Shown here piece after piece: positions 1 through 40,230 of a stretch of 40,230 bases of DNA. Under the pieces are notes generated by a model. That model was not told where the DNA came from, did no database searches, and worked only from the letters and a program-made list of their open reading frames with translations. The position numbers and the translations under genes were made by a program. Location of the stretch: the sequence record DRR378314_2561. One strand, given 5' to 3'. How positions within the stretch are numbered: the stretch's first letter is position 1; every line of letters begins with the position of its first letter.

Positions 1-395
1 ATATCAAATAATATCATTTGAAACCATACTAAATAGTGCCCCTTTCGGTGTCACCTGTAATCTTACCAAAAAGGGACACTCAATATCATTTAAAATATTA
101 TTAATCAATACATTACAGGGATTATTTTTTAATATTTTTTTACTAATTTCAAGGTAAATAATGTTAAAATAGGTGTCCCTTTTATGTTATCTCTCTTATT
201 CTACATCAAAAAGCACAAAACCGACAAAGTAGGTCGGGCATATTCATTGTGTCCTTTGTTTTAAAAAAATTGTTACACTATTGAGCAACCTCCATCCCTT
301 AAACTTTATTGTTTGTCGTAGATGATTGTGATCGCAAGCAATTAAAATGTGTGCACAAGTGTCCCCTTTTTGGGTATCCTGTTCATCCTCCCTTA

Positions 396-1250
396 TCAAT
401 TTCCACCAAAACCTGGAAGAACCAATAAAGGAACACTGGTTTGAGTCCCTACTTTTTTTACTATAGGTTCTCGGGTTAACCTCTCAAAAAAACCATGTGA
501 ATGTTTGGTCAGGACAACCAAATCCACTTTCAACCCTTCAATAAATTTCAAAATGGCATCCGCTACATTGGATGACATGGGAACATCGTGGGGCGTTACT
601 GGGAATTTCTTGAACCTTTCCATTAAAACTTCCTTATTGTTTTCTTGCTGTTTCGATAATTTGAATTCCTGCGCCACATAGAACATATGAATCTCCGATT
701 TCCATACTTCCATCAACTCTAGCAAAGAAAACAACATGTTTTTGGGTACAAAATGCATATAATCAGTAGGAAAGGCCAAGGATTTAAGCCTTTGGAAATT
801 AAAAGAACCAGGGACTAACAGCATTGTGCAATTGTCGATTCCGCGTATAACCTTCAGGGTGTTGCTTCCAAAAAGAAACTTATTTGATCCAGTGACTCCA
901 TGGGTCCCCATAACAATATTGTCTATATCCAGTTTTGGGATCAGCGTTTGGATGCTTTCCACCAATCCACCAGAAATGGACAATGTCTCAAAAACATGGT
1001 CTTTGTTCTTGTGGTTTTTCAGCAAATACTCTTTGATTTTATCTAGTTCACCTTTCGATTCAGCAGCCATTGAACCATAAATGTTTCCTGCCCTGGAAGT
1101 GCTCTTAAAGCCTGACACATTCTGTAATTTCGGTTCATAAGTGTGCAAAAGGTAAAATCTACATGCTAATGGCCCATACAGTTTGATGGCCGTAAAAATG
1201 GCATTCCATGCGTTTTGGGAGAAATCGGTGGGCAAAAGGATATTCTTCAT
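396..1250 (-). CDS. Universal stress protein (tandem USP domains)
   Basis: MKNILLPTDFS N-terminus, IVMGTHG..GSNT ATP-binding motif, C-terminal PLLVLP. Start moved from 1331 to ATG 1250, 7 nt after the stop of the upstream paralogue. Confidence 0.93.
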   Translation of the reverse strand: MKNILLPTDFSQNAWNAIFTAIKLYGPLACRFYLLHTYEPKLQNVSGFKSTSRAGNIYGSMAAESKGELDKIKEYLLKNHKNKDHVFETLSISGGLVESIQTLIPKLDIDNIVMGTHGVTGSNKFLFGSNTLKVIRGIDNCTMLLVPGSFNFQRLKSLAFPTDYMHFVPKNMLFSLLELMEVWKSEIHMFYVAQEFKLSKQQENNKEVLMERFKKFPVTPHDVPMSSNVADAILKFIEGLKVDLVVLTKHSHGFFERLTREPIVKKVGTQTSVPLLVLPGFGGN

Positions 1251-1257
1251 TCTGTTT

Positions 1258-2115
1258 TTATTTTGAAATCTCGGAAGTATCGGGCAGTACCAAAAAAGGT
1301 GTTTGGCAATGATATCCAACAGCATCCACATTCTGCTTCATCATAAGTCGTTCTAAAAAGGTGTGTTTTCTGTTCATCATCGCCACCAGTCCAATGTGGT
1401 TCCTTTCAATATAATCATGCACAATATTGGGCATATATTCATCCGTATTATCCGTAAAAACCACGTTCGGAATACCTTTAAGCATTTTTTTGAGATGTTC
1501 CTTGTTTTCAGATTGTGCCTTGTTAAGGTCATGGCCTTCCAAAGCATGTAGTACATGGAGGTCGACCCCAAATTTTTTGATCATATCCATGAGAGGTTTC
1601 AGCTCATTGGATTTATATTTTGACCAATAATCCGTAGGCAACAACACTTTTTTGATGTTCCTGAAACCGTAGCCGTTGGGAACCGCCAAAACGGGCACAG
1701 CTGCTTTTCTGATAACATGTACGGTATTGGAACCCAGAAAAAATTCCTTTGCACCGGTCGCACCTTGGGTTCCCATCACCACCATATCAATTTTTCTATC
1801 TTGGCAAACCTCATTGACCTCGTCGGGCAGTGTGTTGAAGGCTGACAGGATTTCCAAGGTATGCCTTGGATTGTGGTGATCGTTTTTAATCCGATCTAAT
1901 GTATTTTCCAATCCATTCAAGGAAATATCGACCCCAATGTCTGGAATGGCACTGGCCATGGGACCACCCACCATGTAATCAATTCTATAAAAAGCCGGTG
2001 TGTAAGCGTTCAATAGATAAAATGTACATTTCTCCTCCTTAAAAAGTTCCAGAGCGTAAAGGATTGCGTTCCATGCATTCTTGGAAAAATCGGTGGGCAG
2101 CAGTATTTTTTTCAT
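1258..2115 (-). CDS. Universal stress protein (tandem USP domains)
   Basis: MKKILLPTDFS, VVMGTQGATG..GSNT, PVLAVP, PFLVLP. Confidence 0.95.
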   Translation of the reverse strand: MKKILLPTDFSKNAWNAILYALELFKEEKCTFYLLNAYTPAFYRIDYMVGGPMASAIPDIGVDISLNGLENTLDRIKNDHHNPRHTLEILSAFNTLPDEVNEVCQDRKIDMVVMGTQGATGAKEFFLGSNTVHVIRKAAVPVLAVPNGYGFRNIKKVLLPTDYWSKYKSNELKPLMDMIKKFGVDLHVLHALEGHDLNKAQSENKEHLKKMLKGIPNVVFTDNTDEYMPNIVHDYIERNHIGLVAMMNRKHTFLERLMMKQNVDAVGYHCQTPFLVLPDTSEISK

Positions 2116-2173
2116 AATCTTTTACTTTTAAAGGAATTGGATGCTTCCTTTGCAAACAGTTCTTTGTTCCATT

Positions 2174-2217
2174 CAATATTAAGGTATGCCGGGCTTTTTT
2201 ACCATGACCTGAATCAT
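2174..2217 (-). promoter_or_regulatory. Regulon box + -7 element for usp-usp
   Basis: ATGACCTGAATCAT 2204-2217; 22-nt spacer; TAATATTG on minus strand 2174-2181. Confidence 0.75.
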
Positions 2218-2257
2218 TTCACAAAGTTCCCCTGATAACCTGATTACGGAACTTTTG

Positions 2258-2301
2258 CTGATCTTGCTCATATTCCAGATCGGTATTTTGTTTGTAATTT
2301 G
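2258..2301 (+). promoter_or_regulatory. Regulon box + -7 element for ABC exporter operon
   Basis: CTGATCTTGCTCAT 2258-2271 (weakest box); 22 nt; GTAATTTG 2294-2301. Confidence 0.6.
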
Positions 2302-2324
2302 AACATTATCCCATGCCAAGTACC

Positions 2325-3410
2325 ATGAAATACTTTTTGCTGTTTTCTATCTTGTCGTCCCTCCTATTCGCATGCACCGATCCCAAGGAAAAAATATATC
2401 CGGAGAAACTGCCGATGACCGAATCCGTATATGCTTCCGCCACGGTTCAACCCGATAGCCTTTATCAAGTTTACTCGGTGGCCATGGGCATTTTGGACAA
2501 GATTTGGGTGGAAGAAGGCGATAAGGTGGCCAAGGGCGATCGTATTCTACAGATTATTAACACCTCACCTGAGCTAAACAAAGAAAATGCTAAACTGGCA
2601 TTGCAACTGGCCCAAGAGAACTATTCTGGTACTTCGGGAATTCTGAACAGCATAGCGGACGAAATCCAAGCTGCCAAGCTCCAACAGAAAAATGATTCCA
2701 TCAATTATTTCCGTCAAAAAAAACTCTGGGACCAAAACATTGGTTCAAAATTGGAATACGACAACAAAGAATTGGCCTATGAACTTTCCCAAAATCATCT
2801 GGGATTGCTCAAAAAGAAATATGAACAGACAGAAAATGAGCTCGAAACCCATCTGAGGCAAGCTGAAAACAATTATAAAACCTCGCTCACAACGTCGAAT
2901 GATTTCACCATAACCAGTAAAATAGACGGCAAGGTATATGCCCTATACAAAAATCCCGGCGAAATTGTGAATACATTGGAACCTGTGGCGGTAGTGGGAA
3001 GAAGCGATAAATTTGTTGTGGAGTTATTGGTAGATGAGGTGGACATTGTTAAACTCAGCATTGGGCAAAAAGTGTTCATTACACTTGATTCCTACGGTCC
3101 CAAAGTTTTTGAAGGGACCTTGGACAAAATCTATCCCAGAAAAGATGAGCGTTCCCAAACGTTCAAAGTAGAAGCCTTGTTCAATAAGCCTCCAAAAACC
3201 TTGTATCCCGGCCTATCAGGAGAAGGCAATATCATCATTGCCGAAAAAAAGGAAACCCTGACCATCCCCAAGACATATCTGGTCGATGAATCAACAGTAA
3301 TCACGGACGAGGGAGAAACTAAGGTTACCACTGGCCTGCAGAACATGGTATTGGTAGAGATTTTGGACGGCATCAACGAAAACACGGCAATATACAAACC
3401 AGAACCATGA
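2325..3410 (+). CDS. Periplasmic adaptor (HlyD/MacA-type membrane fusion lipoprotein)
   Basis: Lipobox LLFAC, lipoyl-like VEEGDKVAKGD, coiled-coil hairpin, IxSKIDGKV. Start 2325 or 2313. Confidence 0.88.
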   Translation: MKYFLLFSILSSLLFACTDPKEKIYPEKLPMTESVYASATVQPDSLYQVYSVAMGILDKIWVEEGDKVAKGDRILQIINTSPELNKENAKLALQLAQENYSGTSGILNSIADEIQAAKLQQKNDSINYFRQKKLWDQNIGSKLEYDNKELAYELSQNHLGLLKKKYEQTENELETHLRQAENNYKTSLTTSNDFTITSKIDGKVYALYKNPGEIVNTLEPVAVVGRSDKFVVELLVDEVDIVKLSIGQKVFITLDSYGPKVFEGTLDKIYPRKDERSQTFKVEALFNKPPKTLYPGLSGEGNIIIAEKKETLTIPKTYLVDESTVITDEGETKVTTGLQNMVLVEILDGINENTAIYKPEP

Positions 3411-4669
3411 TCAATTGGAATGTAATATTGGACATTGCCAAGACCCATCTTCTCACCAAGATGAAATCCACCGTTACTGCTACGCTAGGGGTTACTTTTG
3501 GGATTGGGGCCTATATTACACTGGTCAGTTTCATGACAGGGCTAAACACCATGCTGGATGATCTGGTGTTGAACCAAACTCCCCACATCCACATCTATAA
3601 TGAGATCCGTCCCTCTCCTGAACAACCCATTGCCCTTTATGATGATTTCAAGAACGCATTCAACGTGGTGCACTCCATAAAACCAAAACAAAGCCAGAAA
3701 AAGATACACAATGCGCTCCCCATTCTAAATTATCTGAAAAAACAGCCAAACGTGGATGGAGCCACACCGCAACTCAGGGCACAGATCTTTTATCTATCAG
3801 GTTCCATGGAGCTGGGCGGTAATCTGATTGGGGTGGATATCATGGAGGAAGTCCGTTTGTCCAACCTACGGGACAATATTGTGCAAGGTTCCCCTGAAAC
3901 CTTGAAGAACAATGATAATGGCATTCTCTTGGGGGCAGGATTGGCCGATAAAATGTCCTTGTCCGTTGGAGACAGGGTACAGATAAGTACGGTATCCGGT
4001 AGTATTTTTCCTTTGAAGATAGTGGGCATCTATCAAAGTGGCATTGCAGAAATTGACAATGTACAAAGCTTTGTCAATCTCAAGACCGTCCAGCGCATTT
4101 TAGGGGAAGCAGAGAATTATGTCACGGATATCAATATCAAATTGTTGGACATAACCGAGGCACAATCGATGGCAGAACAATTGGAAAAACAGTTCAATGT
4201 CAAGGCTATGGGAATCAACGAGGCCAATGCTCAGTTTGAAACGGGATCGAACATCAGGAACCTTATTACCTATGCAGTTTCCATTACGCTGCTTATTGTT
4301 GCCGGCTTTGGCATTTATAACATATTGAACATGCTGATCTATGAAAAAATGAAAGACATTGCCATACTCAAAGCAACTGGTTTTTCAGGAACGGATGTAC
4401 AGCTCATCTTTATGAGTCAGGCCATAATCATAGGATTGGTCGGTGGTTTTTTGGGGCTAATGGTCGGATTTGTACTTTCAAAAATAATTGACCAGACTCC
4501 TTTTGAAACTGAGGCGTTGCCCACCATCACCACGTACCCTGTAAACTATGACCCGACCTATTATATCATTGGGATCACTTTTGCCCTTTTATCAACCTTT
4601 GTTGCAGGCTATTTGCCTTCCAATAGGGCCAAAAATATCGATCCTGTAAAAATCATCAGAGGAACTTAA
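3407..4669 (+). CDS. ABC transporter permease (MacB/LolE/FtsX family)
   Basis: N-terminal TM, large periplasmic domain, EKMKDIAILKATG motif, three C-terminal TMs, RAKNIDPV; ATGA overlap with upstream gene. Confidence 0.9.
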   Translation: MINWNVILDIAKTHLLTKMKSTVTATLGVTFGIGAYITLVSFMTGLNTMLDDLVLNQTPHIHIYNEIRPSPEQPIALYDDFKNAFNVVHSIKPKQSQKKIHNALPILNYLKKQPNVDGATPQLRAQIFYLSGSMELGGNLIGVDIMEEVRLSNLRDNIVQGSPETLKNNDNGILLGAGLADKMSLSVGDRVQISTVSGSIFPLKIVGIYQSGIAEIDNVQSFVNLKTVQRILGEAENYVTDINIKLLDITEAQSMAEQLEKQFNVKAMGINEANAQFETGSNIRNLITYAVSITLLIVAGFGIYNILNMLIYEKMKDIAILKATGFSGTDVQLIFMSQAIIIGLVGGFLGLMVGFVLSKIIDQTPFETEALPTITTYPVNYDPTYYIIGITFALLSTFVAGYLPSNRAKNIDPVKIIRGT

Positions 4670-4677
4670 TCTAGCCT

Positions 4678-5355
4678 ATGAACCTTGTCCTTGAAACCAA
4701 AAATATCAACAAGCACTTCCATAAACCCAAGGATTTTCATGTTCTGAAAGATGTTTCCTTTAGGGTCAAAAAAGGGGAGTTTGTTTCCATTATGGGCAAA
4801 TCTGGATCTGGAAAATCCACTTTGTTGTATGTTCTTTCCACTATGGATACCGATTATAGCGGGGAATTGTATTTGGGCAAAGAATTGATTACTGGGAAAA
4901 CCCAACGTGAACTCTCCCGAATCCGTAATAAAAATATCGGTTTTGTGTTCCAATTCCACTATTTATTGTCCGAATTCAGTGTTCTGGAAAATGTGATGTT
5001 ACCCGCAAAAAAACTTGGCGAAAAATCCCCCGCCGAGATTGAACGCGATGCCCTGCATAAACTTGAAATGCTCCATATAGGTCATTTGGCCCACCAGCGG
5101 GCCTCTCGGATTTCTGGAGGGGAAAAGCAGCGCGTGGCCATTGCCCGAGCGTTGATCAACAACCCTACGATCTTGATGGGCGATGAACCCACTGGAAACT
5201 TGGACAGCCAAAACTCTGAAAACGTATTCAATATCTTCAAAAAACTCAAGGAGGAACAAGGACTTTCGCTCTTGGTGGTAACCCATGATGAGGATTTTGC
5301 CAAAAGAACCGATCGCATTATTCAATTGGAAGACGGAAGAATTGTGGCTCAATAA
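4678..5355 (+). CDS. ABC transporter ATP-binding protein (LolD/MacB-like)
   Basis: GKSGSGKST, IGFVFQFHYLL, ISGGEKQRVAIARAL, GDEPTGNLD, VVTHD. Confidence 0.95.
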   Translation: MNLVLETKNINKHFHKPKDFHVLKDVSFRVKKGEFVSIMGKSGSGKSTLLYVLSTMDTDYSGELYLGKELITGKTQRELSRIRNKNIGFVFQFHYLLSEFSVLENVMLPAKKLGEKSPAEIERDALHKLEMLHIGHLAHQRASRISGGEKQRVAIARALINNPTILMGDEPTGNLDSQNSENVFNIFKKLKEEQGLSLLVVTHDEDFAKRTDRIIQLEDGRIVAQ

Positions 5356-6200
5356 AATATGGACTTGTTTAAACTGAGCAAGGGAAGTTGGGTCTTGGAC
5401 ATCATCTGCTTTACAAAATCCTTGTGGACAAAGGAGGACGCAGTACTTTTTCTGTTCCGCTCCAACATGACCAATACATCCATTTCCCCACGTTCGGCAT
5501 ACTGCGTCAGGGCATCAGAAACATTGTCGGAATGAATCAGTTCAAACCCCAATTTTTCATACTTGACCTTTTGGAGCAGTATTTTTTGGAACCACTGCAT
5601 CTGTTCCTCACCTTTTTCCCAATCCAAGGTGTTTACATGAACTATTTTAACAAAAGCTTGATATGGACGTGCCATGCTTTTAACGAGCCAATCAATGGCA
5701 TGTATATCCGTTTCTTCAAAATCGGAAGCATAAGTTATACGCGCTATTGAAAATTTATCCGCAGTTGGTGGCACCATCAAGAAAGGACAGGGACTTTTTT
5801 TAATCATTCCCATGGTGTTGCTGCCTATTATCATATCCTTGAGTGCACTTCTGCCTTTTGTGCCCATAATGATCATTGAAGCGTCAAACTCGGTAACAGC
5901 GTCAATGATGGCATCGTTTATTATGGCATTTTCCTTTACTATTAACCGGAGCTTTGTGCTGTTTTTAAGTTGTCCCAGACGCTCTTTATAGAAATCGACC
6001 AATTTTTTGCGATTTTCTTCGAATGCTTCTTTTTCCATCTTGGCGTATGTTATGCTCAAAGGGGTCAGCAGCGCCACATTCAGATCAAACACATGGAGCA
6101 CCAACAACCTTGATTCGAGTTTTTTGCTCAGGGCATTGGCCATTTTTAGGGCCGCTTCGGAATTTTTGGAGCAATCTGTGGCGCAGAGTATGGTTCTCAT
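5349..6200 (-). CDS. Universal stress protein (tandem USP domains)
   Basis: MRTILCATDCS, IIMGTKGRS..IGSNT, CPFLMVP. Confidence 0.92.
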   Translation of the reverse strand: MRTILCATDCSKNSEAALKMANALSKKLESRLLVLHVFDLNVALLTPLSITYAKMEKEAFEENRKKLVDFYKERLGQLKNSTKLRLIVKENAIINDAIIDAVTEFDASMIIMGTKGRSALKDMIIGSNTMGMIKKSPCPFLMVPPTADKFSIARITYASDFEETDIHAIDWLVKSMARPYQAFVKIVHVNTLDWEKGEEQMQWFQKILLQKVKYEKLGFELIHSDNVSDALTQYAERGEMDVLVMLERNRKSTASSFVHKDFVKQMMSKTQLPLLSLNKSIFY

Positions 6201-6211
6201 CGTTTTTTATG

Positions 6212-6255
6212 TGAAACTATTGGTTTTTGATAGATGTGGGAATGATTTTGGTCAG
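6212..6255 (-). promoter_or_regulatory. Regulon box + -7 element for usp3
   Basis: ATGATTTTGGTCAG 6242-6255; 22 nt; TAGTTTCA on minus strand 6212-6219. Confidence 0.72.
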
Positions 6256-6331
6256 CTATGTCCAGTTGAGTATCCTAGTTTCTGTAAATCAAAAACATGG
6301 GTTCTCTATTAACCCTTTAAACGAGTCTTGG

Positions 6332-6375
6332 ATGATCCACATCATTTCACTTCGAGGGTATTGTTTTTAATTTAG
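6332..6375 (+). promoter_or_regulatory. Regulon box + -7 element for hsp20
   Basis: ATGATCCACATCAT 6332-6345; 22 nt; TAATTTAG 6368-6375. Confidence 0.82.
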
Positions 6376-6425
6376 TTCCACTTAGTTGTAAAATGATTTT
6401 ATTTAACCTAAAAAACAATTGCGTT

Positions 6426-6890
6426 ATGTCATTAGTAAAATTTAGAAACAGACCTTTTGGGAACCTCATCGGTTCCGATTTTTTCGATTTTGACGATTTT
6501 TTTGAAGATCGTGTATGGGACACCAATCTGTTGAAGGACAGTTTTTGGAACGGAAAAACCACGATTCCGGCCATGAACATCAAAGAAACCGATGATGACT
6601 ATGAAATTGAGTTAGCCGCACCGGGCTTTAACAAGAAAGATTTTAAAATCACCATTGAAAATGGATGTTTGAACATTTCTGCTGAAAAATCGACCTCAGA
6701 GGAAGAGAAAAAGGCGAATTACACCCGAAGGGAGTTCAGCCACAATTCCTTTGAACGTTCCCTTCAATTGCCAGACTTCATCAAAGATGATAACGTCAAC
6801 GCAAAATACAATGATGGTATACTGCGGTTTAAACTGGTAAAAAAAGAAGAGGCCAAAAAAAAGAAACCCAAGGTGATCCAAGTCTCATGA
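6426..6890 (+). CDS. Hsp20/alpha-crystallin small heat shock protein
   Basis: PAMNIKETDDDYEIELAAPG, RREFSHNSFERS, AKYNDGIL. Start at MSLVKF (6426) preferred over 6393. Confidence 0.95.
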   Translation: MSLVKFRNRPFGNLIGSDFFDFDDFFEDRVWDTNLLKDSFWNGKTTIPAMNIKETDDDYEIELAAPGFNKKDFKITIENGCLNISAEKSTSEEEKKANYTRREFSHNSFERSLQLPDFIKDDNVNAKYNDGILRFKLVKKEEAKKKKPKVIQVS

Positions 6891-6908
6891 ATTGAACTTT
6901 TAGCCCAG

Positions 6909-6964
6909 TCCCCATTACAGTTTCCGCAATCTTTTTCATGGAATTCCTGTGATGGGGATTTTTT
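6909..6964 (+). terminator. Probable intrinsic terminator/attenuator after hsp20
   Basis: TCCCCATTACAG (6909-6920) pairs with CTGTGATGGGGA (6947-6958), followed by T6; large loop. Confidence 0.55.
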
Positions 6965-7009
6965 GTTCCTTTTTTACCAAAAAACACATAAACTTACCTT
7001 ACAAATACC

Positions 7010-9661
7010 ATGAGCTACAATGCCTTTGCCTTTCCATGGGAACAAGTGGTCAAAGACCTAAATAGCAATGTTGCAAAAGGATTAGGTTTCCATGAAGTAA
7101 AAATTCGTCTGGCCCATTATGGCGAAAATTATCTCCCCGCCCATGCAAGGAAAGGAAAATTGGCCATCCTCAAAGATCAATTTGCCAATCCTATTTTTTA
7201 CATTCTTTCCATAGCGGCTGTTCTGAGTTTTGTATTTAGTGAGTGGTTAGAGGCCATTACAGTCTGTATTGTCATCCTAATTACCATACTTATTGGATTT
7301 TTCATGGAACTCAGTGCGGTACGATCCCTGGAATTGCTCCGGGATATTGGACAAATGGAATGTCGTGTGATAAGATCTGGTAAGACTGTAAAAGTACCGG
7401 TCACACAGCTTGTTCCTGGAGATATTCTTACGTTTGGAATCGGGGATGTCATTGCCGCCGATGCTCGCTTGATAAGCACAGAAAACCTTGAGATGAAAGA
7501 AGCGATTCTCACAGGAGAGAGTACTCCTGTAGCAAAGGATTCCAAGACTTTAGGGCAAAACATCCCCATAACAGACCAAAAAAATATAGTCTTCAAAGGC
7601 ACATCGGTGAACAGAGGGTCGGGAAAGGCCATAGTTGTTGCCATTGGATCGGGCACAGTTTTAGGAGAAATACAGTTGCTTGGGGAGTCGGCCGAAGAAA
7701 CAGGCCACCCGTTGGATAAGAAATTGAACCAGCTCAGCAAACGTTTGGTTTGGGTCACGCTTGCCTTTGTCTTCCCGATAACCCTATTCGGGATTCTCAG
7801 GGGCCAGGATTTACTGATCATGTTGGAAACAGGAATCGCACTTGCCGTAGCCACCATTCCTGAAGGTCTTCCTGTTGTGGTCACCATTGCTTTGGCCAGA
7901 GGAATGCTAAAATTGTCCAAAAAGCAAGTGGTCATCAAAAAAATGGAAGCTGTGGAGACCCTTGGTTCAATTACCATGGTCGCTACAGATAAAACAGGGA
8001 CATTGACCGAAGATAATATGACGGTGCATACCGTTGGACTTGACTGTGGAACATTCCAGAAATTAGATCAAGGAAACGGCCAATCAATCAAAGTCCCAAC
8101 AAACAAGAGAGCATTGGAGCAGCTTGTGCGGACCAGTGTACTTTGCAACGATATAATCTTGGGTACCGATCAATCGTATTACGATTCCATTGATTTGGGA
8201 TTGCTTCGATTTGTTGAAAAGCTTGATAAAGATCCGCAGAAAATAAGAGAAGAGTTTCCAGAGGTTTATAAGTTACCTTTTGATGAGGAAATGAAGCTTA
8301 TGGCAACTGTTAACAAAACCGGTTCTTCATCTTACTCCGTTTATGTCAAGGGAGCCTTTGAGAGCATAGCTCCACTGTGCACAAAGAAATTGGACAATGG
8401 AAACATTGTCCAATTAGACAACATCCACGAATGGGAGGAATCAGTGGAACAAATGTCCTCCCAAGGACTTCGAACCATAGCCATGGCATATAAGGAAGTA
8501 GAAGGGGCAAATTTTAAAAAAGCAGAGTTACTCAACGACCTTGTTCTAATAGGAATTGTAGGTTTTATAGACCCGGCGAGGGAGGACGTGAAAGCAATCA
8601 TGGACATCTACAATAAAGCAGGAGTCAAAGTGGTCATGATGACCGGGGACCATCCCAAAACAGCGCAGAAAATTGCAGAAGATATTGGGTTATTGACCAA
8701 GGCAGAAGGAGAAAGTGCGCTGATGGAAGGAAAGGAACTGGACATTGTTAACATAAAAACAGACGAATCCAAAAAACGTTTGTTAAGCACTAAAGTGTTC
8801 GCCAGAGTCACGCCCAAACAGAAATTGGACCTCATTACATTTTTTCAAAAACAAAACCATGTCGTTGGAATGTTCGGGGACGGAATCAACGATGTACCAG
8901 CACTTATCAAATCAGACATTGGTATAGCCATGGGCAGAAGAGGTACTGAGGCGGCAAGGGAGGCCGCGGATATAATCCTAAAAGATGACCGTTTCGGAGC
9001 TGTGGAACTGGCCATCAGACAAGGTAGAGTAATCTATGAGCACATCAGACAATTTTTGGTTTATCTTTTGTCGTGTAATCTAGGGGAAATCATTATTGTG
9101 GGGGTGGCAGCCCTTTTAAACCTTCCTTCCCCTTTGTTGCCCTTACAGATTCTATTTCTGAATCTGGTAACCGATATTTTTCCCGCTCTTGCCCTAGGTT
9201 TCGGAAAAGGGGTACACGATGCAATGGACAGGCCGCCAAGAAAGTCCGGAGAACCCATTATGACACCTTTGCTTTGGAAATCGACATTTCTTTATGGCAT
9301 TTCCATAACCTGTGCCGTATTGGGCATAACACTTTATGCCAATTATCATTTACTCCTCAACCCGCAACAAATCAATAATTTGGCGTTCTACACACTCATT
9401 ATCGCACAGTTGCTCAATGTCTTCAATATGCCCAATAGACAGGTCTCGTTTCTTTTCAATGAAGTTACCAAGAATCCATGGGTATGGGGTGCCATTGTTC
9501 TGAGCCTTACCATTACGGCACTTGCTTATGTGATTCCATCCACATCCCAAGCACTTTCCTTGGTCTCATTAAATTGGGAACAACTCCAATTGTCCGTACT
9601 ATTTGGATTTGGTTCATTGGCGCTGTCCCAGATATTTAAAAAAATAGGCTTCGTGCAGTGA
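7010..9661 (+). CDS. Cation-transporting P-type ATPase, type IIA-like (CtpF-like)
   Basis: LTGES, IPEGL, DKTGTLT phosphorylation site, MMTGD, VFARVTP, GDGIND, QILFLNLVTD. Confidence 0.95.
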   Translation: MSYNAFAFPWEQVVKDLNSNVAKGLGFHEVKIRLAHYGENYLPAHARKGKLAILKDQFANPIFYILSIAAVLSFVFSEWLEAITVCIVILITILIGFFMELSAVRSLELLRDIGQMECRVIRSGKTVKVPVTQLVPGDILTFGIGDVIAADARLISTENLEMKEAILTGESTPVAKDSKTLGQNIPITDQKNIVFKGTSVNRGSGKAIVVAIGSGTVLGEIQLLGESAEETGHPLDKKLNQLSKRLVWVTLAFVFPITLFGILRGQDLLIMLETGIALAVATIPEGLPVVVTIALARGMLKLSKKQVVIKKMEAVETLGSITMVATDKTGTLTEDNMTVHTVGLDCGTFQKLDQGNGQSIKVPTNKRALEQLVRTSVLCNDIILGTDQSYYDSIDLGLLRFVEKLDKDPQKIREEFPEVYKLPFDEEMKLMATVNKTGSSSYSVYVKGAFESIAPLCTKKLDNGNIVQLDNIHEWEESVEQMSSQGLRTIAMAYKEVEGANFKKAELLNDLVLIGIVGFIDPAREDVKAIMDIYNKAGVKVVMMTGDHPKTAQKIAEDIGLLTKAEGESALMEGKELDIVNIKTDESKKRLLSTKVFARVTPKQKLDLITFFQKQNHVVGMFGDGINDVPALIKSDIGIAMGRRGTEAAREAADIILKDDRFGAVELAIRQGRVIYEHIRQFLVYLLSCNLGEIIIVGVAALLNLPSPLLPLQILFLNLVTDIFPALALGFGKGVHDAMDRPPRKSGEPIMTPLLWKSTFLYGISITCAVLGITLYANYHLLLNPQQINNLAFYTLIIAQLLNVFNMPNRQVSFLFNEVTKNPWVWGAIVLSLTITALAYVIPSTSQALSLVSLNWEQLQLSVLFGFGSLALSQIFKKIGFVQ

Positions 9662-9759
9662 ATCATATCATCAAACAGATATCATATAACTCCCTTTAAA
9701 ACATATTGATTGTCAAATATTTAAATTCATTTTATTTCGTTTTGAGGGAGCTTTAGAAA

Positions 9760-9803
9760 ATGATTTATGTCATGTCAAGGTAAAAAGTCATATATTATAT
9801 TTG
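9760..9803 (+). promoter_or_regulatory. Regulon box + -7 element for the kinase-regulator operon (autoregulation)
   Basis: ATGATTTATGTCAT 9760-9773; 22 nt; perfect TATATTTG 9796-9803. Confidence 0.85.
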
Positions 9804-9948
9804 GTTGTGTTCTTTTTATTGCTCCTTGAAATTTTTAAACGGAAAACCCTCGGTCCATAAAGATGATACTGATTCCAAAAAGAACCAAAGAAAAATCAAG
9901 GAATCCACTTGCTATATTTCACTGTTATGATTTAAAACATCTGTTTAA

Positions 9949-12519
9949 ATGAAACGGCAAAATTCCAAAGAAGAAAAAGCTTCCTCCCTTTTGTTTGAGG
10001 GTGACCGAAAGCTACGGACGTTGGTGGAAAACCTCCCGGGCATTGTATTTCGCTGTAAGAACGATTCGGACAGAACCATGCAGTTCATCAGCAATGAGTG
10101 CAAATGCGTCACAGGATATTGGCCCGAACAATTTTGCAAGTCAGATGGAATCGCTTGGGGAAGTCTGATTCACCCCATGGACAAGGATGATGTATGGAAC
10201 GCGGTACAATTGGCCTTGGGCAAAAACGAAAAGTTTCAGTTGAAATACCGGATAATAGATAAAGAGGGGAAGATTCACTGGATCAGTGAAACCGGAATTG
10301 CAGTGGAAAAAAAAGAAGGCACGGCCTATCTGGAAGGATATATGCAAGATATCACCACCCAAATCATGGGCGGCAACATCAATGTTATCAAGGAGAGGGC
10401 CTTGGATGAGGTAGGGAATGGAATCATCATAGCAAATGCGCAACTCAAACAATTTCCCATTATCCATGTCAACCAGGCTTTTGAAAGAATAACCGGTTAC
10501 TCCAAGGAAGAAGTCGTTGGAAAAAATTGTAATTTTCTTCAAAGTGATGACCGCCAGCAAAAGGAAATCCAAATCATTCGAGATGCACTCGCGACCCAAT
10601 CTCCTTGCCATGTGGAGATACGAAATTACGGGAAAGATGGGACCATGTTCTGGAATGAACTATCTATTACCCCAGTACGGAACCTCAATGGGGAAACCAC
10701 ACATTTTATAGGTATTCAAAACGACATTACGGAAAGAAAGAACCTAGAGTTTTTAAGAAAAGGCAAGAATGACATTTTTGAAATGATCATAAAAAAAAGG
10801 CCCCTGCCCGAAATTTTTGACCGTGTTCAAGAAGTGCTGGAGCAACAAATACGTATAGGTACCGTGGCAATCACTCTATATGATGATGCCAAACAAATGC
10901 CCAAGAGGGTTTCTGGAAGTAAAACACACCCTGCAATTGGCAAGGTCATGGACCAAATTTTAGCTATATCGGATTCTTGTCCCTGTATACGGGCCATACA
11001 GTCCAAAAAAAGAGCAAGGGTCGCCAATATTCTGGACGAACCTTCATGGTCCAAGTACCGGTCCGAATTGACCAAGGCTGGTTTCAAATCCATCAGTTCC
11101 TCCCCTATTTTAGATGCTGATAATCACATTCTAGCCGTTTTATCCGCTTTTTACCCTTCTGAACACCATCCTTACTTTGAAAAGGAAGAATTGGTCGATG
11201 AGATGGTCGGTCTTATCGGTTTGGCCATTGAACAAAAGAAGATTCGCGAAAAATTGCAAACGAATCAAAAGCATTTGGAGACTTATTCCAAAGGGTTGGA
11301 AAAACAAGTTGAGCAACGCAACAAAGACCTGAAAAAGATTCTGGATGAATTGACGGTAACAAATTTTGAGCTTATTGAGCAAGTTACAGATGCCAACGCT
11401 GCCAAGACAAGGGCAGAAATACAGGAAAGCATGCTTTTGGCCATCACCCAAAATTTCCCAAAAGGTGCTATTATACTGGTGGACAAGCAAATGCAAATCA
11501 ATTTTATAAAGGGTGCAGAGTTGAAACATCTCCAAGATCAGGTTTATTCAAAAAAAGCATCAACCATAATGGAATTTGATGGATTGTCAACAAGCAGTAA
11601 ACGCCTTTTGAAATATCACATGATCCAGGCCCTAAAAGGCAAACATCTAAGTTTTGAAATCGAGTATAAGAACAGTAATTATATAATCAACACCACTCCC
11701 ATATTGTCTAAAGATGGTGAAGTTACCCATGCAGTACTCGTTCTATTAAATATATCAGAGAGAAAACGAAACGAGGAGAGAATCCTTAAAAACCTAAAAA
11801 AGGAAAAGGAACTAAGTGAGCTCAAGACCAGATTCATCAGTACTGCTTCCCATGAGTTCAGGACACCTCTGAGCATTATTCTGTCTTCAACTTCATTGAT
11901 AGAAAAACTCAACGGGCCTGAAAAAACAGAAAGGCGTTTGTTCCATTTGGAAAGAATAAAAACCAATGTGGAACATCTGGTAAACATACTGAACGATTTT
12001 CTATCGCTCACCAAATTAGAGGAAGGGGAAACCAAACCCACCCCTGAATTTTTTGACTTATTACAATTGTCAAAATCCTTGATCCAGCAAATGGAAGTGA
12101 ATACAAAAAACGGTCAGAGCATTGTTTTGGAGTGCTACCATTCAAAGATGGAGATTTACCTGGATCCCAAACTGGTGCAACACATACTGCTGAACCTCAT
12201 AAGCAATGCCATTAAATATTCTGATGAAAACCAACCCATTATCCTAAGGATTGAGGAAGAATCGCAAAAGGTAAAAATCCAGGTGATCGATCAGGGTATA
12301 GGAATACCTGAAGAGGACAAACCGTATCTTTTTCGACGGTTCTTCAGGGCGAGAAATAGCATTAATGTTCAAGGGACCGGGCTTGGGCTGCACATTGTAA
12401 AATCATATACGGAATTAATGAGAGGAGAACTATGGTATGAAAGTAAGGAGAACCATGGTACCTCTTTCGAATTAAAGTTTCCTAAACACTATAAAAATGA
12501 AAAAAGTATTGGTAATTGA
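9949..12519 (+). CDS. Cytoplasmic sensor histidine kinase: PAS - LOV-type PAS - GAF - coiled coil - PAS-like - HisKA - HATPase
   Basis: No TM segment; GKNCNFLQ..RNYGKDGTMFWN..FIGIQND; H-box ASHEFRTPL; N-box NLISNAIKYS; DQGIGI; GTGLGL. Confidence 0.93.
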   Translation: MKRQNSKEEKASSLLFEGDRKLRTLVENLPGIVFRCKNDSDRTMQFISNECKCVTGYWPEQFCKSDGIAWGSLIHPMDKDDVWNAVQLALGKNEKFQLKYRIIDKEGKIHWISETGIAVEKKEGTAYLEGYMQDITTQIMGGNINVIKERALDEVGNGIIIANAQLKQFPIIHVNQAFERITGYSKEEVVGKNCNFLQSDDRQQKEIQIIRDALATQSPCHVEIRNYGKDGTMFWNELSITPVRNLNGETTHFIGIQNDITERKNLEFLRKGKNDIFEMIIKKRPLPEIFDRVQEVLEQQIRIGTVAITLYDDAKQMPKRVSGSKTHPAIGKVMDQILAISDSCPCIRAIQSKKRARVANILDEPSWSKYRSELTKAGFKSISSSPILDADNHILAVLSAFYPSEHHPYFEKEELVDEMVGLIGLAIEQKKIREKLQTNQKHLETYSKGLEKQVEQRNKDLKKILDELTVTNFELIEQVTDANAAKTRAEIQESMLLAITQNFPKGAIILVDKQMQINFIKGAELKHLQDQVYSKKASTIMEFDGLSTSSKRLLKYHMIQALKGKHLSFEIEYKNSNYIINTTPILSKDGEVTHAVLVLLNISERKRNEERILKNLKKEKELSELKTRFISTASHEFRTPLSIILSSTSLIEKLNGPEKTERRLFHLERIKTNVEHLVNILNDFLSLTKLEEGETKPTPEFFDLLQLSKSLIQQMEVNTKNGQSIVLECYHSKMEIYLDPKLVQHILLNLISNAIKYSDENQPIILRIEEESQKVKIQVIDQGIGIPEEDKPYLFRRFFRARNSINVQGTGLGLHIVKSYTELMRGELWYESKENHGTSFELKFPKHYKNEKSIGN

Positions 12520-13576
12520 AGACAACAGGGAGGTCCGCGAGAACACGGTGGAAATTCTTGAGTTGGCCAACTATAACGTAATAGCTGCGGCCAATGGCAG
12601 GGCAGGCATCCAAATGGCCATGGAACATCTACCCGATATCATCATCAGCGACATAGTAATGCCCGAAGCAAATGGATATACCGTACTGGAAGTCTTGAGC
12701 CAAAACAGCGATACAGCAAACATTCCCTTTATTTTTTTAAGCGCCAAAGACAAGAAGGAAGATATAAGAATGGGGATGAGCCTTGGAGCCGATGATTATA
12801 TTTATAAACCTTATCGGTCACAGGAACTATTGGATGCCGTGGAAATGCGGATAAAGAAACATAACTTTATCCAGCAAAAGTTTTCAAAGACCCCAGTCGG
12901 CATCAACCATTTTTTTAAGGAGGTATCCGAATATCTGGGAAAAGAACTCATTTCCAAAGAAAGGGAACCCCAACTTTTTAAGGATAGGGAGAGAATCTAT
13001 CAAGAAGGGAACGCTGCACATTATCTCTATTTTATAGAAGATGGAAACATAAAGACTTTTAGGGGCACGGAAAGCGGCAAAGAAATGATTACCGGACTAT
13101 ATGGGCCCGGGGACTTTGTAGGGCAACTATCTTTGTTGGGAAGTGGCGGCACTTATCTAGAAACGGCCATCGTAATGGAACATGCCAAAGTACTCGGCAT
13201 TCCCAAGGAAGATTTTATTCACCTGGTATACCAGGACAAGGAAGTGGCGAATAAATTCCTTGGCATTATCTCCAACAATATGATCGACCTACAAGGAAAA
13301 TTGATAGACATCGCCTATTCATCTGTGGATCGGCGGGCAGCAAAAGCCCTGCTGGAACTTCACGAAAAGGGCATCCTTAAAGATGAGCATCATAAAGGTG
13401 TGGATATGCTTCGGGAAGATTTTGCCTCTTTGATCGGTGTAGCCAAGGAAACCGCCATCAGGACACTTACCAAATTCAGGGAAATTGGTCTTGTAGGTAC
13501 TGATAAAAAGAGGAAACTTACCATATTGGATATTGACCGTTTAAAACGTATCGCAGATTTTGAAGGTATGCTTTGA
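12497..13576 (+). CDS. Response regulator with receiver + Crp/Fnr-type effector and HTH domain
   Basis: VIED, PDIIISD(52), FLSAK, YIYKP; Crp beta-roll IYQEG..LYFIEDGNIK..GDFVG; HTH REDFASLIGVAKETAIRTL; overlaps kinase stop. Confidence 0.93.
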   Translation: MKKVLVIEDNREVRENTVEILELANYNVIAAANGRAGIQMAMEHLPDIIISDIVMPEANGYTVLEVLSQNSDTANIPFIFLSAKDKKEDIRMGMSLGADDYIYKPYRSQELLDAVEMRIKKHNFIQQKFSKTPVGINHFFKEVSEYLGKELISKEREPQLFKDRERIYQEGNAAHYLYFIEDGNIKTFRGTESGKEMITGLYGPGDFVGQLSLLGSGGTYLETAIVMEHAKVLGIPKEDFIHLVYQDKEVANKFLGIISNNMIDLQGKLIDIAYSSVDRRAAKALLELHEKGILKDEHHKGVDMLREDFASLIGVAKETAIRTLTKFREIGLVGTDKKRKLTILDIDRLKRIADFEGML

Positions 13577-13643
13577 TCCAAGATTATCCTATAAATATTT
13601 AAGTGGAACCTATGGGTCAAAAATAAATTATAGTGATCGGGAT

Positions 13644-14633
13644 TCAATCCTTCTGTTTATTTGCCTTCTCTTTTTCCTTTTCCATTTTTCGAAAGTATCT
13701 TCTAGTCAAAAAATTGTGTTTTAAGGCTTCCATATTTTCATTGAATTTATCTGTCCCCTGTTCAATGTTGCGCATTGTTTGCATAAGGAGATTGGCCATG
13801 GTCGTATCTTTGGATACCAAATGGAGCATCCCCTCCCCTGTGTTCAAACCATCGATAAGCTGGGTCAGGTCTTCGGTCATTTGCCTTATTTGGATACTTG
13901 AGGTCTCCAAATTTTCAATGCTGCTCTTAATATTTGCAGCCGCCAAGGTATCCGACAGTATTACCCCGGCAACACTTTCATCCATATCAATTTTTCCCAC
14001 AATGACCTCTAGTTCGGAGAGTGTGCTATTTGCATGATTGCTGCTCCGCTCAAGATTTTTTATGATACGCTGCAAGTCCTGTACCATCAACGTATCATTG
14101 AGCAGGCGACCCAAAACCCCTTTTCCCTCCATCACGGATTGGGTAACCTTCAAAAGATTGGATGTCAGCAAAGCTGCATTTTCGTTTGTAACATTGAGTG
14201 TGCTGAGCATATCTTGGGATGAAATCCTACTATATGATTGGAGCTCGTCACCGTTCTGCACCAACTCCGCTTCTCCTCCACTTGGAACAATGTTCACCAA
14301 CATGCTGCCCACCAAACCATCGGAGCCTATTGTGGCAATGGCATTTTTCTTAATATGGTTCCGCATTTTGTCTTCGATGGTCATATAGACATAAATGGTA
14401 GTGTCGTTCATCATATCGATACGGTTGACCGTACCAATATTGATACCTGAAAATCGAACATTGTTCCCATTTTGAAGCCCATTCACATTTTTGAAAACAG
14501 CACTTAAGGTAAAGTTTTTGACAAACATGTTCTGTCGGTTGCCAATAAGATAGGCTGCTATGAGCAACAGTAAGGTTCCGACCACCACAAAGATGCCCAA
14601 TCTTATATTTTCTGAAGAAGTTTTTGAAGCCAT
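13644..14633 (-). CDS. mlaD: MCE/MlaD family protein
   Basis: IRLGIFVVVG TM, FKNVNGLQNGNNVRFSGINIGTV, IGSDGLVG, helical C-terminus. Confidence 0.88.
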   Translation of the reverse strand: MASKTSSENIRLGIFVVVGTLLLLIAAYLIGNRQNMFVKNFTLSAVFKNVNGLQNGNNVRFSGINIGTVNRIDMMNDTTIYVYMTIEDKMRNHIKKNAIATIGSDGLVGSMLVNIVPSGGEAELVQNGDELQSYSRISSQDMLSTLNVTNENAALLTSNLLKVTQSVMEGKGVLGRLLNDTLMVQDLQRIIKNLERSSNHANSTLSELEVIVGKIDMDESVAGVILSDTLAAANIKSSIENLETSSIQIRQMTEDLTQLIDGLNTGEGMLHLVSKDTTMANLLMQTMRNIEQGTDKFNENMEALKHNFLTRRYFRKMEKEKEKANKQKD

Positions 14634-14634
14634 A

Positions 14635-15414
14635 TCACTTTTTAAAAAATGCGTTTACCATAGGGTCCGACGACGCCAACAGTTCCCCATAGGTGCCTTC
14701 GGCATAATTTGTTCCATCCACCAGCAAGATCATCCGTTCCGAAACGACCCTTGCACAGTCTACATCATGGGTAATGATCAGGGCCGAAGTGCCATATTTT
14801 TTTTGGATGTTCCGCATCAACTCGATGATTTCCTTTGCTGTTATGGGATCCAATCCACTGGTGGGCTCATCGTACATAATCAATTTTGGTCTTAAAATAA
14901 TCGCCCTGGCCAAGGCAACCCGCCTTTTCATTCCCCCGGACAGTTCAGCGGGCATCAAATCCAGAGTATGCGCCAAGCCCACATTCTCCAAAGCTTCCAT
15001 AACATACGGAAGCGTATCCTGGTCTTTACCAAATTTATTCCTGTGCCTTCGCATGGGAAATTCCAGATTTTCGCGCACCGTCATGGAATCGTACAGGGCA
15101 CTCCCTTGAAAAAGGAACCCGATATTGGAGCGAAGCTCATCCAAAGCATGCTGGTCCAAAGTACTTATCTCCTTACCAAGAACTTCCACATAGCCCTGAC
15201 CTGGAGTGATGAGCCCTACCATACACTTGATCAGCACAGACTTGCCCGAACCGGATTTTCCCATGACCACCAAGTTTTCCCCTTTGTGCAAAACCATGTT
15301 GAACCCTTTCAGCACATGGTTGTCGCCAAAACTGATGTGGAGATCTTCAATCTTGATTACCAAATCATCATCAACCTTGGCCTTTCCCGTGATTTGTTCT
15401 TGCCTTCCCATCAT
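14635..15414 (-). CDS. mlaF: MlaF-type ABC ATPase
   Basis: GKSGSGKS, IGFLFQGSALYDSMTV, LSGGMKRRVALAR, YDEPTSGLDP. Confidence 0.9.
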   Translation of the reverse strand: MMGRQEQITGKAKVDDDLVIKIEDLHISFGDNHVLKGFNMVLHKGENLVVMGKSGSGKSVLIKCMVGLITPGQGYVEVLGKEISTLDQHALDELRSNIGFLFQGSALYDSMTVRENLEFPMRRHRNKFGKDQDTLPYVMEALENVGLAHTLDLMPAELSGGMKRRVALARAIILRPKLIMYDEPTSGLDPITAKEIIELMRNIQKKYGTSALIITHDVDCARVVSERMILLVDGTNYAEGTYGELLASSDPMVNAFFKK

Positions 15415-16181
15415 AGCTCATAAAATATATCAGAAACAAAAACGGCAATGAAATCGACCACGAACAAGAGCAGGGATGCCATGACCACGGCAGAATTTGC
15501 TGCTATTCCCACCCCTGCGGTCCCCTTATCCGAGTTATATCCTTTGTAACAGCCCGTTAGCCCAATAACAAATCCAAAGAAAAAGGACTTGATCGTCGCT
15601 GGTACCAAATCCCCGAAGGAGAGTGCATCAAAAACCGTGTTGAAATACAACCTAAAGGAGACATCCCCTTTCATGTTTTCTACGAGAGAGGAACCATAAA
15701 GGGCTACCAAATCCCCAAAAATGACCAGCAAGGGAAGCATGAGCGTAGCGGCCCAAATGCGGGTCACCACCAAATATTTGAAGGGATTGGTGCCCGAAAC
15801 CTCCATCGCATCTATCTGCTCCGTGACCCGCATGGAACCGAGCTCTGCACCAAAACCGGAAGCTATACGGCCCGAACAGATCAGGGCGGTGATCACGGGG
15901 CCAATTTCACGGACTATGGAAATCCCTACCATGTTGGGCATCCAGGAAACGGCCCCAAATTCTATGAGCGTGGGCCTAGATTGTAGGGTCAGTACCAGAC
16001 CAATGATAAAACCTGTGGCCATCACCAAGAGCAGGGACCTATTCCCCACTTGGTAACATTGTCTCAACAATTCCTTGAATTCGAATGGAGGGTTCAGGGC
16101 CTGTCTAAAAAAACGGCCTGCAAAATGGGAAAGGCTACCCACCTCTTTAAAAAAAAGTTTGGTCCTTTCCATAATTTTCAT
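15411..16181 (-). CDS. mlaE: MlaE-type ABC permease
   Basis: REIGPVITAL, GAELGSMRVTEQIDAMEV, GTAGVG. Start placed at 16181 (or 16172) because the promoter lies at 16206-16249. Confidence 0.9.
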   Translation of the reverse strand: MKIMERTKLFFKEVGSLSHFAGRFFRQALNPPFEFKELLRQCYQVGNRSLLLVMATGFIIGLVLTLQSRPTLIEFGAVSWMPNMVGISIVREIGPVITALICSGRIASGFGAELGSMRVTEQIDAMEVSGTNPFKYLVVTRIWAATLMLPLLVIFGDLVALYGSSLVENMKGDVSFRLYFNTVFDALSFGDLVPATIKSFFFGFVIGLTGCYKGYNSDKGTAGVGIAANSAVVMASLLLFVVDFIAVFVSDIFYEL

Positions 16182-16205
16182 GGGAATTGCCAAGTCTTCC
16201 ATACT

Positions 16206-16249
16206 CAAAAATAGGTTGGCAAAACCGGTGCTGAAATGACGGTTATCAT
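16206..16249 (-). promoter_or_regulatory. Regulon box + -7 element for mlaEFD
   Basis: ATGACGGTTATCAT 16236-16249; 22 nt; perfect TATTTTTG on minus strand 16206-16213. Confidence 0.82.
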
Positions 16250-16376
16250 AAAAACCATCATCCGTGTTGAAGGTCAACTGCTTTTATGAAGCATTGGACC
16301 TTTTGTCCATCAGCAAACATAACTTCCAAAACCTTGTCCGATGATGGAACCTTTACCGCAACAAATCGTTATTTTT

Positions 16377-16763
16377 TTACATGTACTGTGACAAGAATCG
16401 AAAAAATTCCTTTTTCAAATCTGCATAGATTTGCCGCTGTTCTTCCATTTTTTTTCGGAAATCAGAATGGTTTTTGACCAAAATGGTATCCAGTGCAGGC
16501 CTGCCTGTCCTTTCTTGGGCCGCTATGTTTGTTTCATGGACCTGTATTTCTTCCTGAAGCTTTTCGATGACGCCATTGTAGAGCATGAACTCGTTTTGGT
16601 AGTGTTCCAATTTTTGGAGCACCTCCTTTTTGGTCCATCGGTTTACCAATTCATCCAAACGAAGGTTGAACGATTTCAACTCATCTTTCCAAAAGGCAAG
16701 TTCGGAATCCCACTGTTTGTGTTCAAAATGCAGGTCACTGTTGTCTATGATTACTTTTTCCAT
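16377..16763 (-). CDS. Hypothetical helical protein
   Basis: 128-aa charged helical ORF (LHFEHKQWDSELAFWKDEL) with its own box promoter. Confidence 0.8.
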   Translation of the reverse strand: MEKVIIDNSDLHFEHKQWDSELAFWKDELKSFNLRLDELVNRWTKKEVLQKLEHYQNEFMLYNGVIEKLQEEIQVHETNIAAQERTGRPALDTILVKNHSDFRKKMEEQRQIYADLKKEFFRFLSQYM

Positions 16764-16790
16764 GATAATTAACCACTTAATGTTCTATCC

Positions 16791-16864
16791 CAAAACTATC
16801 CTATCCCATGCTTTCATGGAATGATCTGGATCATTTTTCTGGGACTCTCCTTTACATTACTTTG
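16791..16864. promoter_or_regulatory. Single box serving two divergent promoters
   Basis: ATGATCTGGATCAT 16821-16834; TAGTTTTG (minus, 16791-16798) and TTACTTTG (plus, 16857-16864), both 22 nt away. Confidence 0.82.
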
Positions 16865-16884
16865 TCTTATTAAATGAAAATATC

Positions 16885-17265
16885 ATGAAGAGAATTTGGT
16901 CATACACAGCAATTGTCCTATTGTTTATGGCAGTGCAGGGCTGTAGTCCGGTGTTGGTTTCGCACAATTTGGCAGACCCTCCCCCACCCTGGTTTTACCC
17001 GAATAGGATCGAGACTGTTAGATATGTATATTTTCCAGAACTGAGCATTTATTATGATTTATCGGCCAGAACCTACATTTATTGGGATGGTGGGGTATGG
17101 ATAAGGAGAAAGGTATTACCGCCCCGTTACCGTACACAAGACTTGAACCGATCTCGATATGAACGCATTAGGAATTATTATGAGGACGACATTAGGCGGT
17201 ATCACGATCAGAATAATGCGGACAGAGGAAGGAGCAATAAAAGTGTTGGAAGAAGAAACAAATAA
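16885..17265 (+). CDS. Hypothetical lipoprotein
   Basis: Signal peptide ending VQGC, PPPPWF, Tyr/Trp-rich RYVYFP..YYD..YIYWDGGVW. Confidence 0.75.
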   Translation: MKRIWSYTAIVLLFMAVQGCSPVLVSHNLADPPPPWFYPNRIETVRYVYFPELSIYYDLSARTYIYWDGGVWIRRKVLPPRYRTQDLNRSRYERIRNYYEDDIRRYHDQNNADRGRSNKSVGRRNK

Positions 17266-17281
17266 GTCACAAACACCTTCT

Positions 17282-17470
17282 TCAACCATTGAAACTCCTA
17301 TTAAACCTGCGGGCTTGCAAAATTTGGTCTGCTTTGCTGCCGTCCCTGTAGATGGTGATTATTTTCAACCCATATTCCCAAATGGTCCTGTACATCTTCG
17401 AAACGGTTTCCGCTCCCGTTTCTTTGGACAGGTCTATGGTTTTGAACGTTTCTCGGGTTCTTGGGGTATT
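17282..17470 (-). pseudogene. C-terminal remnant of a class II (NrdJ/NrdZ-type) ribonucleotide reductase
   Basis: Frame between stops translates FKTIDLSKETGAETVSKMYRTIWEYGLKIITIYRDGSKADQILQ, matching the RNR C-terminal pattern SKTIN..Y..AW..GLKGITIYRDGS..QVL. Confidence 0.72.
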
Positions 17471-17553
17471 TCAACGATAGCTCTTTTTCAATCCTTGGCC
17501 AATATATCGCTTGGAGCATTTCGAAGGCCTTGCGTGTAAGTTTCATGCCATCC

Positions 17554-17580
17554 AAAATGGGAGCTGATTCTTCCCATTTT
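17554..17580. terminator. Probable bidirectional terminator between convergent genes
   Basis: AAAATGGGAG-ctgattc-TTCCCATTTT. Confidence 0.5.
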
Positions 17581-17661
17581 CTAAAATGACTTTTTTACGG
17601 AACATCTCGTGCAAACCAAATCTCCCTTTGCGAAAATCAAGTAGAAAGCCCTCGTTGGTCA

Positions 17662-18204
17662 TCATCTGTATTGAGGGGCTTGGCTCTTTTCACGAGGCAA
17701 TAAGGAATCCAATTTTAACAGTATCCAATCCTTGTAAAGGAACATATCCTTGATAATGGAAGCTCCCGCGAGACCATCTACACCTTCTATACTGTTGTTT
17801 CCCTCTCCGGATGTAGCGAACACAACCACTTTTTCAAGATGGTCCCTATTCTTTTCCACAAAGGCCACCACATCTTCCGGTGCACTTCCATATTCCCAAG
17901 TATGTAAAATCAGTGTGGCATTGAACTCGGCAGGAACTATCCCTTGAAGCTCAGAGACATCAATGATCTTGATGAAAACAGAATCATTTTTGTAATAGCG
18001 AACAACATTCCGAACCAAGGAGTCCTTAAAGGCACTGCCCTGTGTTGCAATGAGCAGTTTCTTATCAAACGTTTGCGAATACATAGTGTATGGTTCCACA
18101 ACATCCATCGAATACCTGCTCTTGTACCAAACAGCCAGTAAAAAGAAAAGGACCATGGCACCAATCAATATCCAAACCACTACTTTGTACCGTTTAATTT
18201 TCAT
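17662..18204 (-). CDS. Membrane-anchored hypothetical protein, probable flavodoxin-like fold
   Basis: N-terminal TM then alternating beta/alpha pattern (KLLIATQGS, ATLILHTWE, VVVFATSG). Confidence 0.7.
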   Translation of the reverse strand: MKIKRYKVVVWILIGAMVLFFLLAVWYKSRYSMDVVEPYTMYSQTFDKKLLIATQGSAFKDSLVRNVVRYYKNDSVFIKIIDVSELQGIVPAEFNATLILHTWEYGSAPEDVVAFVEKNRDHLEKVVVFATSGEGNNSIEGVDGLAGASIIKDMFLYKDWILLKLDSLLPREKSQAPQYR

Positions 18205-18230
18205 GGGGCCATTTTTTTCTTTTGTTTGTT

Positions 18231-18446
18231 TTAAGGTTCATTTTTATGGGTTTTCACATGATGATCTAGCAACTCTTGTAAACTTTGCAGATAAGATTCC
18301 ATCACTTCTTTGTTCATTTCTGGATGTGGTAATAGAGGAAGGGTAATCGGATTTTCGTCCAAAAATTGATACAATTCCGGATATTGTGATTCCATAGTAT
18401 TGGTCAACATGGTAATCCTGTCCAATATGGAGTTCAACTCTCTCAT
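18231..18446 (-). CDS. Small hypothetical protein (71 aa)
   Basis: MRELNSILDRITMLTNTMESQYPELYQFLDENPITLP; ATG 18446; own box promoter. Confidence 0.75.
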   Translation of the reverse strand: MRELNSILDRITMLTNTMESQYPELYQFLDENPITLPLLPHPEMNKEVMESYLQSLQELLDHHVKTHKNEP

Positions 18447-18506
18447 AGTTTTAGGCAACTTTTAACTAGAATGTACTTTACACGCTTTCTCAGGATAATG
18501 ATTCAA

Positions 18507-18550
18507 TAAAAATAACGGCTGGGATATTCTTTGAAAATGATCTTCATCAT
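18507..18550 (-). promoter_or_regulatory. Regulon box + -7 element
   Basis: ATGATCTTCATCAT 18537-18550; 22 nt; TATTTTTA on minus strand 18507-18514. Confidence 0.8.
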
Positions 18551-18569
18551 ACCAAAATGGATACCTTGA

Positions 18570-18613
18570 ATGATGAACATCATTGATAGCAGTAGGCGTT
18601 TACTTTAACTTTC
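18570..18613 (+). promoter_or_regulatory. Regulon box + -7 element for hydrolase-PRTase
   Basis: ATGATGAACATCAT 18570-18583; 22 nt; TAACTTTC 18606-18613. Confidence 0.8.
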
Positions 18614-18727
18614 CATTCATATTGGGCACGGCGTAATGTAGGTCATTTTTTCCGCCTCCTTTTTTTATGTGATGCTGAAAATTACAATACTGTAAGAAAC
18701 CATGGGCTTCAAGCAAAGAGAAAAAAC

Positions 18728-19393
18728 ATGAACACTGAAGAACAAAATGCAACGGTCCACATATCGTTCAAAGATGTTATCTTGGAAGGGTTTCTTAACA
18801 TACCCGCCAATCCCAAAGGCCTGGTCCTCTTCTCCCATGGAAGTGGTAGTAGTCGATTGAGTCCCCGAAACAACTATGTTTCCAACATATTACAGCAAAA
18901 AGGAATAGCTACGTTATTATTTGATCTTTTAACCGAATCGGAAGACAAAATCTATAAGAATAGGTTTGATATGGAAAAGCTTACCCATCGACTTATTGAA
19001 ACGACACAATGGGCTCAACAACACCAAAAAATCAAGGGGTTGCCTTTAGGATATTTTGGCGCCAGTACCGGTGCTGCTTCAGCCCTACGGGCAGCTGCCT
19101 TTTTTGGAACTGCCATAAAAGCAGTGGTATCGCGTGGGGGGAGACCAGATTTGGCCATGGACGAACTTTCCGAAGTTAAGGCCTCTACCCTTTTTATCGT
19201 AGGTTCGCGGGATACCGATGTAATTTCCATGAACCAAAGGGCTTATGAAAAATTGAAATGCAGAAAGAAATTGGAAATCATTCCCGGTGCGGGGCATTTG
19301 TTTGAGGAGCCGGGCAAGTTAAGAGCGGTTGCCGAGATTTCTGCTACTTGGTTTCTGAGATGGCTCGAAAAAAATCCAGAAAATTATGTTTAG
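18728..19393 (+). CDS. Alpha/beta hydrolase (dienelactone hydrolase-like)
   Basis: FSHGSGSSRLSPRN, GYFGASTG nucleophile elbow, VVSRGGRPDL, GAGHLFEE. Confidence 0.9.
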   Translation: MNTEEQNATVHISFKDVILEGFLNIPANPKGLVLFSHGSGSSRLSPRNNYVSNILQQKGIATLLFDLLTESEDKIYKNRFDMEKLTHRLIETTQWAQQHQKIKGLPLGYFGASTGAASALRAAAFFGTAIKAVVSRGGRPDLAMDELSEVKASTLFIVGSRDTDVISMNQRAYEKLKCRKKLEIIPGAGHLFEEPGKLRAVAEISATWFLRWLEKNPENYV

Positions 19394-20006
19394 AGACAGG
19401 GAAGATGCCGCACTGCAATTGGCAGAAAGGCTTGAAAAATACAAAAATCAGAATGTAGTGGTACTTGCCATACCCAAAGGCGGACTTCCCTTGGGGGCTA
19501 TCATCGCAAAAACTTTGAATGCCCCGTTGGATGTAGCTCTTTCCAAAAAAATTGGCCATCCCTACAACAAGGAATATGCCATTGGAGCCGTAAGTTTGGA
19601 AGACGTCATTCTGTCCAATGAGCATGGAGTTGAAAGCAATTACATTGTTAAAGAAACGCAACGTATCCGTGAAAAGCTTCGGAAAAAATTTGAGGCTTAC
19701 CACAAGAATAAAATATCCATACCCTTGAAGGACAAAACTGTGATTATAGTGGATGATGGTGTAGCTACAGGAAACACCATAAAGGTCACTGCCCAATTGG
19801 TACAACATCAAAATCCAAGAAAAACAATAGTTGCCATCCCTGTGGCGCCTCATGGAGCGGTACAAAATCTACAGGATTCCAAATATATTGATGAGGTAAT
19901 CTGCCTTCTCATCCCTCGTAATTTTCATGCTGTGGGGCAATTTTATTCAGAATTCGAGCAAGTTTCGGAAGAAGAAGCCATTGAATTGTTGGAACAGGTA
20001 GGTTGA
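19386..20006 (+). CDS. Phosphoribosyltransferase family protein
   Basis: MFRDREDA, LAIPKGG, VIIVDDGVATGNT PRPP-binding motif, AVGQFY. Confidence 0.92.
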   Translation: MFRDREDAALQLAERLEKYKNQNVVVLAIPKGGLPLGAIIAKTLNAPLDVALSKKIGHPYNKEYAIGAVSLEDVILSNEHGVESNYIVKETQRIREKLRKKFEAYHKNKISIPLKDKTVIIVDDGVATGNTIKVTAQLVQHQNPRKTIVAIPVAPHGAVQNLQDSKYIDEVICLLIPRNFHAVGQFYSEFEQVSEEEAIELLEQVG

Positions 20007-20060
20007 TATTAGGAAATGTGATTTTCAATTCAATGACACATTTGTCCAGTGTCCACGCAT

Positions 20061-20471
20061 CTACATATCAAAAACTACATGGCTTTCCCAAATCTTTTCT
20101 TCATTCCTTCTCACACTTGTAGCAAGATACGAAACCCCTCTTATTCTTTCATCAAAGCTCCCCAACCATTTACCATAGAGTTGGGCCGAAATGCTATTCT
20201 CCGAAAACTCGGAAAAATAAACATTACAGAAAAGGGTCTTCTGCATATAGGTAAGGGAAAGAACGTCCGAGAGGAAATCAATCAGGAGGTCGGTCGCATT
20301 ATCAGTGGAAATCTCAATGCACATCTGACAGTCAAAATGACCGACGTTGTCACAGCCTCCCTTTTTCAGGATATCGTTCATGATTCCAAGATTATCCTTT
20401 AAAAGTATCTTAAGCGTAGGTGCCAGTACCTTTATTTCAATACCTGCCGTATGTTGTACCAACCCATTCAT
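20061..20471 (-). CDS. Archease family protein (degenerate)
   Basis: HTAG (canonical HTAD), LLIDFLSDVL, IRGVSYL (canonical IKAVTYH), terminal VFDM. Confidence 0.75.
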   Translation of the reverse strand: MNGLVQHTAGIEIKVLAPTLKILLKDNLGIMNDILKKGGCDNVGHFDCQMCIEISTDNATDLLIDFLSDVLSLTYMQKTLFCNVYFSEFSENSISAQLYGKWLGSFDERIRGVSYLATSVRRNEEKIWESHVVFDM

Positions 20472-21106
20472 GGCTTTATCGCTTTTACGGTCACAAAAGA
20501 TCCCAATCCATGACCGGTTTTGGGAATCTGCACTTCTTTGATGCTTTCCAGTTCACCAAAAAGGGTCTGGTTATATTTCATGTTTTTGAACCCTGATTTT
20601 TTCAGCAGTTGTTCCAACTCACTTACCGAATAAAAAGTTGCTGTTCTGTAAAAATTGCTTCGATCCCTTTTGCCCATATAGGATTTTGCAATGCTACGTT
20701 CTTTGTCCAAAAAACCGATAATAATGGCCCCATCCGATTTTAAAACACGAAAAGCTTCGGACAAGGCTTTTTTTACATTGCTAAAATGGCAAATGGTGAC
20801 AAAAAGGACAAAATCAAACTGCAAGGCGGAATAGGGCAAGTGCTCTGCTTTACCTTTCATGATTTCAATCCCTCTGTCAAATGCTTTTTTTGCCATCTCC
20901 AGAGAAGGCTCAATTCCTTCCTTGATGCCCAAAGGTTCGGAGAACCTTCCAGTGCCCAGGCCTACCTCAATTCCCTTTATGTTCTGGGGCATCTCCAAAA
21001 ACTGCTCCTGTAATGCCAATATTTCGGACTGATACACCTCGGGATGGTCCTCGTACCATTGCTCGTATTGGGATACATGTTCATCAAATACTGCTGTAGT
21101 TGCCAT
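20468..21106 (-). CDS. Class I SAM-dependent methyltransferase
   Basis: GIEVGLGTGRF, AEHLPY..FDFV, EAFRVLKSDG. Confidence 0.9.
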   Translation of the reverse strand: MATTAVFDEHVSQYEQWYEDHPEVYQSEILALQEQFLEMPQNIKGIEVGLGTGRFSEPLGIKEGIEPSLEMAKKAFDRGIEIMKGKAEHLPYSALQFDFVLFVTICHFSNVKKALSEAFRVLKSDGAIIIGFLDKERSIAKSYMGKRDRSNFYRTATFYSVSELEQLLKKSGFKNMKYNQTLFGELESIKEVQIPKTGHGLGSFVTVKAIKP

Positions 21107-21123
21107 AGCTTATTGTTTTTTAT

Positions 21124-21167
21124 AAAATTTAGTTATTGGACGCATGGTGCACAATGATGCAGGTCAA
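21124..21167 (-). promoter_or_regulatory. Regulon box + -7 element for methyltransferase-archease
   Basis: ATGATGCAGGTCAA 21154-21167; 22 nt; TAAATTTT on minus strand 21124-21131. Confidence 0.75.
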
Positions 21168-21198
21168 CCATAAGGCTTTACTTACTACTGACCATTAC

Positions 21199-21239
21199 AA
21201 AAAATACGGTCCGAAGCCAGGAGACCAGCGCGGACCATA
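21199..21239 (-). terminator. Intrinsic terminator after dodecin
   Basis: Minus strand TATGGTCCG..CGGACCGTA stem followed by T6. Confidence 0.7.
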
Positions 21240-21263
21240 CAAACAAAACCTACTAATTAGGAA

Positions 21264-21470
21264 TTATTCTTCATCTATTCCGAAAGTGACCTTGGCATTC
21301 ACACGGTACTCGGAAATTTGGTTGCTTTTTACACAAACCTGCATGTCCTTTACATAAACAGACTTGATGTTCCTCACTGTTTTTGATGTCTCCTTGACAA
21401 TGTTATTGATGGCATCCTCAAAACTCTCTTTTGAGTTTCCCATTATTTCGACGACTTTTAATACTGACAT
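21264..21470 (-). CDS. Dodecin family flavin-binding protein
   Basis: KVVEIMGNSKESFEDAI..KTVRNIKSVYVKD..EYRVNAKVTF, 68 aa. Confidence 0.9.
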   Translation of the reverse strand: MSVLKVVEIMGNSKESFEDAINNIVKETSKTVRNIKSVYVKDMQVCVKSNQISEYRVNAKVTFGIDEE

Positions 21471-21519
21471 AATGATTGATTTTATTGTTTATTAATTAGG
21501 CCAAAGACGACCCCGATTT

Positions 21520-22029
21520 CTATAGAAACTCACCTTTTTCATCCACTTTCACCCGCAGCGTCTTATCCCCATTTTCCAATTTCAATTTATACTTTTTGGA
21601 AACACCCTTTTCGTTGTGGTAAGTGACCAGGTAGACATCCTTGGTTATGGTCCATTCCGGAAACCTGTCCAAGATGGCCTTCTTTACCGTATTCGGTAGA
21701 TTAATGTTCTTAAACCTTTCAGCAGTTCGGATAATCTTGCCGTCTTTGTCATAGGCAGCAAGGATTTTCCCTTCTGGGATAAAGAAATTAATGTTGTACA
21801 GGTCATAATCATCCTGATAGAATTCAGAACCTTTTACGTCAAAAGCTGCAACTTTTCTTCTGAGCATTTCAACAGGTATGGAAGCCTCTTCCTCAGTGTC
21901 GATGTTGTTCAAATACTTGTAATTGGTCGCATACACAATTACCTCTGACAATTCTTCCGTTTTGATGATCTGGGAATGCAAAGAGATTGCGAGTCCCACG
22001 GTCAATAGAGTTAATACTATCTTTTTCAT
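21520..22029 (-). CDS. Secreted hypothetical protein, PepSY-like C-terminus
   Basis: Signal peptide; LPNTVKKAILDRFPEWTI..YKLKLENG..VKVDEKG. Confidence 0.75.
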   Translation of the reverse strand: MKKIVLTLLTVGLAISLHSQIIKTEELSEVIVYATNYKYLNNIDTEEEASIPVEMLRRKVAAFDVKGSEFYQDDYDLYNINFFIPEGKILAAYDKDGKIIRTAERFKNINLPNTVKKAILDRFPEWTITKDVYLVTYHNEKGVSKKYKLKLENGDKTLRVKVDEKGEFL

Positions 22030-22099
22030 AATCTTAGTGTTTTTGTTAATACTTCAATGGCTACTGAGCCATCCTTTTAAAATTATCGCTTCATATATT

Positions 22100-22143
22100 C
22101 AAAACTAGTGTGGATAGGCTCTTTGCGAAATGACCCAGATCAT
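22100..22143 (-). promoter_or_regulatory. Regulon box + -7 element
   Basis: ATGACCCAGATCAT 22130-22143; 22 nt; perfect TAGTTTTG on minus strand 22100-22107. Confidence 0.85.
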
Positions 22144-22228
22144 CCTGAATCATTTTAAGTGACTCATTTAGAATCCATTGAAAACAGGGCGGTCAATGCT
22201 AAAATTTACATCCAGAGAATCCTATGGA

Positions 22229-22272
22229 CTGACCCAAATCATTGGAAAATAGTCGCTGTGCCTTGAAATTTG
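22229..22272 (+). promoter_or_regulatory. Regulon box + -7 element for ppsA
   Basis: CTGACCCAAATCAT 22229-22242; 22 nt; GAAATTTG 22265-22272. Confidence 0.75.
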
Positions 22273-22290
22273 TGAATTAAATCCTAAGCC

Positions 22291-24690
22291 ATGGATGATT
22301 ACATCAAACCTTTTAAAGCAATACATATTGATGACTTACCAAAAGTTGGTGGGAAAAATGCCTCATTGGGTGAAATGTACAATGAATTGATAGAGGAAGG
22401 GGTTCGAGTTCCTAATGGTTTTGCAACCACATCGGATGCTTTCTGGGATTTTTTGGATAAAAATCAACTTCGAAAACCTTTGGAAGACGTTTTGGCAAGT
22501 TTGGATACAAACACATATGTCAACTTAAATGAAATTGGCAAAAAGGCGCGGGATTTGATATTGGGCGGAACCTTTTCAGATGAATTTTCCCAAAAGATAG
22601 TGGAAGCCTACCAAAATCTTGACAAGAGTGGTTCTGCCACTGTTGCCGTAAGGAGCAGTGCCACGGCCGAAGACCTTCCCGGTGCCAGTTTTGCAGGGCA
22701 ACATGACACGTTTTTGAACATAAAAGGGGAAAAGCAAGTTCTGGAGGCGGTTAAAAAATGTTTTGCCTCCCTATATACGGATAGGGCCATCAAATATCGT
22801 AACGACAAGGGTTTTAAACATGCTGATGTTGCCCTATCGGTAGGTGTGCAGCAAATGGTAAGGGCAGATAAGGGCTGTTCGGGTGTGGGGTTTACCATAG
22901 AGCCTGAATCCGGTTTTGAAAATGTCATTCTGTTGTCCGGGGTTTGGGGCCTCGGGGAAAACATCGTACAGGGCAATGTCAATCCTGATGAGTTCTATGT
23001 TTTTAAACCCACCTTGAAAACAGGACACTTCCCCATCATCCAAAAAAAGAAGGGCGACAAACGTTTGACCATGATCTATAACACAGATCAGCACGGAGAA
23101 CCAACATTGAACATCAAGACCCCAGTTTCCAAGCAGGTCCAGTTTGTCCTCTCCGATAATGAGATTGTGCAATTGGCCCAATGGGCCATGGCCATAGAAA
23201 AACATTACCAAAAACCCATGGACATTGAGTGGGCCAAGGATGGTCTATCCAACGAGCTTTTTATCATTCAGGCACGGCCGGAAACGGTGCATCAAGGCAG
23301 GGACATGAACATATATATTGAGTACAAATTGCTTGAAAAAGGAACGATACTCACCTCTGGAAATGCCGTTGGTTCAAAAATAAAAGTGGGTACAGTACTC
23401 CAATTGAAATCCCCCAAAGAAGCCAAAAACCTAACATCGGAACACTTGATCGTGACCGATACCATAACCCCGGATTGGGATCCGCTCCTAAAACAGGTTG
23501 GTGGGATCATCACCAACAAAGGTGGGCGTACCAGCCATGCAGCCATTGTTGCCCGCGAATTGGGAGTGCCTGCCATTGTTGGCTGTGGCAATGCCACTGA
23601 TGTTCTTTCAAATGGTCAGAATGTTACCCTGTCCTGTGCCCAAGGGAAAACCGGCCACATTTATAATGGAGCTTTAAAATTTGAGGAAACCAAGGTAGAT
23701 TTTTCAAATATCCTTTTGCCTGATACTGAGGTCAAAATGATTCTGTCCGACCCCGAGAGTGCATTTCAACTCTCTTTTTATCCCAATAACGGCGTGGGAT
23801 TATTGCGTATGGAATTTATTATAACCCATTCGGTGAAAATCCACCCCATGGCCTTGGTCAATTTTGACAGCATCAAAAATGAAGGTGCAAAAAATGAAAT
23901 CGAAATGCTTACCAAGGGCTATCCCAAGAGGACGGATTATTTCATAGACCAGCTTTCACAGGGAATTGCCACTATTGCCGCGGCTTTTTATCCCAAAGAA
24001 GTCATTGTGCGGCTCAGCGATTTTAAGACGAATGAATATGCCAACCTCATCGGAGGAAAAGATTTTGAGCCCAAAGAGGAAAACCCCATGCTGGGCTTTA
24101 GAGGCGCCTCCCGTTACTACAGCGATCGGTACAAGGATGGATTTGCGCTTGAATGTGCAGCCATAAAAAGGGTTAGGGATACCATGGGTTTGACCAACCT
24201 TAAGGTAATGGTACCCTTTTGCCGCACCCTATTGGAAGGAAAGAAAGTACTCCTGATAATGGAGGAAAACGGATTGAAAAGAGGGGAAAATGGGCTTGAG
24301 ATCTATACCATGGTCGAAATACCCAGCAATGTGATCTTGGCTGAGGAGTTTGCACAGATCTTTGATGGCTTTTCCATTGGTTCCAACGATCTTACACAAC
24401 TTACTTTGGGGATTGACCGTGACTCGGAAATAATGGGTGGTCTCTTTGATGAAAATGACCCCGCTGCCAAAAAGATGATTTCCATGGCCATCTCATCTGC
24501 AAAAAAGACCGAGACCAAAATTGGACTCTGTGGGCAAGCACCAAGTGATTTTCCCGAGTTTGCGGCTTTTTTGGTGGACCTGGGCATCAACAGTATTTCC
24601 TTTAATCCCGATGCGTTGTTGAAAGGGATAAAGAACATCAACAAGGCAGAAAAAAGAATGGTTGATAGAAAAAGTACGTTCTTGGCTTGA
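22291..24690 (+). CDS. ppsA: Phosphoenolpyruvate synthase
   Basis: VGGKNASLGEM, AVRSSATAED, DIEWA, GGRTSHAAIVARE phospho-His, EENPMLGFRGASRY, FSIGSNDL. Confidence 0.96.
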   Translation: MDDYIKPFKAIHIDDLPKVGGKNASLGEMYNELIEEGVRVPNGFATTSDAFWDFLDKNQLRKPLEDVLASLDTNTYVNLNEIGKKARDLILGGTFSDEFSQKIVEAYQNLDKSGSATVAVRSSATAEDLPGASFAGQHDTFLNIKGEKQVLEAVKKCFASLYTDRAIKYRNDKGFKHADVALSVGVQQMVRADKGCSGVGFTIEPESGFENVILLSGVWGLGENIVQGNVNPDEFYVFKPTLKTGHFPIIQKKKGDKRLTMIYNTDQHGEPTLNIKTPVSKQVQFVLSDNEIVQLAQWAMAIEKHYQKPMDIEWAKDGLSNELFIIQARPETVHQGRDMNIYIEYKLLEKGTILTSGNAVGSKIKVGTVLQLKSPKEAKNLTSEHLIVTDTITPDWDPLLKQVGGIITNKGGRTSHAAIVARELGVPAIVGCGNATDVLSNGQNVTLSCAQGKTGHIYNGALKFEETKVDFSNILLPDTEVKMILSDPESAFQLSFYPNNGVGLLRMEFIITHSVKIHPMALVNFDSIKNEGAKNEIEMLTKGYPKRTDYFIDQLSQGIATIAAAFYPKEVIVRLSDFKTNEYANLIGGKDFEPKEENPMLGFRGASRYYSDRYKDGFALECAAIKRVRDTMGLTNLKVMVPFCRTLLEGKKVLLIMEENGLKRGENGLEIYTMVEIPSNVILAEEFAQIFDGFSIGSNDLTQLTLGIDRDSEIMGGLFDENDPAAKKMISMAISSAKKTETKIGLCGQAPSDFPEFAAFLVDLGINSISFNPDALLKGIKNINKAEKRMVDRKSTFLA

Positions 24691-24754
24691 CATTGAACTC
24701 GTAAGAAATGACAATGTTGTCCAAAATGTTAAAATTTGAAAAAAAAGTACCCAG

Positions 24755-24798
24755 ATGATCCAGATCATTTCAAAGCCAAAACAATCGCCTTAATTTAG
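24755..24798 (+). promoter_or_regulatory. Regulon box + -7 element with no credible downstream CDS
   Basis: ATGATCCAGATCAT 24755-24768; 22 nt; TAATTTAG 24791-24798. Confidence 0.82.
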
Positions 24799-24802
24799 CA
24801 CC

Positions 24803-25000
24803 AAGATTACGATACTATACGTTCTTTGAAGATAAAAACCATTGGTTTAATAAATACAGAGGGAGATACAACTATTCTTTGACTCCTCTTGGAATTGCAA
24901 AAATGTTTAGTGATAAACACTAGTAGCATATACAAGAAAAAGAGCGTTGGGTAGGATAACTTCTTCTGTGAAACCGGGGCATTAAAATGCTCCGGTTTCT
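24803..25000 (+). ncRNA. Candidate ~200-nt regulon-controlled small RNA
   Basis: Follows a consensus promoter; only a 6-codon ATG ORF before the closing stem; hairpins incl. TGTTTA-GTGA-TAAACA (24904-24919) and closing stem 24970-24999. Confidence 0.5.
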
Positions 25001-25274
25001 ACAAAAACTATAGAAAAATAGTTAATTGGAAAAAAGCCAATGGTAATAAAAGGTGTTTTTATAAGGCACGAGGATTTGAATATCAACCACATTTTTCCAA
25101 ATGCGGAGAACGATCCTCCTCTCCATCAAAAACACCCCATAAAATGTTTATGGTCTGAGAGGATACATAAACTAGAAGGGTTTGGATTGTCCACTGAACA
25201 ATCTTTTTTAAGCATTTTAGCAATAAGATGGTATAGAGAAAGTTTAAGGCAGAAAGCAACTCAAGCCTTTCGAA

Positions 25275-25302
25275 GAAACAGGGAGTCTTGGCTCCCTGTT
25301 TC
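25275..25302. terminator. Strong hairpin (terminator-like)
   Basis: GAAACAGGGAG-tcttgg-CTCCCTGTTTC, perfect 11-bp stem; poor U-tract. Confidence 0.5.
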
Positions 25303-25369
25303 CATTTAAATTCCGTCCATTCTCCTTAGTAATGGTGTATTGTTCCCTAAATTAATTCATTCTGAAAAA

Positions 25370-25771
25370 ATGGAATATTATTTCAATACCGTTCTCAGTG
25401 ACATCACTTTTGAAAAAGCTATACAAAAAACCACCCAAGCCCTTAAAAATGAAGGTTTCGGGGTTCTTACCGAAATTGACATCAGGAATACATTGAAGCA
25501 GAAATTGGATGTACACTTTCCCAATTATACAATTTTGGGAGCATGTAACCCCTCATTTGCCCATAAAGCATTACAGGTAGAAAACAAGATTGGCACCATG
25601 CTTCCTTGTAATGTAATCGTAAGTGAAGCCGAAGATGGTAACATAGAGGTGGCCGCCGTAAATCCCATTGCTTCGATGATGGGAGTCCACAATGAGGCCT
25701 TGATGGGCATTGCCGAGGAGGTCCGGGACAAACTCAAAAGAGTGATAGAGGCCCTTCAAGAAAGTCATTGA
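25370..25771 (+). CDS. DUF302 domain protein
   Basis: LKNEGFGVLTEIDI, YTILGACNPSFA, IGTMLPCNVIV; ATG 25370. Confidence 0.9.
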   Translation: MEYYFNTVLSDITFEKAIQKTTQALKNEGFGVLTEIDIRNTLKQKLDVHFPNYTILGACNPSFAHKALQVENKIGTMLPCNVIVSEAEDGNIEVAAVNPIASMMGVHNEALMGIAEEVRDKLKRVIEALQESH

Positions 25772-25795
25772 CCCATATCAACAAAGTATACCGTC

Positions 25796-25966
25796 ATGGA
25801 ATCTTCAAATATTTGCCAACACTGTGGAAAGCCCATGTACCACCTTACCGATTTTGGAACCAACCGGGATGGCACTATCAATACGGAATATTGCCACAAA
25901 TGCTATCAAAAAGGTACGTTTATCCATCCAGGGGAAGAAAACTTTGATCAACAGAAGGTACTTTAG
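25796..25966 (+). CDS. Putative zinc-ribbon protein, 56 aa (not in ORF track)
   Basis: MESSNICQHCGKPMYHLTDFGTNRDGTINTEYCHKCYQKGTFIHPGEENFDQQKVL; two CxxC pairs, Zn_ribbon_2-like pattern. Confidence 0.78.
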   Translation: MESSNICQHCGKPMYHLTDFGTNRDGTINTEYCHKCYQKGTFIHPGEENFDQQKVL

Positions 25967-26021
25967 TGTTTTTTATGCTTCAATTTTTTTGCTGATAGCG
26001 CAGCATCGAAGCCAAAAACAA

Positions 26022-26783
26022 TCATGCAATGACCATCCCACCATCTACAACATAAGTACCACCAGTGATATACCTGCTTTCATCCGAAGCCAGGAAAAGA
26101 ACCAAATTCACAATTTCGCCAGCTTCGGCATAGCGCCCGAAGGGTACACTGGCCTCAAATCCCTTTTTGGCCCCGTCGCTGTCCTCTGGTGAAATATCGG
26201 CCTCTATCCTGCGCATCATGTCGGTTTCCACAGGGCCCGGATGTATGGTATTTACGCGTATTTTTTTGTTGGAAAACTCTAGGGCCGCGGTGCGCATGAT
26301 ACCCACAACGCCATGTTTGCTGGCCACATAGGCACCCAAACCTTCAAAACCTTTAAGACCGGCCACCGAGGAAGTGATAATGACACTTCCCCCCTGCTCC
26401 ATTTTCGGGATCACATACTTGCATCCGTACCAAACGCCTTTCAAGTTTACATCCATGACCTTGTTGAAGATATCATCGGGGTAGTCTGCCATGGATCTTG
26501 AGGTTCCTTCAATGCCCGCATTGTTGAAAAAAACATCGATTTTGCCAAACTTGTCCAACGCTATCCGAACGTATTCTTTTACAGCATCCGCTTTGGATAC
26601 GTCTGCCGTACAATAGGCAACATTGGGATTATTGAACCCTTCAACTGTTTCTTTTAGGCTCTTTTCGTTAATGTCTACCAAAAGCACTTTGGCTCCTTCC
26701 CGCAAGAAAGTTTTAGCAGTCTCTTTGCCTATTCCCGCGGCTCCTCCGGTGATTATGGCCACTTTATTGTCCAATCTTTTCAT
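26022..26783 (-). CDS. Short-chain dehydrogenase/reductase
   Basis: TGGAAGIG, NNAG, YVASK, IRVNTIHPG. Confidence 0.95.
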   Translation of the reverse strand: MKRLDNKVAIITGGAAGIGKETAKTFLREGAKVLLVDINEKSLKETVEGFNNPNVAYCTADVSKADAVKEYVRIALDKFGKIDVFFNNAGIEGTSRSMADYPDDIFNKVMDVNLKGVWYGCKYVIPKMEQGGSVIITSSVAGLKGFEGLGAYVASKHGVVGIMRTAALEFSNKKIRVNTIHPGPVETDMMRRIEADISPEDSDGAKKGFEASVPFGRYAEAGEIVNLVLFLASDESRYITGGTYVVDGGMVIA

Positions 26784-27457
26784 GGTTTCTGGATTTGTTC
26801 ACTAATGTTGGAGATTTGGAAATCACTGTCGCTGGTCTTTATCAGTATCAGATTGGGCGAAATGAAGGATGCCGTCAAATTTGGTGTCTGATATCTCCTT
26901 TTAATCATGGAGATATTTTCTCTTTTACTGATGGGCCAAATAATTTCACCTTGGGTATTCAGAATAACTTCGGTAAAGGCATATTCATAAATATTCAGCT
27001 GAAAGTTATTTTTCCCCCTGAAAGTTCTCCTGCAATAGATCCCTATGGCCCTGTCATCTTCAAAACCTGTAACATTCAGATACTCTGGTTCGATTACAAT
27101 TCTTCCTTGGGTGTCCATAAACCCGTAATATGGAATTCCCTCATCCTTTATTTCTTGGATGGCACATAGACCGTTCTTAAATTTCGGGTACCTGATGCCC
27201 TTGATATCGCTATGGGACTCATCCGCATTTTGGTTCCAGACCACATCATCCCTAAAATCTATGACCAGATTGCCCTCTTGGTCTATAAAGCCCCATTTAA
27301 CGCCTTTCCGGACGGCTGCCAACCCTTCGCTGAAAGGGCCCACTTCGTCAAGCTCCTTTATTTTGACCGTTGGATCATTTATTGTCTCCAGGGTTTGTGC
27401 ACCCATTACAAATGGGAAGGCCATAAAAGCCATTCCCACTAAATATTTCAGTCCCAT
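26780..27457 (-). CDS. WG-repeat secreted protein
   Basis: Signal peptide; FSEGLAAVRKGVKWGFID, YGFMDTQGRIVIEPEY. Confidence 0.85.
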   Translation of the reverse strand: MGLKYLVGMAFMAFPFVMGAQTLETINDPTVKIKELDEVGPFSEGLAAVRKGVKWGFIDQEGNLVIDFRDDVVWNQNADESHSDIKGIRYPKFKNGLCAIQEIKDEGIPYYGFMDTQGRIVIEPEYLNVTGFEDDRAIGIYCRRTFRGKNNFQLNIYEYAFTEVILNTQGEIIWPISKRENISMIKRRYQTPNLTASFISPNLILIKTSDSDFQISNISEQIQKP

Positions 27458-27478
27458 AATTCATTTTTTTATATTGAT

Positions 27479-27522
27479 TCAAGGTAGGTCAAATGCCGTT
27501 CTGTAAAAATGATTTAAATCAG
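27479..27522 (-). promoter_or_regulatory. Regulon box + -7 element for WG-SDR
   Basis: ATGATTTAAATCAG 27509-27522; 22 nt; TACCTTGA on minus strand 27479-27486. Confidence 0.72.
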
Positions 27523-27568
27523 TGGAACAGCTATTTGCCATGGATATCATAGCGTCTTTCAGATTCTC

Positions 27569-28021
27569 TTAGAACATCAAATTGGAATATATCATACTTT
27601 TGAGGTCTTTGGGAAGTTCGTTCCGGATATCTTCCATCTCGCCCAAGGACACATATCTTCTCAAAAATAAAAATGTGACATCGATATAGGTTTCCGCAAG
27701 ATCGTTCTCCTCACCATAATCGTGGATGGCAGAGCGACCGTCAAAACGCTTCACCAGTTCTATAAACTCATCCATGTGCTTAATGTCCGGTTTCTTTTCC
27801 CTTGGGTTCCATCCATTTACGTAGGCCCCTTTAAGAAACATGGGCAGTTGCGCAATAAGTTGCAACGATTCTTCTACAGATATGAGCTCCCGTAGGGCAT
27901 GCATGATCGAAACAAATATCCTGCCCGCTTTTTCGGTGTCTTTTCCCATACCCAATTGTTTGGCATATTCGTTCAAGAAGGTATTGCCTTCCTGTGCATA
28001 TTGATTAAAATTCAGTGCCAT
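27569..28021 (-). CDS. DUF2267 family protein (copy 1)
   Basis: MHALRELISVEESLQLIAQLPMFLKGAYVNGW, YVSLGEMEDIRNELP; start 28021 or 28033. Confidence 0.85.
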   Translation of the reverse strand: MALNFNQYAQEGNTFLNEYAKQLGMGKDTEKAGRIFVSIMHALRELISVEESLQLIAQLPMFLKGAYVNGWNPREKKPDIKHMDEFIELVKRFDGRSAIHDYGEENDLAETYIDVTFLFLRRYVSLGEMEDIRNELPKDLKSMIYSNLMF

Positions 28022-28047
28022 GATCTTTTGCATTTAAAAATTATAGT

Positions 28048-28091
28048 TAAAAATGGTGTATAAAACGATTTCTTGAAATGACCCCCGTCAA
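28048..28091 (-). promoter_or_regulatory. Regulon box + -7 element
   Basis: ATGACCCCCGTCAA 28078-28091; 22 nt; CATTTTTA on minus strand 28048-28055. Confidence 0.65.
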
Positions 28092-28108
28092 TGGCACTAC
28101 TTGACATA

Positions 28109-28152
28109 ATGACCCAAATCATTTCCATGTGAAGGAAATAGAGGTTTCTTTG
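28109..28152 (+). promoter_or_regulatory. Regulon box + -7 element for the baeRF-like gene
   Basis: ATGACCCAAATCAT 28109-28122; 22 nt; TTTCTTTG 28145-28152. Confidence 0.78.
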
Positions 28153-28176
28153 AATTCCTATAAATTTAAATTGACC

Positions 28177-29322
28177 ATGAAAAAAGAAGATATAGAACTG
28201 TTGGCAGGAGAACATGCAGCTCCCTGTGTCTCCATTTATATGCCAACCCATAGAACAGGCGAAGCCGTTCTGAAGGGCCATGATAGACTTCTGCTCAAAA
28301 ACCTTTTGAAAGATGTGAAACGTAATCTGGCCAATCAGGAATATGACAAAAAAACAATTAGTGCCCTTGCCGCCCCTATACAAGAATTGATCGATGCCAA
28401 ACACGATTGGAACTTCAGGTCCGAAGGTCTTGTCCTTTTTATTTCCCCAGATCTTTTCATGACATTCCAACTTCCTTTAAAGTTTTCCCCTCAGACCAGT
28501 ATTTCCTCAGTATTTTACCTGGTTCCCCTAATGCCCTTTTTTGTGGATGGCGAAAACTTTATCCTCTTGACTTTGGAACTCAACGAAGTGAAGCTTTATA
28601 AGGTCGGTCGGTACAGCATTAAGGAGATTTATATTGAGGAAAAAATCCCTTCCCGGATGGAAGATCAAGTAGGTTATGACCATGAACAGAAAAATTTGCA
28701 ATTCAGAAGCCAACAGCAAGCTTATGGAGAAGCCATGTTCCATGGCCAAGGTGAGGGGAAAGAAGATAGAAAAGATGAAATCCTGACTTTTTTTAGAGGT
28801 ATTGACCGTGGATTGTCCTCCATTTTAAGTGCAGAAAATACTCCTTTGCTCCTCGCAGGGCTGGACGAGCAGATTTCAATCTATAAAAAGGCCAATTCCT
28901 ATCACAACCTCTTTGAAAAACATCTTTCATGCCATCCATCTGACCTAAGTTCGGATGAACTGCAAATAGGGGCTTGGAAGCTTTTGGAATCCCATTTTGA
29001 CCAAGAACGAAACGAAAAATTGGAGATGTTCCAGCGTTACCAAGACACGGGGAGAACCTCACAACAGATCAATGAAATTATCCCAATGGCCATTCAGGGC
29101 AGAGTGGACACGCTTTTTATCCAATATGATATGGATGTATGGGGAACCTACGACCCAACAAACAACCTTTTAAAAATAAGTCACGAACACCGGTCTCCTG
29201 CCGTACCCTTGGATAATTTGATGGTGGTAAATACTTTTCTACAGGGAGGTAAGATATACTTAATGGACAAGATGGAAATGCCCGTTCCAAGCTCGGAGTG
29301 CTGTGCCATTTTCCGTAAATGA
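28177..29322 (+). CDS. Bacterial archaeo-eukaryotic release factor-like protein (baeRF3/7-type; Balon-like)
   Basis: CVSIYMPTHRTG, GLVLF, FHGQG..FFRGIDRGL, PLLLAG, GRVDTLF, AIFR end; no GGQ; ATG 28177 lies downstream of the promoter. Confidence 0.75.
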   Translation: MKKEDIELLAGEHAAPCVSIYMPTHRTGEAVLKGHDRLLLKNLLKDVKRNLANQEYDKKTISALAAPIQELIDAKHDWNFRSEGLVLFISPDLFMTFQLPLKFSPQTSISSVFYLVPLMPFFVDGENFILLTLELNEVKLYKVGRYSIKEIYIEEKIPSRMEDQVGYDHEQKNLQFRSQQQAYGEAMFHGQGEGKEDRKDEILTFFRGIDRGLSSILSAENTPLLLAGLDEQISIYKKANSYHNLFEKHLSCHPSDLSSDELQIGAWKLLESHFDQERNEKLEMFQRYQDTGRTSQQINEIIPMAIQGRVDTLFIQYDMDVWGTYDPTNNLLKISHEHRSPAVPLDNLMVVNTFLQGGKIYLMDKMEMPVPSSECCAIFRK

Positions 29323-29465
29323 ACAAACCAATAAGAACGCACTCCCCCCCCCGTTACTTTTAGATATAGGCGGAAGATTTTCCAAAGGCTACATCAATGG
29401 ATGGAAGCCTAGATTGATAAAAACAACAGCCTTCCCAAATAGAGTCTGACAAAACCGCTGAATAT

Positions 29466-29672
29466 TCAGTGAAATATGTGTTTGATTTTTCGGTAAAGTT
29501 TAGCAAATAAAATCATGGGCAATTCACTTTTCAACATTGAAAGTCCAAGATTTTGTTGGCCCAAGGTCAGATTGAGTTTCATTTTTTCCACCTCAATTTG
29601 TCTTTTGAGCTTTAGAATTTTTAATCTTTGGTCTATATCCGAAAAAGAATGGTACCTGGCCTTCATTTTCAA
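29466..29672 (-). CDS. Small hypothetical protein (DUF6327-like)
   Basis: YHSFSDIDQRLKILKLKRQIE; overlaps upstream stop. Confidence 0.65.
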   Translation of the reverse strand: MKMKARYHSFSDIDQRLKILKLKRQIEVEKMKLNLTLGQQNLGLSMLKSELPMILFAKLYRKIKHIFH

Positions 29673-30010
29673 TCAAAATAGTATATGGAAAATCTTTTGA
29701 TCAAAGGACTGCTCAATTTATCCCTCAAAAGGGCATATAATCCAATGAGAAGCACATAGAACAACCCTACAACCACAAATCCAAGGACCATACTGTCAAA
29801 AACAACTCCCAAACCATAGGAAACGGCTATGGAAAAAAGCAACAAGGCCAAAAACAACAAAGCCGATACGATGAACCACCCCAGAATATGGTCCATGAGA
29901 CGCATCAATATCTTAAAGACCTTCAGTTCGTAGTACTCCCGTGTTTGCTCTACATAGGCATGTATGCTCTCATCTGTATCCCTCAAATTTTCCTTTAAGT
30001 CCTGAAACAT
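29669..30010 (-). CDS. Two-TM membrane protein (holin-like/YqjE-like)
   Basis: AYVEQTREYYELK followed by two hydrophobic helices. Confidence 0.75.
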   Translation of the reverse strand: MFQDLKENLRDTDESIHAYVEQTREYYELKVFKILMRLMDHILGWFIVSALLFLALLLFSIAVSYGLGVVFDSMVLGFVVVGLFYVLLIGLYALLRDKLSSPLIKRFSIYYFD

Positions 30011-30018
30011 ATCAAAAT

Positions 30019-30348
30019 CTACTTTTGTAACCGTTCATTTTTCTTTTTGAGCTCTTCCAATTTATACTCCAATGAATCTATGATATCCTCGGCCTTATAG
30101 CTCATATTGGATATCACATCTTCAAGTTTGTCTTCAATTTTCTTTCTCCTTTCATGCACACTTTGGGAGAGTTCGTCCACTGCATGGGAAGCCTTCTCGG
30201 ATATGTCATGGGTAACATCCTGGGCTTTGCGCTTAATTTTCTCCCTGGTTTCTTTTCCTTTATCCGGAGCAAAAAGTATCCCAATTCCCGCTCCAACAAT
30301 GGTCCCTGCCAATAGGGCCAAGACTATATCTCCGTTTCTGGTTGCCAT
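30019..30348 (-). CDS. YtxH domain protein
   Basis: LLAGTIVGAGIGILFAPDKGKETREKI + charged coiled coil. Confidence 0.9.
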   Translation of the reverse strand: MATRNGDIVLALLAGTIVGAGIGILFAPDKGKETREKIKRKAQDVTHDISEKASHAVDELSQSVHERRKKIEDKLEDVISNMSYKAEDIIDSLEYKLEELKKKNERLQK

Positions 30349-30374
30349 ATGATCAATTTTTATCGTTTATATTG

Positions 30375-30418
30375 TAAAAGTAGCCCAACAACCTATCATT
30401 TCTGATGATATAGATCAG
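30375..30418 (-). promoter_or_regulatory. Regulon box + -7 element for ytxH operon
   Basis: ATGATATAGATCAG 30405-30418; 22 nt; TACTTTTA on minus strand 30375-30382. Confidence 0.8.
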
Positions 30419-30524
30419 TTGTCCCGTACTTTAAAAAATATTGCAACAAAAAAGAGAGAAACCAACTCTTTATTGATAACCAACACTTTATTAAAGAATC
30501 CCATGGCCTTAAATGTTCACCAAC

Positions 30525-30568
30525 GTGACGACAATCATTTCACCAAAAATGTAAACCATGCAATTTTG
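30525..30568 (+). promoter_or_regulatory. Regulon box + -7 element
   Basis: GTGACGACAATCAT 30525-30538; 22 nt; CAATTTTG 30561-30568. Confidence 0.72.
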
Positions 30569-30609
30569 AACGAACAACCCTGACCCAATGCGGGGTAAAA
30601 ACTAAAGCC

Positions 30610-31281
30610 ATGAAAATGAATAATCGATATTTACTGTTTATTATGCTTTTCGCCCTTTGGAATTGTAAACAAAAAGTGGAGAAAGCAACACCGGAACCTG
30701 TCCCCCAAACAGTCAAAAAACAAGAAACACCAACGCCAGAACTAAAAACGATAGCACAGTTCATGGGCATGGCATCGGACTCTTTGGGCATACCAACTGA
30801 GCTGCAAAGTTGGACCATCGATAAAAATGGCAAATTGGACAGTATTGGAGTACAAAAGGCCTCACTTCTCTTCAAAAAGTTACTCACGTCGAGCAAGAGT
30901 AATCTTTATCCCATATTTGAGGCCAGAGATGGGAAAGAGGCCTTGATCGTTATGGCCAATCAGGGTTATGACGGAAATATCCGAGGGACGTTCTTGGTCG
31001 ATAAGAACACAATGGAAATCAAGAAAGCTGCCTTTGAGCATGTGGCCGAATCCGAAGGGTATGGTGCCGCTATCGCATTTTCATCATTTGAAGAACAATT
31101 TGTCGGAACCAAGGTCAATTGGGGTGAAAACACGTTTGGATTGAACCAAAACAATACAACCATAATAAAAGGGGACAAAGTGGTCGATGGCATTTCAGGT
31201 GCTACCATAACCAGTAGGCTTACGGTGGAAATGGTCAATGATGGCCTAAAAAAATACAAGCCCTTTTTCATAACAAATTAG
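30610..31281 (+). CDS. FMN-binding lipoprotein (NqrC/RnfG-like FMN_bind domain)
   Basis: Lipobox LWNC; GYDGNIRG, EHVAESEGYGA, VDGISGATITS flavinylation motif. Confidence 0.82.
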   Translation: MKMNNRYLLFIMLFALWNCKQKVEKATPEPVPQTVKKQETPTPELKTIAQFMGMASDSLGIPTELQSWTIDKNGKLDSIGVQKASLLFKKLLTSSKSNLYPIFEARDGKEALIVMANQGYDGNIRGTFLVDKNTMEIKKAAFEHVAESEGYGAAIAFSSFEEQFVGTKVNWGENTFGLNQNNTTIIKGDKVVDGISGATITSRLTVEMVNDGLKKYKPFFITN

Positions 31282-31300
31282 GTCTATCGGAGCGTGCTCG

Positions 31301-31344
31301 ATGACTCAGATCATTGTGTGATGCAAGCTGTGCAGGTAATTTTA
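31301..31344 (+). promoter_or_regulatory. Regulon box + -7 element
   Basis: ATGACTCAGATCAT 31301-31314; 22 nt; TAATTTTA 31337-31344. Confidence 0.82.
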
Positions 31345-31374
31345 CGTTCAAAACATTAACACTAATTTGACAAA

Positions 31375-31917
31375 ATGAAAATCCTTATTGTATATGGCAC
31401 AAGTGAGGGTCAGACCCGAAAAATTGCCAGGTTCATGGAAGAAGTGCTTCAAGGAGGCGATCACAAAGTGGTCATTGCAGATGCCACCGAAGAGCCTCCT
31501 TCTCCTGATGGTTTTGAGGCTGTTCTGATCGGTGCCTCGGTGCACATGCAAAAATATCAAAGTGCCGTATCCAATTATGTCATGCGCCATCTGGACATCC
31601 TCAATAAAAAGCATTCCGCATTCTTCTCGGTTTCAATGGCCATTGCATCCAACATAGAAGAAGAGCATGAAGAAATCAAAAAAATGACTTTGGATTTCTT
31701 GGAAAGAACAGGATGGAACCCAGATGAAGTACAATATTTTGCAGGAGCTTTAAAATATACCCAATACGATTATTTTAAAAAGCTCATCATGCGAATGATT
31801 GCAAAAAAAGAGGGAGGCAGCACAGATACTTGCCGTGACCATGAATATACGGATTGGAACAATGTGAAAACATTTGTCCTCAACTTTTGTACAGAAAGAG
31901 TACAATCAGCAAGGTAA
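31375..31917 (+). CDS. Flavodoxin-domain protein, HemG-like (menaquinone-dependent protoporphyrinogen oxidase family)
   Basis: ILIVYGTSEGQTRKIA, VLIGASVH, AFFSVSM, FAGALKYTQY, EYTDW. Confidence 0.85.
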   Translation: MKILIVYGTSEGQTRKIARFMEEVLQGGDHKVVIADATEEPPSPDGFEAVLIGASVHMQKYQSAVSNYVMRHLDILNKKHSAFFSVSMAIASNIEEEHEEIKKMTLDFLERTGWNPDEVQYFAGALKYTQYDYFKKLIMRMIAKKEGGSTDTCRDHEYTDWNNVKTFVLNFCTERVQSAR

Positions 31918-31962
31918 GTTCAAGAACGTTATTTTTTATCAATTCATTTTAAAACTAATGTC

Positions 31963-32418
31963 ATGGGATTCAATTTTGACCAATACACCGCAGAAGGAAA
32001 CACCTTTTTGAATGATTATGCCAAACAGATGTCCATGGAAAACGATAGGGAAAGAGCGGGCAGGATTATGACTTCAATACTTTATGCTTTGAGGGATATC
32101 ATCTCCCCCACTGAATCCATGCAGTTTATTGCCCAACTGCCCATGATTATAAAGGCCATTTACGTGAATGGATGGGCCATAGGCAAAAAAAGGACAAGGG
32201 TCAAAAATTTGAAAGATTTTATCCAGCTCGCCAAAAAACATGATGGCACTGCCGCTACCAATGACTTTGGATACGATGATGATGCGGCGGAAGACTATAT
32301 CCAAACAACTTTTCTGTTCTTAAAAAACTATGTGTCCCAGGGCGAACTGGAGGATATCAGGGATGTATTGCCGAAAGGCTTAAAAAATATCATCCCATCG
32401 CATATAATCAATGAATAA
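31963..32418 (+). CDS. DUF2267 family protein (copy 2)
   Basis: Clear paralogue of 27569-28021 (NFDQYTAEGNTFLNDYAKQ, AQLPMIIKAIYVNGW). Confidence 0.85.
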   Translation: MGFNFDQYTAEGNTFLNDYAKQMSMENDRERAGRIMTSILYALRDIISPTESMQFIAQLPMIIKAIYVNGWAIGKKRTRVKNLKDFIQLAKKHDGTAATNDFGYDDDAAEDYIQTTFLFLKNYVSQGELEDIRDVLPKGLKNIIPSHIINE

Positions 32419-32543
32419 ACAATATGGGCTTCCGTTCACCATCGAAAAATTTGGCCTTTTCTTATTTGTAAGCTTATAGGATTGCATTGTACCAAAATGT
32501 TGTTTTTGGATAGACCATAGGTTTTGTCCGTGGCCAAGTGTAA

Positions 32544-32587
32544 ATGATCAATATCATTTCCTATTTTGCCAAAGTAATCTAGTTTTG
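32544..32587 (+). promoter_or_regulatory. Regulon box + -7 element for ftsH
   Basis: ATGATCAATATCAT 32544-32557; 22 nt; perfect TAGTTTTG 32580-32587. Confidence 0.85.
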
Positions 32588-32620
32588 GTGCATTCCCCAG
32601 TATATTTTTAGAACAGATAG

Positions 32621-34579
32621 ATGCGCCCTAAAAACAATGGTACAGAAGAAGATGGTAAAGGTAAAAAAACCATCAACACCCCAAAACCTCCCAAAAGGGA
32701 ATACAACTTTAGCTGGGTCAATTGGTTATTGGTGGTTTTTCTGTTGTTCTTGACCGTTTTCTTCAACCGTTCTGGTGGTCCCAAAGAAATCAGTTGGTCA
32801 GAAATGGAGGATACCTTGCTCCCCACGAACGCCATCGAAAGGATTGTTGTCGTAAATAAAGAGATTGCGGAAATTTATCTAAAAAAAGACCTCTCGCAAG
32901 AATCCGAATTAAAGGAAGTCACAGATGGTCAGTTCTCTACCGATAAAGGTCCGCACTATTTCATAACCATTGGCTCGGTGGAAAGTTTTGAGAACAAATT
33001 GAAACAAAAACAACAAAGCCTTCCATCAGTAGAAAAAATTGACATACGGTATGAAAACCGGACCAATTGGATTACCGTGTTTTCATGGTTATTGCCCTTA
33101 GGTATCATCATATTGTTCTGGATGTTTATACTCCGAAGGATGGGGGATGGAAAAAGTGGCAATCCGTTGTCCAACTTTGGAAAATCTACGGCCAAACTCA
33201 CAGAAAAAGGAACTAAGAGTACTGTTACCTTCAATGATATTGCCGGACTTAAAGAAGCTAAGATCGAAATCATGGAGGTTGTTGACTTTCTCAAAAACCC
33301 AGAAGAGTACACCAGTTTGGGGGCCAAGATCCCTAAAGGTGTCTTGCTTGTGGGACCTCCTGGTACGGGAAAGACCCTTATGGCCAAAGCGATGGCCGGG
33401 GAGGCGCAAGTACCTTTTTTTTCCATATCTGGGTCGGAATTCGTGGAAATGTTCGTCGGTGTGGGTGCATCCAGAGTACGGGATCTTTTCAAGCGTGCCA
33501 AAGAAAAGGCCCCAAGTATCATTTTTGTAGATGAAATTGATGCCGTAGGACGTTCCAGAGGCAAGATCAACGCTTTTCAGACCAATGATGAACGCGAAAA
33601 TACCTTGAACCAGCTTCTTACGGAATTGGACGGATTCGGCGAAAATACAGGGGTAATCGTGTTGGCTGCTACTAACCGCCCCGATGTGCTCGACAAGGCC
33701 CTATTGCGTCCCGGTAGATTTGACCGTCACATTTATCTGGAACTTCCAGACCTATCCGAACGTATCGAAATCTTCGGAGTACACTTGCGTCCCTTAAAAC
33801 TCTCCAAAGATGTGGATGTGGAACTCTTGGCCAAACTCAGTCCCGGGTTTTCTGGAGCCGATATTGCCAATATTTGCAATGAAGCGGCCCTGATCGCCGC
33901 ACGAAAGAAAAAAAAGGCTGTTGAACAAGAAGACTTTATCGCTGCACGCGACCGAGTCATTGGAGGTATGGAGCGTAAGAACAAGATAATTTCTCAAAAG
34001 GAAAAGGAAATTGTGGCATATCATGAAGCTGGCCATGCCGTGGCAAGCTGGTATTTGGAACACGTGGACTCCCTCGTAAAGGTATCCATCATTCCAAGAG
34101 GCAAATCATTAGGTGCGGCATGGTACCTGCCCGAAGAACGGCAGATCGTGACCAAGTCACAGTTTCTGGACCAAATTTGCGCATCGCTCGGTGGCCGTGT
34201 CGCGGAAGAAATCGTTTTTGGGGAAGCTTCCTCCGGCGCGCTGGACGATTTGGAAAAAGTGACCAAACAAGCATATACTATGGTTGCTTATTACGGCTTG
34301 GACAAGGAAGTTGGGCCTATCAGTTACTACGATTCCACTGGGCAAAACGAACAAATATTGGGCAAGCCCTATAGCGAAGAGATGGCCAAATTAATCGACA
34401 CGGAAGTAAGGGATTTGGTAATCACATCCTACGAGCGGACCAAAAATCTTTTGTTGAAACATCGAGAGGAATTGGAAAAACTTGCCCAATTACTTTTAAG
34501 ACAAGAAGTAGCGGAAAAAACCGACCTCGAAAAACTCTTGGGAAAGAGAGGTGAAAAAATATTGGCTGATAGTATTTAA
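32621..34579 (+). CDS. ftsH: ATP-dependent zinc metalloprotease FtsH
   Basis: Two TMs, [50 protein letters not shown]. Confidence 0.96.
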
Positions 34580-34970
34580 TTTTTGTCCTAGCAACTTAAC
34601 GCTTCATGTTGCCATAACTATTTTCTAAAGCAGTTCATTACTACACGGGGGCAATCACTCTTCGTAATCAAGCCCAAAGCTTGGAGTAAAAAAACCGGAG
34701 TCTAGATTTAGAGGTTTCTTTATCAAGATATTGGCATTTGTACAATGCCATAAGGGAAGTTGGAGCAAAATCACTCCTCCACCGCAAAACAAACCCTGAC
34801 AGAACTGTCTGGATTTTATTTTTTTACTACAATTACGCCAAATCCCTCAAATGCTTCACTTCCTAAGAATATCACAAACCCACCATTCAAATTTTATTGT
34901 ATCAACAATCAAAATCCATGAAATTGCCTATCTTTTAGCCCAACTAAATGATTTGCTTAAACCAACTAAT

Positions 34971-36695
34971 ATGCTATTCAGAATCAACCAATCAAAAGCC
35001 ACATCAAAACATATCTTATTACTAACAAATTTTGTTTTTTGCCTAACCTTACTGATTGGATGTAAAACCGAGGTCAAAGAAGAACCTAAAAGACCCAATA
35101 TTGTATTCATAATGTCGGATGACCATGCATATCAAGCCATTTCTGCGTATGACAACAGTTTGATAGAAACCCCAAATATTGATAGAATTGCCGAAATGGG
35201 CATGTTGTTCACCAACGCAAGTGTCACCAACTCTATTTGCGCCCCTTCCAGAGCTACAATTCTAACCGGAAAACACTCCCATGTGAATGGTAAAGTGGAT
35301 AATGTTTCTCCCTTTGACACCACCAACGTCACCTTTCCACAACTATTGCAAAAATCTGGTTATCAAACCGCTATGTTCGGAAAATTGCACTTTGGCAACA
35401 ACCCAAAAGGATTTGACCAGTTTAAAATACTGCCCGGGCAGGGCTCCTATTACAACCCGGATTTTATAACCAAAAACGAAGGGGGAATTACGGTTAAAGG
35501 GTATGTAACGGACATTGTAACGGATATGACCCTCGATTGGCTCGATAATGAACGCCAAGAGGACAAGCCCTTTATGCTGATGTACCTCCACAAAGCACCG
35601 CACCGTTCTTGGTTTATGGCAGAGAGACACATGCAAGAATACACGCAAAAAACCTTTGAAGAACCAGCCACTTTATTCGATGATCACGATGGGATGCCCG
35701 CCGCCAAAGTTGCCCAAATGAAAATTGATGGCAATATGGGCTGGGCCAACGACAGCAAGCTGTATCCAGAAGTTATGGGTCAATTAGGTCTGGAGGAAGT
35801 CATTGGTTTTGACAAATTGAGGTTTGAAAATGCGATTGGGCGAATGGATTCCACCCAACGAGCCAATTTTGATGCAGCCTACGAAAAAGTAGCCGAAGAT
35901 TTTATAGCACAATACCCCAATATGTCGGATGAAGACATTGCCAAATGGCGCTACCAAAGGTATATGCAGGACTACCTTGGCACCATAAAGTCCGTTGACG
36001 AGAATGTTGGTCGGGTCTTGGACTATTTGGAAGCCAATGATATGATGGAAAACACCATTATTGTGTACACCTCGGACCAAGGATTTTATCTGGGAGAGCA
36101 TGGTTGGTTCGATAAAAGGTTTGTCTACGACGAAAGTTTAAAAACCCCGTTGCTAGTTTCTTGGCCAAACAAGATAAAATCTGGAAGCGTATCCGATGAG
36201 CTTGTTCAAAACTTGGATTTTGCGCAGACTTTTCTGGATGTCGCCGGTGCTCCTCAGCCCAGCGATATGCAAGGAAAAAGTTTAGTTCCCGTTCTGACGG
36301 GTGATTTGGACAATTGGGAAAGGGACGCTGTATATTATCATTATTACGAACATCCATCCGAACATAATGTGAACAGGCACTATGCCGCCATCACCAAAGA
36401 TTACAAGTTGATACACTACTATTTTGACCTTGATTATTGGGAATTGATAGACAGAAAAAAAGACCCATTGGAACAACACAATTATTATGACGACCCAGCC
36501 TATGCCGAAATCCAAAAAGACTTGCTCCAAAAGCTTGATGCACTGCGTGAACAATACGGTGATTCCACAGCACTAAGCCAACAGTACATTGATGAATTTA
36601 TGCCATTGGCAAAAGAAGGCAAAGTATATGGTGTTGAAGATGATATTTTGGAACCCATTATTGAAAAGTGGGAAAGTTCCAAGGAGAAAGACTAA
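34971..36695 (+). CDS. Formylglycine-dependent sulfatase (S1 family), lipoprotein
   Basis: RPNIVFIMSDDH, SICAPSRATILTGK (CxPxR), GKLH, YTSDQGF..HGWFDKR; lipobox LLIGC; start 34971 preferred. Confidence 0.92.
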   Translation: MLFRINQSKATSKHILLLTNFVFCLTLLIGCKTEVKEEPKRPNIVFIMSDDHAYQAISAYDNSLIETPNIDRIAEMGMLFTNASVTNSICAPSRATILTGKHSHVNGKVDNVSPFDTTNVTFPQLLQKSGYQTAMFGKLHFGNNPKGFDQFKILPGQGSYYNPDFITKNEGGITVKGYVTDIVTDMTLDWLDNERQEDKPFMLMYLHKAPHRSWFMAERHMQEYTQKTFEEPATLFDDHDGMPAAKVAQMKIDGNMGWANDSKLYPEVMGQLGLEEVIGFDKLRFENAIGRMDSTQRANFDAAYEKVAEDFIAQYPNMSDEDIAKWRYQRYMQDYLGTIKSVDENVGRVLDYLEANDMMENTIIVYTSDQGFYLGEHGWFDKRFVYDESLKTPLLVSWPNKIKSGSVSDELVQNLDFAQTFLDVAGAPQPSDMQGKSLVPVLTGDLDNWERDAVYYHYYEHPSEHNVNRHYAAITKDYKLIHYYFDLDYWELIDRKKDPLEQHNYYDDPAYAEIQKDLLQKLDALREQYGDSTALSQQYIDEFMPLAKEGKVYGVEDDILEPIIEKWESSKEKD

Positions 36696-36764
36696 TGCCA
36701 ATACAAACCGTTGGAAAATTAATTTTCATACCTTTTTAATCTTAACCTAATCAAACCTTAAAAA

Positions 36765-39700
36765 ATGTTGCGCATAAAATCGTTGAAGGGAATCATCCTT
36801 CTTGGACTACTTATCGTATGTTCCTGCCAAAAAGAATCATCAAAGCCAATTGAAACCCCTCTAACCATTCAATTGGACTCGGCCTACCTCAATCAAAAAG
36901 TGACGGAAGCCAATAATTTGGGAGCAGTTCAGTTGGCCGAAGGCCTTCAACTCAACCTTTGGGCTCCCGACACCCTTGCCCCCGACCCCATCGCTATGGA
37001 TATCGATGCACAAGGCCGTATCTTTTTTACACGAACCAACCGTCAAAAAAATTCAGAATTCGATATACGCGGCTATCGCGATTGGATGACCGCCTCCATA
37101 AGTTTTGAAACCGTAGAAGACCGAAAGACATTTTTGCACGAAACCTTTGCTCCCGAAAAGAGTGAAGAAAATGCATGGTTGGCAGACCTCAATAATGATG
37201 GCAGTCACGATTGGATGGATTTAGCCGTGGAAGAGGAAGAAGTCTGGCGTTTGGAAGACGCCGACAACGATGGGCTTGCCGAAAAAGCAACTAGGGTAGT
37301 ACACGATTTCCACACCGAAGTAACCGATGTAGCTAACGCTTTGGCCGTGGACGGTGAAAACTTGTTTGTTGGGGTTGCCCCGGATATGTGGCGTATGGAA
37401 GACACCAACGGCGACGAAGTATTTGACACCAAAACTTCTCTTGCCACTGGATTTGGCGTTCATATAGGGTTTGGAGGGCACGGAATGTCAGGTGCCGTTA
37501 TGGGACCCGATGGCAAACTCTATTGGGGAATAGGCGATATTGGTGCCAATATTACCGATAACGAAGGGAATCGCTACCCCTACCCTAACCAGGGAGTAAT
37601 TGTACGTAGCAATCCCGATGGGTCCGATTTTGAGGTTTTTGCCCATGGTCTTCGCAATACCCATGAGTTTGTTTTTGACAAGTATGGCAACATCATTTCC
37701 TCTGATAATGATGGAGACCACCAAGGTGAAAGTGAGCGTTTGGTTCATATTGTTGAAGGTTCCGATGCGGGATGGCGATCCAACTGGCAATACGGAAAAT
37801 ATACCGACCCAAAAAACAACGACTACAAGGTTTGGATGGACGAAAAACTGTACTTGCCCAGATGGGAAGGGCAAGCCGCCCATATCATCCCTCCTATCAC
37901 GAATTACCACAATGGCCCTACGGGAATGTTGTTTAATCCAGGAACTGCTTTGGGCTCGGACTGGGTGGATAAGTTCTTTCTGGTTGAATTTGTGGGCGAC
38001 CCTTCTCTGTCGCATATCTGGTCTTTCGATCTAAAACCCAACGGAGCCTCCTTCGAACTCAATTCCGAAGTGGATGTGCTCAGTGGCATTTTGCCTACCG
38101 CCATAAAATTCGGTCCGGATGGAGCGCTTTACCTTGCCGATTGGATCAACGGTTGGGATACAAAAAATTCAGGTCGTGTGTGGAAACTGGACGTAACCGA
38201 TTCAGAGAACGATTTGGCCGAGCAACGTGTGGAAACCCAAAAATGGATGACTACGGACTTTGAAGCTTTGGACAATGACGAACTCGTAGAATTATTGCAC
38301 TATCCCGATATGCGTATTAGGCAAAAAGCACAATTTGAATTGGCCAAAAGCACCTTTTGGGGCCATCGAAGGTTAAAGCAAGTAGCTCAAGAAGACGATA
38401 ACCAATTGGCCCGGATCCATGCCATTTGGGGTATTGGACAACAGGCCGGAAAAGATACCGATAAAGCAGACCTATTGGTGGAACTTTTAAATGATGATGA
38501 CCCAGAAATCGTGGCGCAAAGTTTAAAAGTTTTGGGAGATGTACGTCATTCCGAAGGAAGCGATAAAATGATTTCATTACTTAATTCTAAAAACCCTCGA
38601 GTGCAGTTTTTTGCTGCCCAAGCATTGGGAAGAATCAAAGCGGAAGATGCCGTACAACCCCTATTGGATATGTTGGCAGAAAACGCAGATGAAGATCTCT
38701 ATCTCCGTCATGCCGGTGTTTTGGCACTGACAAGAATCGGAAACTACGAACCTTTGGTCGACTTGGCACAAAGTGATAATCGTTCCCTAAAAATTGCAGC
38801 CGTTTTGGCTTTACGACGAATGAAACGTCCGGAAGTTGCCGTTTTTCTTAAGGATGCTGATGAATACATCGTTACCGAAGCTGCCCGAGCTATTAACGAT
38901 GACAAGGGAATCAAAGAAGCCCTTGGGGATTTGGCCGCACTTTTGGAAAGCCCAAAGTTCAATTCCGAACCACTTATGCGACGTGTTATCAATGCTGCGC
39001 TTCGATTGGGAGGTGAAGAACAACTGGACAATCTGATTGCCTATGCCAAAAATGAAAATGCCCCTTCGGCATTACGAGGTGAGGCATTGGCCGCACTCAG
39101 TACATGGTCTTCCCCGTCGGTTATGGACCGCGTTGACGGCTATTATTTAGGGGAAAAAGAAAGACCGTTAGAGCCCATTCAAAACAAAGTAACGGGAAGT
39201 ATGTCAGATTTTTTGGCTGATGACAATCCAGAGGTATTGGTCGGGGCCTTAAAACTATTGTCCGCCTTGCAACTACATGGGCATGAAGACCGATTGGTTC
39301 AATTGATGCGCACCCATCCTTCGCCGCAAGCAAGAGCCGAAGCTTTGACTGCCTTGGGCAATACGGGGTATGATAAGCTGGCGCAAGTTATGCGTATGGG
39401 CATGAGTGATGAAAATGCTCAGGTGAGACGAACTGCGGTGACCTTGATTGGCGAACTTTCACTGACCAAAGAGGAATTGCCAGGTATCGTAAACCCCATA
39501 TTCAGTAAAGGAGGTACTGGTGAACAACAAGCGCTTTTGGAAGTTTTGGCAGAAATGCCCGTTGAAAAAAGTGAAGTGGTCCTGGCTAATTTGTTGAAGC
39601 AGGCCGCTCGTGGTCGCATTGATGAAGCCGTAATGCTCGATTTGATGGAAGCCGTCGACAACAACAACTCCGAAATAGTTGAAAACGAACTCGCAGCTTT

Positions 39701-40172
39701 AAAAAAGCAAGGTTATGGCACCGATGCCTATGCAGAAACCTTATATGGAGGTAATTGGTGGGCCGGTCGAAATGTTTTTATAAGTAACCCAACGGCCCAA
39801 TGTGTTCGCTGTCATGCATTAAAGGGCTCCGGTGGCCAAGTAGGCCCTGCAATGGACGATATAGGCAACAGATTGACTCGCGAGCAAATTTTAGAATCTT
39901 TGATAGCGCCATCCAAACGAATCGCTCCGGGTTATGGAAGCGTGGTGTTGACCTTGACCAACGGACAGGAGGTTACAGGGCTATTGGAAGAAGAGAATGA
40001 TGAAGCATTGATTCTGCGTACTTCCGATGCCGAACCACTAGAGGTAGCGCACTCGCGCATTAAAACAAGGCGGAACTTGCCTTCGGGAATGCCCGCTATG
40101 GGTAAAATGATCAGCAAAAGGGAATTACGAGATTTGATAGAATATTTAAGCAATCTTAAAACAAAGGAATGA
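36765..40172 (+). CDS. Large lipoprotein: beta-propeller dehydrogenase-like + HEAT repeats + C-terminal c-type haem (PVC-type CxxCH protein)
   Basis: Lipobox IVCSC; GPDGKLYW, FAHGLRN, FGPDGALYLADW; HEAT repeats; CVRCH, GGQVGPAMD, SGMP. Confidence 0.85.
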   Translation: MLRIKSLKGIILLGLLIVCSCQKESSKPIETPLTIQLDSAYLNQKVTEANNLGAVQLAEGLQLNLWAPDTLAPDPIAMDIDAQGRIFFTRTNRQKNSEFDIRGYRDWMTASISFETVEDRKTFLHETFAPEKSEENAWLADLNNDGSHDWMDLAVEEEEVWRLEDADNDGLAEKATRVVHDFHTEVTDVANALAVDGENLFVGVAPDMWRMEDTNGDEVFDTKTSLATGFGVHIGFGGHGMSGAVMGPDGKLYWGIGDIGANITDNEGNRYPYPNQGVIVRSNPDGSDFEVFAHGLRNTHEFVFDKYGNIISSDNDGDHQGESERLVHIVEGSDAGWRSNWQYGKYTDPKNNDYKVWMDEKLYLPRWEGQAAHIIPPITNYHNGPTGMLFNPGTALGSDWVDKFFLVEFVGDPSLSHIWSFDLKPNGASFELNSEVDVLSGILPTAIKFGPDGALYLADWINGWDTKNSGRVWKLDVTDSENDLAEQRVETQKWMTTDFEALDNDELVELLHYPDMRIRQKAQFELAKSTFWGHRRLKQVAQEDDNQLARIHAIWGIGQQAGKDTDKADLLVELLNDDDPEIVAQSLKVLGDVRHSEGSDKMISLLNSKNPRVQFFAAQALGRIKAEDAVQPLLDMLAENADEDLYLRHAGVLALTRIGNYEPLVDLAQSDNRSLKIAAVLALRRMKRPEVAVFLKDADEYIVTEAARAINDDKGIKEALGDLAALLESPKFNSEPLMRRVINAALRLGGEEQLDNLIAYAKNENAPSALRGEALAALSTWSSPSVMDRVDGYYLGEKERPLEPIQNKVTGSMSDFLADDNPEVLVGALKLLSALQLHGHEDRLVQLMRTHPSPQARAEALTALGNTGYDKLAQVMRMGMSDENAQVRRTAVTLIGELSLTKEELPGIVNPIFSKGGTGEQQALLEVLAEMPVEKSEVVLANLLKQAARGRIDEAVMLDLMEAVDNNNSEIVENELAALKKQGYGTDAYAETLYGGNWWAGRNVFISNPTAQCVRCHALKGSGGQVGPAMDDIGNRLTREQILESLIAPSKRIAPGYGSVVLTLTNGQEVTGLLEEENDEALILRTSDAEPLEVAHSRIKTRRNLPSGMPAMGKMISKRELRDLIEYLSNLKTKE

Positions 40173-40203
40173 GTCGACCGCTTTCTCAAAAGTATTGGAT
40201 TGC

Positions 40204-40229
40204 GTCATTCTGAATTCATTTCAGAATCT
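40204..40229. repeat. REP-like palindrome
   Basis: GTC-ATTCTGAA-ttcat-TTCAGAAT-CT downstream of a gene, at the window edge. Confidence 0.45.
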
Positions 40230-40230
40230 C

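Follow-up and report, generated by a model that had tools for sequence, protein, structure and literature searches.

A probable co-regulated stress-survival and ribosome-hibernation island with a Crp-type composite promoter in a marine flavobacterium

The window, the whole 40,230-nucleotide stretch of DNA analyzed here, belongs to a Muricauda/Flagellimonas-type flavobacterium. About 30 stress-survival and ribosome-hibernation genes of this marine bacterium lie in a single 34-kb block (positions 396–34579), whose right end is FtsH (Table 1). Gene families were assigned by Pfam and NCBIfam profile searches. All the families for which a first-pass annotation had likened the block to the mycobacterial DosR dormancy regulon are present: three USPs, Hsp20, the P-type ATPase, PRTase and hydrolase, methyltransferase, archease, the aeRF1-like protein, and a class II RNR remnant. 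The span also contains PpsA, two DUF2267 proteins, YtxH, FtsH, DUF302, FMN_bind, a flavodoxin-like protein, MlaEFD, and a MacB-type efflux operon. Six congeners retain both the island and its boxes; island content differs between congeners, and USP3 is missing from some.

Table 1. Features of the window, with family assignments and predicted promoter boxes
Feature	Position	Strand	Assignment	Box (14 bp) and -7 element
USP2-USP1 operon, tandem-type USPs	396-2115 (1258-2115; 396-1331)	-	PF00582, E 1e-26, 3e-20	2204-2217 (-), ATGATTCAGGTCAT, 22 nt, TAATATTG; predicted driver
HlyD-FtsX(MacB)-ABC efflux operon	2313-5355	+	Pfam	
USP3, tandem-type	5349-6200	-	PF00582, E 2e-28	
Hsp20	6393-6890	+	PF00011, E 2e-23	6332-6345 (+), ATGATCCACATCAT, 22 nt, TAATTTAG; predicted driver
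Type II P-type cation ATPase	7010-9661	+	E1-E2_ATPase, Cation_ATPase_N/C	probably 6332-6345
Cytoplasmic histidine kinase, PAS-LOV-GAF-PAS-HisKA-HATPase	9949-12519	+	Pfam	9760-9773 (+), ATGATTTATGTCAT, 22 nt, TATATTTG; kinase-regulator operon (predicted autoregulation)
Response regulator, REC + cNMP-binding-like + Crp-type HTH	12497-13576	+	PF00072, PF00027, PF13545 (HTH_Crp_2)	
MlaE-MlaF-MlaD lipid-transport operon	13644-16277	-	Pfam; kept in congeners	16236-16249, perfect -7 TATTTTTG
h128	16377-16763	-	uncharacterized; divergent from h126	16821-16834
h126	16885-17265	+	uncharacterized; divergent from h128	16821-16834
Class II (B12-dependent) RNR remnant	17289-17595	-	tblastn vs intact 588-aa gene of L026	
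h180; h75	17662-18204; 18231-18458	-	no family	18537-18550
Alpha/beta hydrolase	18728-19393	+	Pfam	18570-18583
PRTase	19386-20006	+	Pfam; overlaps hydrolase gene; PDB TT1426 (1wd5), E 1e-34	
Archease	20061-20471	-	PF01951, 48 bits vs cut-off 25	
SAM methyltransferase	20468-21106	-	Pfam; overlaps archease	21154-21167, weaker, TTGACCTGCATCAT
h169	21520-22143 (box included)	-	uncharacterized	22130-22143, perfect -7 TAGTTTTG
PEP synthase PpsA	22291-24690	+	NF005057, 1112 bits, over cut-off	22229-22242, weaker, CTGACCCAAATCAT
h89; DUF302	25040-25309; 25340-25771	+		24755-24768
SDR; WG-repeat protein; DUF2267	26022-26783; 26780-27457; 27569-28033	-	Pfam	27509-27522 and 28078-28091 (-), weak, -7 match only 4/6 each
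aeRF1-like protein, Balon-type candidate	28129-29322	+	baeRF_family7, 152 bits	28109-28122
YtxH; membrane protein h113	30019-30348; 29669-30010	-		30405-30418
FMN_bind protein	30610-31281	+		30525-30538
Flavodoxin-like/HemG-like; DUF2267	31375-31917; 31963-32418	+		31301-31314
FtsH	32621-34579	+	TIGR01241, 764 bits, over cut-off	32544-32557, perfect -7 TAGTTTTG
Sulfatase and HEAT/cytochrome genes	34851-40172			no box in front

The best NCBIfam models for the ATPase are Ca-ATPase types (TIGR01522, E 8e-163, below cut-off). Homologues of the hydrolase and PRTase are PRTase-hydrolase fusions of ~425–470 amino acids, mainly from Actinobacteria and with mycobacterial members; judged by these homologues, the two island genes are a split form of the fusions, which upholds the parallel drawn earlier. 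Only N- and C-terminal codons remain of the RNR, which by this sequence is dead in the window's strain. Positions 17289–17444(-) encode its last 52 residues (75% identity), and 17461–17595(-), in a different frame, its first ~45 (40% identity). An intact RNR of 579–588 amino acids is found at the same place in four congeners (L024, L025, L026, and L027; PF02867 and PF00317; TIGR02504 NrdJ_Z, 690 bits vs. a cut-off of 400), where h180 and h75 lie upstream of it in the same orientation. Both of these belong to Bacteroidota-only clusters in the Atlas. The Atlas clusters of h169 are automatically named nicotinate-nucleotide adenylyltransferase, which is a lead only.

The aeRF1-like protein, whose true start is likely the ATG at 28177, also matches NF052287 (E 9e-38, below cut-off) and the profile of 8rd8_B (E 8e-37). 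With its predicted model (pLDDT 84) as the Foldseek query, Balon of P. urativorans (E 4e-23, TM 0.68–0.72) Msmeg1130 (E 1.5e-17), and Rv2629 chain 8v9k_z (E 4.7e-14, TM 0.62–0.65) all rank above aRF1/eRF1 (TM ≤ 0.46). The protein thus models as a candidate Balon, in keeping with the earlier comparison to Rv2629.

A 14-bp box (full form ATGAYNNNNRTCAT), the core of which is a TGAY-N4-RTCA palindrome, is separated by exactly 22 nt from the downstream Bacteroidota sigma-A -7 element TAnnTTTG before ~17 transcription units, and nearly all of the ~30 genes sit behind this promoter. The box ATGAYNNNNATCAT has 18 strand matches in the window (mean 0.39, largest 4 in 100 shuffles), which correspond to 12 distinct sites, 11 of them intergenic; 11 of 12 exact ATGA-N6-TCAT sites fall within the intergenic 12.7% of the window. 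The composite of box and -7 element has 17 matches, where 30 Markov simulations gave 0.27 on average and never more than 2; all but one of the 17 are upstream of a gene and directed at it. Matches of at least 5/6 to TAnnTTTG (background rate, 0.9% per position) occur at exactly +22 in 14 of 30 site-orientations and at none of the other offsets from 14 to 30. Because these counts are far above those of shuffles and simulations, the co-location of the genes exceeds chance. Judged by the shared composite promoter, the island genes are a real regulon, and the wiring to a Crp-type regulator proposed in the first pass is strongly supported.

Four boxes are weak (21154, 22229, 27509, and 28078). The Mla box falls inside the mechanically called ORF, which places the true start downstream of the called TTG. 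A single perfect palindrome serves both h128 and h126. USP3 and the MacB efflux operon had no composite promoter in the window scan, and box 2204 in the plus orientation has no -7 element at +22; the efflux operon is therefore probably outside the regulon. In Flavobacterium psychrophilum, TAnnTTTG occupies -12 to -5 (excerpted text of PMC9723704), and the box would accordingly span -48 to -35. From this spacing and -7 placement, we infer a box center at ~-41.5, the classic position of a class II Crp/Fnr activator.

Genome-wide statements come from the nearest genome, G001, which shares 68% of 31-mers and is not the window's own assembly. This genome has 71 composite promoters, as compared with 8 for a reversed-pattern control, and 11 of its 33 distinct box sites are inside the ~30-kb island. 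Outside the island, the composite promoter precedes ccoNO-P-G-H (cbb3), a FixI-like ATPase, cydAB (bd), hemN (TIGR00538, over cut-off), the nos operon, OmpW, PPDK, a USP-PEPCK-PFK operon, HPF (perfect match), and an FNR-like regulator. It also occurs in a second island of five USPs, Hsp20, and another kinase/receiver-Crp pair. The company of cbb3, bd, hemN, nos, HPF, USPs, and the FNR-like gene ties the box to oxygen limitation, and hypoxia as the signal would follow from the shared promoter before cbb3, cydAB, hemN, and nos.

The island encodes its own candidate activator. The response regulator gene overlaps the upstream kinase gene by 23 nt; the protein contains no cysteine and has the recognition helix KETAIRTL. 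The E-x-x-I-R pattern of this helix is common to the FNR-like protein (P0124) and the second receiver-Crp paralogue, so these two alone could drive the island. P0124 might instead sense oxygen and activate all the boxes as in a classical FNR regulon, with the kinase/receiver-Crp pair a mere target or minor modulator. P0124 has an N-terminal CxxC and two more cysteines, its helix reads ESAIR, and among NCBIfam models it matches Fnr best (E 1.6e-32); cbb3, hemN, and cydAB are fronted by the same box-22 nt-(-7) layout. However, the Fnr match is below the model cut-off and the cluster ligands are putative. In addition, a box stands before the kinase-regulator operon itself, as is usual for a master regulator under autoregulation, and the island boxes form a separate subclass: 13 of 17 have A at position 1 versus C in 7 of 9 respiratory-cluster boxes, and spacer G+C is 0.53 versus 0.08. 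These subclasses are consistent with separate regulators, and we consider control by P0124 alone unlikely.

Comparison across Bacteroidota also argues for the receiver-Crp regulator. Of the 401 genomes sampled, 59 encode full-length receiver-Crp proteins (rows covering at least 330 of 359 residues). In Bacteroidia, USP genes are found at 16 of 40 receiver-Crp loci versus 0 of 40 control loci (38 genes vs. 0), a contrast that overstates independence, as the compared genomes are kin; the comparison was with these control loci, drawn from 27 genomes, and not with FNR-like genes. Hsp20 is found at 7 versus 0, and TGAY-N4-RTCA sites number 207 versus 67, with 5 versus 6 for a control palindrome. 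ORFs resembling h128 lie near 3 of the 40 receiver-Crp loci. An H-box kinase is immediately upstream of the receiver-Crp gene at 36 of 40 loci, and 36 of 37 partner kinases have a PAS domain like that of L036, which matches the FixL heme domain (1dp6, E 1.4e-12).

Domain comparison found no FixL-like PAS in the island kinase, which has LOV and GAF sensors instead. Its LOV motif, GKNCNFLQ, includes the adduct-forming cysteine; residues 149–272 match the NCBIfam YtvA family (E 2e-42), and the domain matches YtvA, YF1, and blue-light-activated kinases (E 1e-42 to 6e-24; PDB 4gcz, E 1e-42, and 2pr5, E 1e-31). Of the six congeners, 4 retain this motif, as do 4 of 37 other partner kinases. LOV proteins act upstream of bacterial general stress responses, as do Caulobacter LovK, Brucella LOV-HK, and Bacillus YtvA. 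Given these sensors, the direct input of the island kinase may be light or redox state, and oxygen may not be the signal. Taken further, the island would mount a general stress response gated by light/dark or flavin redox, not a hypoxia response, with the kinase reporting blue light. This is doubtful, as the FixL-like PAS is nearly universal among partner kinases of this regulator family, the shared box fronts typical low-oxygen genes, the GAF and two other PAS domains could sense other signals, and any light effect might run in either direction. As an added input, light is compatible with a response to oxygen limitation.

We therefore consider it probable that positions 396–34579 are one co-regulated island, activated by the receiver-Crp regulator as an arm of the oxygen-limitation response with LOV/GAF input. 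The adjacent kinase would phosphorylate the island's own regulator, the most likely activator, which as a class II Crp/Fnr-type dimer at ~-41.5 would stand in for the -33 contact in recruiting RNA polymerase. Its own operon would thereby be switched on along with USPs, Hsp20, the cation ATPase, Balon, PRTase-hydrolase, methyltransferase-archease, PpsA, FtsH, and Mla, and the class II RNR only in congeners. Oxygen limitation is suggested because the box core and helix are shared with the FNR-like protein and the second, FixL-like-kinase/receiver-Crp pair of the nearest genome, which sit with cbb3, bd, hemN, nos, HPF, and USP genes. The island would then be a growth-arrest arm, functionally like the lxa locus and the DosR regulon.

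The lxa locus of Burkholderia cenocepacia (2013) precedes this island in kind, and the concept is already published. Excerpts of PMC3721108 describe a low-oxygen island with Fnr/Anr boxes that its authors liken to the DosR regulon, in which a TGA-N6-TCA motif occurs at 17 intergenic points, low oxygen induces the genes by as much as 240-fold, and deletion reduces anoxic survival. Its described gene content overlaps that of the flavobacterial island, known here from sequence. The block would extend low-oxygen survival gene sets, known from Burkholderia and mycobacteria, to a new phylum.

The overall parallel with DosR is partly borne out. USP, Hsp20, the type II P-type ATPase, and class II RNR match DosR members at the family level by Pfam and NCBIfam. 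Archease and methyltransferase are presumably parallels of Rv2630 and Rv2003c; the literature searched yielded no link between archease and Rv2630, and RtcB, the known archease partner, was not found in the nearest genome. The likeness could be accidental, a cluster of common stress genes without shared purpose: USPs, Hsp20, methyltransferases, and P-type ATPases are widespread, and the island showed none of several other DosR-regulon families (nitroreductases, Tgs1-type WS/DGAT, and nitrate transport). Such an accident is very improbable given a composite promoter at ~17 units where 0.27 is expected, conservation among congeners, and the overlap with lxa (PMC3721108, in excerpt). In other taxa, too, Balon genes have the same families nearby (of 28 loci, USP at 5, P-type II ATPase at 5, and HPF at 3, counted without a control set).

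The regulator had been called unrelated to DosR. It is of Crp type, as proposed, but not wholly unrelated, since it remains the response regulator of a two-component system whose kinase carries a GAF domain. Relative to lxa and DosR, the private kinase of the island would add LOV (blue light/redox) and GAF input.

One strong signal, ATGA-N6-TCAT, emerged from a blind search of the window for dyads overrepresented outside genes. Of its 12 sites, 11 are intergenic (intergenic DNA makes up 12.7% of the window). Written as ATGAYNNNNATCAT, this 14-bp Crp/Fnr-type box has 18 strand matches, as compared with 0.39 expected. The island contains 12 exact and 6 weaker boxes, all having the TGA-N6-TCA core. 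With sites oriented toward their flanking genes, the Bacteroidota −7 element TAnnTTTG starts exactly 22 nt past the box in 14 of 30 site-orientations and at no other offset from 14 to 30 (background 0.9% per position). The composite of box and −7 element, with two mismatches allowed, has 17 hits versus a simulated mean of 0.27. At a slightly different threshold there are 18 composite hits, 17 of which lie upstream of a gene and are directed at it. The σA −7 element of Flavobacterium psychrophilum occupies −12 to −5, according to the accessible part of PMC9723704. Together with the 22-nt gap, this would place the box at −48 to −35, and its center at −41.5 would be the textbook class II Crp/Fnr position.

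Composite promoters precede USP2-USP1, Hsp20 (with the ATPase), the kinase-regulator operon itself, MlaEFD, h75-h180-(RNR), hydrolase-PRTase, methyltransferase-archease, h169, PpsA, h89-DUF302, Balon, YtxH-h113, FMN_bind, flavodoxin-like-DUF2267, and FtsH (h numbers denote island ORFs without a known family). The divergent genes h128 and h126 share one palindrome, at which a single activator dimer would drive transcription both ways. The product of h128 is a coiled-coil protein and that of h126 a likely lipoprotein. USP3 has no composite promoter, and none occurs right of 34.6 kb in the window or in the 20 kb left of the island in the nearest genome (G001), which sets the limits of the island.

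Positions of the features discussed (numbers without a prefix refer to the window).
Feature	Position	Strand	Remarks
Island	396-34579		
MacB-type efflux operon (HlyD-FtsX-ABC)	2313-5355	+	within the island, without composite promoter
Kinase	9949-12519	+	
Receiver-Crp regulator	12497-13576	+	
Palindrome shared by h128 and h126	16821-16834		ATGATCTGGATCAT; perfect; −7 element at +22 on both sides
RNR remnant	17289-17595	−	first ~45 and last 52 codons left, frames differ
PRTase	19386-20006		
Archease and class I SAM methyltransferase	20061-21106	−	translationally coupled, 4-nt overlap
h169	21520-22029	−	perfect composite promoter; no Pfam or NCBIfam family
Two family-less ORFs	28012-28470; 25824-26192	−; +	opposite strand to Balon and SDR genes, overlapping them
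Second island of G001 (L068)	C18:144.8-152.9 kb		five tandem USPs, Hsp20, 2-hydroxyacid dehydrogenase, DnaJ, kinase/receiver-Crp pair
Respiratory cluster of G001 (L109, L110)	C21:63.5-88.5 kb		FNR-like gene, cbb3, hemN, USPs, PEPCK-PFK, HPF
Metagenome contig L192	6186-10063		REC-GerE (NarL/DosR-type) regulator, single-domain USP, Balon homologue, cupin, hemerythrin, contiguous
Metagenome contig L180	3217-4863		WS/DGAT (Tgs-type) acyltransferase, 3 kb from Balon homologue

Thirty-nine long ORFs of the window were scanned with Pfam, and 31 of these with NCBIfam. All gene families listed in the first-pass annotation were found in their places, including three tandem-type USPs (~285–310 aa), a type II P-type ATPase (883 aa), and Hsp20. 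The α/β hydrolase gene overlaps the PRTase gene, and the SAM methyltransferase gene overlaps the archease gene. The span further includes PpsA, FtsH, two DUF2267 proteins, YtxH, DUF302, an FMN_bind protein, a flavodoxin-like protein, MlaEFD, the MacB-type efflux operon, and seven family-less ORFs. The proposed class II RNR remnant is also genuine, as four congeners have an intact RNR of 579–588 aa between h126 and h180. The congener RNR scores 690 bits (cut-off 400) against TIGR02504 NrdJ_Z, the adenosylcobalamin-dependent RNR. The RNR is dead in the window strain. An Rfam scan of the whole window yielded no family at gathering scores, and hence there is no B12 riboswitch beside the remnant. 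A weak Pfam scan of the unknown ORFs and three fragments of the RNR remnant gave nothing credible.

A mobile element was considered and rejected: G+C content is even (0.39–0.47), and integrase and transposase are absent among the 39 Pfam-scanned ORFs. The Atlas clusters of h169 are confined to Bacteroidota and have been named automatically as ‘putative nicotinate-nucleotide adenylyltransferase’, which we take as a lead. If true, the name would provide a link to NAD salvage, as with PncB2, a member of the DosR regulon. No family was found for h180 in Atlas. The two family-less ORFs opposite the Balon and SDR genes are probably not genes.

The first-pass annotation proposed Crp-type wiring in place of the NarL-type DosR, and the domains of the island regulator agree with this. 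A REC domain is followed by PF00027 (E 1.5e-18) and PF13545 HTH_Crp_2 (E 2e-12), both over cut-off, as in the Crp/Fnr family, in which a cNMP-binding-type domain precedes a Crp-type HTH. The associated motif is TGAY-N4-RTCA. The combination of REC with a NarL/LuxR-type HTH on Dev boxes, as in DosR, is absent. The regulator lacks cysteine altogether, and with it ligands for an FNR [4Fe-4S] cluster (P0124, the FNR-like protein of G001, has four cysteines), and in our own reading of its sequence the arginine of the Crp cyclic-nucleotide pocket is missing as well. Phosphorylation would thus offer the simplest account of its control. The C-terminal half matches the FixK model below cut-off (E 5e-17).

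By our own count, which took in only rows spanning 330 or more of the 359 residues, 59 of the 401 Bacteroidota genomes sampled encode a full-length relative of the receiver-Crp protein. The same family contributes 29 genomes, 16 of them carriers, and most other carriers belong to the same class. Forty receiver-Crp loci of 20 kb each, one per genus where possible, were searched by tblastn with the window proteins, along with 40 control stretches taken at a distance of 100 kb, in 27 of these genomes. USP genes were present in 16 of 40 regulator loci (38 genes) versus 0 of 40 controls (0 genes), with corresponding counts of 7 versus 0 for Hsp20, 4 versus 0 for YtxH, 3 versus 0 for both PRTase and DUF2267, 1 versus 0 for Balon, 207 versus 67 for TGAY-N4-RTCA sites, and 5 versus 6 for a control palindrome; as the genomes are kin, these contrasts overstate independence.

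An H-box kinase lies directly upstream of the regulator, on the same strand, in 36 of the 40 loci. An N-terminal PAS domain like that of the kinase at locus L036 is present in 36 of 37 adjacent ORFs (E < 1e-10). The L036 PAS domain matches the FixL heme domain (1dp6, E 1.4e-12; 8js5, E 5e-13) and the EcDOS-type ‘Heme pas sensor protein’ (E 6e-8). Because of these matches, the ancestral pair looks like a FixL-type oxygen sensor signaling to a one-polypeptide FixJ/FixK hybrid. The window kinase is the exception, having no FixL-like PAS domain and aligning weakly through its LOV domain only (E 2.5e-4). It contains this LOV domain (cysteine motif GKNCNFLQ), two other PAS domains, and a single GAF domain (PF13185, E 1.5e-8) with PAS and LOV on either side. 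The conserved LOV cysteine motif is GXNCRFLQ. PDB LOV domains match at E 1e-42 to 1e-21, and flavin binding is predicted; the match to the NCBIfam YtvA family (E 2e-42) is below the whole-protein cut-off. The FixL-like pair of this organism is located in the second island. An expression for the LOV motif matched four of six congener kinases. The two unmatched kinases (congener loci L024 and L025), which are 69% identical to that of the window, have either a variant LOV motif or a lost cysteine.

G001 has the same island with the same boxes. Of its 33 distinct exact box sites, the island accounts for 11; there are 71 composite promoters, as compared with 8 for a reversed-pattern control. Outside the island, a composite promoter or exact box occurs upstream of the FNR-like regulator with four cysteines (P0124), a FixI-like ATPase and ccoNO-ccoP-fixG-fixH, hemN followed by a USP, a CBS protein, a USP-transporter-PEPCK-PFK operon, HPF (a perfect match), cydAB, PPDK, a cytochrome c-fasciclin-nosZ operon, OmpW, and a USP pair. 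These targets are the content of an oxygen-limitation regulon. Expression of cbb3 and heme-synthesis genes rises under oxygen limitation in F. psychrophilum, as described in the part of PMC9723704 open to us. The second island has six composite promoters, a FixL-like PAS kinase, and a receiver-Crp paralogue 37–38% identical to the window regulator.

The recognition helix E-x-x-I-R is common to the island regulator, the FNR-like protein, and the second receiver-Crp, so that each of the three could read the TGAY-N4-RTCA core. Position 1 of the box is A in 13 of 17 island boxes (spacer G+C 0.53), C in 7 of 9 respiratory-cluster boxes (spacer G+C 0.08), and mixed in second-island boxes (spacer G+C 0.29). 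These box subclasses hint at a division of labor among the regulators, and the differences may constitute a code that separates them.

We consider it likely that the island is a class II Crp/Fnr-box regulon for surviving oxygen limitation and growth arrest, run by the receiver-Crp two-component regulator. The first-pass annotation interpreted the island as a hypoxia/dormancy program built from DosR effector families under a Crp-type regulator; the effector families and the Crp wiring stand. Its hypoxia/dormancy role we infer from cbb3, cydAB, hemN, and nos behind the same promoter in G001, and the island’s own sensor, as judged by its domains, points to light or redox state.

At the family level, the effector content of the DosR regulon is indeed matched, through tandem USPs, α-crystallin, a CtpF-type (type II) P-type ATPase, class II RNR (NrdZ), a Balon-type factor (Rv2629), and a PRTase-hydrolase corresponding to a PRTase fusion. 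The USP, Hsp20, ATPase, and RNR parallels are by curated models, with RNR being only a remnant in the window. Further likenesses are the presence, among the genes, of a two-component system whose cytoplasmic kinase carries a GAF domain and, in G001, of HPF, a CBS protein, and PFK under the same box. A search of the PDB with USP2 returned only 3loq, MJ0577, and PH0823, and no mycobacterial USP chain at E ≤ 0.001. The DosR regulon is induced by hypoxia, NO, or CO and is needed for survival of anoxic non-replication. Its kinases DosS and DosT have tandem GAF domains, the first of which binds heme. The island kinase has the domain order PAS-LOV-GAF-PAS. The island regulator has a Crp-type winged HTH as output domain where DosR has NarL/LuxR, and the DNA motif is a different one. 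In place of the nine blocks of DosR there is a single 34-kb island, from which counterparts of nitroreductase, Tgs1 (WS/DGAT), NarK2/NarX (nitrate transport), and ferredoxin are absent.

A published precedent is the lxa locus of Burkholderia cenocepacia (Sass et al. 2013, PMC3721108), here described from the portion of that paper available. It comprises 50 genes, including six USPs, α-crystallin, class II RNR, a cation ATPase, an ATP-dependent Zn protease, ABC transport, Anr-like CRP regulators, and two-component systems. Within the locus, 17 points between genes have an inverted repeat, TGA-N6-TCA, of Fnr/Anr-like type, which is also present at a few other loci. Low oxygen induces lxa genes up to 240-fold, deletion leads to poorer anoxic survival, and the authors set out explicitly what lxa shares with the DosR regulon. 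Like lxa as so described, the island is a single large contiguous cluster with regulators inside, contains several USPs, α-crystallin, class II RNR (a remnant), a cation ATPase, and a Zn protease, and has TGA-N6-TCA at many intergenic points. With lxa in print, the idea of the first-pass annotation rediscovers, in a new phylum, a principle already published.

The island differs from lxa in belonging to Bacteroidota rather than Betaproteobacteria and in having its promoter on a Bacteroidota −7 element at a fixed 22 nt. As far as the available account of lxa extends, lxa has a stand-alone Anr-like regulator whereas the island has a receiver-Crp fusion with a kinase; Balon, PRTase with hydrolase, methyltransferase-archease, PpsA, DUF2267, and YtxH distinguish the island; and PHA, acetate-kinase, and nitroreductase genes are listed for lxa and absent here. 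For lxa, that account includes expression and deletion data.

The regulatory arrangement recalls FixL-FixJ-FixK, in that FixL-like PAS kinases partner 36 of 37 relatives of the regulator and fixNOQP/fixGHI-type genes, hemN, and nos are among the G001 targets. The TGA-N6-TCA core is that of the FNR/FixK box, and the inferred −41.5 position would be that of FNR/FixK class II promoters. However, a single polypeptide combines the receiver with the Crp/Fnr module, so that FixJ and FixK would no longer be separate steps, and the island kinase has LOV in place of the FixL-like PAS domain. The FNR recognition helix is E-x-x-S-R, as opposed to E-x-x-I-R here, and the box starts with A/C-TGAY instead of TTGAT.

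A broader proposal, which we regard as possible though rather doubtful, is that a widespread, undescribed module of Bacteroidia passes phosphoryl signals from a FixL-like kinase to a receiver-Crp hybrid (‘FixJ+FixK’ in one polypeptide) and on to rigid −41.5 promoters for ribosome hibernation and proteostasis (Balon, HPF, USPs, Hsp20, and FtsH). The Muricauda lineage would have a duplicate in which the oxygen-sensing PAS domain was swapped for LOV and GAF and which gained a box subclass of its own (A at position 1, G+C-rich spacer). If true, separate oxygen-gated and light/redox-gated dormancy switches would share one promoter design, and the LOV-for-FixL swap would serve as a natural experiment on how such a switch is rewired. 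In the literature searched, which lay outside subscription papers, we did not find the receiver-Crp fusion with a FixL-like kinase as regulator of Bacteroidota USP islands; the rigid box-22 nt-(−7) promoter; Balon, PRTase-hydrolase, and archease within such an island; or the LOV-for-FixL swap.

The island would bring Bacteroidota, in which few regulons have been characterized, into the range of low-oxygen survival islands of the DosR/lxa type. The promoter design is unusually clean, making the regulon readable from sequence, and receiver-Crp with a FixL-like kinase is the likely regulator family for many flavobacterial USP arrays. Poorly understood proteins (Balon, PRTase-hydrolase, archease without RtcB, DUF2267, and YtxH) are brought together in one co-regulated set, and the host of the island is a tractable, non-pathogenic organism for learning the roles of unexplained dormancy-regulon counterparts.

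RtcB, the usual partner of archease, was not found in G001 (100% complete). The archease may instead serve the coupled SAM methyltransferase, as the archease of Pyrococcus aids a tRNA methyltransferase. Rv2630 and Rv2003c would be the DosR-regulon parallels of archease and methyltransferase, respectively; in the literature outside subscription papers, we found no paper on these parallels and none linking archease with Rv2630/Rv2631. The window PRTase matches, over its full length and at 36–46% identity, hundreds of ~425–470-aa PRTase + α/β-hydrolase fusions, mostly from Actinobacteria, with Mycolicibacterium hassiacum and a Mycobacterium species among the sources. Fusions of erythromycin esterase and PRTase are matched as well. 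Presumably, the architectures of Rv0571c and Rv2030c correspond to these two fusion forms (hydrolase-type and erythromycin-esterase-type). Rv0571c is called a putative PRTase in a review (PMC5309233). In members of the family from other phyla (P0126, P0133, P0142, P0218, and P0242), the PRTase is joined to an α/β hydrolase or an erythromycin-esterase-like domain; in the window, hydrolase and PRTase are separate overlapping genes. A solved relative of the PRTase, TT1426 (1wd5), is without known function.

The aeRF1-like protein scores 151.8 bits against Pfam baeRF_family7 (cut-off 27.2) and 130.7 bits against the NCBIfam Balon model (AOC03_06830-family), which is below the cut-off of 330. A profile of 25 homologues matches Psychrobacter urativorans Balon end to end (E 8e-37); in the PDB it recovered neither Rv2629 nor Msmeg1130 by sequence at E ≤ 1. 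Foldseek aligned the AlphaFold model (pLDDT 84) with Balon, Msmeg1130, and Rv2629 chains at TM 0.62–0.72 (Balon chains 0.68–0.72) and with release factors, including aRF1/eRF1, at TM ≤0.46. The protein is predicted to be of Balon type, and its modeled link to Rv2629/Msmeg1130 is visible by fold only. Balon itself is a ribosome hibernation factor that occupies the A site and inhibits translation. As in Balon, there is an aeRF1-like three-domain fold, the GGQ and NIKS strings are both absent from the sequence, and the surroundings are stress genes with Hsp20; in contrast to Balon, the island gene has no adjacent RaiA/HPF, with the HPF of G001 being elsewhere under the same box. No match to baeRF_family7 was found in the named control genomes, a set without a mycobacterium. 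In the accessible part of PMC10901736 (Helena-Bueno et al. 2024), Rv2629 is a ribosome-binding Balon homologue, and Balon genes are generally in stress operons with Hsp20, RaiA, and RtcB. An association of baeRF with HPF is described by Burroughs and Aravind (PMC6514570), the available portion of which mentions no baeRF-PRTase-archease neighborhood.

Neighborhoods of Balon homologues were surveyed in 28 metagenome loci (G+C 0.31–0.71), these being 31 non-self representative loci minus L154, L159, and L167, with the window-like L119 excluded. Counts without a control set were 5 each for USP and type II ATPase, 3 each for HPF and trehalose enzymes, and 2 each for Hsp20 and PpsA. Likewise without a control, a MacB/FtsX permease lies within 5–7 kb of the Balon homologue in 5 of the 28 loci (L136, L152, L177, L180, and L193). 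Judged by composition only, contig L192 (G+C 0.52) has DosR-like wiring outside Actinobacteria and Bacteroidota. The acyltransferase of contig L180 (G+C 0.65) belongs to another family of the DosR regulon.

Follow-up and report, generated by a model that had tools for sequence, protein, structure and literature searches.

A repeated Crp/Fnr-type box at fixed distance from a -7 octamer in a Bacteroidota stress gene cluster encoding a LOV-domain kinase and a receiver-Crp regulator

The window analysed here, a 40,230-nt stretch of record DRR378314_2561 from a marine flavobacterium, carries an accessory gene cluster (396-34579) annotated, from its cargo, as a stress and dormancy island: three Usp proteins, Hsp20, a cation ATPase, an exporter, Mla components, PpsA, dodecin, a baeRF-family protein, HemG, FtsH and others. 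The island has its own two-component pair on the plus strand. A soluble sensor kinase (9949-12519, 856 aa, His635) shows the domain order PAS-LOV-GAF-coiled coil-PAS-HisKA-HATPase, and its gene overlaps that of a receiver-cNMP-HTH_Crp regulator, P0001 (12497-13576, 359 aa, Asp52).

Palindromic boxes of 14 bp recur in front of these genes, each with an octamer resembling TAnnTTTG at a distance of 22 nt. Box 2204, with the octamer TAATATTG (2174-2217, minus strand), forms the predicted promoter of a usp-usp unit, and a degenerate box with a two-mismatch octamer (2258-2301, plus) precedes the operon of a HlyD/FtsX/ABC exporter. Another usp follows box 6242 (6212-6255, minus; two mismatches), while hsp20 and a P-type ATPase gene follow the element at 6332-6375 (plus; one mismatch). 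Perfect octamers accompany the box ahead of the kinase-regulator operon (9760-9803, plus) and box 16236 ahead of mlaE-mlaF-mlaD (16206-16249, minus). The single box 16821 (16791-16864) lies between two divergent promoters, for hypothetical proteins of 128 and 126 aa. Divergent boxes are found at 18537 (minus) and 18570 (plus; both within 18507-18613), the plus side leading to a hydrolase and a phosphoribosyltransferase, and at 22130 (minus) and 22229 (plus; 22100-22272), between ppsA on the plus side and, on the minus side, a gene for a hypothetical protein of 169 aa followed by dodecin (21264-21470). Box 21154 and its octamer (21124-21167, minus) precede a methyltransferase-archease unit; the element at 24755-24798 (plus) is followed by about 540 nt in which no ORF looks convincing, and then by DUF302. 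Downstream, box 27509 (27479-27522, minus; two mismatches) serves a WG-repeat protein and an SDR, and boxes 28078 (minus) and 28109 (plus; 28048-28152) lead to DUF2267 and to the baeRF-family protein, respectively; the latter matches a ribosome hibernation factor model below that model's cut-off. Boxes 30405 (minus) and 30525 (plus; 30375-30568) face a YtxH operon and an FMN-binding protein. On the plus strand, a box with octamer (31301-31344) precedes a hemG-like flavodoxin and DUF2267, and a box with a perfect octamer (32544-32587) precedes ftsH, the final gene of the cluster.

All 20 of the 14-mers named in a sequence-only reading of this DNA were recovered, and 19 fitted TGAY-N4-RTCA, the exception being the box at 2258 (CTGATCTTGCTCAT). 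A blind regular-expression search of the window returned 21 exact matches, these 19 plus 25768 and 37195, which had no octamer at 22 nt; since 19 of the 21 blind matches did have one, the selection of boxes was not circular. Markov simulation of the whole window gave 3.2-3.8 expected matches (200 runs per order; maximum 9-11), and the 4.8 kb of non-coding DNA contained 18 matches against 0.4-0.6 expected (1000 runs; maximum 4). When the gap between the half-sites was varied from 0 to 11, gaps other than 4 yielded 1-6 matches in the window. At a spacing of 22 nt, 5, 17 and 23 of the 40 box sides matched TAnnTTTG with zero, at most one and at most two mismatches, against at most 0, 2 and 7 at any other spacing from 10 to 35. 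The 21 promoters of that reading (5, 12 and 4 with zero, one and two octamer mismatches) were reproduced, and two additional box sides (22229, minus; 27509, plus) had a two-mismatch octamer. Box 16236 and the octamer of 28109 fall inside the longest ORFs, whose likely true starts are downstream ATGs. The sulfatase and haem-protein genes had no box with octamer upstream. Although intergenic DNA is AT-rich, we regard a chance or compositional origin of the boxes as vanishingly improbable; it was ruled out by the excess in non-coding DNA, by the single-base spacing peak and by conservation across loci, where boxes are kept while spacers diverge.

Pattern searches and selected stretches were used to examine the nearest genome, G001, whose identity to the window is 97.9%. 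It contained 73 composite box-octamer sites against 8 in the control, 17 of them on the island. Off-island sites precede fnr, ccoI/ccoN, hemN, dps, cydA and ompW, as well as a second, FixL-type kinase/receiver-Crp (REC-Crp) pair, termed core below; the genome-wide targets are classic low-oxygen genes. An island-specific regulon, as initially proposed, was dismissed because 56 of the 73 sites lie elsewhere, and the element is enriched across aerobic Bacteroidota. Along 80 kb of the matching contig every composite site lay within 91.6-122.0 kb, and the three boxes outside this interval all lacked the octamer. The 22-nt peak expected for related genomes recurred: in 13 related loci the octamer was present at this spacing on 99 of 254 box sides (at most 6 at any other), and 20 loci from other genera had it on 123 of 296 (at most 8 elsewhere). 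Enrichment extended to aerobic Bacteroidota in which no REC-Crp was found. Composite sites exceeded the control by at least 10 in 4 of 5 genomes where REC-Crp and an FNR-like protein occur together, in 19 of 26 with REC-Crp alone, in 14 of 24 with FNR alone and in 10 of the 166 where neither was found. Related genomes are not independent samples, so P values overstate the significance, and the FNR cut-off (E≤1e-40) was chosen after the list was seen. Regulator presence was judged from 9-22 candidates per genome (6 in a survey of 301 family genomes), so that "not found" does not mean absent.

Start sites mapped in the related species Flavobacterium psychrophilum bear on the position of the box. 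In rows of Table S2 of PMC9723704 picked by gene name or prefix, the box lies at -48 to -35 or -47 to -34 on three promoters, with the 22-nt gap, which centres it at -41.5 or -40.5 and agrees with the class II position near -41/-42 that had been proposed for the window. After 1 h without oxygen the three promoters rose by 5.2 (ccoI), 3.8 (cytochrome c551/552) and 5.0 log2 (ccoS-ccoNO); two of them adjoin the FNR-like gene of this species. The fnr promoter, with its box at -35 to -22, went down by 1.3 log2, and the change was at most 0.8 log2 for five promoters where the activating position holds just a half-site. A usp promoter rose by about 2 log2 although it has no box, and further look-ups among the supplement rows yielded no additional full boxes. 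Box and geometry on these cbb3 and cytochrome c promoters, which are strongly induced without oxygen, are like those of the window. The words "Crp" and "FNR" do not occur in the main text of PMC9723704.

Matches of P0001 above cut-off to PF00027 and PF13545 place it in the Crp/Fnr family (cNMP beta-roll and Crp HTH), with a recognition helix VAKETAIR of the ExxxR type at about 13439-13462; its receiver matched PF00072 (E 1e-25). Its 359 residues include no cysteine, and a role as Fe-S sensor in the FNR sense was therefore dismissed. The separate FNR-like protein of G001, encoded beside ccoI, has a CxxC and one later Cys. In this protein, the core REC-Crp (IATESLIR) and the island REC-Crp alike, the recognition helix follows the pattern G[TIV]A[TK]E[ST]xIR, so three regulators could, judging by their helices, read the box, and the assignment of the whole island to the protein at 12497-13576 is not unique. 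What stands of that assignment is that the island REC-Crp is probably the best candidate activator, on account of box flavour, cargo and the box at its own operon. The exact box with a perfect octamer precedes the kinase operon in 12 of 14 related loci, and a near-box does so in one.

Box flavour refers to the inner positions, which carried A..T, as at FNR/cbb3 loci, in none of the 20 window boxes and both lacked A/T in 16. Half-sites with A numbered 13 of 16 at FNR loci versus 4 of 38 in the window, and all three F. psychrophilum boxes were of the A..T type. This split was noticed post hoc, is confounded by the higher spacer G+C of the island (0.42 versus 0.34), and breaks down in G219 (19 boxes of A-type against 3 non-A) and, beyond Flavobacteriaceae, in genomes that have FNR only (G027 3/9, G211 0/8, G135 0/7, G039 1/5). 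Because core REC-Crp loci show the same non-A flavour as the island, the two REC-Crp paralogues are inseparable by sequence.

Island carriers are patchily distributed (17 of 91 genus genomes), and 15 of the 17 also have the core REC-Crp. Neither G270 nor G293 yielded a core copy among the scored candidates; their clusters are full of boxes, and in G270, where no second REC-Crp was found, 7 of the 9 non-A boxes lay no farther than about 45 kb from the island-type gene. The island-type ppsA occurred in 9 of the 91 genomes, all carriers, at a distance of no more than about 27 kb from the regulator. The island regulator forms a clade with 38% identity to its core counterpart (a quick tree gave SH-aLRT 99; L156 has no regulator row, and five REC-Crp rows have no kinase within 1.6 kb). 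Together with the kinase and box-laden cargo this clade occurred in 23 of 301 family genomes; of the 23 clade matches outside G001 20 were retrieved, membership being set by E-value, not by tree. Among the marks of a mobile genomic island, no integrase was found among the annotated ORFs of the window, and no G+C step was seen at the cluster.

LOV kinases known to date signal into the sigma cascades of the general stress response. The LOV-type domain of the island kinase (10390-10734), overlooked in the sequence-only reading, had YtvA as its best PDB match (E 3.8e-34) and shares with YtvA and LOV-histidine kinases (PDB 2mwg, 6ph4) the fold, the adduct-forming Cys and most flavin-contact residues. 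Its motif GKNCNFLQ and surroundings (C194, N195, Q198, R211, N226, N236, Q257) keep Cys, Asn, Gln and the Arg79 equivalent, but N195 replaces Arg63. A LOV kinase adjoins all 14 clade members of the genus set, with the Cys in 13; Arg63 is Asn or Asp in 12 of the 14, one of which, a close orthologue of the window kinase, has Tyr instead of the Cys. These two substitutions may reflect decay. In other genera, 17 of 20 clade kinases had a LOV motif (16 with Cys, 13 with Cys-Arg in a canonical NCRFLQ-like motif), 3 had none and 6 had a heme-type His. Beside other REC-Crp genes, the FixL/DosP-like heme His was kept in 39 of 41 kinases, and the core kinase matches DosP/FixL. When this His was sought in the 14 genus-set island kinases, 13 gave no alignment and one aligned at 25% identity. 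A FixL type was thus unsupported, as was a DosS type, the GAF domain having no DosS/DosT match; a search of solved structures with PAS1 and GAF returned no informative relatives. The AlphaFold model (pLDDT 76.8, pTM 0.38) gave generic multi-domain kinase matches in Foldseek. Given the LOV domain, light or flavin redox may also control the island, and such an input is probable from the domain content. The cargo resembles a hypoxia/dormancy set rather than photoprotection.

The motif, its spacing and conservation, and the co-occurrence of domains and genes, with the start sites and hypoxic induction in F. psychrophilum, fit a model that we consider reasonably probable: an lxa/DosR-like island built on the Bacteroidota low-oxygen regulon, whose boxes are activated by its own LOV-kinase/REC-Crp pair. 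ATGAY-N4-RTCAT would be the site of a Crp/Fnr-family dimer that, placed at -41.5, activates promoters of the housekeeping sigma-A type, as a class II box overlapping the stretch where a -33 element would be. It would be the common operator of the low-oxygen regulon in aerobic Bacteroidota, whose usual activators would be an FNR-like protein encoded next to the cbb3 oxidase genes and a receiver-Crp fusion paired with a heme-PAS (FixL-like) kinase. The island would use this operator with a paralogous pair in which heme-PAS has been exchanged for a LOV flavin sensor, plus PAS and GAF. Blue light or flavin redox state would alter His635 autophosphorylation, phosphate would pass to Asp52, and the phosphorylated dimer would bind the 20 boxes and recruit RNA polymerase; flavin binding, photochemistry and the sign of the light effect are likewise part of the proposal. 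The box at the kinase operon would provide positive feedback and an entry for core oxygen regulators to prime the system, and crosstalk from the core REC-Crp is likely.

It is rather unlikely that the island merely extends the core regulon, with the core heme-PAS kinase and REC-Crp as activators and the island pair as target or minor modifier. The many off-island sites, the shared non-A flavour, the close helices, the lxa/DosR-type cargo and the core copy in most carriers agree with this; however, the island clade is old, kinase and cargo have stayed with it in those 23 of 301 family genomes, and the box-filled clusters of G270 and G293 occur where no core copy was found. That the FNR-like protein encoded next to the cbb3 genes activates all boxes, island included, is very improbable: the element occurs in most FNR-only genomes and two of the three induced F. 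psychrophilum promoters adjoin such a gene, but it is present in most REC-only genomes too, and the A half-sites typical of FNR loci are scarce in the window.

A doubtful but possible variant retains the island pair as activator and denies that LOV is a photoreceptor; it would sense flavin redox or oxygen, or be vestigial, and PAS/GAF would carry the signal. The loss of Arg63, the Tyr substitution, the dormancy-like cargo and the uninformative PAS1 and GAF are in keeping with it. Against it, the Cys is kept in nearly all LOV-bearing kinases, most of those outside the genus have canonical motifs, and riboflavin-loaded YtvA remains photoactive, with faster recovery (PMC3836802). We put forward tentatively that in marine Flavobacteriaceae blue light, through the accessory LOV-kinase/receiver-Crp pair reading the oxygen sensors' -41.5 box, switches a dormancy programme (Usp, Hsp20, FtsH, hibernation factor, dodecin); some relatives may merge heme-oxygen and LOV-light sensing in one kinase.

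Several known systems resemble the island in part. DosR belongs to the LuxR type of regulators and works with heme-GAF kinases, whereas the regulator here is of the Crp type. The DosR regulon of Mycobacterium tuberculosis shares Usp, alpha-crystallin, cation ATPase and two-component dormancy control (PMC3721108). The lxa locus of Burkholderia cenocepacia shares co-regulated Usp, alpha-crystallin, cation ATPase and ATP-dependent Zn protease genes, TGA-N6-TCA at 17 places between genes as well as at further loci, and regulators encoded within (PMC3721108). It differs in phylum and sigma factor and has stand-alone Anr-like CRP proteins instead of a receiver-Crp fusion; the excerpted account mentions no LOV kinase and demonstrates hypoxic induction of that locus (PMC3721108). 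In the manner of an lxa/DosR-like island, the window places Usp, alpha-crystallin, cation ATPase and protease under one repeated box. The FNR/FixK consensus, TTGAT-N4-ATCAA, differs from the Bacteroidota box ATGAY-N4-RTCAT, and the island kinase is LOV rather than heme-PAS. In the FixLJ-FixK/FnrN systems of Alphaproteobacteria, cco, cyd and hemN are under redundant control by a heme-PAS kinase and an FNR-type protein, with multiple paralogues per genome (PMC4999443). Bacteroidota differ in that receiver and Crp protein form one fusion, and the cascade becomes one step.

In the literature searched, which scarcely covered subscription journals, we found no description of this regulon, as had been said of it, nor of a LOV kinase coupled to an FNR-like box through an activator of the receiver-Crp kind; in PMC3590769 Bacteroidetes come up once, and "receiver" and "response regulator" are absent from its text. 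The low-oxygen regulon of Bacteroidota thus seems undescribed, although its overall logic is already familiar from FNR, FixK and lxa. What is new here is an island kinase whose sequence has a YtvA-like LOV domain and no heme-PAS histidine. For the way aerobic Bacteroidota respond to low oxygen, the box, 22 nt and -7 octamer give an operator-promoter rule that is precise and testable; published start-site and expression data, whose main text leaves the regulator unnamed, back it (PMC9723704). The rule could also serve directly as a part for inducible expression, in a phylum where few activators have been characterised. The pair would represent a one-step receiver-Crp two-component design in which the sensor has been swapped from heme-PAS to LOV. 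If true, light input would be wired straight into an FNR-like regulon and, if the kinase is photoactive, light would be linked to dormancy in abundant marine heterotrophs.

The sequence-only reading had placed 20 boxes (14-bp palindromes TGAY-N4-RTCA) in the stress/dormancy gene cluster at 396..34579, hereafter the island. All were present at the positions it listed, 19/20 fitting the pattern. A blind search gave 21 exact matches in the window compared with 3.2-3.8 in simulations, while 18 lay in non-coding DNA where 0.4-0.6 were expected. Half-site gaps other than 4 gave 1-6 matches. An octamer with at most one mismatch to TAnnTTTG, the Bacteroidota -7 consensus as given in PMC9723704, stood 22 nt away on 17/40 box sides, whereas each other spacing from 10 to 35 nt gave at most 2 of 40. 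The exact distance proposed thus appears as a single-base peak, and the box-octamer feature is real. Exact boxes at 25768 and 37195, absent from the earlier list, have no octamer. Back-to-back promoter layouts occur at 16791-16864, 18507-18613 and 28048-28152; divergent layouts use a single box for both directions or two boxes spaced 31-33 nt. Between a well-formed box and octamer (24755) and DUF302, about 540 nt (24803-25340) hold no convincing ORF; this stretch may represent a long leader, a small RNA or what is left of a gene.

The same single-base 22-nt peak, which the earlier reading expected in relatives, recurred in 13 related clusters (99/254 box sides) and in 20 clusters of other genera (123/296). 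Upstream of the kinase gene the spacer diverges, yet box and octamer persist, in exact form in 12/14 loci. FNR loci show an additional, smaller peak at a spacing of 8-9 nt. In G001, the genome nearest to the window, the composite pattern (box, 22 nt, octamer; at most one mismatch) gave 73 matches versus 8 for the reversed control, 17 of them on the island. In the stretches fetched, off-island sites precede the FNR-like gene, ccoI, the ccoNO operon, hemN, dps, cydA and ompW, as well as a hibernation factor, ppdK, pyruvate kinase, several usp genes and a second kinase/REC-Crp (receiver-Crp) pair. The element is therefore genome-wide and not limited to the island. Among 221 Bacteroidota genomes, an excess of at least 10 composite sites over control was found in 4/5 with both regulator types, 19/26 with REC-Crp only, 14/24 with FNR-like only and 10/166 with neither, by analyst-set thresholds, with related genomes not independent and missed regulators possible. 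G015, G020, G173 and G167 combine a strong excess with neither regulator above thresholds, and may encode a more divergent protein of the family.

Start sites were taken from the Flavobacterium psychrophilum table (PMC9723704, supplement 3; sequences spanning -50..+10), in rows chosen by name or prefix. The box lies 22 nt before the octamer at the ccoI and cytochrome c551/552 promoters (-48..-35) and at ccoS-ccoNO (-47..-34). After 1 h without oxygen, log2 expression was 13.6/13.7 vs 8.4/8.6 for ccoI, 14.8/14.5 vs 10.9/10.7 for cytochrome c551/552 and 15.0/14.9 vs 9.8/10.1 for ccoS-ccoNO (PMC9723704). On the divergent side, the fnr promoter carries this box at -35..-22 and its level goes down (9.6/10.5 vs 11.0/11.8), which autorepression would predict. 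In Table S2 (T_1477/T_1478), fnr (-28.5, reduced) and ccoI (-41.5, induced) thus share one box. Five promoters starting with a half-site only changed by at most 0.8 log2. HemN also rose (11.8/11.6 vs 8.6/8.7); no start-site row for it was found among the names and prefixes used. As a counter-example, a usp promoter without a box rose by about 2 log2. These data, from a different genus, support activation from a position near -41.5 and a link between the box and low oxygen.

Three proteins share a recognition-helix pattern: the island REC-Crp P0001 at 12497..13576 (+; VAKETAIR), its core paralogue in the second pair (IATESLIR) and the FNR-like protein adjoining the cbb3 genes (TATESAIR). The two remaining HTH_Crp matches in G001 are one without that helix and one whose region holds a DtxR-type gene. 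Boxes at FNR/cbb3 loci tend to TGAYA-N2-TRTCA (A in 13/16 half-sites in G001), the A-type, to which each of the three F. psychrophilum boxes also belongs (PMC9723704). Seven FNR-only Flavobacteriaceae had 34 A-type vs 15 non-A sites (A/T absent at both inner positions), three REC-only ones 9 vs 22, and the window boxes are A-type in 0/20 and non-A in 16/20. This flavour argues against FNR as the reader of the island boxes, but the split is post hoc and confounded by G+C, and neither G219 nor the FNR-only genomes from outside the family follow it. In L014, a flavobacterial FNR-like protein (9564-10253, -) has CxxC alone at its N-terminus plus one later Cys, which lies at the expected site.

Between the island and core REC-Crp paralogues, box sequence cannot decide. 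The earlier proposal that the island protein activates the island stands in part: island-type ppsA occurs in carriers only (9/17 vs 0/74), the kinase-regulator operon has its own conserved box, and box-rich clusters exist in G270 and G293, where the core copy was not found; however, 15/17 carriers also have the core copy. We lean towards the island REC-Crp as the main activator of the island boxes.

Its partner kinase (9949..12519, +) has the architecture PAS-PAS-GAF-PAS-HisKA-HATPase. The second PAS matches B. subtilis YtvA (E 3.8e-34), and its best 60 solved-structure matches are mostly LOV proteins. The photo-adduct Cys is kept, and so are residues equivalent to Asn61, Gln66, Arg79, Asn94, Asn104 and Gln123, the last three of which have a role in the flavin binding site. 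Arg63 is replaced by Asn; in YtvA it contacts the FMN phosphate, and YtvA loaded with riboflavin is still photoactive (PMC3836802). In a quick tree, island-type regulators formed a single clade of 14 (SH-aLRT 99), with a LOV kinase adjoining in 14/14 (Cys in 13), while kinases beside other REC-Crp genes carry a heme-type His in 39/41. At the 20 other-genus loci, LOV occurs in 17 kinases (16 with Cys, 13 with Cys-Arg) and in none of the remaining 3; a heme-type His PAS occurs in 6, 4 of these also with LOV. This co-occurrence, clade-wide and in other genera, points to an old, conserved pairing of LOV with the island-type regulator. The window kinase lacks the heme input, and its LOV domain may respond to light or redox, or to nothing. 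The core kinase of G001 begins with a PAS for which DosP and FixL are the top matches among solved structures, and the heme His lines up with theirs. Kinases beside REC-Crp genes in L107 (9775-12799, G228), L162, L164, L173 and L174 combine a FixL-like His PAS with a canonical LOV motif and are possible dual oxygen/light sensors. In L003 (7450-10032), Cys to Tyr and further LOV changes in the orthologous kinase suggest that this lineage lost photochemistry.

By Pfam and NCBIfam annotation, the cluster encodes three Usp, Hsp20, a cation P-type ATPase, an HlyD/FtsX/ABC exporter, MlaDEF, a hydrolase, a phosphoribosyltransferase, archease, a methyltransferase, PpsA, SDR, FtsH, DUF302, two DUF2267, a baeRF protein, YtxH, an FMN-binding protein, a HemG-like protein and, downstream of a boxed promoter, the flavin-storage protein dodecin (21264-21470, -; PF07311), whose ORF falls under the 70-aa cut-off first applied. 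A 126-aa ORF without family at 17159-17660, overlapping the preceding gene, may be a deletion remnant, since relatives (L003-L006) hold a 570-580-aa opposite-strand gene there. Records titled Muricauda, Allomuricauda and Flagellimonas supply the regulator's close relatives; as this type was found in only 17/91 genus and 23/301 family genomes, the cluster is accessory. The earlier reading was aware of no experimental description of this regulon in Flavobacteria, and the literature searched, mostly without subscription journals, yielded no description of the box, the receiver-Crp fusion or its LOV kinase in Bacteroidota. The Burkholderia lxa locus, likened by its authors to the DosR regulon, similarly holds Usp, alpha-crystallin, a cation ATPase and a Zn protease, with TGA-N6-TCA at 17 intergenic points (PMC3721108).

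We propose that a signal at LOV would pass through His635 to Asp52, whereupon the regulator dimer would bind the boxes and activate about 21 sigma-A promoters in class II fashion, with feedback on the kinase-regulator pair through the box at 9760. More speculatively, FNR may prime the pair through this box, because it is among only four window boxes with an FNR-like half. The core REC-Crp probably relays oxygen limitation to these island promoters as well. The regulatory logic is that of FNR/FixK/lxa.

Follow-up and report, generated by a model that had tools for sequence, protein, structure and literature searches.

Optogenetics relies chiefly on LOV domains, whose adduct lifetime is tuned by mutations in the flavin pocket. 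In nature, YtvA of B. subtilis and LovK of Caulobacter feed general stress responses; LovK and the Erythrobacter proteins EL346 and EL368 are natural LOV histidine kinases. In the engineered kinase YF1, a YtvA-type LOV domain drives a HisKA kinase via a helical linker. Ten residues, in YtvA numbering G59, N61, C62, R63, F64, L65, Q66, N94, N104 and Q123, are given as conserved in LOV domains in PMC4682037. According to PMC4161478, the Arg following the adduct Cys, R63 in YtvA, joins the FMN phosphate and D36 in a hydrogen-bond network. In wet E. coli cells, the same source states, the YtvA adduct has a lifetime of 2100 s, which drops to 312 s in the R63K mutant, whose stability and signalling are unimpaired; in Chlamydomonas phot-LOV1 (Cr-LOV1), the lifetime is 200 s, and about 70 s with R58K (PMC4161478). 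For PpSB1-LOV, PMC5314338 describes a cluster of arginines on the FMN phosphate (R54/R61/R66/R70) that tunes dark recovery.

The window analysed here, the whole 40,230-nucleotide stretch of DNA from record DRR378314_2561, carries at positions 9949..12519 of the + strand an open reading frame for a soluble multi-sensor histidine kinase of 856 residues. The host group of the kinase is marine Flavobacteriaceae, and orthologs with 98-46% identity were found in Flagellimonas/Muricauda. Pfam matches combined with a full-length AF2 model (mean pLDDT 76.3), from which secondary-structure elements were read, gave the order PAS1, LOV, GAF, long helix, PAS3, HisKA and HATPase_c:

10036..10350, + strand: PAS1, residues ~30-134 (Pfam PAS_3 at 46-127, E=6.9e-30; AF2 strands and helices at 32-134)
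10378..10791, + strand: LOV domain, with the A'alpha cap at residues 144-154, the core at 158-259 and a Jalpha-like C-terminal helix at 261-281
10801..11232, + strand: GAF domain, residues 285-428 (Pfam GAF_2, E=1.5e-8), containing C344-P-C346
11389..11751, + strand: third PAS-like fold (PAS3), residues ~481-601, seen as a helix-strand pattern in the AF2 model and missed by Pfam
11824..12486, + strand: transmitter, consisting of HisKA with H635 and HATPase_c with N, G1 and G2 boxes (Pfam)

The transmitter matches HisKA at residues 626-693 (E=8e-14) and HATPase_c at 739-846 (E=6.3e-29). Invariant in 20 sequences are S634, H635, E636, F637, R638 and P640 around the phospho-accepting His, N749 and N753, D781, G783 and G785, as well as G809, T810, G811, L812, G813 and L814. 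The protein hence has the H-box His and the N, G1 and G2 boxes of HisKA-type sensor kinases, and its transmitter is competent as far as sequence can tell. A pseudogene is ruled out by the intact reading frame with every kinase box present.

The sensor array has further cysteines, for which the sequence-only reading had entertained haem- or Cys-based sensing in PAS1 and at the CPC motif of the GAF domain. The CPC motif does lie at residues 344-346; these ideas nevertheless found no support. C346 and the PAS1 residue C53 are poorly conserved: of 23 aligned homologs, 20 have C344 and 16 have C346, and in PAS1 C51 is conserved while C53 is confined to the window protein and its 98% twin in the ortholog alignment. 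Three relatives (P0021, P0023, P0024) are missing PAS1 altogether. Solved relatives were uninformative, with two weak matches only for PAS1 among PDB sequences (3mr0, E=1.7e-4) and none for the GAF domain at E<=0.01.

The second PAS domain has a much clearer identity. Pfam PAS_9 covers residues 158-262 (E=2.6e-30), and a phmmer search of the PDB with residues 140-272 found YtvA as the best match (E=2.8e-34); 168 PDB sequences matched at E<=0.001, and all 60 of those listed were LOV proteins or LOV fusions. An AF2 model of the domain (pLDDT 90.8, pTM 0.81) includes the cap as well as the C-terminal helix. Compared by Foldseek, it superimposes on LOV structures with TM scores of 0.84-0.88, the top matches all being LOV domains (9vf7, TMq 0.87; 4gcz, YF1, 0.88; 7a6p, PpSB2-LOV, 0.86). 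The residues of the pocket are located as follows:

10519..10542, + strand: LOV signature GKNCNFLQ, residues 191-198, aligned with GKNCRFLQ of YtvA
10624..10626, + strand: N226 (RNY), homologue of YtvA N94, flavin-ring contact, invariant in 22/22 orthologs
10654..10656, + strand: N236 (FWN), homologue of YtvA N104, flavin-ring contact, invariant in 22/22 orthologs
10717..10719, + strand: Q257 (GIQ), homologue of YtvA Q123, signalling Gln, Q in 21/22 orthologs and L in one

Within the signature, C194 is encoded by TGT (10528-10530) and N195 by AAT (10531-10533). Alignment with B. subtilis YtvA, whose residue numbers were counted from alignment coordinates, pairs C194 with C62, N195 with R63, R211 with R79, N226 with N94, N236 with N104 and Q257 with Q123. 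All but one of the ten residues listed for LOV domains are thus present, namely the adduct Cys and G191, N193, F196, L197, Q198, N226, N236 and Q257, where N193 presumably corresponds to the ribityl contact of canonical LOV domains. The sole change is the Arg after the Cys, which is Asn. The sequence-only reading had assigned a LOV fold to PAS2, had pointed out the photoadduct Cys, a flavin-contacting Asn pair and the signalling Gln, had listed R211, which is homologous to the second phosphate Arg, and had noted the Arg-to-Asn exchange; all of these were recovered at the places it gave, and fold comparison and alignment confirm the assignments. Given these matches, PAS2 is by sequence and model a genuine LOV domain, a naturally occurring version of a familiar photoreceptor rather than a new type of system. 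From homology to LOV domains and the conserved pocket, we infer that it binds flavin and undergoes a photocycle.

Against this one might hold that the domain is vestigial or purely structural and free of cofactor, with the inputs coming from PAS1, GAF or PAS3, as the kinase has three further sensor-type domains and both the Cys and the Arg have been lost in parts of the family. However, the LOV domain is the best conserved part of the sensor region: 29 invariant columns of a 20-sequence alignment fall within residues 158-261 and five within residues 262-470. Moreover, the flavin-ring residues are invariant even when relatives without the Cys are included. A cofactor-free domain is thus highly improbable.

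In sequence, the closest described systems are YtvA (2pr5/2pr6/2mwg) and YF1 (4gcz), with 45-48% identity in the Foldseek alignments. The window protein shares with YtvA the fold including the Jalpha helix, the GKNC-FLQ frame and the equivalents of R79, N94, N104 and Q123, but has N195 and Q168 where YtvA has R63 and D36. YtvA also features a STAS output and no kinase, whereas Pfam detects no STAS domain in the window kinase, in which the LOV domain follows one PAS domain and precedes the GAF domain, some 370 residues ahead of the phospho-accepting His. The protein scores 145 bits with the NCBIfam YtvA family NF052652, below its cutoff of 250, and only residues 149-272 align, with profile positions 3-126. 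Short LOV proteins of Pseudomonas (PpSB1-LOV, PpSB2-LOV, PF5-LOV, W619_1-LOV) were among the top structural matches (TM 0.84-0.86). Like the window protein, they have Arg at the eighth (R61 type, here R202) and seventeenth position (R70 type, here R211) after the Cys; in contrast to it, their Cys is still followed by Arg (R54), and they stand alone with no effector.

In architecture, the locus can be compared with Brucella LOV-HK (3t50/6ph4), which also couples a LOV input to a histidine kinase with stress-linked output. PDB entries named blue-light-activated histidine kinase match the window LOV domain at E~1e-28, and the NCBIfam model for the Brucella-type kinase, NF052306, gives 112 bits (cutoff 450), with the LOV part alone matching. 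The Brucella, Caulobacter and Erythrobacter kinases, however, are alphaproteobacterial HWE/HisKA_2 proteins with a PhyR/EcfG partner switch and canonical NCRFLQ. The window kinase, by contrast, is of the HisKA type, belongs to Flavobacteriaceae, has NCNFLQ, an additional PAS/GAF/PAS array and a REC-cNMP-Crp regulator.

The Asn at position 195 is not a peculiarity of one gene. Twenty of the 22 Flagellimonas/Muricauda orthologs, which reach down to 46% identity, share it, in a pocket where C194 is present in 21 of 22 and F196, L197 and Q198 are invariant. An assembly or sequencing error is ruled out as its source, as the same signature occurs in P0002 and in the isolate genome of Muricauda sp. 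NFXS6 (L001), where a 97%-identical locus uses the synonymous Cys codon TGC. On a tree of LOV domains, the 26-row clade of the window shows the Cys and following residue as CN in 21 rows, YN in three, CD in one and CF in one. The best tree needs eight changes from Arg to Asn, of which at least three are forced by starred branches; it was built from 113 columns by a quick search and leaves many forks unresolved. In a broader sample, one of 110 LOV-like domains had Asn after the Cys and 100 had Arg, but these domains come from the best 150 of about 4,000 library proteins (E<=1e-30) ranked by whole-protein score, which are giant multi-PAS proteins, and hence provide a rough census and not the true frequency of the Asn variant. 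The variant signature proposed by the sequence-only reading is thus real, but it is not peculiar to this gene. Judged from the alignments, the Asn is no private mutation; it is the rule throughout a flavobacterial clade, retained rather than drifting, and the pocket around it is under purifying selection across the 22 orthologs. Searches of CC-licensed PMC and bioRxiv texts found neither NCNFLQ nor NCK/S/Q/H/T/D-FLQ motifs, and searches for flavobacterial LOV kinases found no literature linking LOV domains to Flagellimonas or Muricauda.

The adduct Cys itself is less strictly kept in the wider family. Inside the clade of the window, F. halotolerans and an Allomuricauda MAG have Tyr instead (L002, L003, P0004); the adjacent-pair orthologs of Gelidibacter and Aequorivita have Ser or Gly (L004-L006), and Ser, Ile or Lys takes its place in related metagenome proteins. 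The flavin-ring pair N226 and N236 and also Q257 are kept in these Cys-less relatives, so that flavin binding seems to be the conserved property and Cys photochemistry dispensable in some lineages. Adduct-based light sensing can hence not be the universal input of the system.

This pattern of loss (Tyr, Ser, Gly, Ile, Lys or Phe in place of the Cys) also bears on a reading in which the LOV domain is mainly a flavin redox sensor for oxygen or reductant, of the NifL or Cys-less type, with a non-essential Cys and a hypoxia or stress regulon under an FNR/FixK-like regulator as output. Cys-less LOV-like flavoproteins such as BAT-LOV, and PAS1 of NifL, are flavin-binding PAS domains that signal by flavin reduction, in Cys-less LOV proteins via the neutral semiquinone upon chemical or photo-reduction, according to PMC4682037. 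Close relatives of the window kinase resemble the Cys-less LOV proteins in the conserved Asn/Asn/Gln set, and the LOV region scores 107 bits with the NCBIfam NifL model. This score is below the model's cutoff of 242, which does not qualify the domain as a NifL-type FAD redox sensor, and is exceeded by the YtvA-type and LOV histidine kinase models. Moreover, the Cys is present in the window protein and in 21 of 22 orthologs, and the best solved relatives are all photocycling LOV domains. A primary redox function is thus a tentative possibility on the less likely side. Redox and light sensing are mutually compatible, and the earlier wording of light or flavin redox state as alternative inputs was a fair one, given the relatives that lack the Cys and keep the flavin-ring residues.

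What might still hold the FMN phosphate next to N195 can be seen in the following segment:

10552..10581, + strand: Ealpha-Falpha loop and start of Falpha, with R202 and R211, from the alignment to 7r5n and YtvA

R202 aligns with R61 of the PpSB1 type and R211 with YtvA R79 or PpSB1 R70; both are candidates for the remaining phosphate ligands. Of the 22 orthologs, 19 have R202, 15 have R211, and 21 have a basic residue at one or both positions; a single one, P0007, lacks Arg at 195, 202 and 211 alike. Arg at 202 occurs in 25 of 30 NCN domains vs 86 of 224 NCR domains. The position of YtvA D36 is Q168 in the window protein, and Asp in this column is outside the five commonest residues in the 30 NCN domains while being present in 131 of 224 NCR domains. 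As some orthologs have Asp one column before, at 167, the lost acidic partner depends on the alignment. In a phylogenetically independent-pairs test of Arg-195 loss against positions 168, 202, 211 and 194, median sign-test p values were 0.5 to 1, with only four pairs on well-supported branches. That Arg loss seems to go along with R202 enrichment, or with a missing D36 equivalent, can thus not be told apart from an effect of shared ancestry, and we claim no compensation.

Loss of the Arg and of its acidic partner might shift the cofactor from FMN to another flavin, for example riboflavin, which has no phosphate, or FAD. The contact of this Arg with the FMN phosphate (PMC4161478, PMC5314338) and the acceptance of FMN, FAD, riboflavin and lumichrome by LOV apoproteins, described in PMC5314338, would make such a shift conceivable, and seven of 22 orthologs also lack R211. 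However, R202 and R211 are kept in the window protein and in most orthologs, which would be hard to explain with no phosphate to bind; the loss of the acidic partner depends on the alignment, and co-variation cannot be demonstrated apart from common descent. We hence regard a cofactor switch as rather unlikely. The altered flavin preference suggested earlier has no direct support, and the retained arginines argue for FMN binding.

Downstream, the kinase gene overlaps that of its presumed partner, and upstream of it are two copies of a palindrome:

12497..13576, + strand: presumed cognate response regulator (REC, cNMP-binding and Crp-type HTH domains), its start overlapping the kinase stop by 23 nt
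9760..9773, + strand: palindrome ATGATnnnnATCAT, copy with one mismatch, 182 nt upstream of the kinase start
9927-9940: palindrome ATGATnnnnATCAT, second copy with one mismatch, also upstream of the kinase

The regulator combines three domains in a single chain (Pfam Response_reg, E=1.2e-25; cNMP_binding, E=1.5e-18; HTH_Crp_2, E=2.1e-12) and is hence a Crp/FNR regulator fused to a receiver. Its C-terminal half matches NCBIfam FixK at E=4.8e-17, under the cutoff of that model. The kinase-regulator pair is adjacent in the 14 flavobacterial loci listed, except L047, and syntenic across Flavobacteriaceae. Allowing at most one mismatch, we counted 17 copies of the palindrome vs 3.3 expected, a number that none of 100 shuffles reached. 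Fourteen of the 17 copies are intergenic, with enrichment upstream of Usp, Hsp20 and other genes, and L002 and L003 have an exact copy upstream of the kinase (9815-9828, kinase at 10001). The palindrome, ATGAT-N4-ATCAT, with boxes for example at 6332, 16821, 18537 and 32544, resembles what we take to be the FNR-type palindrome, and on proximity and this family resemblance only, the boxes are putative sites of the regulator. Usp and Hsp20 are typical of hypoxia and stationary-phase regulons. The FixK-like DNA-binding half, the presumably FNR-like boxes and these targets would also fit a mainly redox-sensing LOV domain.

Taken together, we favour, with somewhat better than even confidence, the explanation that PAS2 (residues ~144-281) is a functional flavin-binding LOV photosensor, most likely with FMN, that signals through the kinase to the REC-cNMP-Crp regulator, the Asn being a lineage-wide remodelling. 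The LOV domain would thus probably feed blue light, and perhaps redox state too, into a stress regulon. Blue light would drive formation of the adduct between C194 and flavin C4a; Q257 would read the protonation of N5 and pass the change via the beta-sheet to the A'alpha and Jalpha helices. A helical spine of GAF, long helix and PAS3 might carry the signal to the HisKA/HATPase transmitter, and phosphorylation of the regulator encoded by the overlapping gene would shift. The regulator would then act at the FNR-like boxes before Usp, Hsp20 and other stress genes. The exchange of Arg for Asn would be a remodelled phosphate end of the pocket and not a defect, with the phosphate held by R211 and R202 and N195 acting as a weaker hydrogen-bond partner. 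In analogy to R63K in YtvA and R58K in Cr-LOV1, Asn may shorten the adduct lifetime and yield a faster-resetting sensor, a kinetic prediction drawn from Arg-to-Lys and not from Arg-to-Asn mutants.

A more far-reaching proposal is that this clade of Flavobacteriaceae rebuilt the phosphate end, with Asn in place and the acidic partner lost, so as to use a different flavin such as riboflavin, or to obtain a markedly different photocycle or redox potential, and that light and redox state together thereby gate a dormancy-like Usp/Hsp20 regulon via a phosphorylation-controlled FNR/Crp-type regulator. To our knowledge, no such gating of a Usp/Hsp20 regulon through an FNR/Crp-type regulator has been described for LOV kinases, and we consider the proposal distinctly doubtful. 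The sequence-only reading had called a light- or redox-gated dormancy regulon unusual; in principle a light-gated stress regulon is not, as LOV stress inputs have been published for Brucella and Erythrobacter.

The clade-wide natural swap of a "superconserved" Arg offers a ready set of variants with which to ask how this residue contributes to the choice of flavin and the speed of the photocycle. Pipelines that mine sequences with GXNCRFLQ (e.g. PMC12202551) could miss NCN variants if they apply the motif strictly. The module extends known principles and is not a new kind of system. As a conserved flavobacterial arrangement of LOV kinase, REC-cNMP-Crp regulator and FNR-like boxes at Usp and Hsp20 genes, it would couple the stress physiology of these abundant marine heterotrophs to light or redox state.

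The second PAS domain of the kinase is a LOV domain. In a comparison of residues 140-272 with all PDB chains, YtvA was matched with E=2.8e-34, and the matches listed (60 of 60) were LOV proteins or LOV fusions. The search alignment placed C194, N195, R211, N226, N236 and Q257 on YtvA C62, R63, R79, N94, N104 and Q123, the YtvA numbers being counted by hand from the alignment coordinates. An AF2 model of the LOV domain alone (pLDDT 90.8, pTM 0.81) gave only LOV structures as top Foldseek matches, namely MrLOVe (9vf7, TMq 0.87), YF1 (4gcz, 0.88) and PpSB2-LOV (7a6p, 0.86), and also PpSB1-LOV, YtvA and Brucella LOV-HK. The match extended over the N-terminal cap and a C-terminal Jα-type helix, as is typical of dimeric bacterial LOV sensors. 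An excerpt of PMC4682037 names G59, N61, C62, R63, F64, L65, Q66, N94, N104 and Q123 as conserved LOV residues; nine of these ten are present in the window, the exception being R63, which is Asn. The sequence-only reading, which had called this PAS domain LOV-type, thus agrees with sequence matches, fold and aligned signature residues, and it had placed GKNCNFLQ, R211, N226, N236, Q257 and the C344-P-C346 motif exactly. GKNCNFLQ lies at nt 10519-10542, with C194 encoded by TGT (10528-10530) and N195 by AAT (10531-10533).

The LOV domain is part of a longer sensor array, for which the full-length AF2 model (mean pLDDT 76.3, pTM 0.37) added elements to the Pfam domains.

Features of the kinase (open reading frame called on the window at 9949..12519, + strand, 856 aa)
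aa 46-127, +, PAS_3 domain, PAS1 (Pfam)
aa 144-154, cap helix ahead of the second PAS core (AF2 model)
aa 158-262, +, PAS_9 domain, the LOV domain (Pfam, E=2.6e-30)
aa 261-281, helix after the second PAS core (AF2 model)
aa 285-428, +, GAF domain (Pfam)
aa 410-474, very long helix downstream of GAF (AF2 model)
aa 481-601, third PAS-like fold, missed by Pfam (AF2 model)
aa 603-653, continuous helix running into the phospho-accepting H635 (AF2 model)
aa 626-693, +, HisKA domain (Pfam)
aa 739-846, +, HATPase_c domain (Pfam)

Pfam and alignment gave a complete set of transmitter boxes. No membrane segment was apparent in the full-length model, and the kinase hence looks like a soluble multi-sensor kinase. 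Three Flagellimonas relatives of 750-753 aa (P0021, P0023, P0024) lack PAS1 and begin at the LOV domain with NCNFLQ kept, so PAS1 is dispensable in the kinase family.

The Asn after the Cys is real, because the isolate genome of Muricauda sp. NFXS6 (L001) carries a 97% identical kinase with the same signature and a synonymous Cys-codon change; its whole neighbourhood is syntenic with the window at 97-100% identity. We collected 22 homologs with the same architecture and LOV domain (98-46% identity to the window kinase; from Flagellimonas, Muricauda/Allomuricauda and Poritiphilus, and from metagenomes), and position 195 was Asn in 20, Phe in one and Asp in one. Winogradskyella- and Psychroserpens-type proteins also include NCNFLQ kinases, about 1,090-1,210 aa in length. 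A broad sample comprised 110 LOV-like domains (Cys and both Asn present) from the best 150 proteins of a representative library of 1.84 billion; here, with a bias to giant multi-PAS proteins, the Cys was followed by Arg in 100, Lys in five, Ser in three, Thr in one and Asn in one. The 80 genome loci yielded 68 LOV domains with the Cys, in which the residue after it was Arg in 60, Lys in four, Asn in two and Ser in two. Taken together, these counts indicate that Asn at this position is rare overall; it is not private to the window gene and is fixed in one flavobacterial lineage. In a quick maximum-likelihood tree (190 LOV domains, 113 columns, trait columns taken out, many forks unresolved), the window fell within a 26-row group (SH-aLRT 86) with CN in 21 rows, YN in three, and CD and CF in one each. 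A 14-row group with strong support (100) held seven CN and seven Cys-less rows, an 18-row group (96) was chiefly CR with three CQ and one CK, and flavobacterial kinases of about 625 aa with canonical NCRFLQ formed a separate 41-row group. The best tree implies eight changes of the Arg, of which well-supported branches force three or more; with so many forks unresolved, the Arg may have been lost once or several times.

In YtvA, R63 comes right after the reactive Cys and is linked to Asp36 and the terminal phosphate of FMN in an extended hydrogen-bond network. In wet E. coli cells, R63K cut the adduct lifetime from 2100 s to 312 s, leaving stability and interdomain signaling unimpaired; in Chlamydomonas phot-LOV1, recovery took about 70 s with R58K as against 200 s without it (excerpts of PMC4161478). 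PpSB1-LOV holds the FMN phosphate with four arginines (R54, R61, R66, R70), and mutating R61 and R66 made recovery 280-fold faster; LOV apoprotein bound FMN, FAD, riboflavin and lumichrome (excerpts of PMC5314338). Alignment to 7r5n and YtvA identified R202 and R211 as the window equivalents of PpSB1-LOV R61 and R70. Of the 22 orthologs, 19 retain R202, 15 retain R211, and 21 have a basic residue at one or both sites. The metagenome-derived ortholog P0007 (851 aa) has N195, C202 and G211, i.e., no Arg at the three candidate phosphate sites, and retains the Cys and the flavin-ring residues; it could be a useful test case for cofactor identity.

Arg at 202 was found in 25 of 30 NCN domains versus 86 of 224 NCR domains, and the column of YtvA D36 holds Asp in 131 of 224 NCR domains versus Gln, Gly or Asn in NCN domains (Q168 in the window). 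These contrasts, confounded by shared ancestry, are suggestive of a pocket remodeled as a unit. Among phylogenetically independent pairs, only four of them usable, no association reached significance (median p 0.5 at position 168; p 1 at 202, 211 and 194). Given this result and the shared ancestry, we treat compensation for the lost Arg by other pocket positions as purely hypothetical. Clade-level departures from the LOV consensus were also seen at D163, changed to Asn (Asp in 90% of 166 NCR domains, Asn in 73% of 22 clade rows), and at F169. H173 (10465-10467; Tyr in 95% of the clade and 74% of canonical LOVs) and G228 (10630-10632; Arg or Lys in others) are confined to the window and its nearest twins.

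The adduct Cys itself is expendable in the kinase family. Within the window's clade, the signature reads NYNFLQ in Flagellimonas halotolerans (L003, P0004) and in an Allomuricauda MAG (L002), at about 10571-10594 in L002 and L003, a Cys-to-Tyr replacement by a single G-to-A change from TGC with the rest of the pocket intact. The Cys is Ser in the kinases of Gelidibacter (L004) and an Aequorivita (L005) and Gly in that of a second Aequorivita (L006); these three kinases (about 9540-12890 in each locus) adjoin the same regulator type and have Arg, Asp or Gln after the Ser or Gly. Related metagenome proteins carry Ser, Ile or Lys at the site, and P0026, outside that tree group, carries Phe. All these Cys-less relatives retain N226, N236 and Q257; the flavin-ring contacts are thus what stays invariant, and Cys-adduct photochemistry is optional. 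In natural and engineered Cys-less LOV proteins, signaling persists via flavin (photo)reduction to the neutral semiquinone (excerpt of PMC4682037). With such relatives in the family, both inputs that had been proposed from the sequence, light and flavin redox state, stay viable. For the window protein, which retains the Cys, light sensing via the adduct is the likeliest mode.

The end of the kinase gene overlaps by 23 nt with the start of the gene for a protein of 359 aa with receiver, cNMP-binding and Crp-type HTH domains. The C-terminal half of this regulator resembles FixK (E=4.8e-17, under the NCBIfam family cutoff). The pair is adjacent in 13 of 14 flavobacterial loci compared (L047 gave no matches), also in genera with a canonical NCRFLQ kinase, and has Usp genes, often with Hsp20 as well, next to it. 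The palindrome ATGAT-N4-ATCAT, with at most one mismatch, occurs 17 times in the window versus 3.3 expected, a number reached in none of 100 shuffles; 14 copies are intergenic, intergenic DNA making up about 15% of the window.

Intergenic FNR/Crp-like boxes from the palindrome scan (14 nt each; window position)
2204
6332
9760
9927
16821
18537
18570
22130
24755
27509
28109
30405
31301
32544

The boxes lie mostly 50-200 nt upstream of genes, which are Usp2/HlyD, Usp3/Hsp20, the kinase itself, two small ORFs, a hydrolase-PRTase pair, PPS, DUF2267/baeRF, FMN_bind and flavodoxin-like genes, and FtsH. Of the 80 fetched loci, 14 contain exact boxes, and 13 of the 14 belong to the 24 Flavobacteriaceae loci, with AT-richness as a confounder; some of these boxes stand directly upstream of Usp genes adjoining the regulator (L012, L032, L004), others upstream of the kinase (L002, L003). 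The regulator is the sole Crp-family protein seen among window ORFs of at least 120 aa. We infer that it binds these boxes, which are likely its operator. The box at 30405 (one mismatch) lies in a 1.3-kb stretch without an ORF of at least 120 aa (29323-30609), the longest such gap in the window.

The window encodes three Usp proteins (396-2115, 5349-6200) that, at 283-311 aa, are about twice the Usp domain length, with one matching stretch each in Pfam. They cluster with Hsp20, PPS, PRTase, archease, two DUF2267 proteins, a baeRF-family protein and FtsH, a combination reminiscent of hypoxia/dormancy-type regulons. In the window and L001, Hsp20 is separated from the kinase by a P-type ATPase and Usp3 (7010-9661, 5349-6200), whereas in L002 and L003 both genes are missing from this place and Hsp20 directly precedes the kinase; gene content of the stress locus hence varies between close species. 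The archease ORF (20061-20471, -) is 74% identical to its L001 counterpart (20119), with all flanking genes at 97-100%, a difference that may stem from replacement of this stretch or be an artefact of how ORF fragments were matched.

In likeness and way of working, YtvA/YF1 and the Pseudomonas short LOVs are nearest to the window LOV domain, and Brucella LOV-HK is a parallel as a LOV-input kinase. Caulobacter LovK and the Erythrobacter LOV kinases we take to be further parallels. Unlike these LOV kinases, the window kinase belongs to another phylum and combines a HisKA rather than HWE transmitter, a PAS-LOV-GAF-PAS array, a REC-cNMP-Crp regulator and Asn in place of the signature Arg. Against the NCBIfam families for YtvA, Brucella-type LOV-HK and NifL, it falls under each curated cutoff, the LOV part alone matching. 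A light- or redox-gated dormancy regulon had been thought unusual from the sequence, but a light-gated stress regulon is not unusual in concept, since general stress responses under LOV control have been published for Brucella and Erythrobacter. NCNFLQ and six other non-Arg signature variants were not found in CC-licensed PMC/bioRxiv literature, though a large LOV census may mention the variant, and among the papers matched none ties LOV domains to Flagellimonas or Muricauda. A variant LOV kinase as such should hold little surprise for the specialist. Judged from the sequences compared, a near-universal LOV residue has been naturally replaced throughout the clade, a change of practical interest to those who tune photocycles and cofactors, and the domain that carries it is embedded in a conserved, uncharacterised flavobacterial two-component module.

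Follow-up and report, generated by a model that had tools for sequence, protein, structure and literature searches.

The stretch of DNA analysed here (the window; 40,230 nucleotides of sequence record DRR378314_2561) is collinear with Muricauda sp. TY007 at 82% identity, and the genome nearest to it, G001, served as the working reference. As assigned by Pfam, the window carries a stress island with genes for three Usp proteins, Hsp20, a P-type ATPase, a PAS/GAF kinase and a REC-cNMP-HTH_Crp regulator, as well as for archease and a methyltransferase, ppsA, DUF302, two DUF2267 proteins, baeRF, YtxH, flavodoxin, and FtsH. The kinase gene, encoding a PAS/LOV-like-GAF histidine kinase (9949-12519, + strand), and the gene of the REC-cNMP-HTH_Crp response regulator (12497-13576, + strand) are both Pfam assignments. 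The PAS_9 match of the kinase holds GKNCNFLQS and, further on, FIGIQNDITERK, which resemble the LOV blue-light flavin consensus; judging from this motif, the island and the RNA described below might respond to light besides redox or oxygen. At 20061-21106 (- strand) the genes for archease and a SAM methyltransferase overlap, and the gene for baeRF, an eRF1-like protein, lies near (28129-29322, + strand). Archease, methyltransferase and baeRF are RNA- or ribosome-handling proteins and could be candidate partners of the RNA.

Between the ppsA/PEP synthase gene (22291-24690) and the ATG of the DUF302 gene (25370-25771, + strand, Pfam 4.9e-24), which is followed by a Zn_ribbon_2 gene (25796-25966, + strand, Pfam 1.1e-13), there is an intergenic interval of 680 nt. 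The initial annotation had described about 570 nt without a credible gene behind the promoter, and this description holds: 571 nt separate the -7 promoter element from the DUF302 ATG, and the sole sizeable open reading frame in them (89 aa, 25040-25309, + strand, inside the RNA) is not conserved. In the 99%-identical copy in G001 the frame contains a stop codon, in two relatives (L003/L004) it is hit by a 19-nt deletion, and elsewhere other frames are open; the variable columns number 16, 14 and 13 by codon position, so there is no codon periodicity, and the frame has no Pfam match. On these grounds the coding reading of the frame was rejected and it was judged not to be a gene. The interval thus has no conserved coding frame, and the RNA gene within it is non-coding.

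The interval opens with a CRP/FNR-type palindromic box, ATGATCCAGATCAT (24755-24768, not assigned to a strand; core TGAT-N4-ATCA at 24756-24767), followed by an element TAATTTAG (24791-24798, + strand) of the type TAnnTTTG, the Bacteroidota -7 consensus. Both are found where they had been placed by the initial annotation, at the canonical distance from each other. The 40-kb window contains eight TGAT-N4-ATCA cores, against 1.32 +/- 1.10 expected (0/100 shuffles reach 8), and all eight lie between open reading frames; in four of them (6333+, 16822-, 24756+, 32545+) TAnnTTnG follows exactly 23 nt past the core, the same spacing as at the box described here. Two boxes, TGATCTTCATCA and TGATGAACATCA, stand 33 nt apart in a single divergent intergenic region (18538-18582), and the other six are single. 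A box of the form TGAY-N4-RTCA is retained 97-120 nt 5' of the first RNA module in every verified homologue inspected, which agrees with the earlier proposal that a regulon box drives the RNA gene, and TAnnTT is free of gaps in the alignment of 17 homologues. Transcription would start at about 24803-24807, which would make this a class-II-like promoter, with the CRP/FNR-type box approximately 40 nt 5' of the start in addition to the Bacteroidota -7 element.

Downstream of the putative start lies a conserved 5' motif, GTTCTTTGAA (24821-24830, + strand), which occurs once per transcript and is predicted to be mostly unpaired. It is found exactly, or with one or two changes, across the 17 aligned homologues, which represent several genera, and in most inspected homologues it stands approximately 20 nt 3' of the -7 element; in some members it has drifted (L020, as well as L162-L164, where CGTTCT.. 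is found). None of the other boxes in the window is followed by the motif, and its complement is not enriched in the window (8 matches with at most one mismatch, 6.55 expected).

The + strand of the interval folds far better than shuffled sequence, both for 24800-25010 (z = -5.1; 0/200 shuffles as good) and for 24800-25320 (z = -7.7; 0/100 shuffles as good). All of the structural elements that the initial annotation had pointed out are present at the positions given: AAACC-att-GGTTT at 24836-24848, TGTTTA-GTGA-TAAACA at 24904-24919, a purine-rich run at 24934-24956, and the closing stem, which is a 13-bp hairpin at 24970-24999 followed by TACAAAAAC with no U-tract. The segments AGAGGGAG (24858-24865) and CTCCTCT (24883-24889) were placed correctly as well, but the partner of AGAGGGAG supported by covariation is CTTCTTCTG (24960-24968) and not CTCCTCT. 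The pairing of AGAGGGAG with CTTCTTCTG closes a long helix spanning 24856-24969.

These elements belong to two modules built on the same plan, in which a long covarying helix capped by UUUA-GNRA-UAAA is followed by a terminator-like hairpin of the form GAAAC...GUUUC. Module 1 (24853-25002, + strand) consists of the irregular long helix 24856-24969 with its apical GUUUA-GUGA-UAAAC (24905-24918) and of hairpin A, GAAACCGGGGCAU-UAAA-AUGCUCCGGUUUC (24970-24999, + strand), after which comes UACAAAAAC in the window. A clade-specific spacer of about 140 nt (25003-25141, + strand), which contains small hairpins and differs by a 19-nt indel in two relatives, connects it with module 2 (25142-25305, + strand), which comprises a hairpin at 25146-25172, a long helix at 25175-25271 with the apical hairpin CAUUUUA-GCAA-UAAGAUG (25213-25230), and hairpin B. 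The latter (25275-25302, + strand) was reported as a terminator by the terminator scan and has an interrupted U-tract tail, CAUUUAAAUU. The spacer is absent from two relatives (L025/L026), where module 2 lies within 4-5 nt of module 1. The stem of terminator B (GAAACAGGAGG...CCUCCUGUUU) is unusually constant across genera (29 loci), and its AAAC/GUUU is invariant in 24/24 aligned sequences, which exceeds what a terminator needs. An antiterminator formed by the 3' half of hairpin A and the 5' half of hairpin B was considered and dropped by eye, since changes in hairpin A are not mirrored in hairpin B.

The predicted pairing is supported by covariation. In a window-clade alignment of seven copies, RNAalifold predicts 125 pairs, 19 of them with compensatory changes. 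For module 1 (alignment A5, 10 sequences), 94.2% of the cells are paired and 17/48 pairs are changed on both sides (0/500 shuffles as good; 41-51% of cells paired in slid controls), and for module 2 (alignment A6, 24 sequences) the corresponding values are 91.9% and 47/53 (0/500 shuffles as good; 41-52% of cells paired in slid controls), figures that are generous because both alignments were fitted to models, which favours pairing, and because the sequences are related. The margin over the slid controls is large even so. Hairpin A, which is helix 6 of A5, is 100% paired, with four pairs changed on both sides. Many G-U pairs fit the + strand only, as at one pair of A6 that is U-G in 11/24 sequences. 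The apical loops are conserved as the GNRA class and not as a sequence, occurring as GUGA, GCGA, GGGA, GCAA, GAGA, GUAA, and GAAA.

Homologues of the RNA were sought by BLAST and with three covariance models, two of them for module 1 (R1, and R3 built from ten more diverse sequences) and one for module 2 (R2); within the window, module 1 scores 173.7 bits with R1 and 160.6 bits with R3, and module 2 scores 188.9 bits with R2, the E-values of these models being rough. The proposed check across Flavobacteriaceae revealed conservation of both sequence and structure. BLAST found single-copy homologues extending from the box to hairpin B at 70-99% identity in 7/101 genomes of the genus, R1 matched in 15/101 of these genomes, so that the distribution within the genus is patchy, and R3 matched in 9/151 genera of the family, each represented by one genome. 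Outside the family, R3 had no match in any of 136 genomes representing 17 families of the same order. A scan of public genomes for the pattern box - TAnnTT - GYTCTTTGAA gave at least 120 stretches, 80 of which were made into loci and divided by record titles into 40 from Flavobacteriaceae/Flavobacteriales and 40 from other taxa. Among the pattern matches listed, R3 recognized 31/40 of the former and, as a negative control, 0/40 of the latter, and the genera named included Muricauda, Flagellimonas, Maribacter, Arenibacter, Winogradskyella, Eudoraea, Kordia, Lutibacter, Sediminicola, Robiginitalea, Aurantibacter, and Psychroserpens. As far as searched, the RNA family is confined to Flavobacteriaceae. 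The possibility of a repeat or mobile element was rejected, as genomes have a single locus each and the additional matches are due to hairpins on the reverse strand.

The architecture of the RNA gene varies considerably in different members. Each promoter is followed by one to four modules. Three loci (L020-L022) have a single module, end at the equivalent of hairpin A followed by UUUCUUUUUAUU, and face a convergent gene. In L025/L026 the abutting modules are followed by a long U-tract and then by a second box with an unrelated gene, and in L025, L026, L036, L037, and L038 a strong U-tract precedes a second box, behind which lies a further gene or RNA copy. A Eudoraea locus (L057, 1218-2070) contains four modules behind one promoter, three of them near-identical and of type 1, with a period of 199 nt, and one of type 2. 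Entire promoter-RNA units are also repeated in tandem, with three complete units at a period of approximately 450 nt in Winogradskyella thalassocola (L113, 2001-3350) and four in an uncultured Flavobacteriaceae genome (L118, 2001-3700). In L162-L164 (genomes G111, G113, and G080) the RNA gene and the regulator gene are convergent, with about 200 nt between the RNA gene and the end of the regulator gene, and a second box stands 50-60 nt upstream of the RNA's own box. Four Arenibacter loci (L061, L082, L084, and L108, ~2070-2400) keep the box, the -7 element and GTTCTTTGAA, followed by a different RNA body, which shares CTAAGCAG..GCCTTAGCG.CCATAAA with the inter-module spacer of L023/L024 and has a strong terminator at its end, with DUF302 coming next. 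It probably represents a third module type missed by R1-R3.

The RNA gene usually lies within a few kilobases of the gene of the REC-cNMP-HTH(Crp) regulator. Orthologues of the regulator (at least 51% identity) are present in 19/101 genomes of the genus, and the RNA was found in 15 of these 19 genomes (12 through R1 and 3 more through R3) vs 3/82 of the others; across genera the regulator is present in 10/151, and the RNA in 5/10 carriers vs 4/141 others, counts that refer to related and therefore not independent genomes. In the three genus genomes added by R3, about 200 nt separate the RNA from the end of the regulator gene, and in each of the five cross-genus carriers the distance between RNA and regulator gene is 0.8-11 kb. 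The neighbours most often found within approximately 2 kb of 50 loci include the regulator (12), DUF302 (11), DUF2267 (10), and ppsA (8). The RNA was not found in four regulator-carrying genomes of the genus and in five regulator-carrying genera, and in two genomes (G066/G102) the RNA is present and the regulator is represented only by a paralogue with 35-37% identity. Judging from co-occurrence and closeness, the regulator that binds the box is presumably the REC-cNMP-HTH_Crp protein.

Expression data were available as assembled contigs, from which neither the ends nor the strand nor the level of a transcript can be read and in which DNA carry-over is possible. The metatranscriptome contigs of one RNA library cover 24869-25273 and 25256-25398 and that of a second library, from another study, covers 24869-25087; contigs of both libraries cross hairpin A, and none lie over ppsA or the body of DUF302. 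In a run of uncertain type (X1), the depth was 3.7 over ppsA vs 30-42 over the RNA, and a single 2548-nt contig extends from 24901 through DUF302 and beyond, which fits a long leader as well as read-through. Parts of the stretch that are uncovered in two further runs (X13 and X15) are not evidence of silence. As a whole, the contigs are compatible with an abundant RNA that extends beyond 25000 and is read through to some degree.

The segment 24755-25312 is conserved and structured, is linked to the box and to the island, and lacks a coding frame. We consider it likely to be a gene in its own right, driven by the box, that encodes a structured non-coding RNA of approximately 500 nt from an uncatalogued family. 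Independence of the gene is indicated by the convergent genes that follow the RNA in L020-L022 and L162-L164, as well as by the U-tracts followed by a second box in L025/L026 and L036-L038. The promoter would presumably be activated by the response regulator of the island, acting together with the PAS/LOV-like-GAF kinase, and the transcript would comprise, in this order, a conserved 5' segment (GUUCUUUGAA), module 1, the clade-specific spacer and module 2, ending at about 25305. Some transcripts may leak past hairpin B into the DUF302 and Zn-ribbon genes. Because both hairpins have poor U-tracts in the window, it is not certain that a stable RNA with discrete ends is formed.

The initial annotation had proposed a regulon-controlled RNA of about 200 nt. 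Its regulon control and structured nature stand, but the length does not apply here, as conservation and covariation go on to 25275-25302. A discrete FnrS-like RNA of this length that ends at hairpin A (24999) and acts through a single-stranded seed as the repressive arm of the regulon is, in our view, unlikely in the window genome. It accounts well for the single-module loci L020-L022, in which a real U-tract follows the equivalent hairpin, so that an RNA of about 200 nt ending at hairpin A holds for those members. The hairpin A equivalent is a U-tract terminator in most relatives, with UUUCUUU following it in most other genera, where short forms of the RNA therefore probably exist, and the conserved and mostly unpaired 10-nt 5' motif, present once per transcript, could be the seed. 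In the window clade, however, hairpin A is followed by UACAAAAAC or a similar sequence, module 2 is as conserved as module 1 and covaries, and the contigs from the RNA libraries bridge hairpin A; the lack of an Hfq match in five carrier genomes, the lack of enrichment of the motif complement in the window, and loops that are conserved by class and not by sequence likewise speak against a seed-based short RNA. Since hairpin A lacks its U-tract, module 2 is conserved and covarying, and contigs extend across hairpin A, the transcript in the window genome is most likely about 500 nt long and not about 200 nt, with transcription running on to hairpin B as a consequence of the lost U-tract.

The RNA might instead be a cis-acting 5' leader of the DUF302 and Zn-ribbon genes, that is, a structured attenuator with terminator B gated by a ligand, a protein, or temperature, which we regard as improbable. 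DUF302 follows the RNA directly and on the same strand in 8/8 members of the window clade, including one that lacks the upstream ppsA (L007), as well as in 11/50 other loci, which belong to several genera; TGAT-N4-ATCA does not occur from 24768 to 27510, which leaves DUF302 and Zn_ribbon_2 without a box of their own, and the X1 contig continues from the RNA into DUF302. The RNA is nevertheless more than a leader of DUF302, because in 39/50 loci no DUF302 gene is found within approximately 2 kb; thus, the constant position 5' of one gene family that is typical of riboswitches and leaders is not seen here. In various members the next gene is convergent, or a second box with an unrelated gene or more RNA units come next, many loci have uninterrupted U5-U9 tracts, and inspection revealed no conserved alternative pairing of the antiterminator type. 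The 10 nt past terminator B contain on average 4.7 T with DUF302 next (10 loci) vs 5.7 otherwise (19 loci), a difference that points toward a leader but is small, with half of the DUF302 group belonging to one clade. A relation between leakiness of the terminator and a downstream DUF302 gene had been considered on this basis and, the loci not being independent, is not used as evidence. For the independent RNA gene, read-through of hairpin B probably places DUF302 and Zn-ribbon under control of the box, because the U-tract of hairpin B is interrupted (CAUUUAAAUU) and DUF302 has no box of its own.

That there is no RNA gene at all, and that the interval holds either a small protein gene or a repeat or mobile element with inverted repeats that mimic structure, is hardly credible: the 89-aa frame at 25040-25309, the GAAAC...GUUUC ends common to both hairpins and the tandem recurrence of modules could be read in this way, but the frame is interrupted in G001, shifted in two relatives, and devoid of periodicity and of a Pfam match, there is one locus per genome, always behind a box promoter and in the same island, and the strand-specific covariation with G-U pairs supports an RNA.

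With regard to function, we can tentatively propose that the independent RNA acts in trans as a multivalent folded scaffold, the GNRA-capped arms of which may bind or sequester a protein or an RNA under stress; this seems plausible rather than probable. The proposal is based on the observations that nearly every pair covaries, that the loops are kept as GNRA regardless of sequence, and that the dosage of modules varies. The main alternative mechanism, somewhat less likely in our estimation, is that the 5' motif acts as a pairing seed. With its conserved GNRA-capped helices and variable number of modules, the RNA looks more like a shaped scaffold than like a seed-pairing sRNA. A search for Hfq (PF17209) gave no match in five carrier genomes, with the control search matching in 5/14 known genomes, and neither did one for CsrA (PF02599), the control of which matched in E. 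coli, B. subtilis, and T. maritima; since neither protein was found and the controls matched, a Csr or Hfq system is excluded for these carriers.

The family is uncatalogued. The initial annotation had suggested a scan of Rfam, and none of the 4227 models of Rfam 15 matches anywhere in the window at gathering thresholds, so that no known family is recognized. At E <= 10 in 24600-25500, the best sub-threshold match is FinP on hairpin B (23.2 bits vs a cut-off of 45), and at E <= 1 in the loci of six diverse relatives, only a neighbouring tRNA passes the threshold. The literature search returned nothing on this RNA or on a box regulon of Usp and Hsp20 in Flavobacteriaceae, although the supplements of PMC9723704 could list a homologue. 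That publication describes other sRNAs of Flavobacterium psychrophilum (Rfp18 etc.), and the term TAnnTTTG occurs in it, as well as in PMC7366714.

Marine Flavobacteriaceae dominate the degradation of algal blooms. To our knowledge, few regulatory RNAs have been described in Bacteroidota beyond gut Bacteroides, and almost none in marine Flavobacteriaceae. The present RNA adds a well-supported new family, ready for an Rfam entry, with dozens of members, for which the promoter signal is defined and a regulator is probable. An unusual trait is the repeat architecture of one to four modules, each with a terminator-like hairpin at its end. The RNA offers a handle on an unstudied stress island (Usp, Hsp20, FtsH, ppsA, DUF302, DUF2267, baeRF, and archease) and on the post-transcriptional effects of the regulator of this island.

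Comparison with known systems reveals partial likenesses only. FnrS of Enterobacteriaceae (Rfam RF01796) is an RNA of about 120 nt that depends on Hfq and acts via seed pairing. Like it, the present RNA is encoded by a stand-alone non-coding gene with a CRP/FNR-type palindrome at a class-II-like distance, which marks it as an output of the regulon; the box lies 23 nt before the -7 element. Unlike FnrS, it is about 500 nt long here, consists of folded modules of 150 nt, occurs in carriers without detectable Hfq (0/5), and has no match in Rfam. As for a seed, a conserved 5' motif is present, but no target signal was found in the window. DrrS/MTS1338 of Mycobacterium tuberculosis is an abundant structured RNA regulated by DosR within a stress and dormancy regulon rich in Usp and Hsp20. 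The likeness lies in a structured RNA that belongs to a Usp/Hsp20 stress regulon under a two-component response regulator, presumed in the present case, whereas the phylum is unrelated, the regulator family, sequence, size, and architecture are different, and no homology is to be expected.

Among same-phylum non-coding RNA candidates that, like the present one, originate from comparative genomics, Flavo-1 (RF01705 in PMC2864571) and 6S-Flavo match neither 24600-25500 (E <= 10) nor the loci of the six relatives (E <= 1). The large RNAs OLE, ROOL, GOLLD, and raiA share with this RNA a length of hundreds of nucleotides, heavy covariation, GNRA tetraloops, and a link to stress or special conditions; it differs from them in being modular and taxonomically narrower, and their Rfam models match neither the window nor the six relatives.

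The closest analogy for the mode of action may be offered by CsrB and RsmX/Y/Z, whose units are short GGA hairpins that bind CsrA. Variable repeated units and tandem copies in some genomes are common to both, as probably is a promoter under a two-component response regulator. The units described here are, in contrast, approximately 150 nt long with GNRA caps and no GGA hairpins, and CsrA was found in 0/5 carriers, so that the RNA is not a member of that group. We can speculate that it represents a new class of large modular RNAs that display GNRA loops as an output of the stress island, a scaffold tuned in dosage by the number of modules that would either sequester an RNA-binding protein or multimerize, alone or with other RNAs, through tetraloop contacts; this is a possibility we hold with some doubt. 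If it were true, the signal for the kinase and REC-Crp island might be light or redox, given the LOV-like motif, and Bacteroidota, a phylum without Hfq and CsrA, would have in this RNA their counterpart of CsrB, 6S, or OLE-type RNAs.
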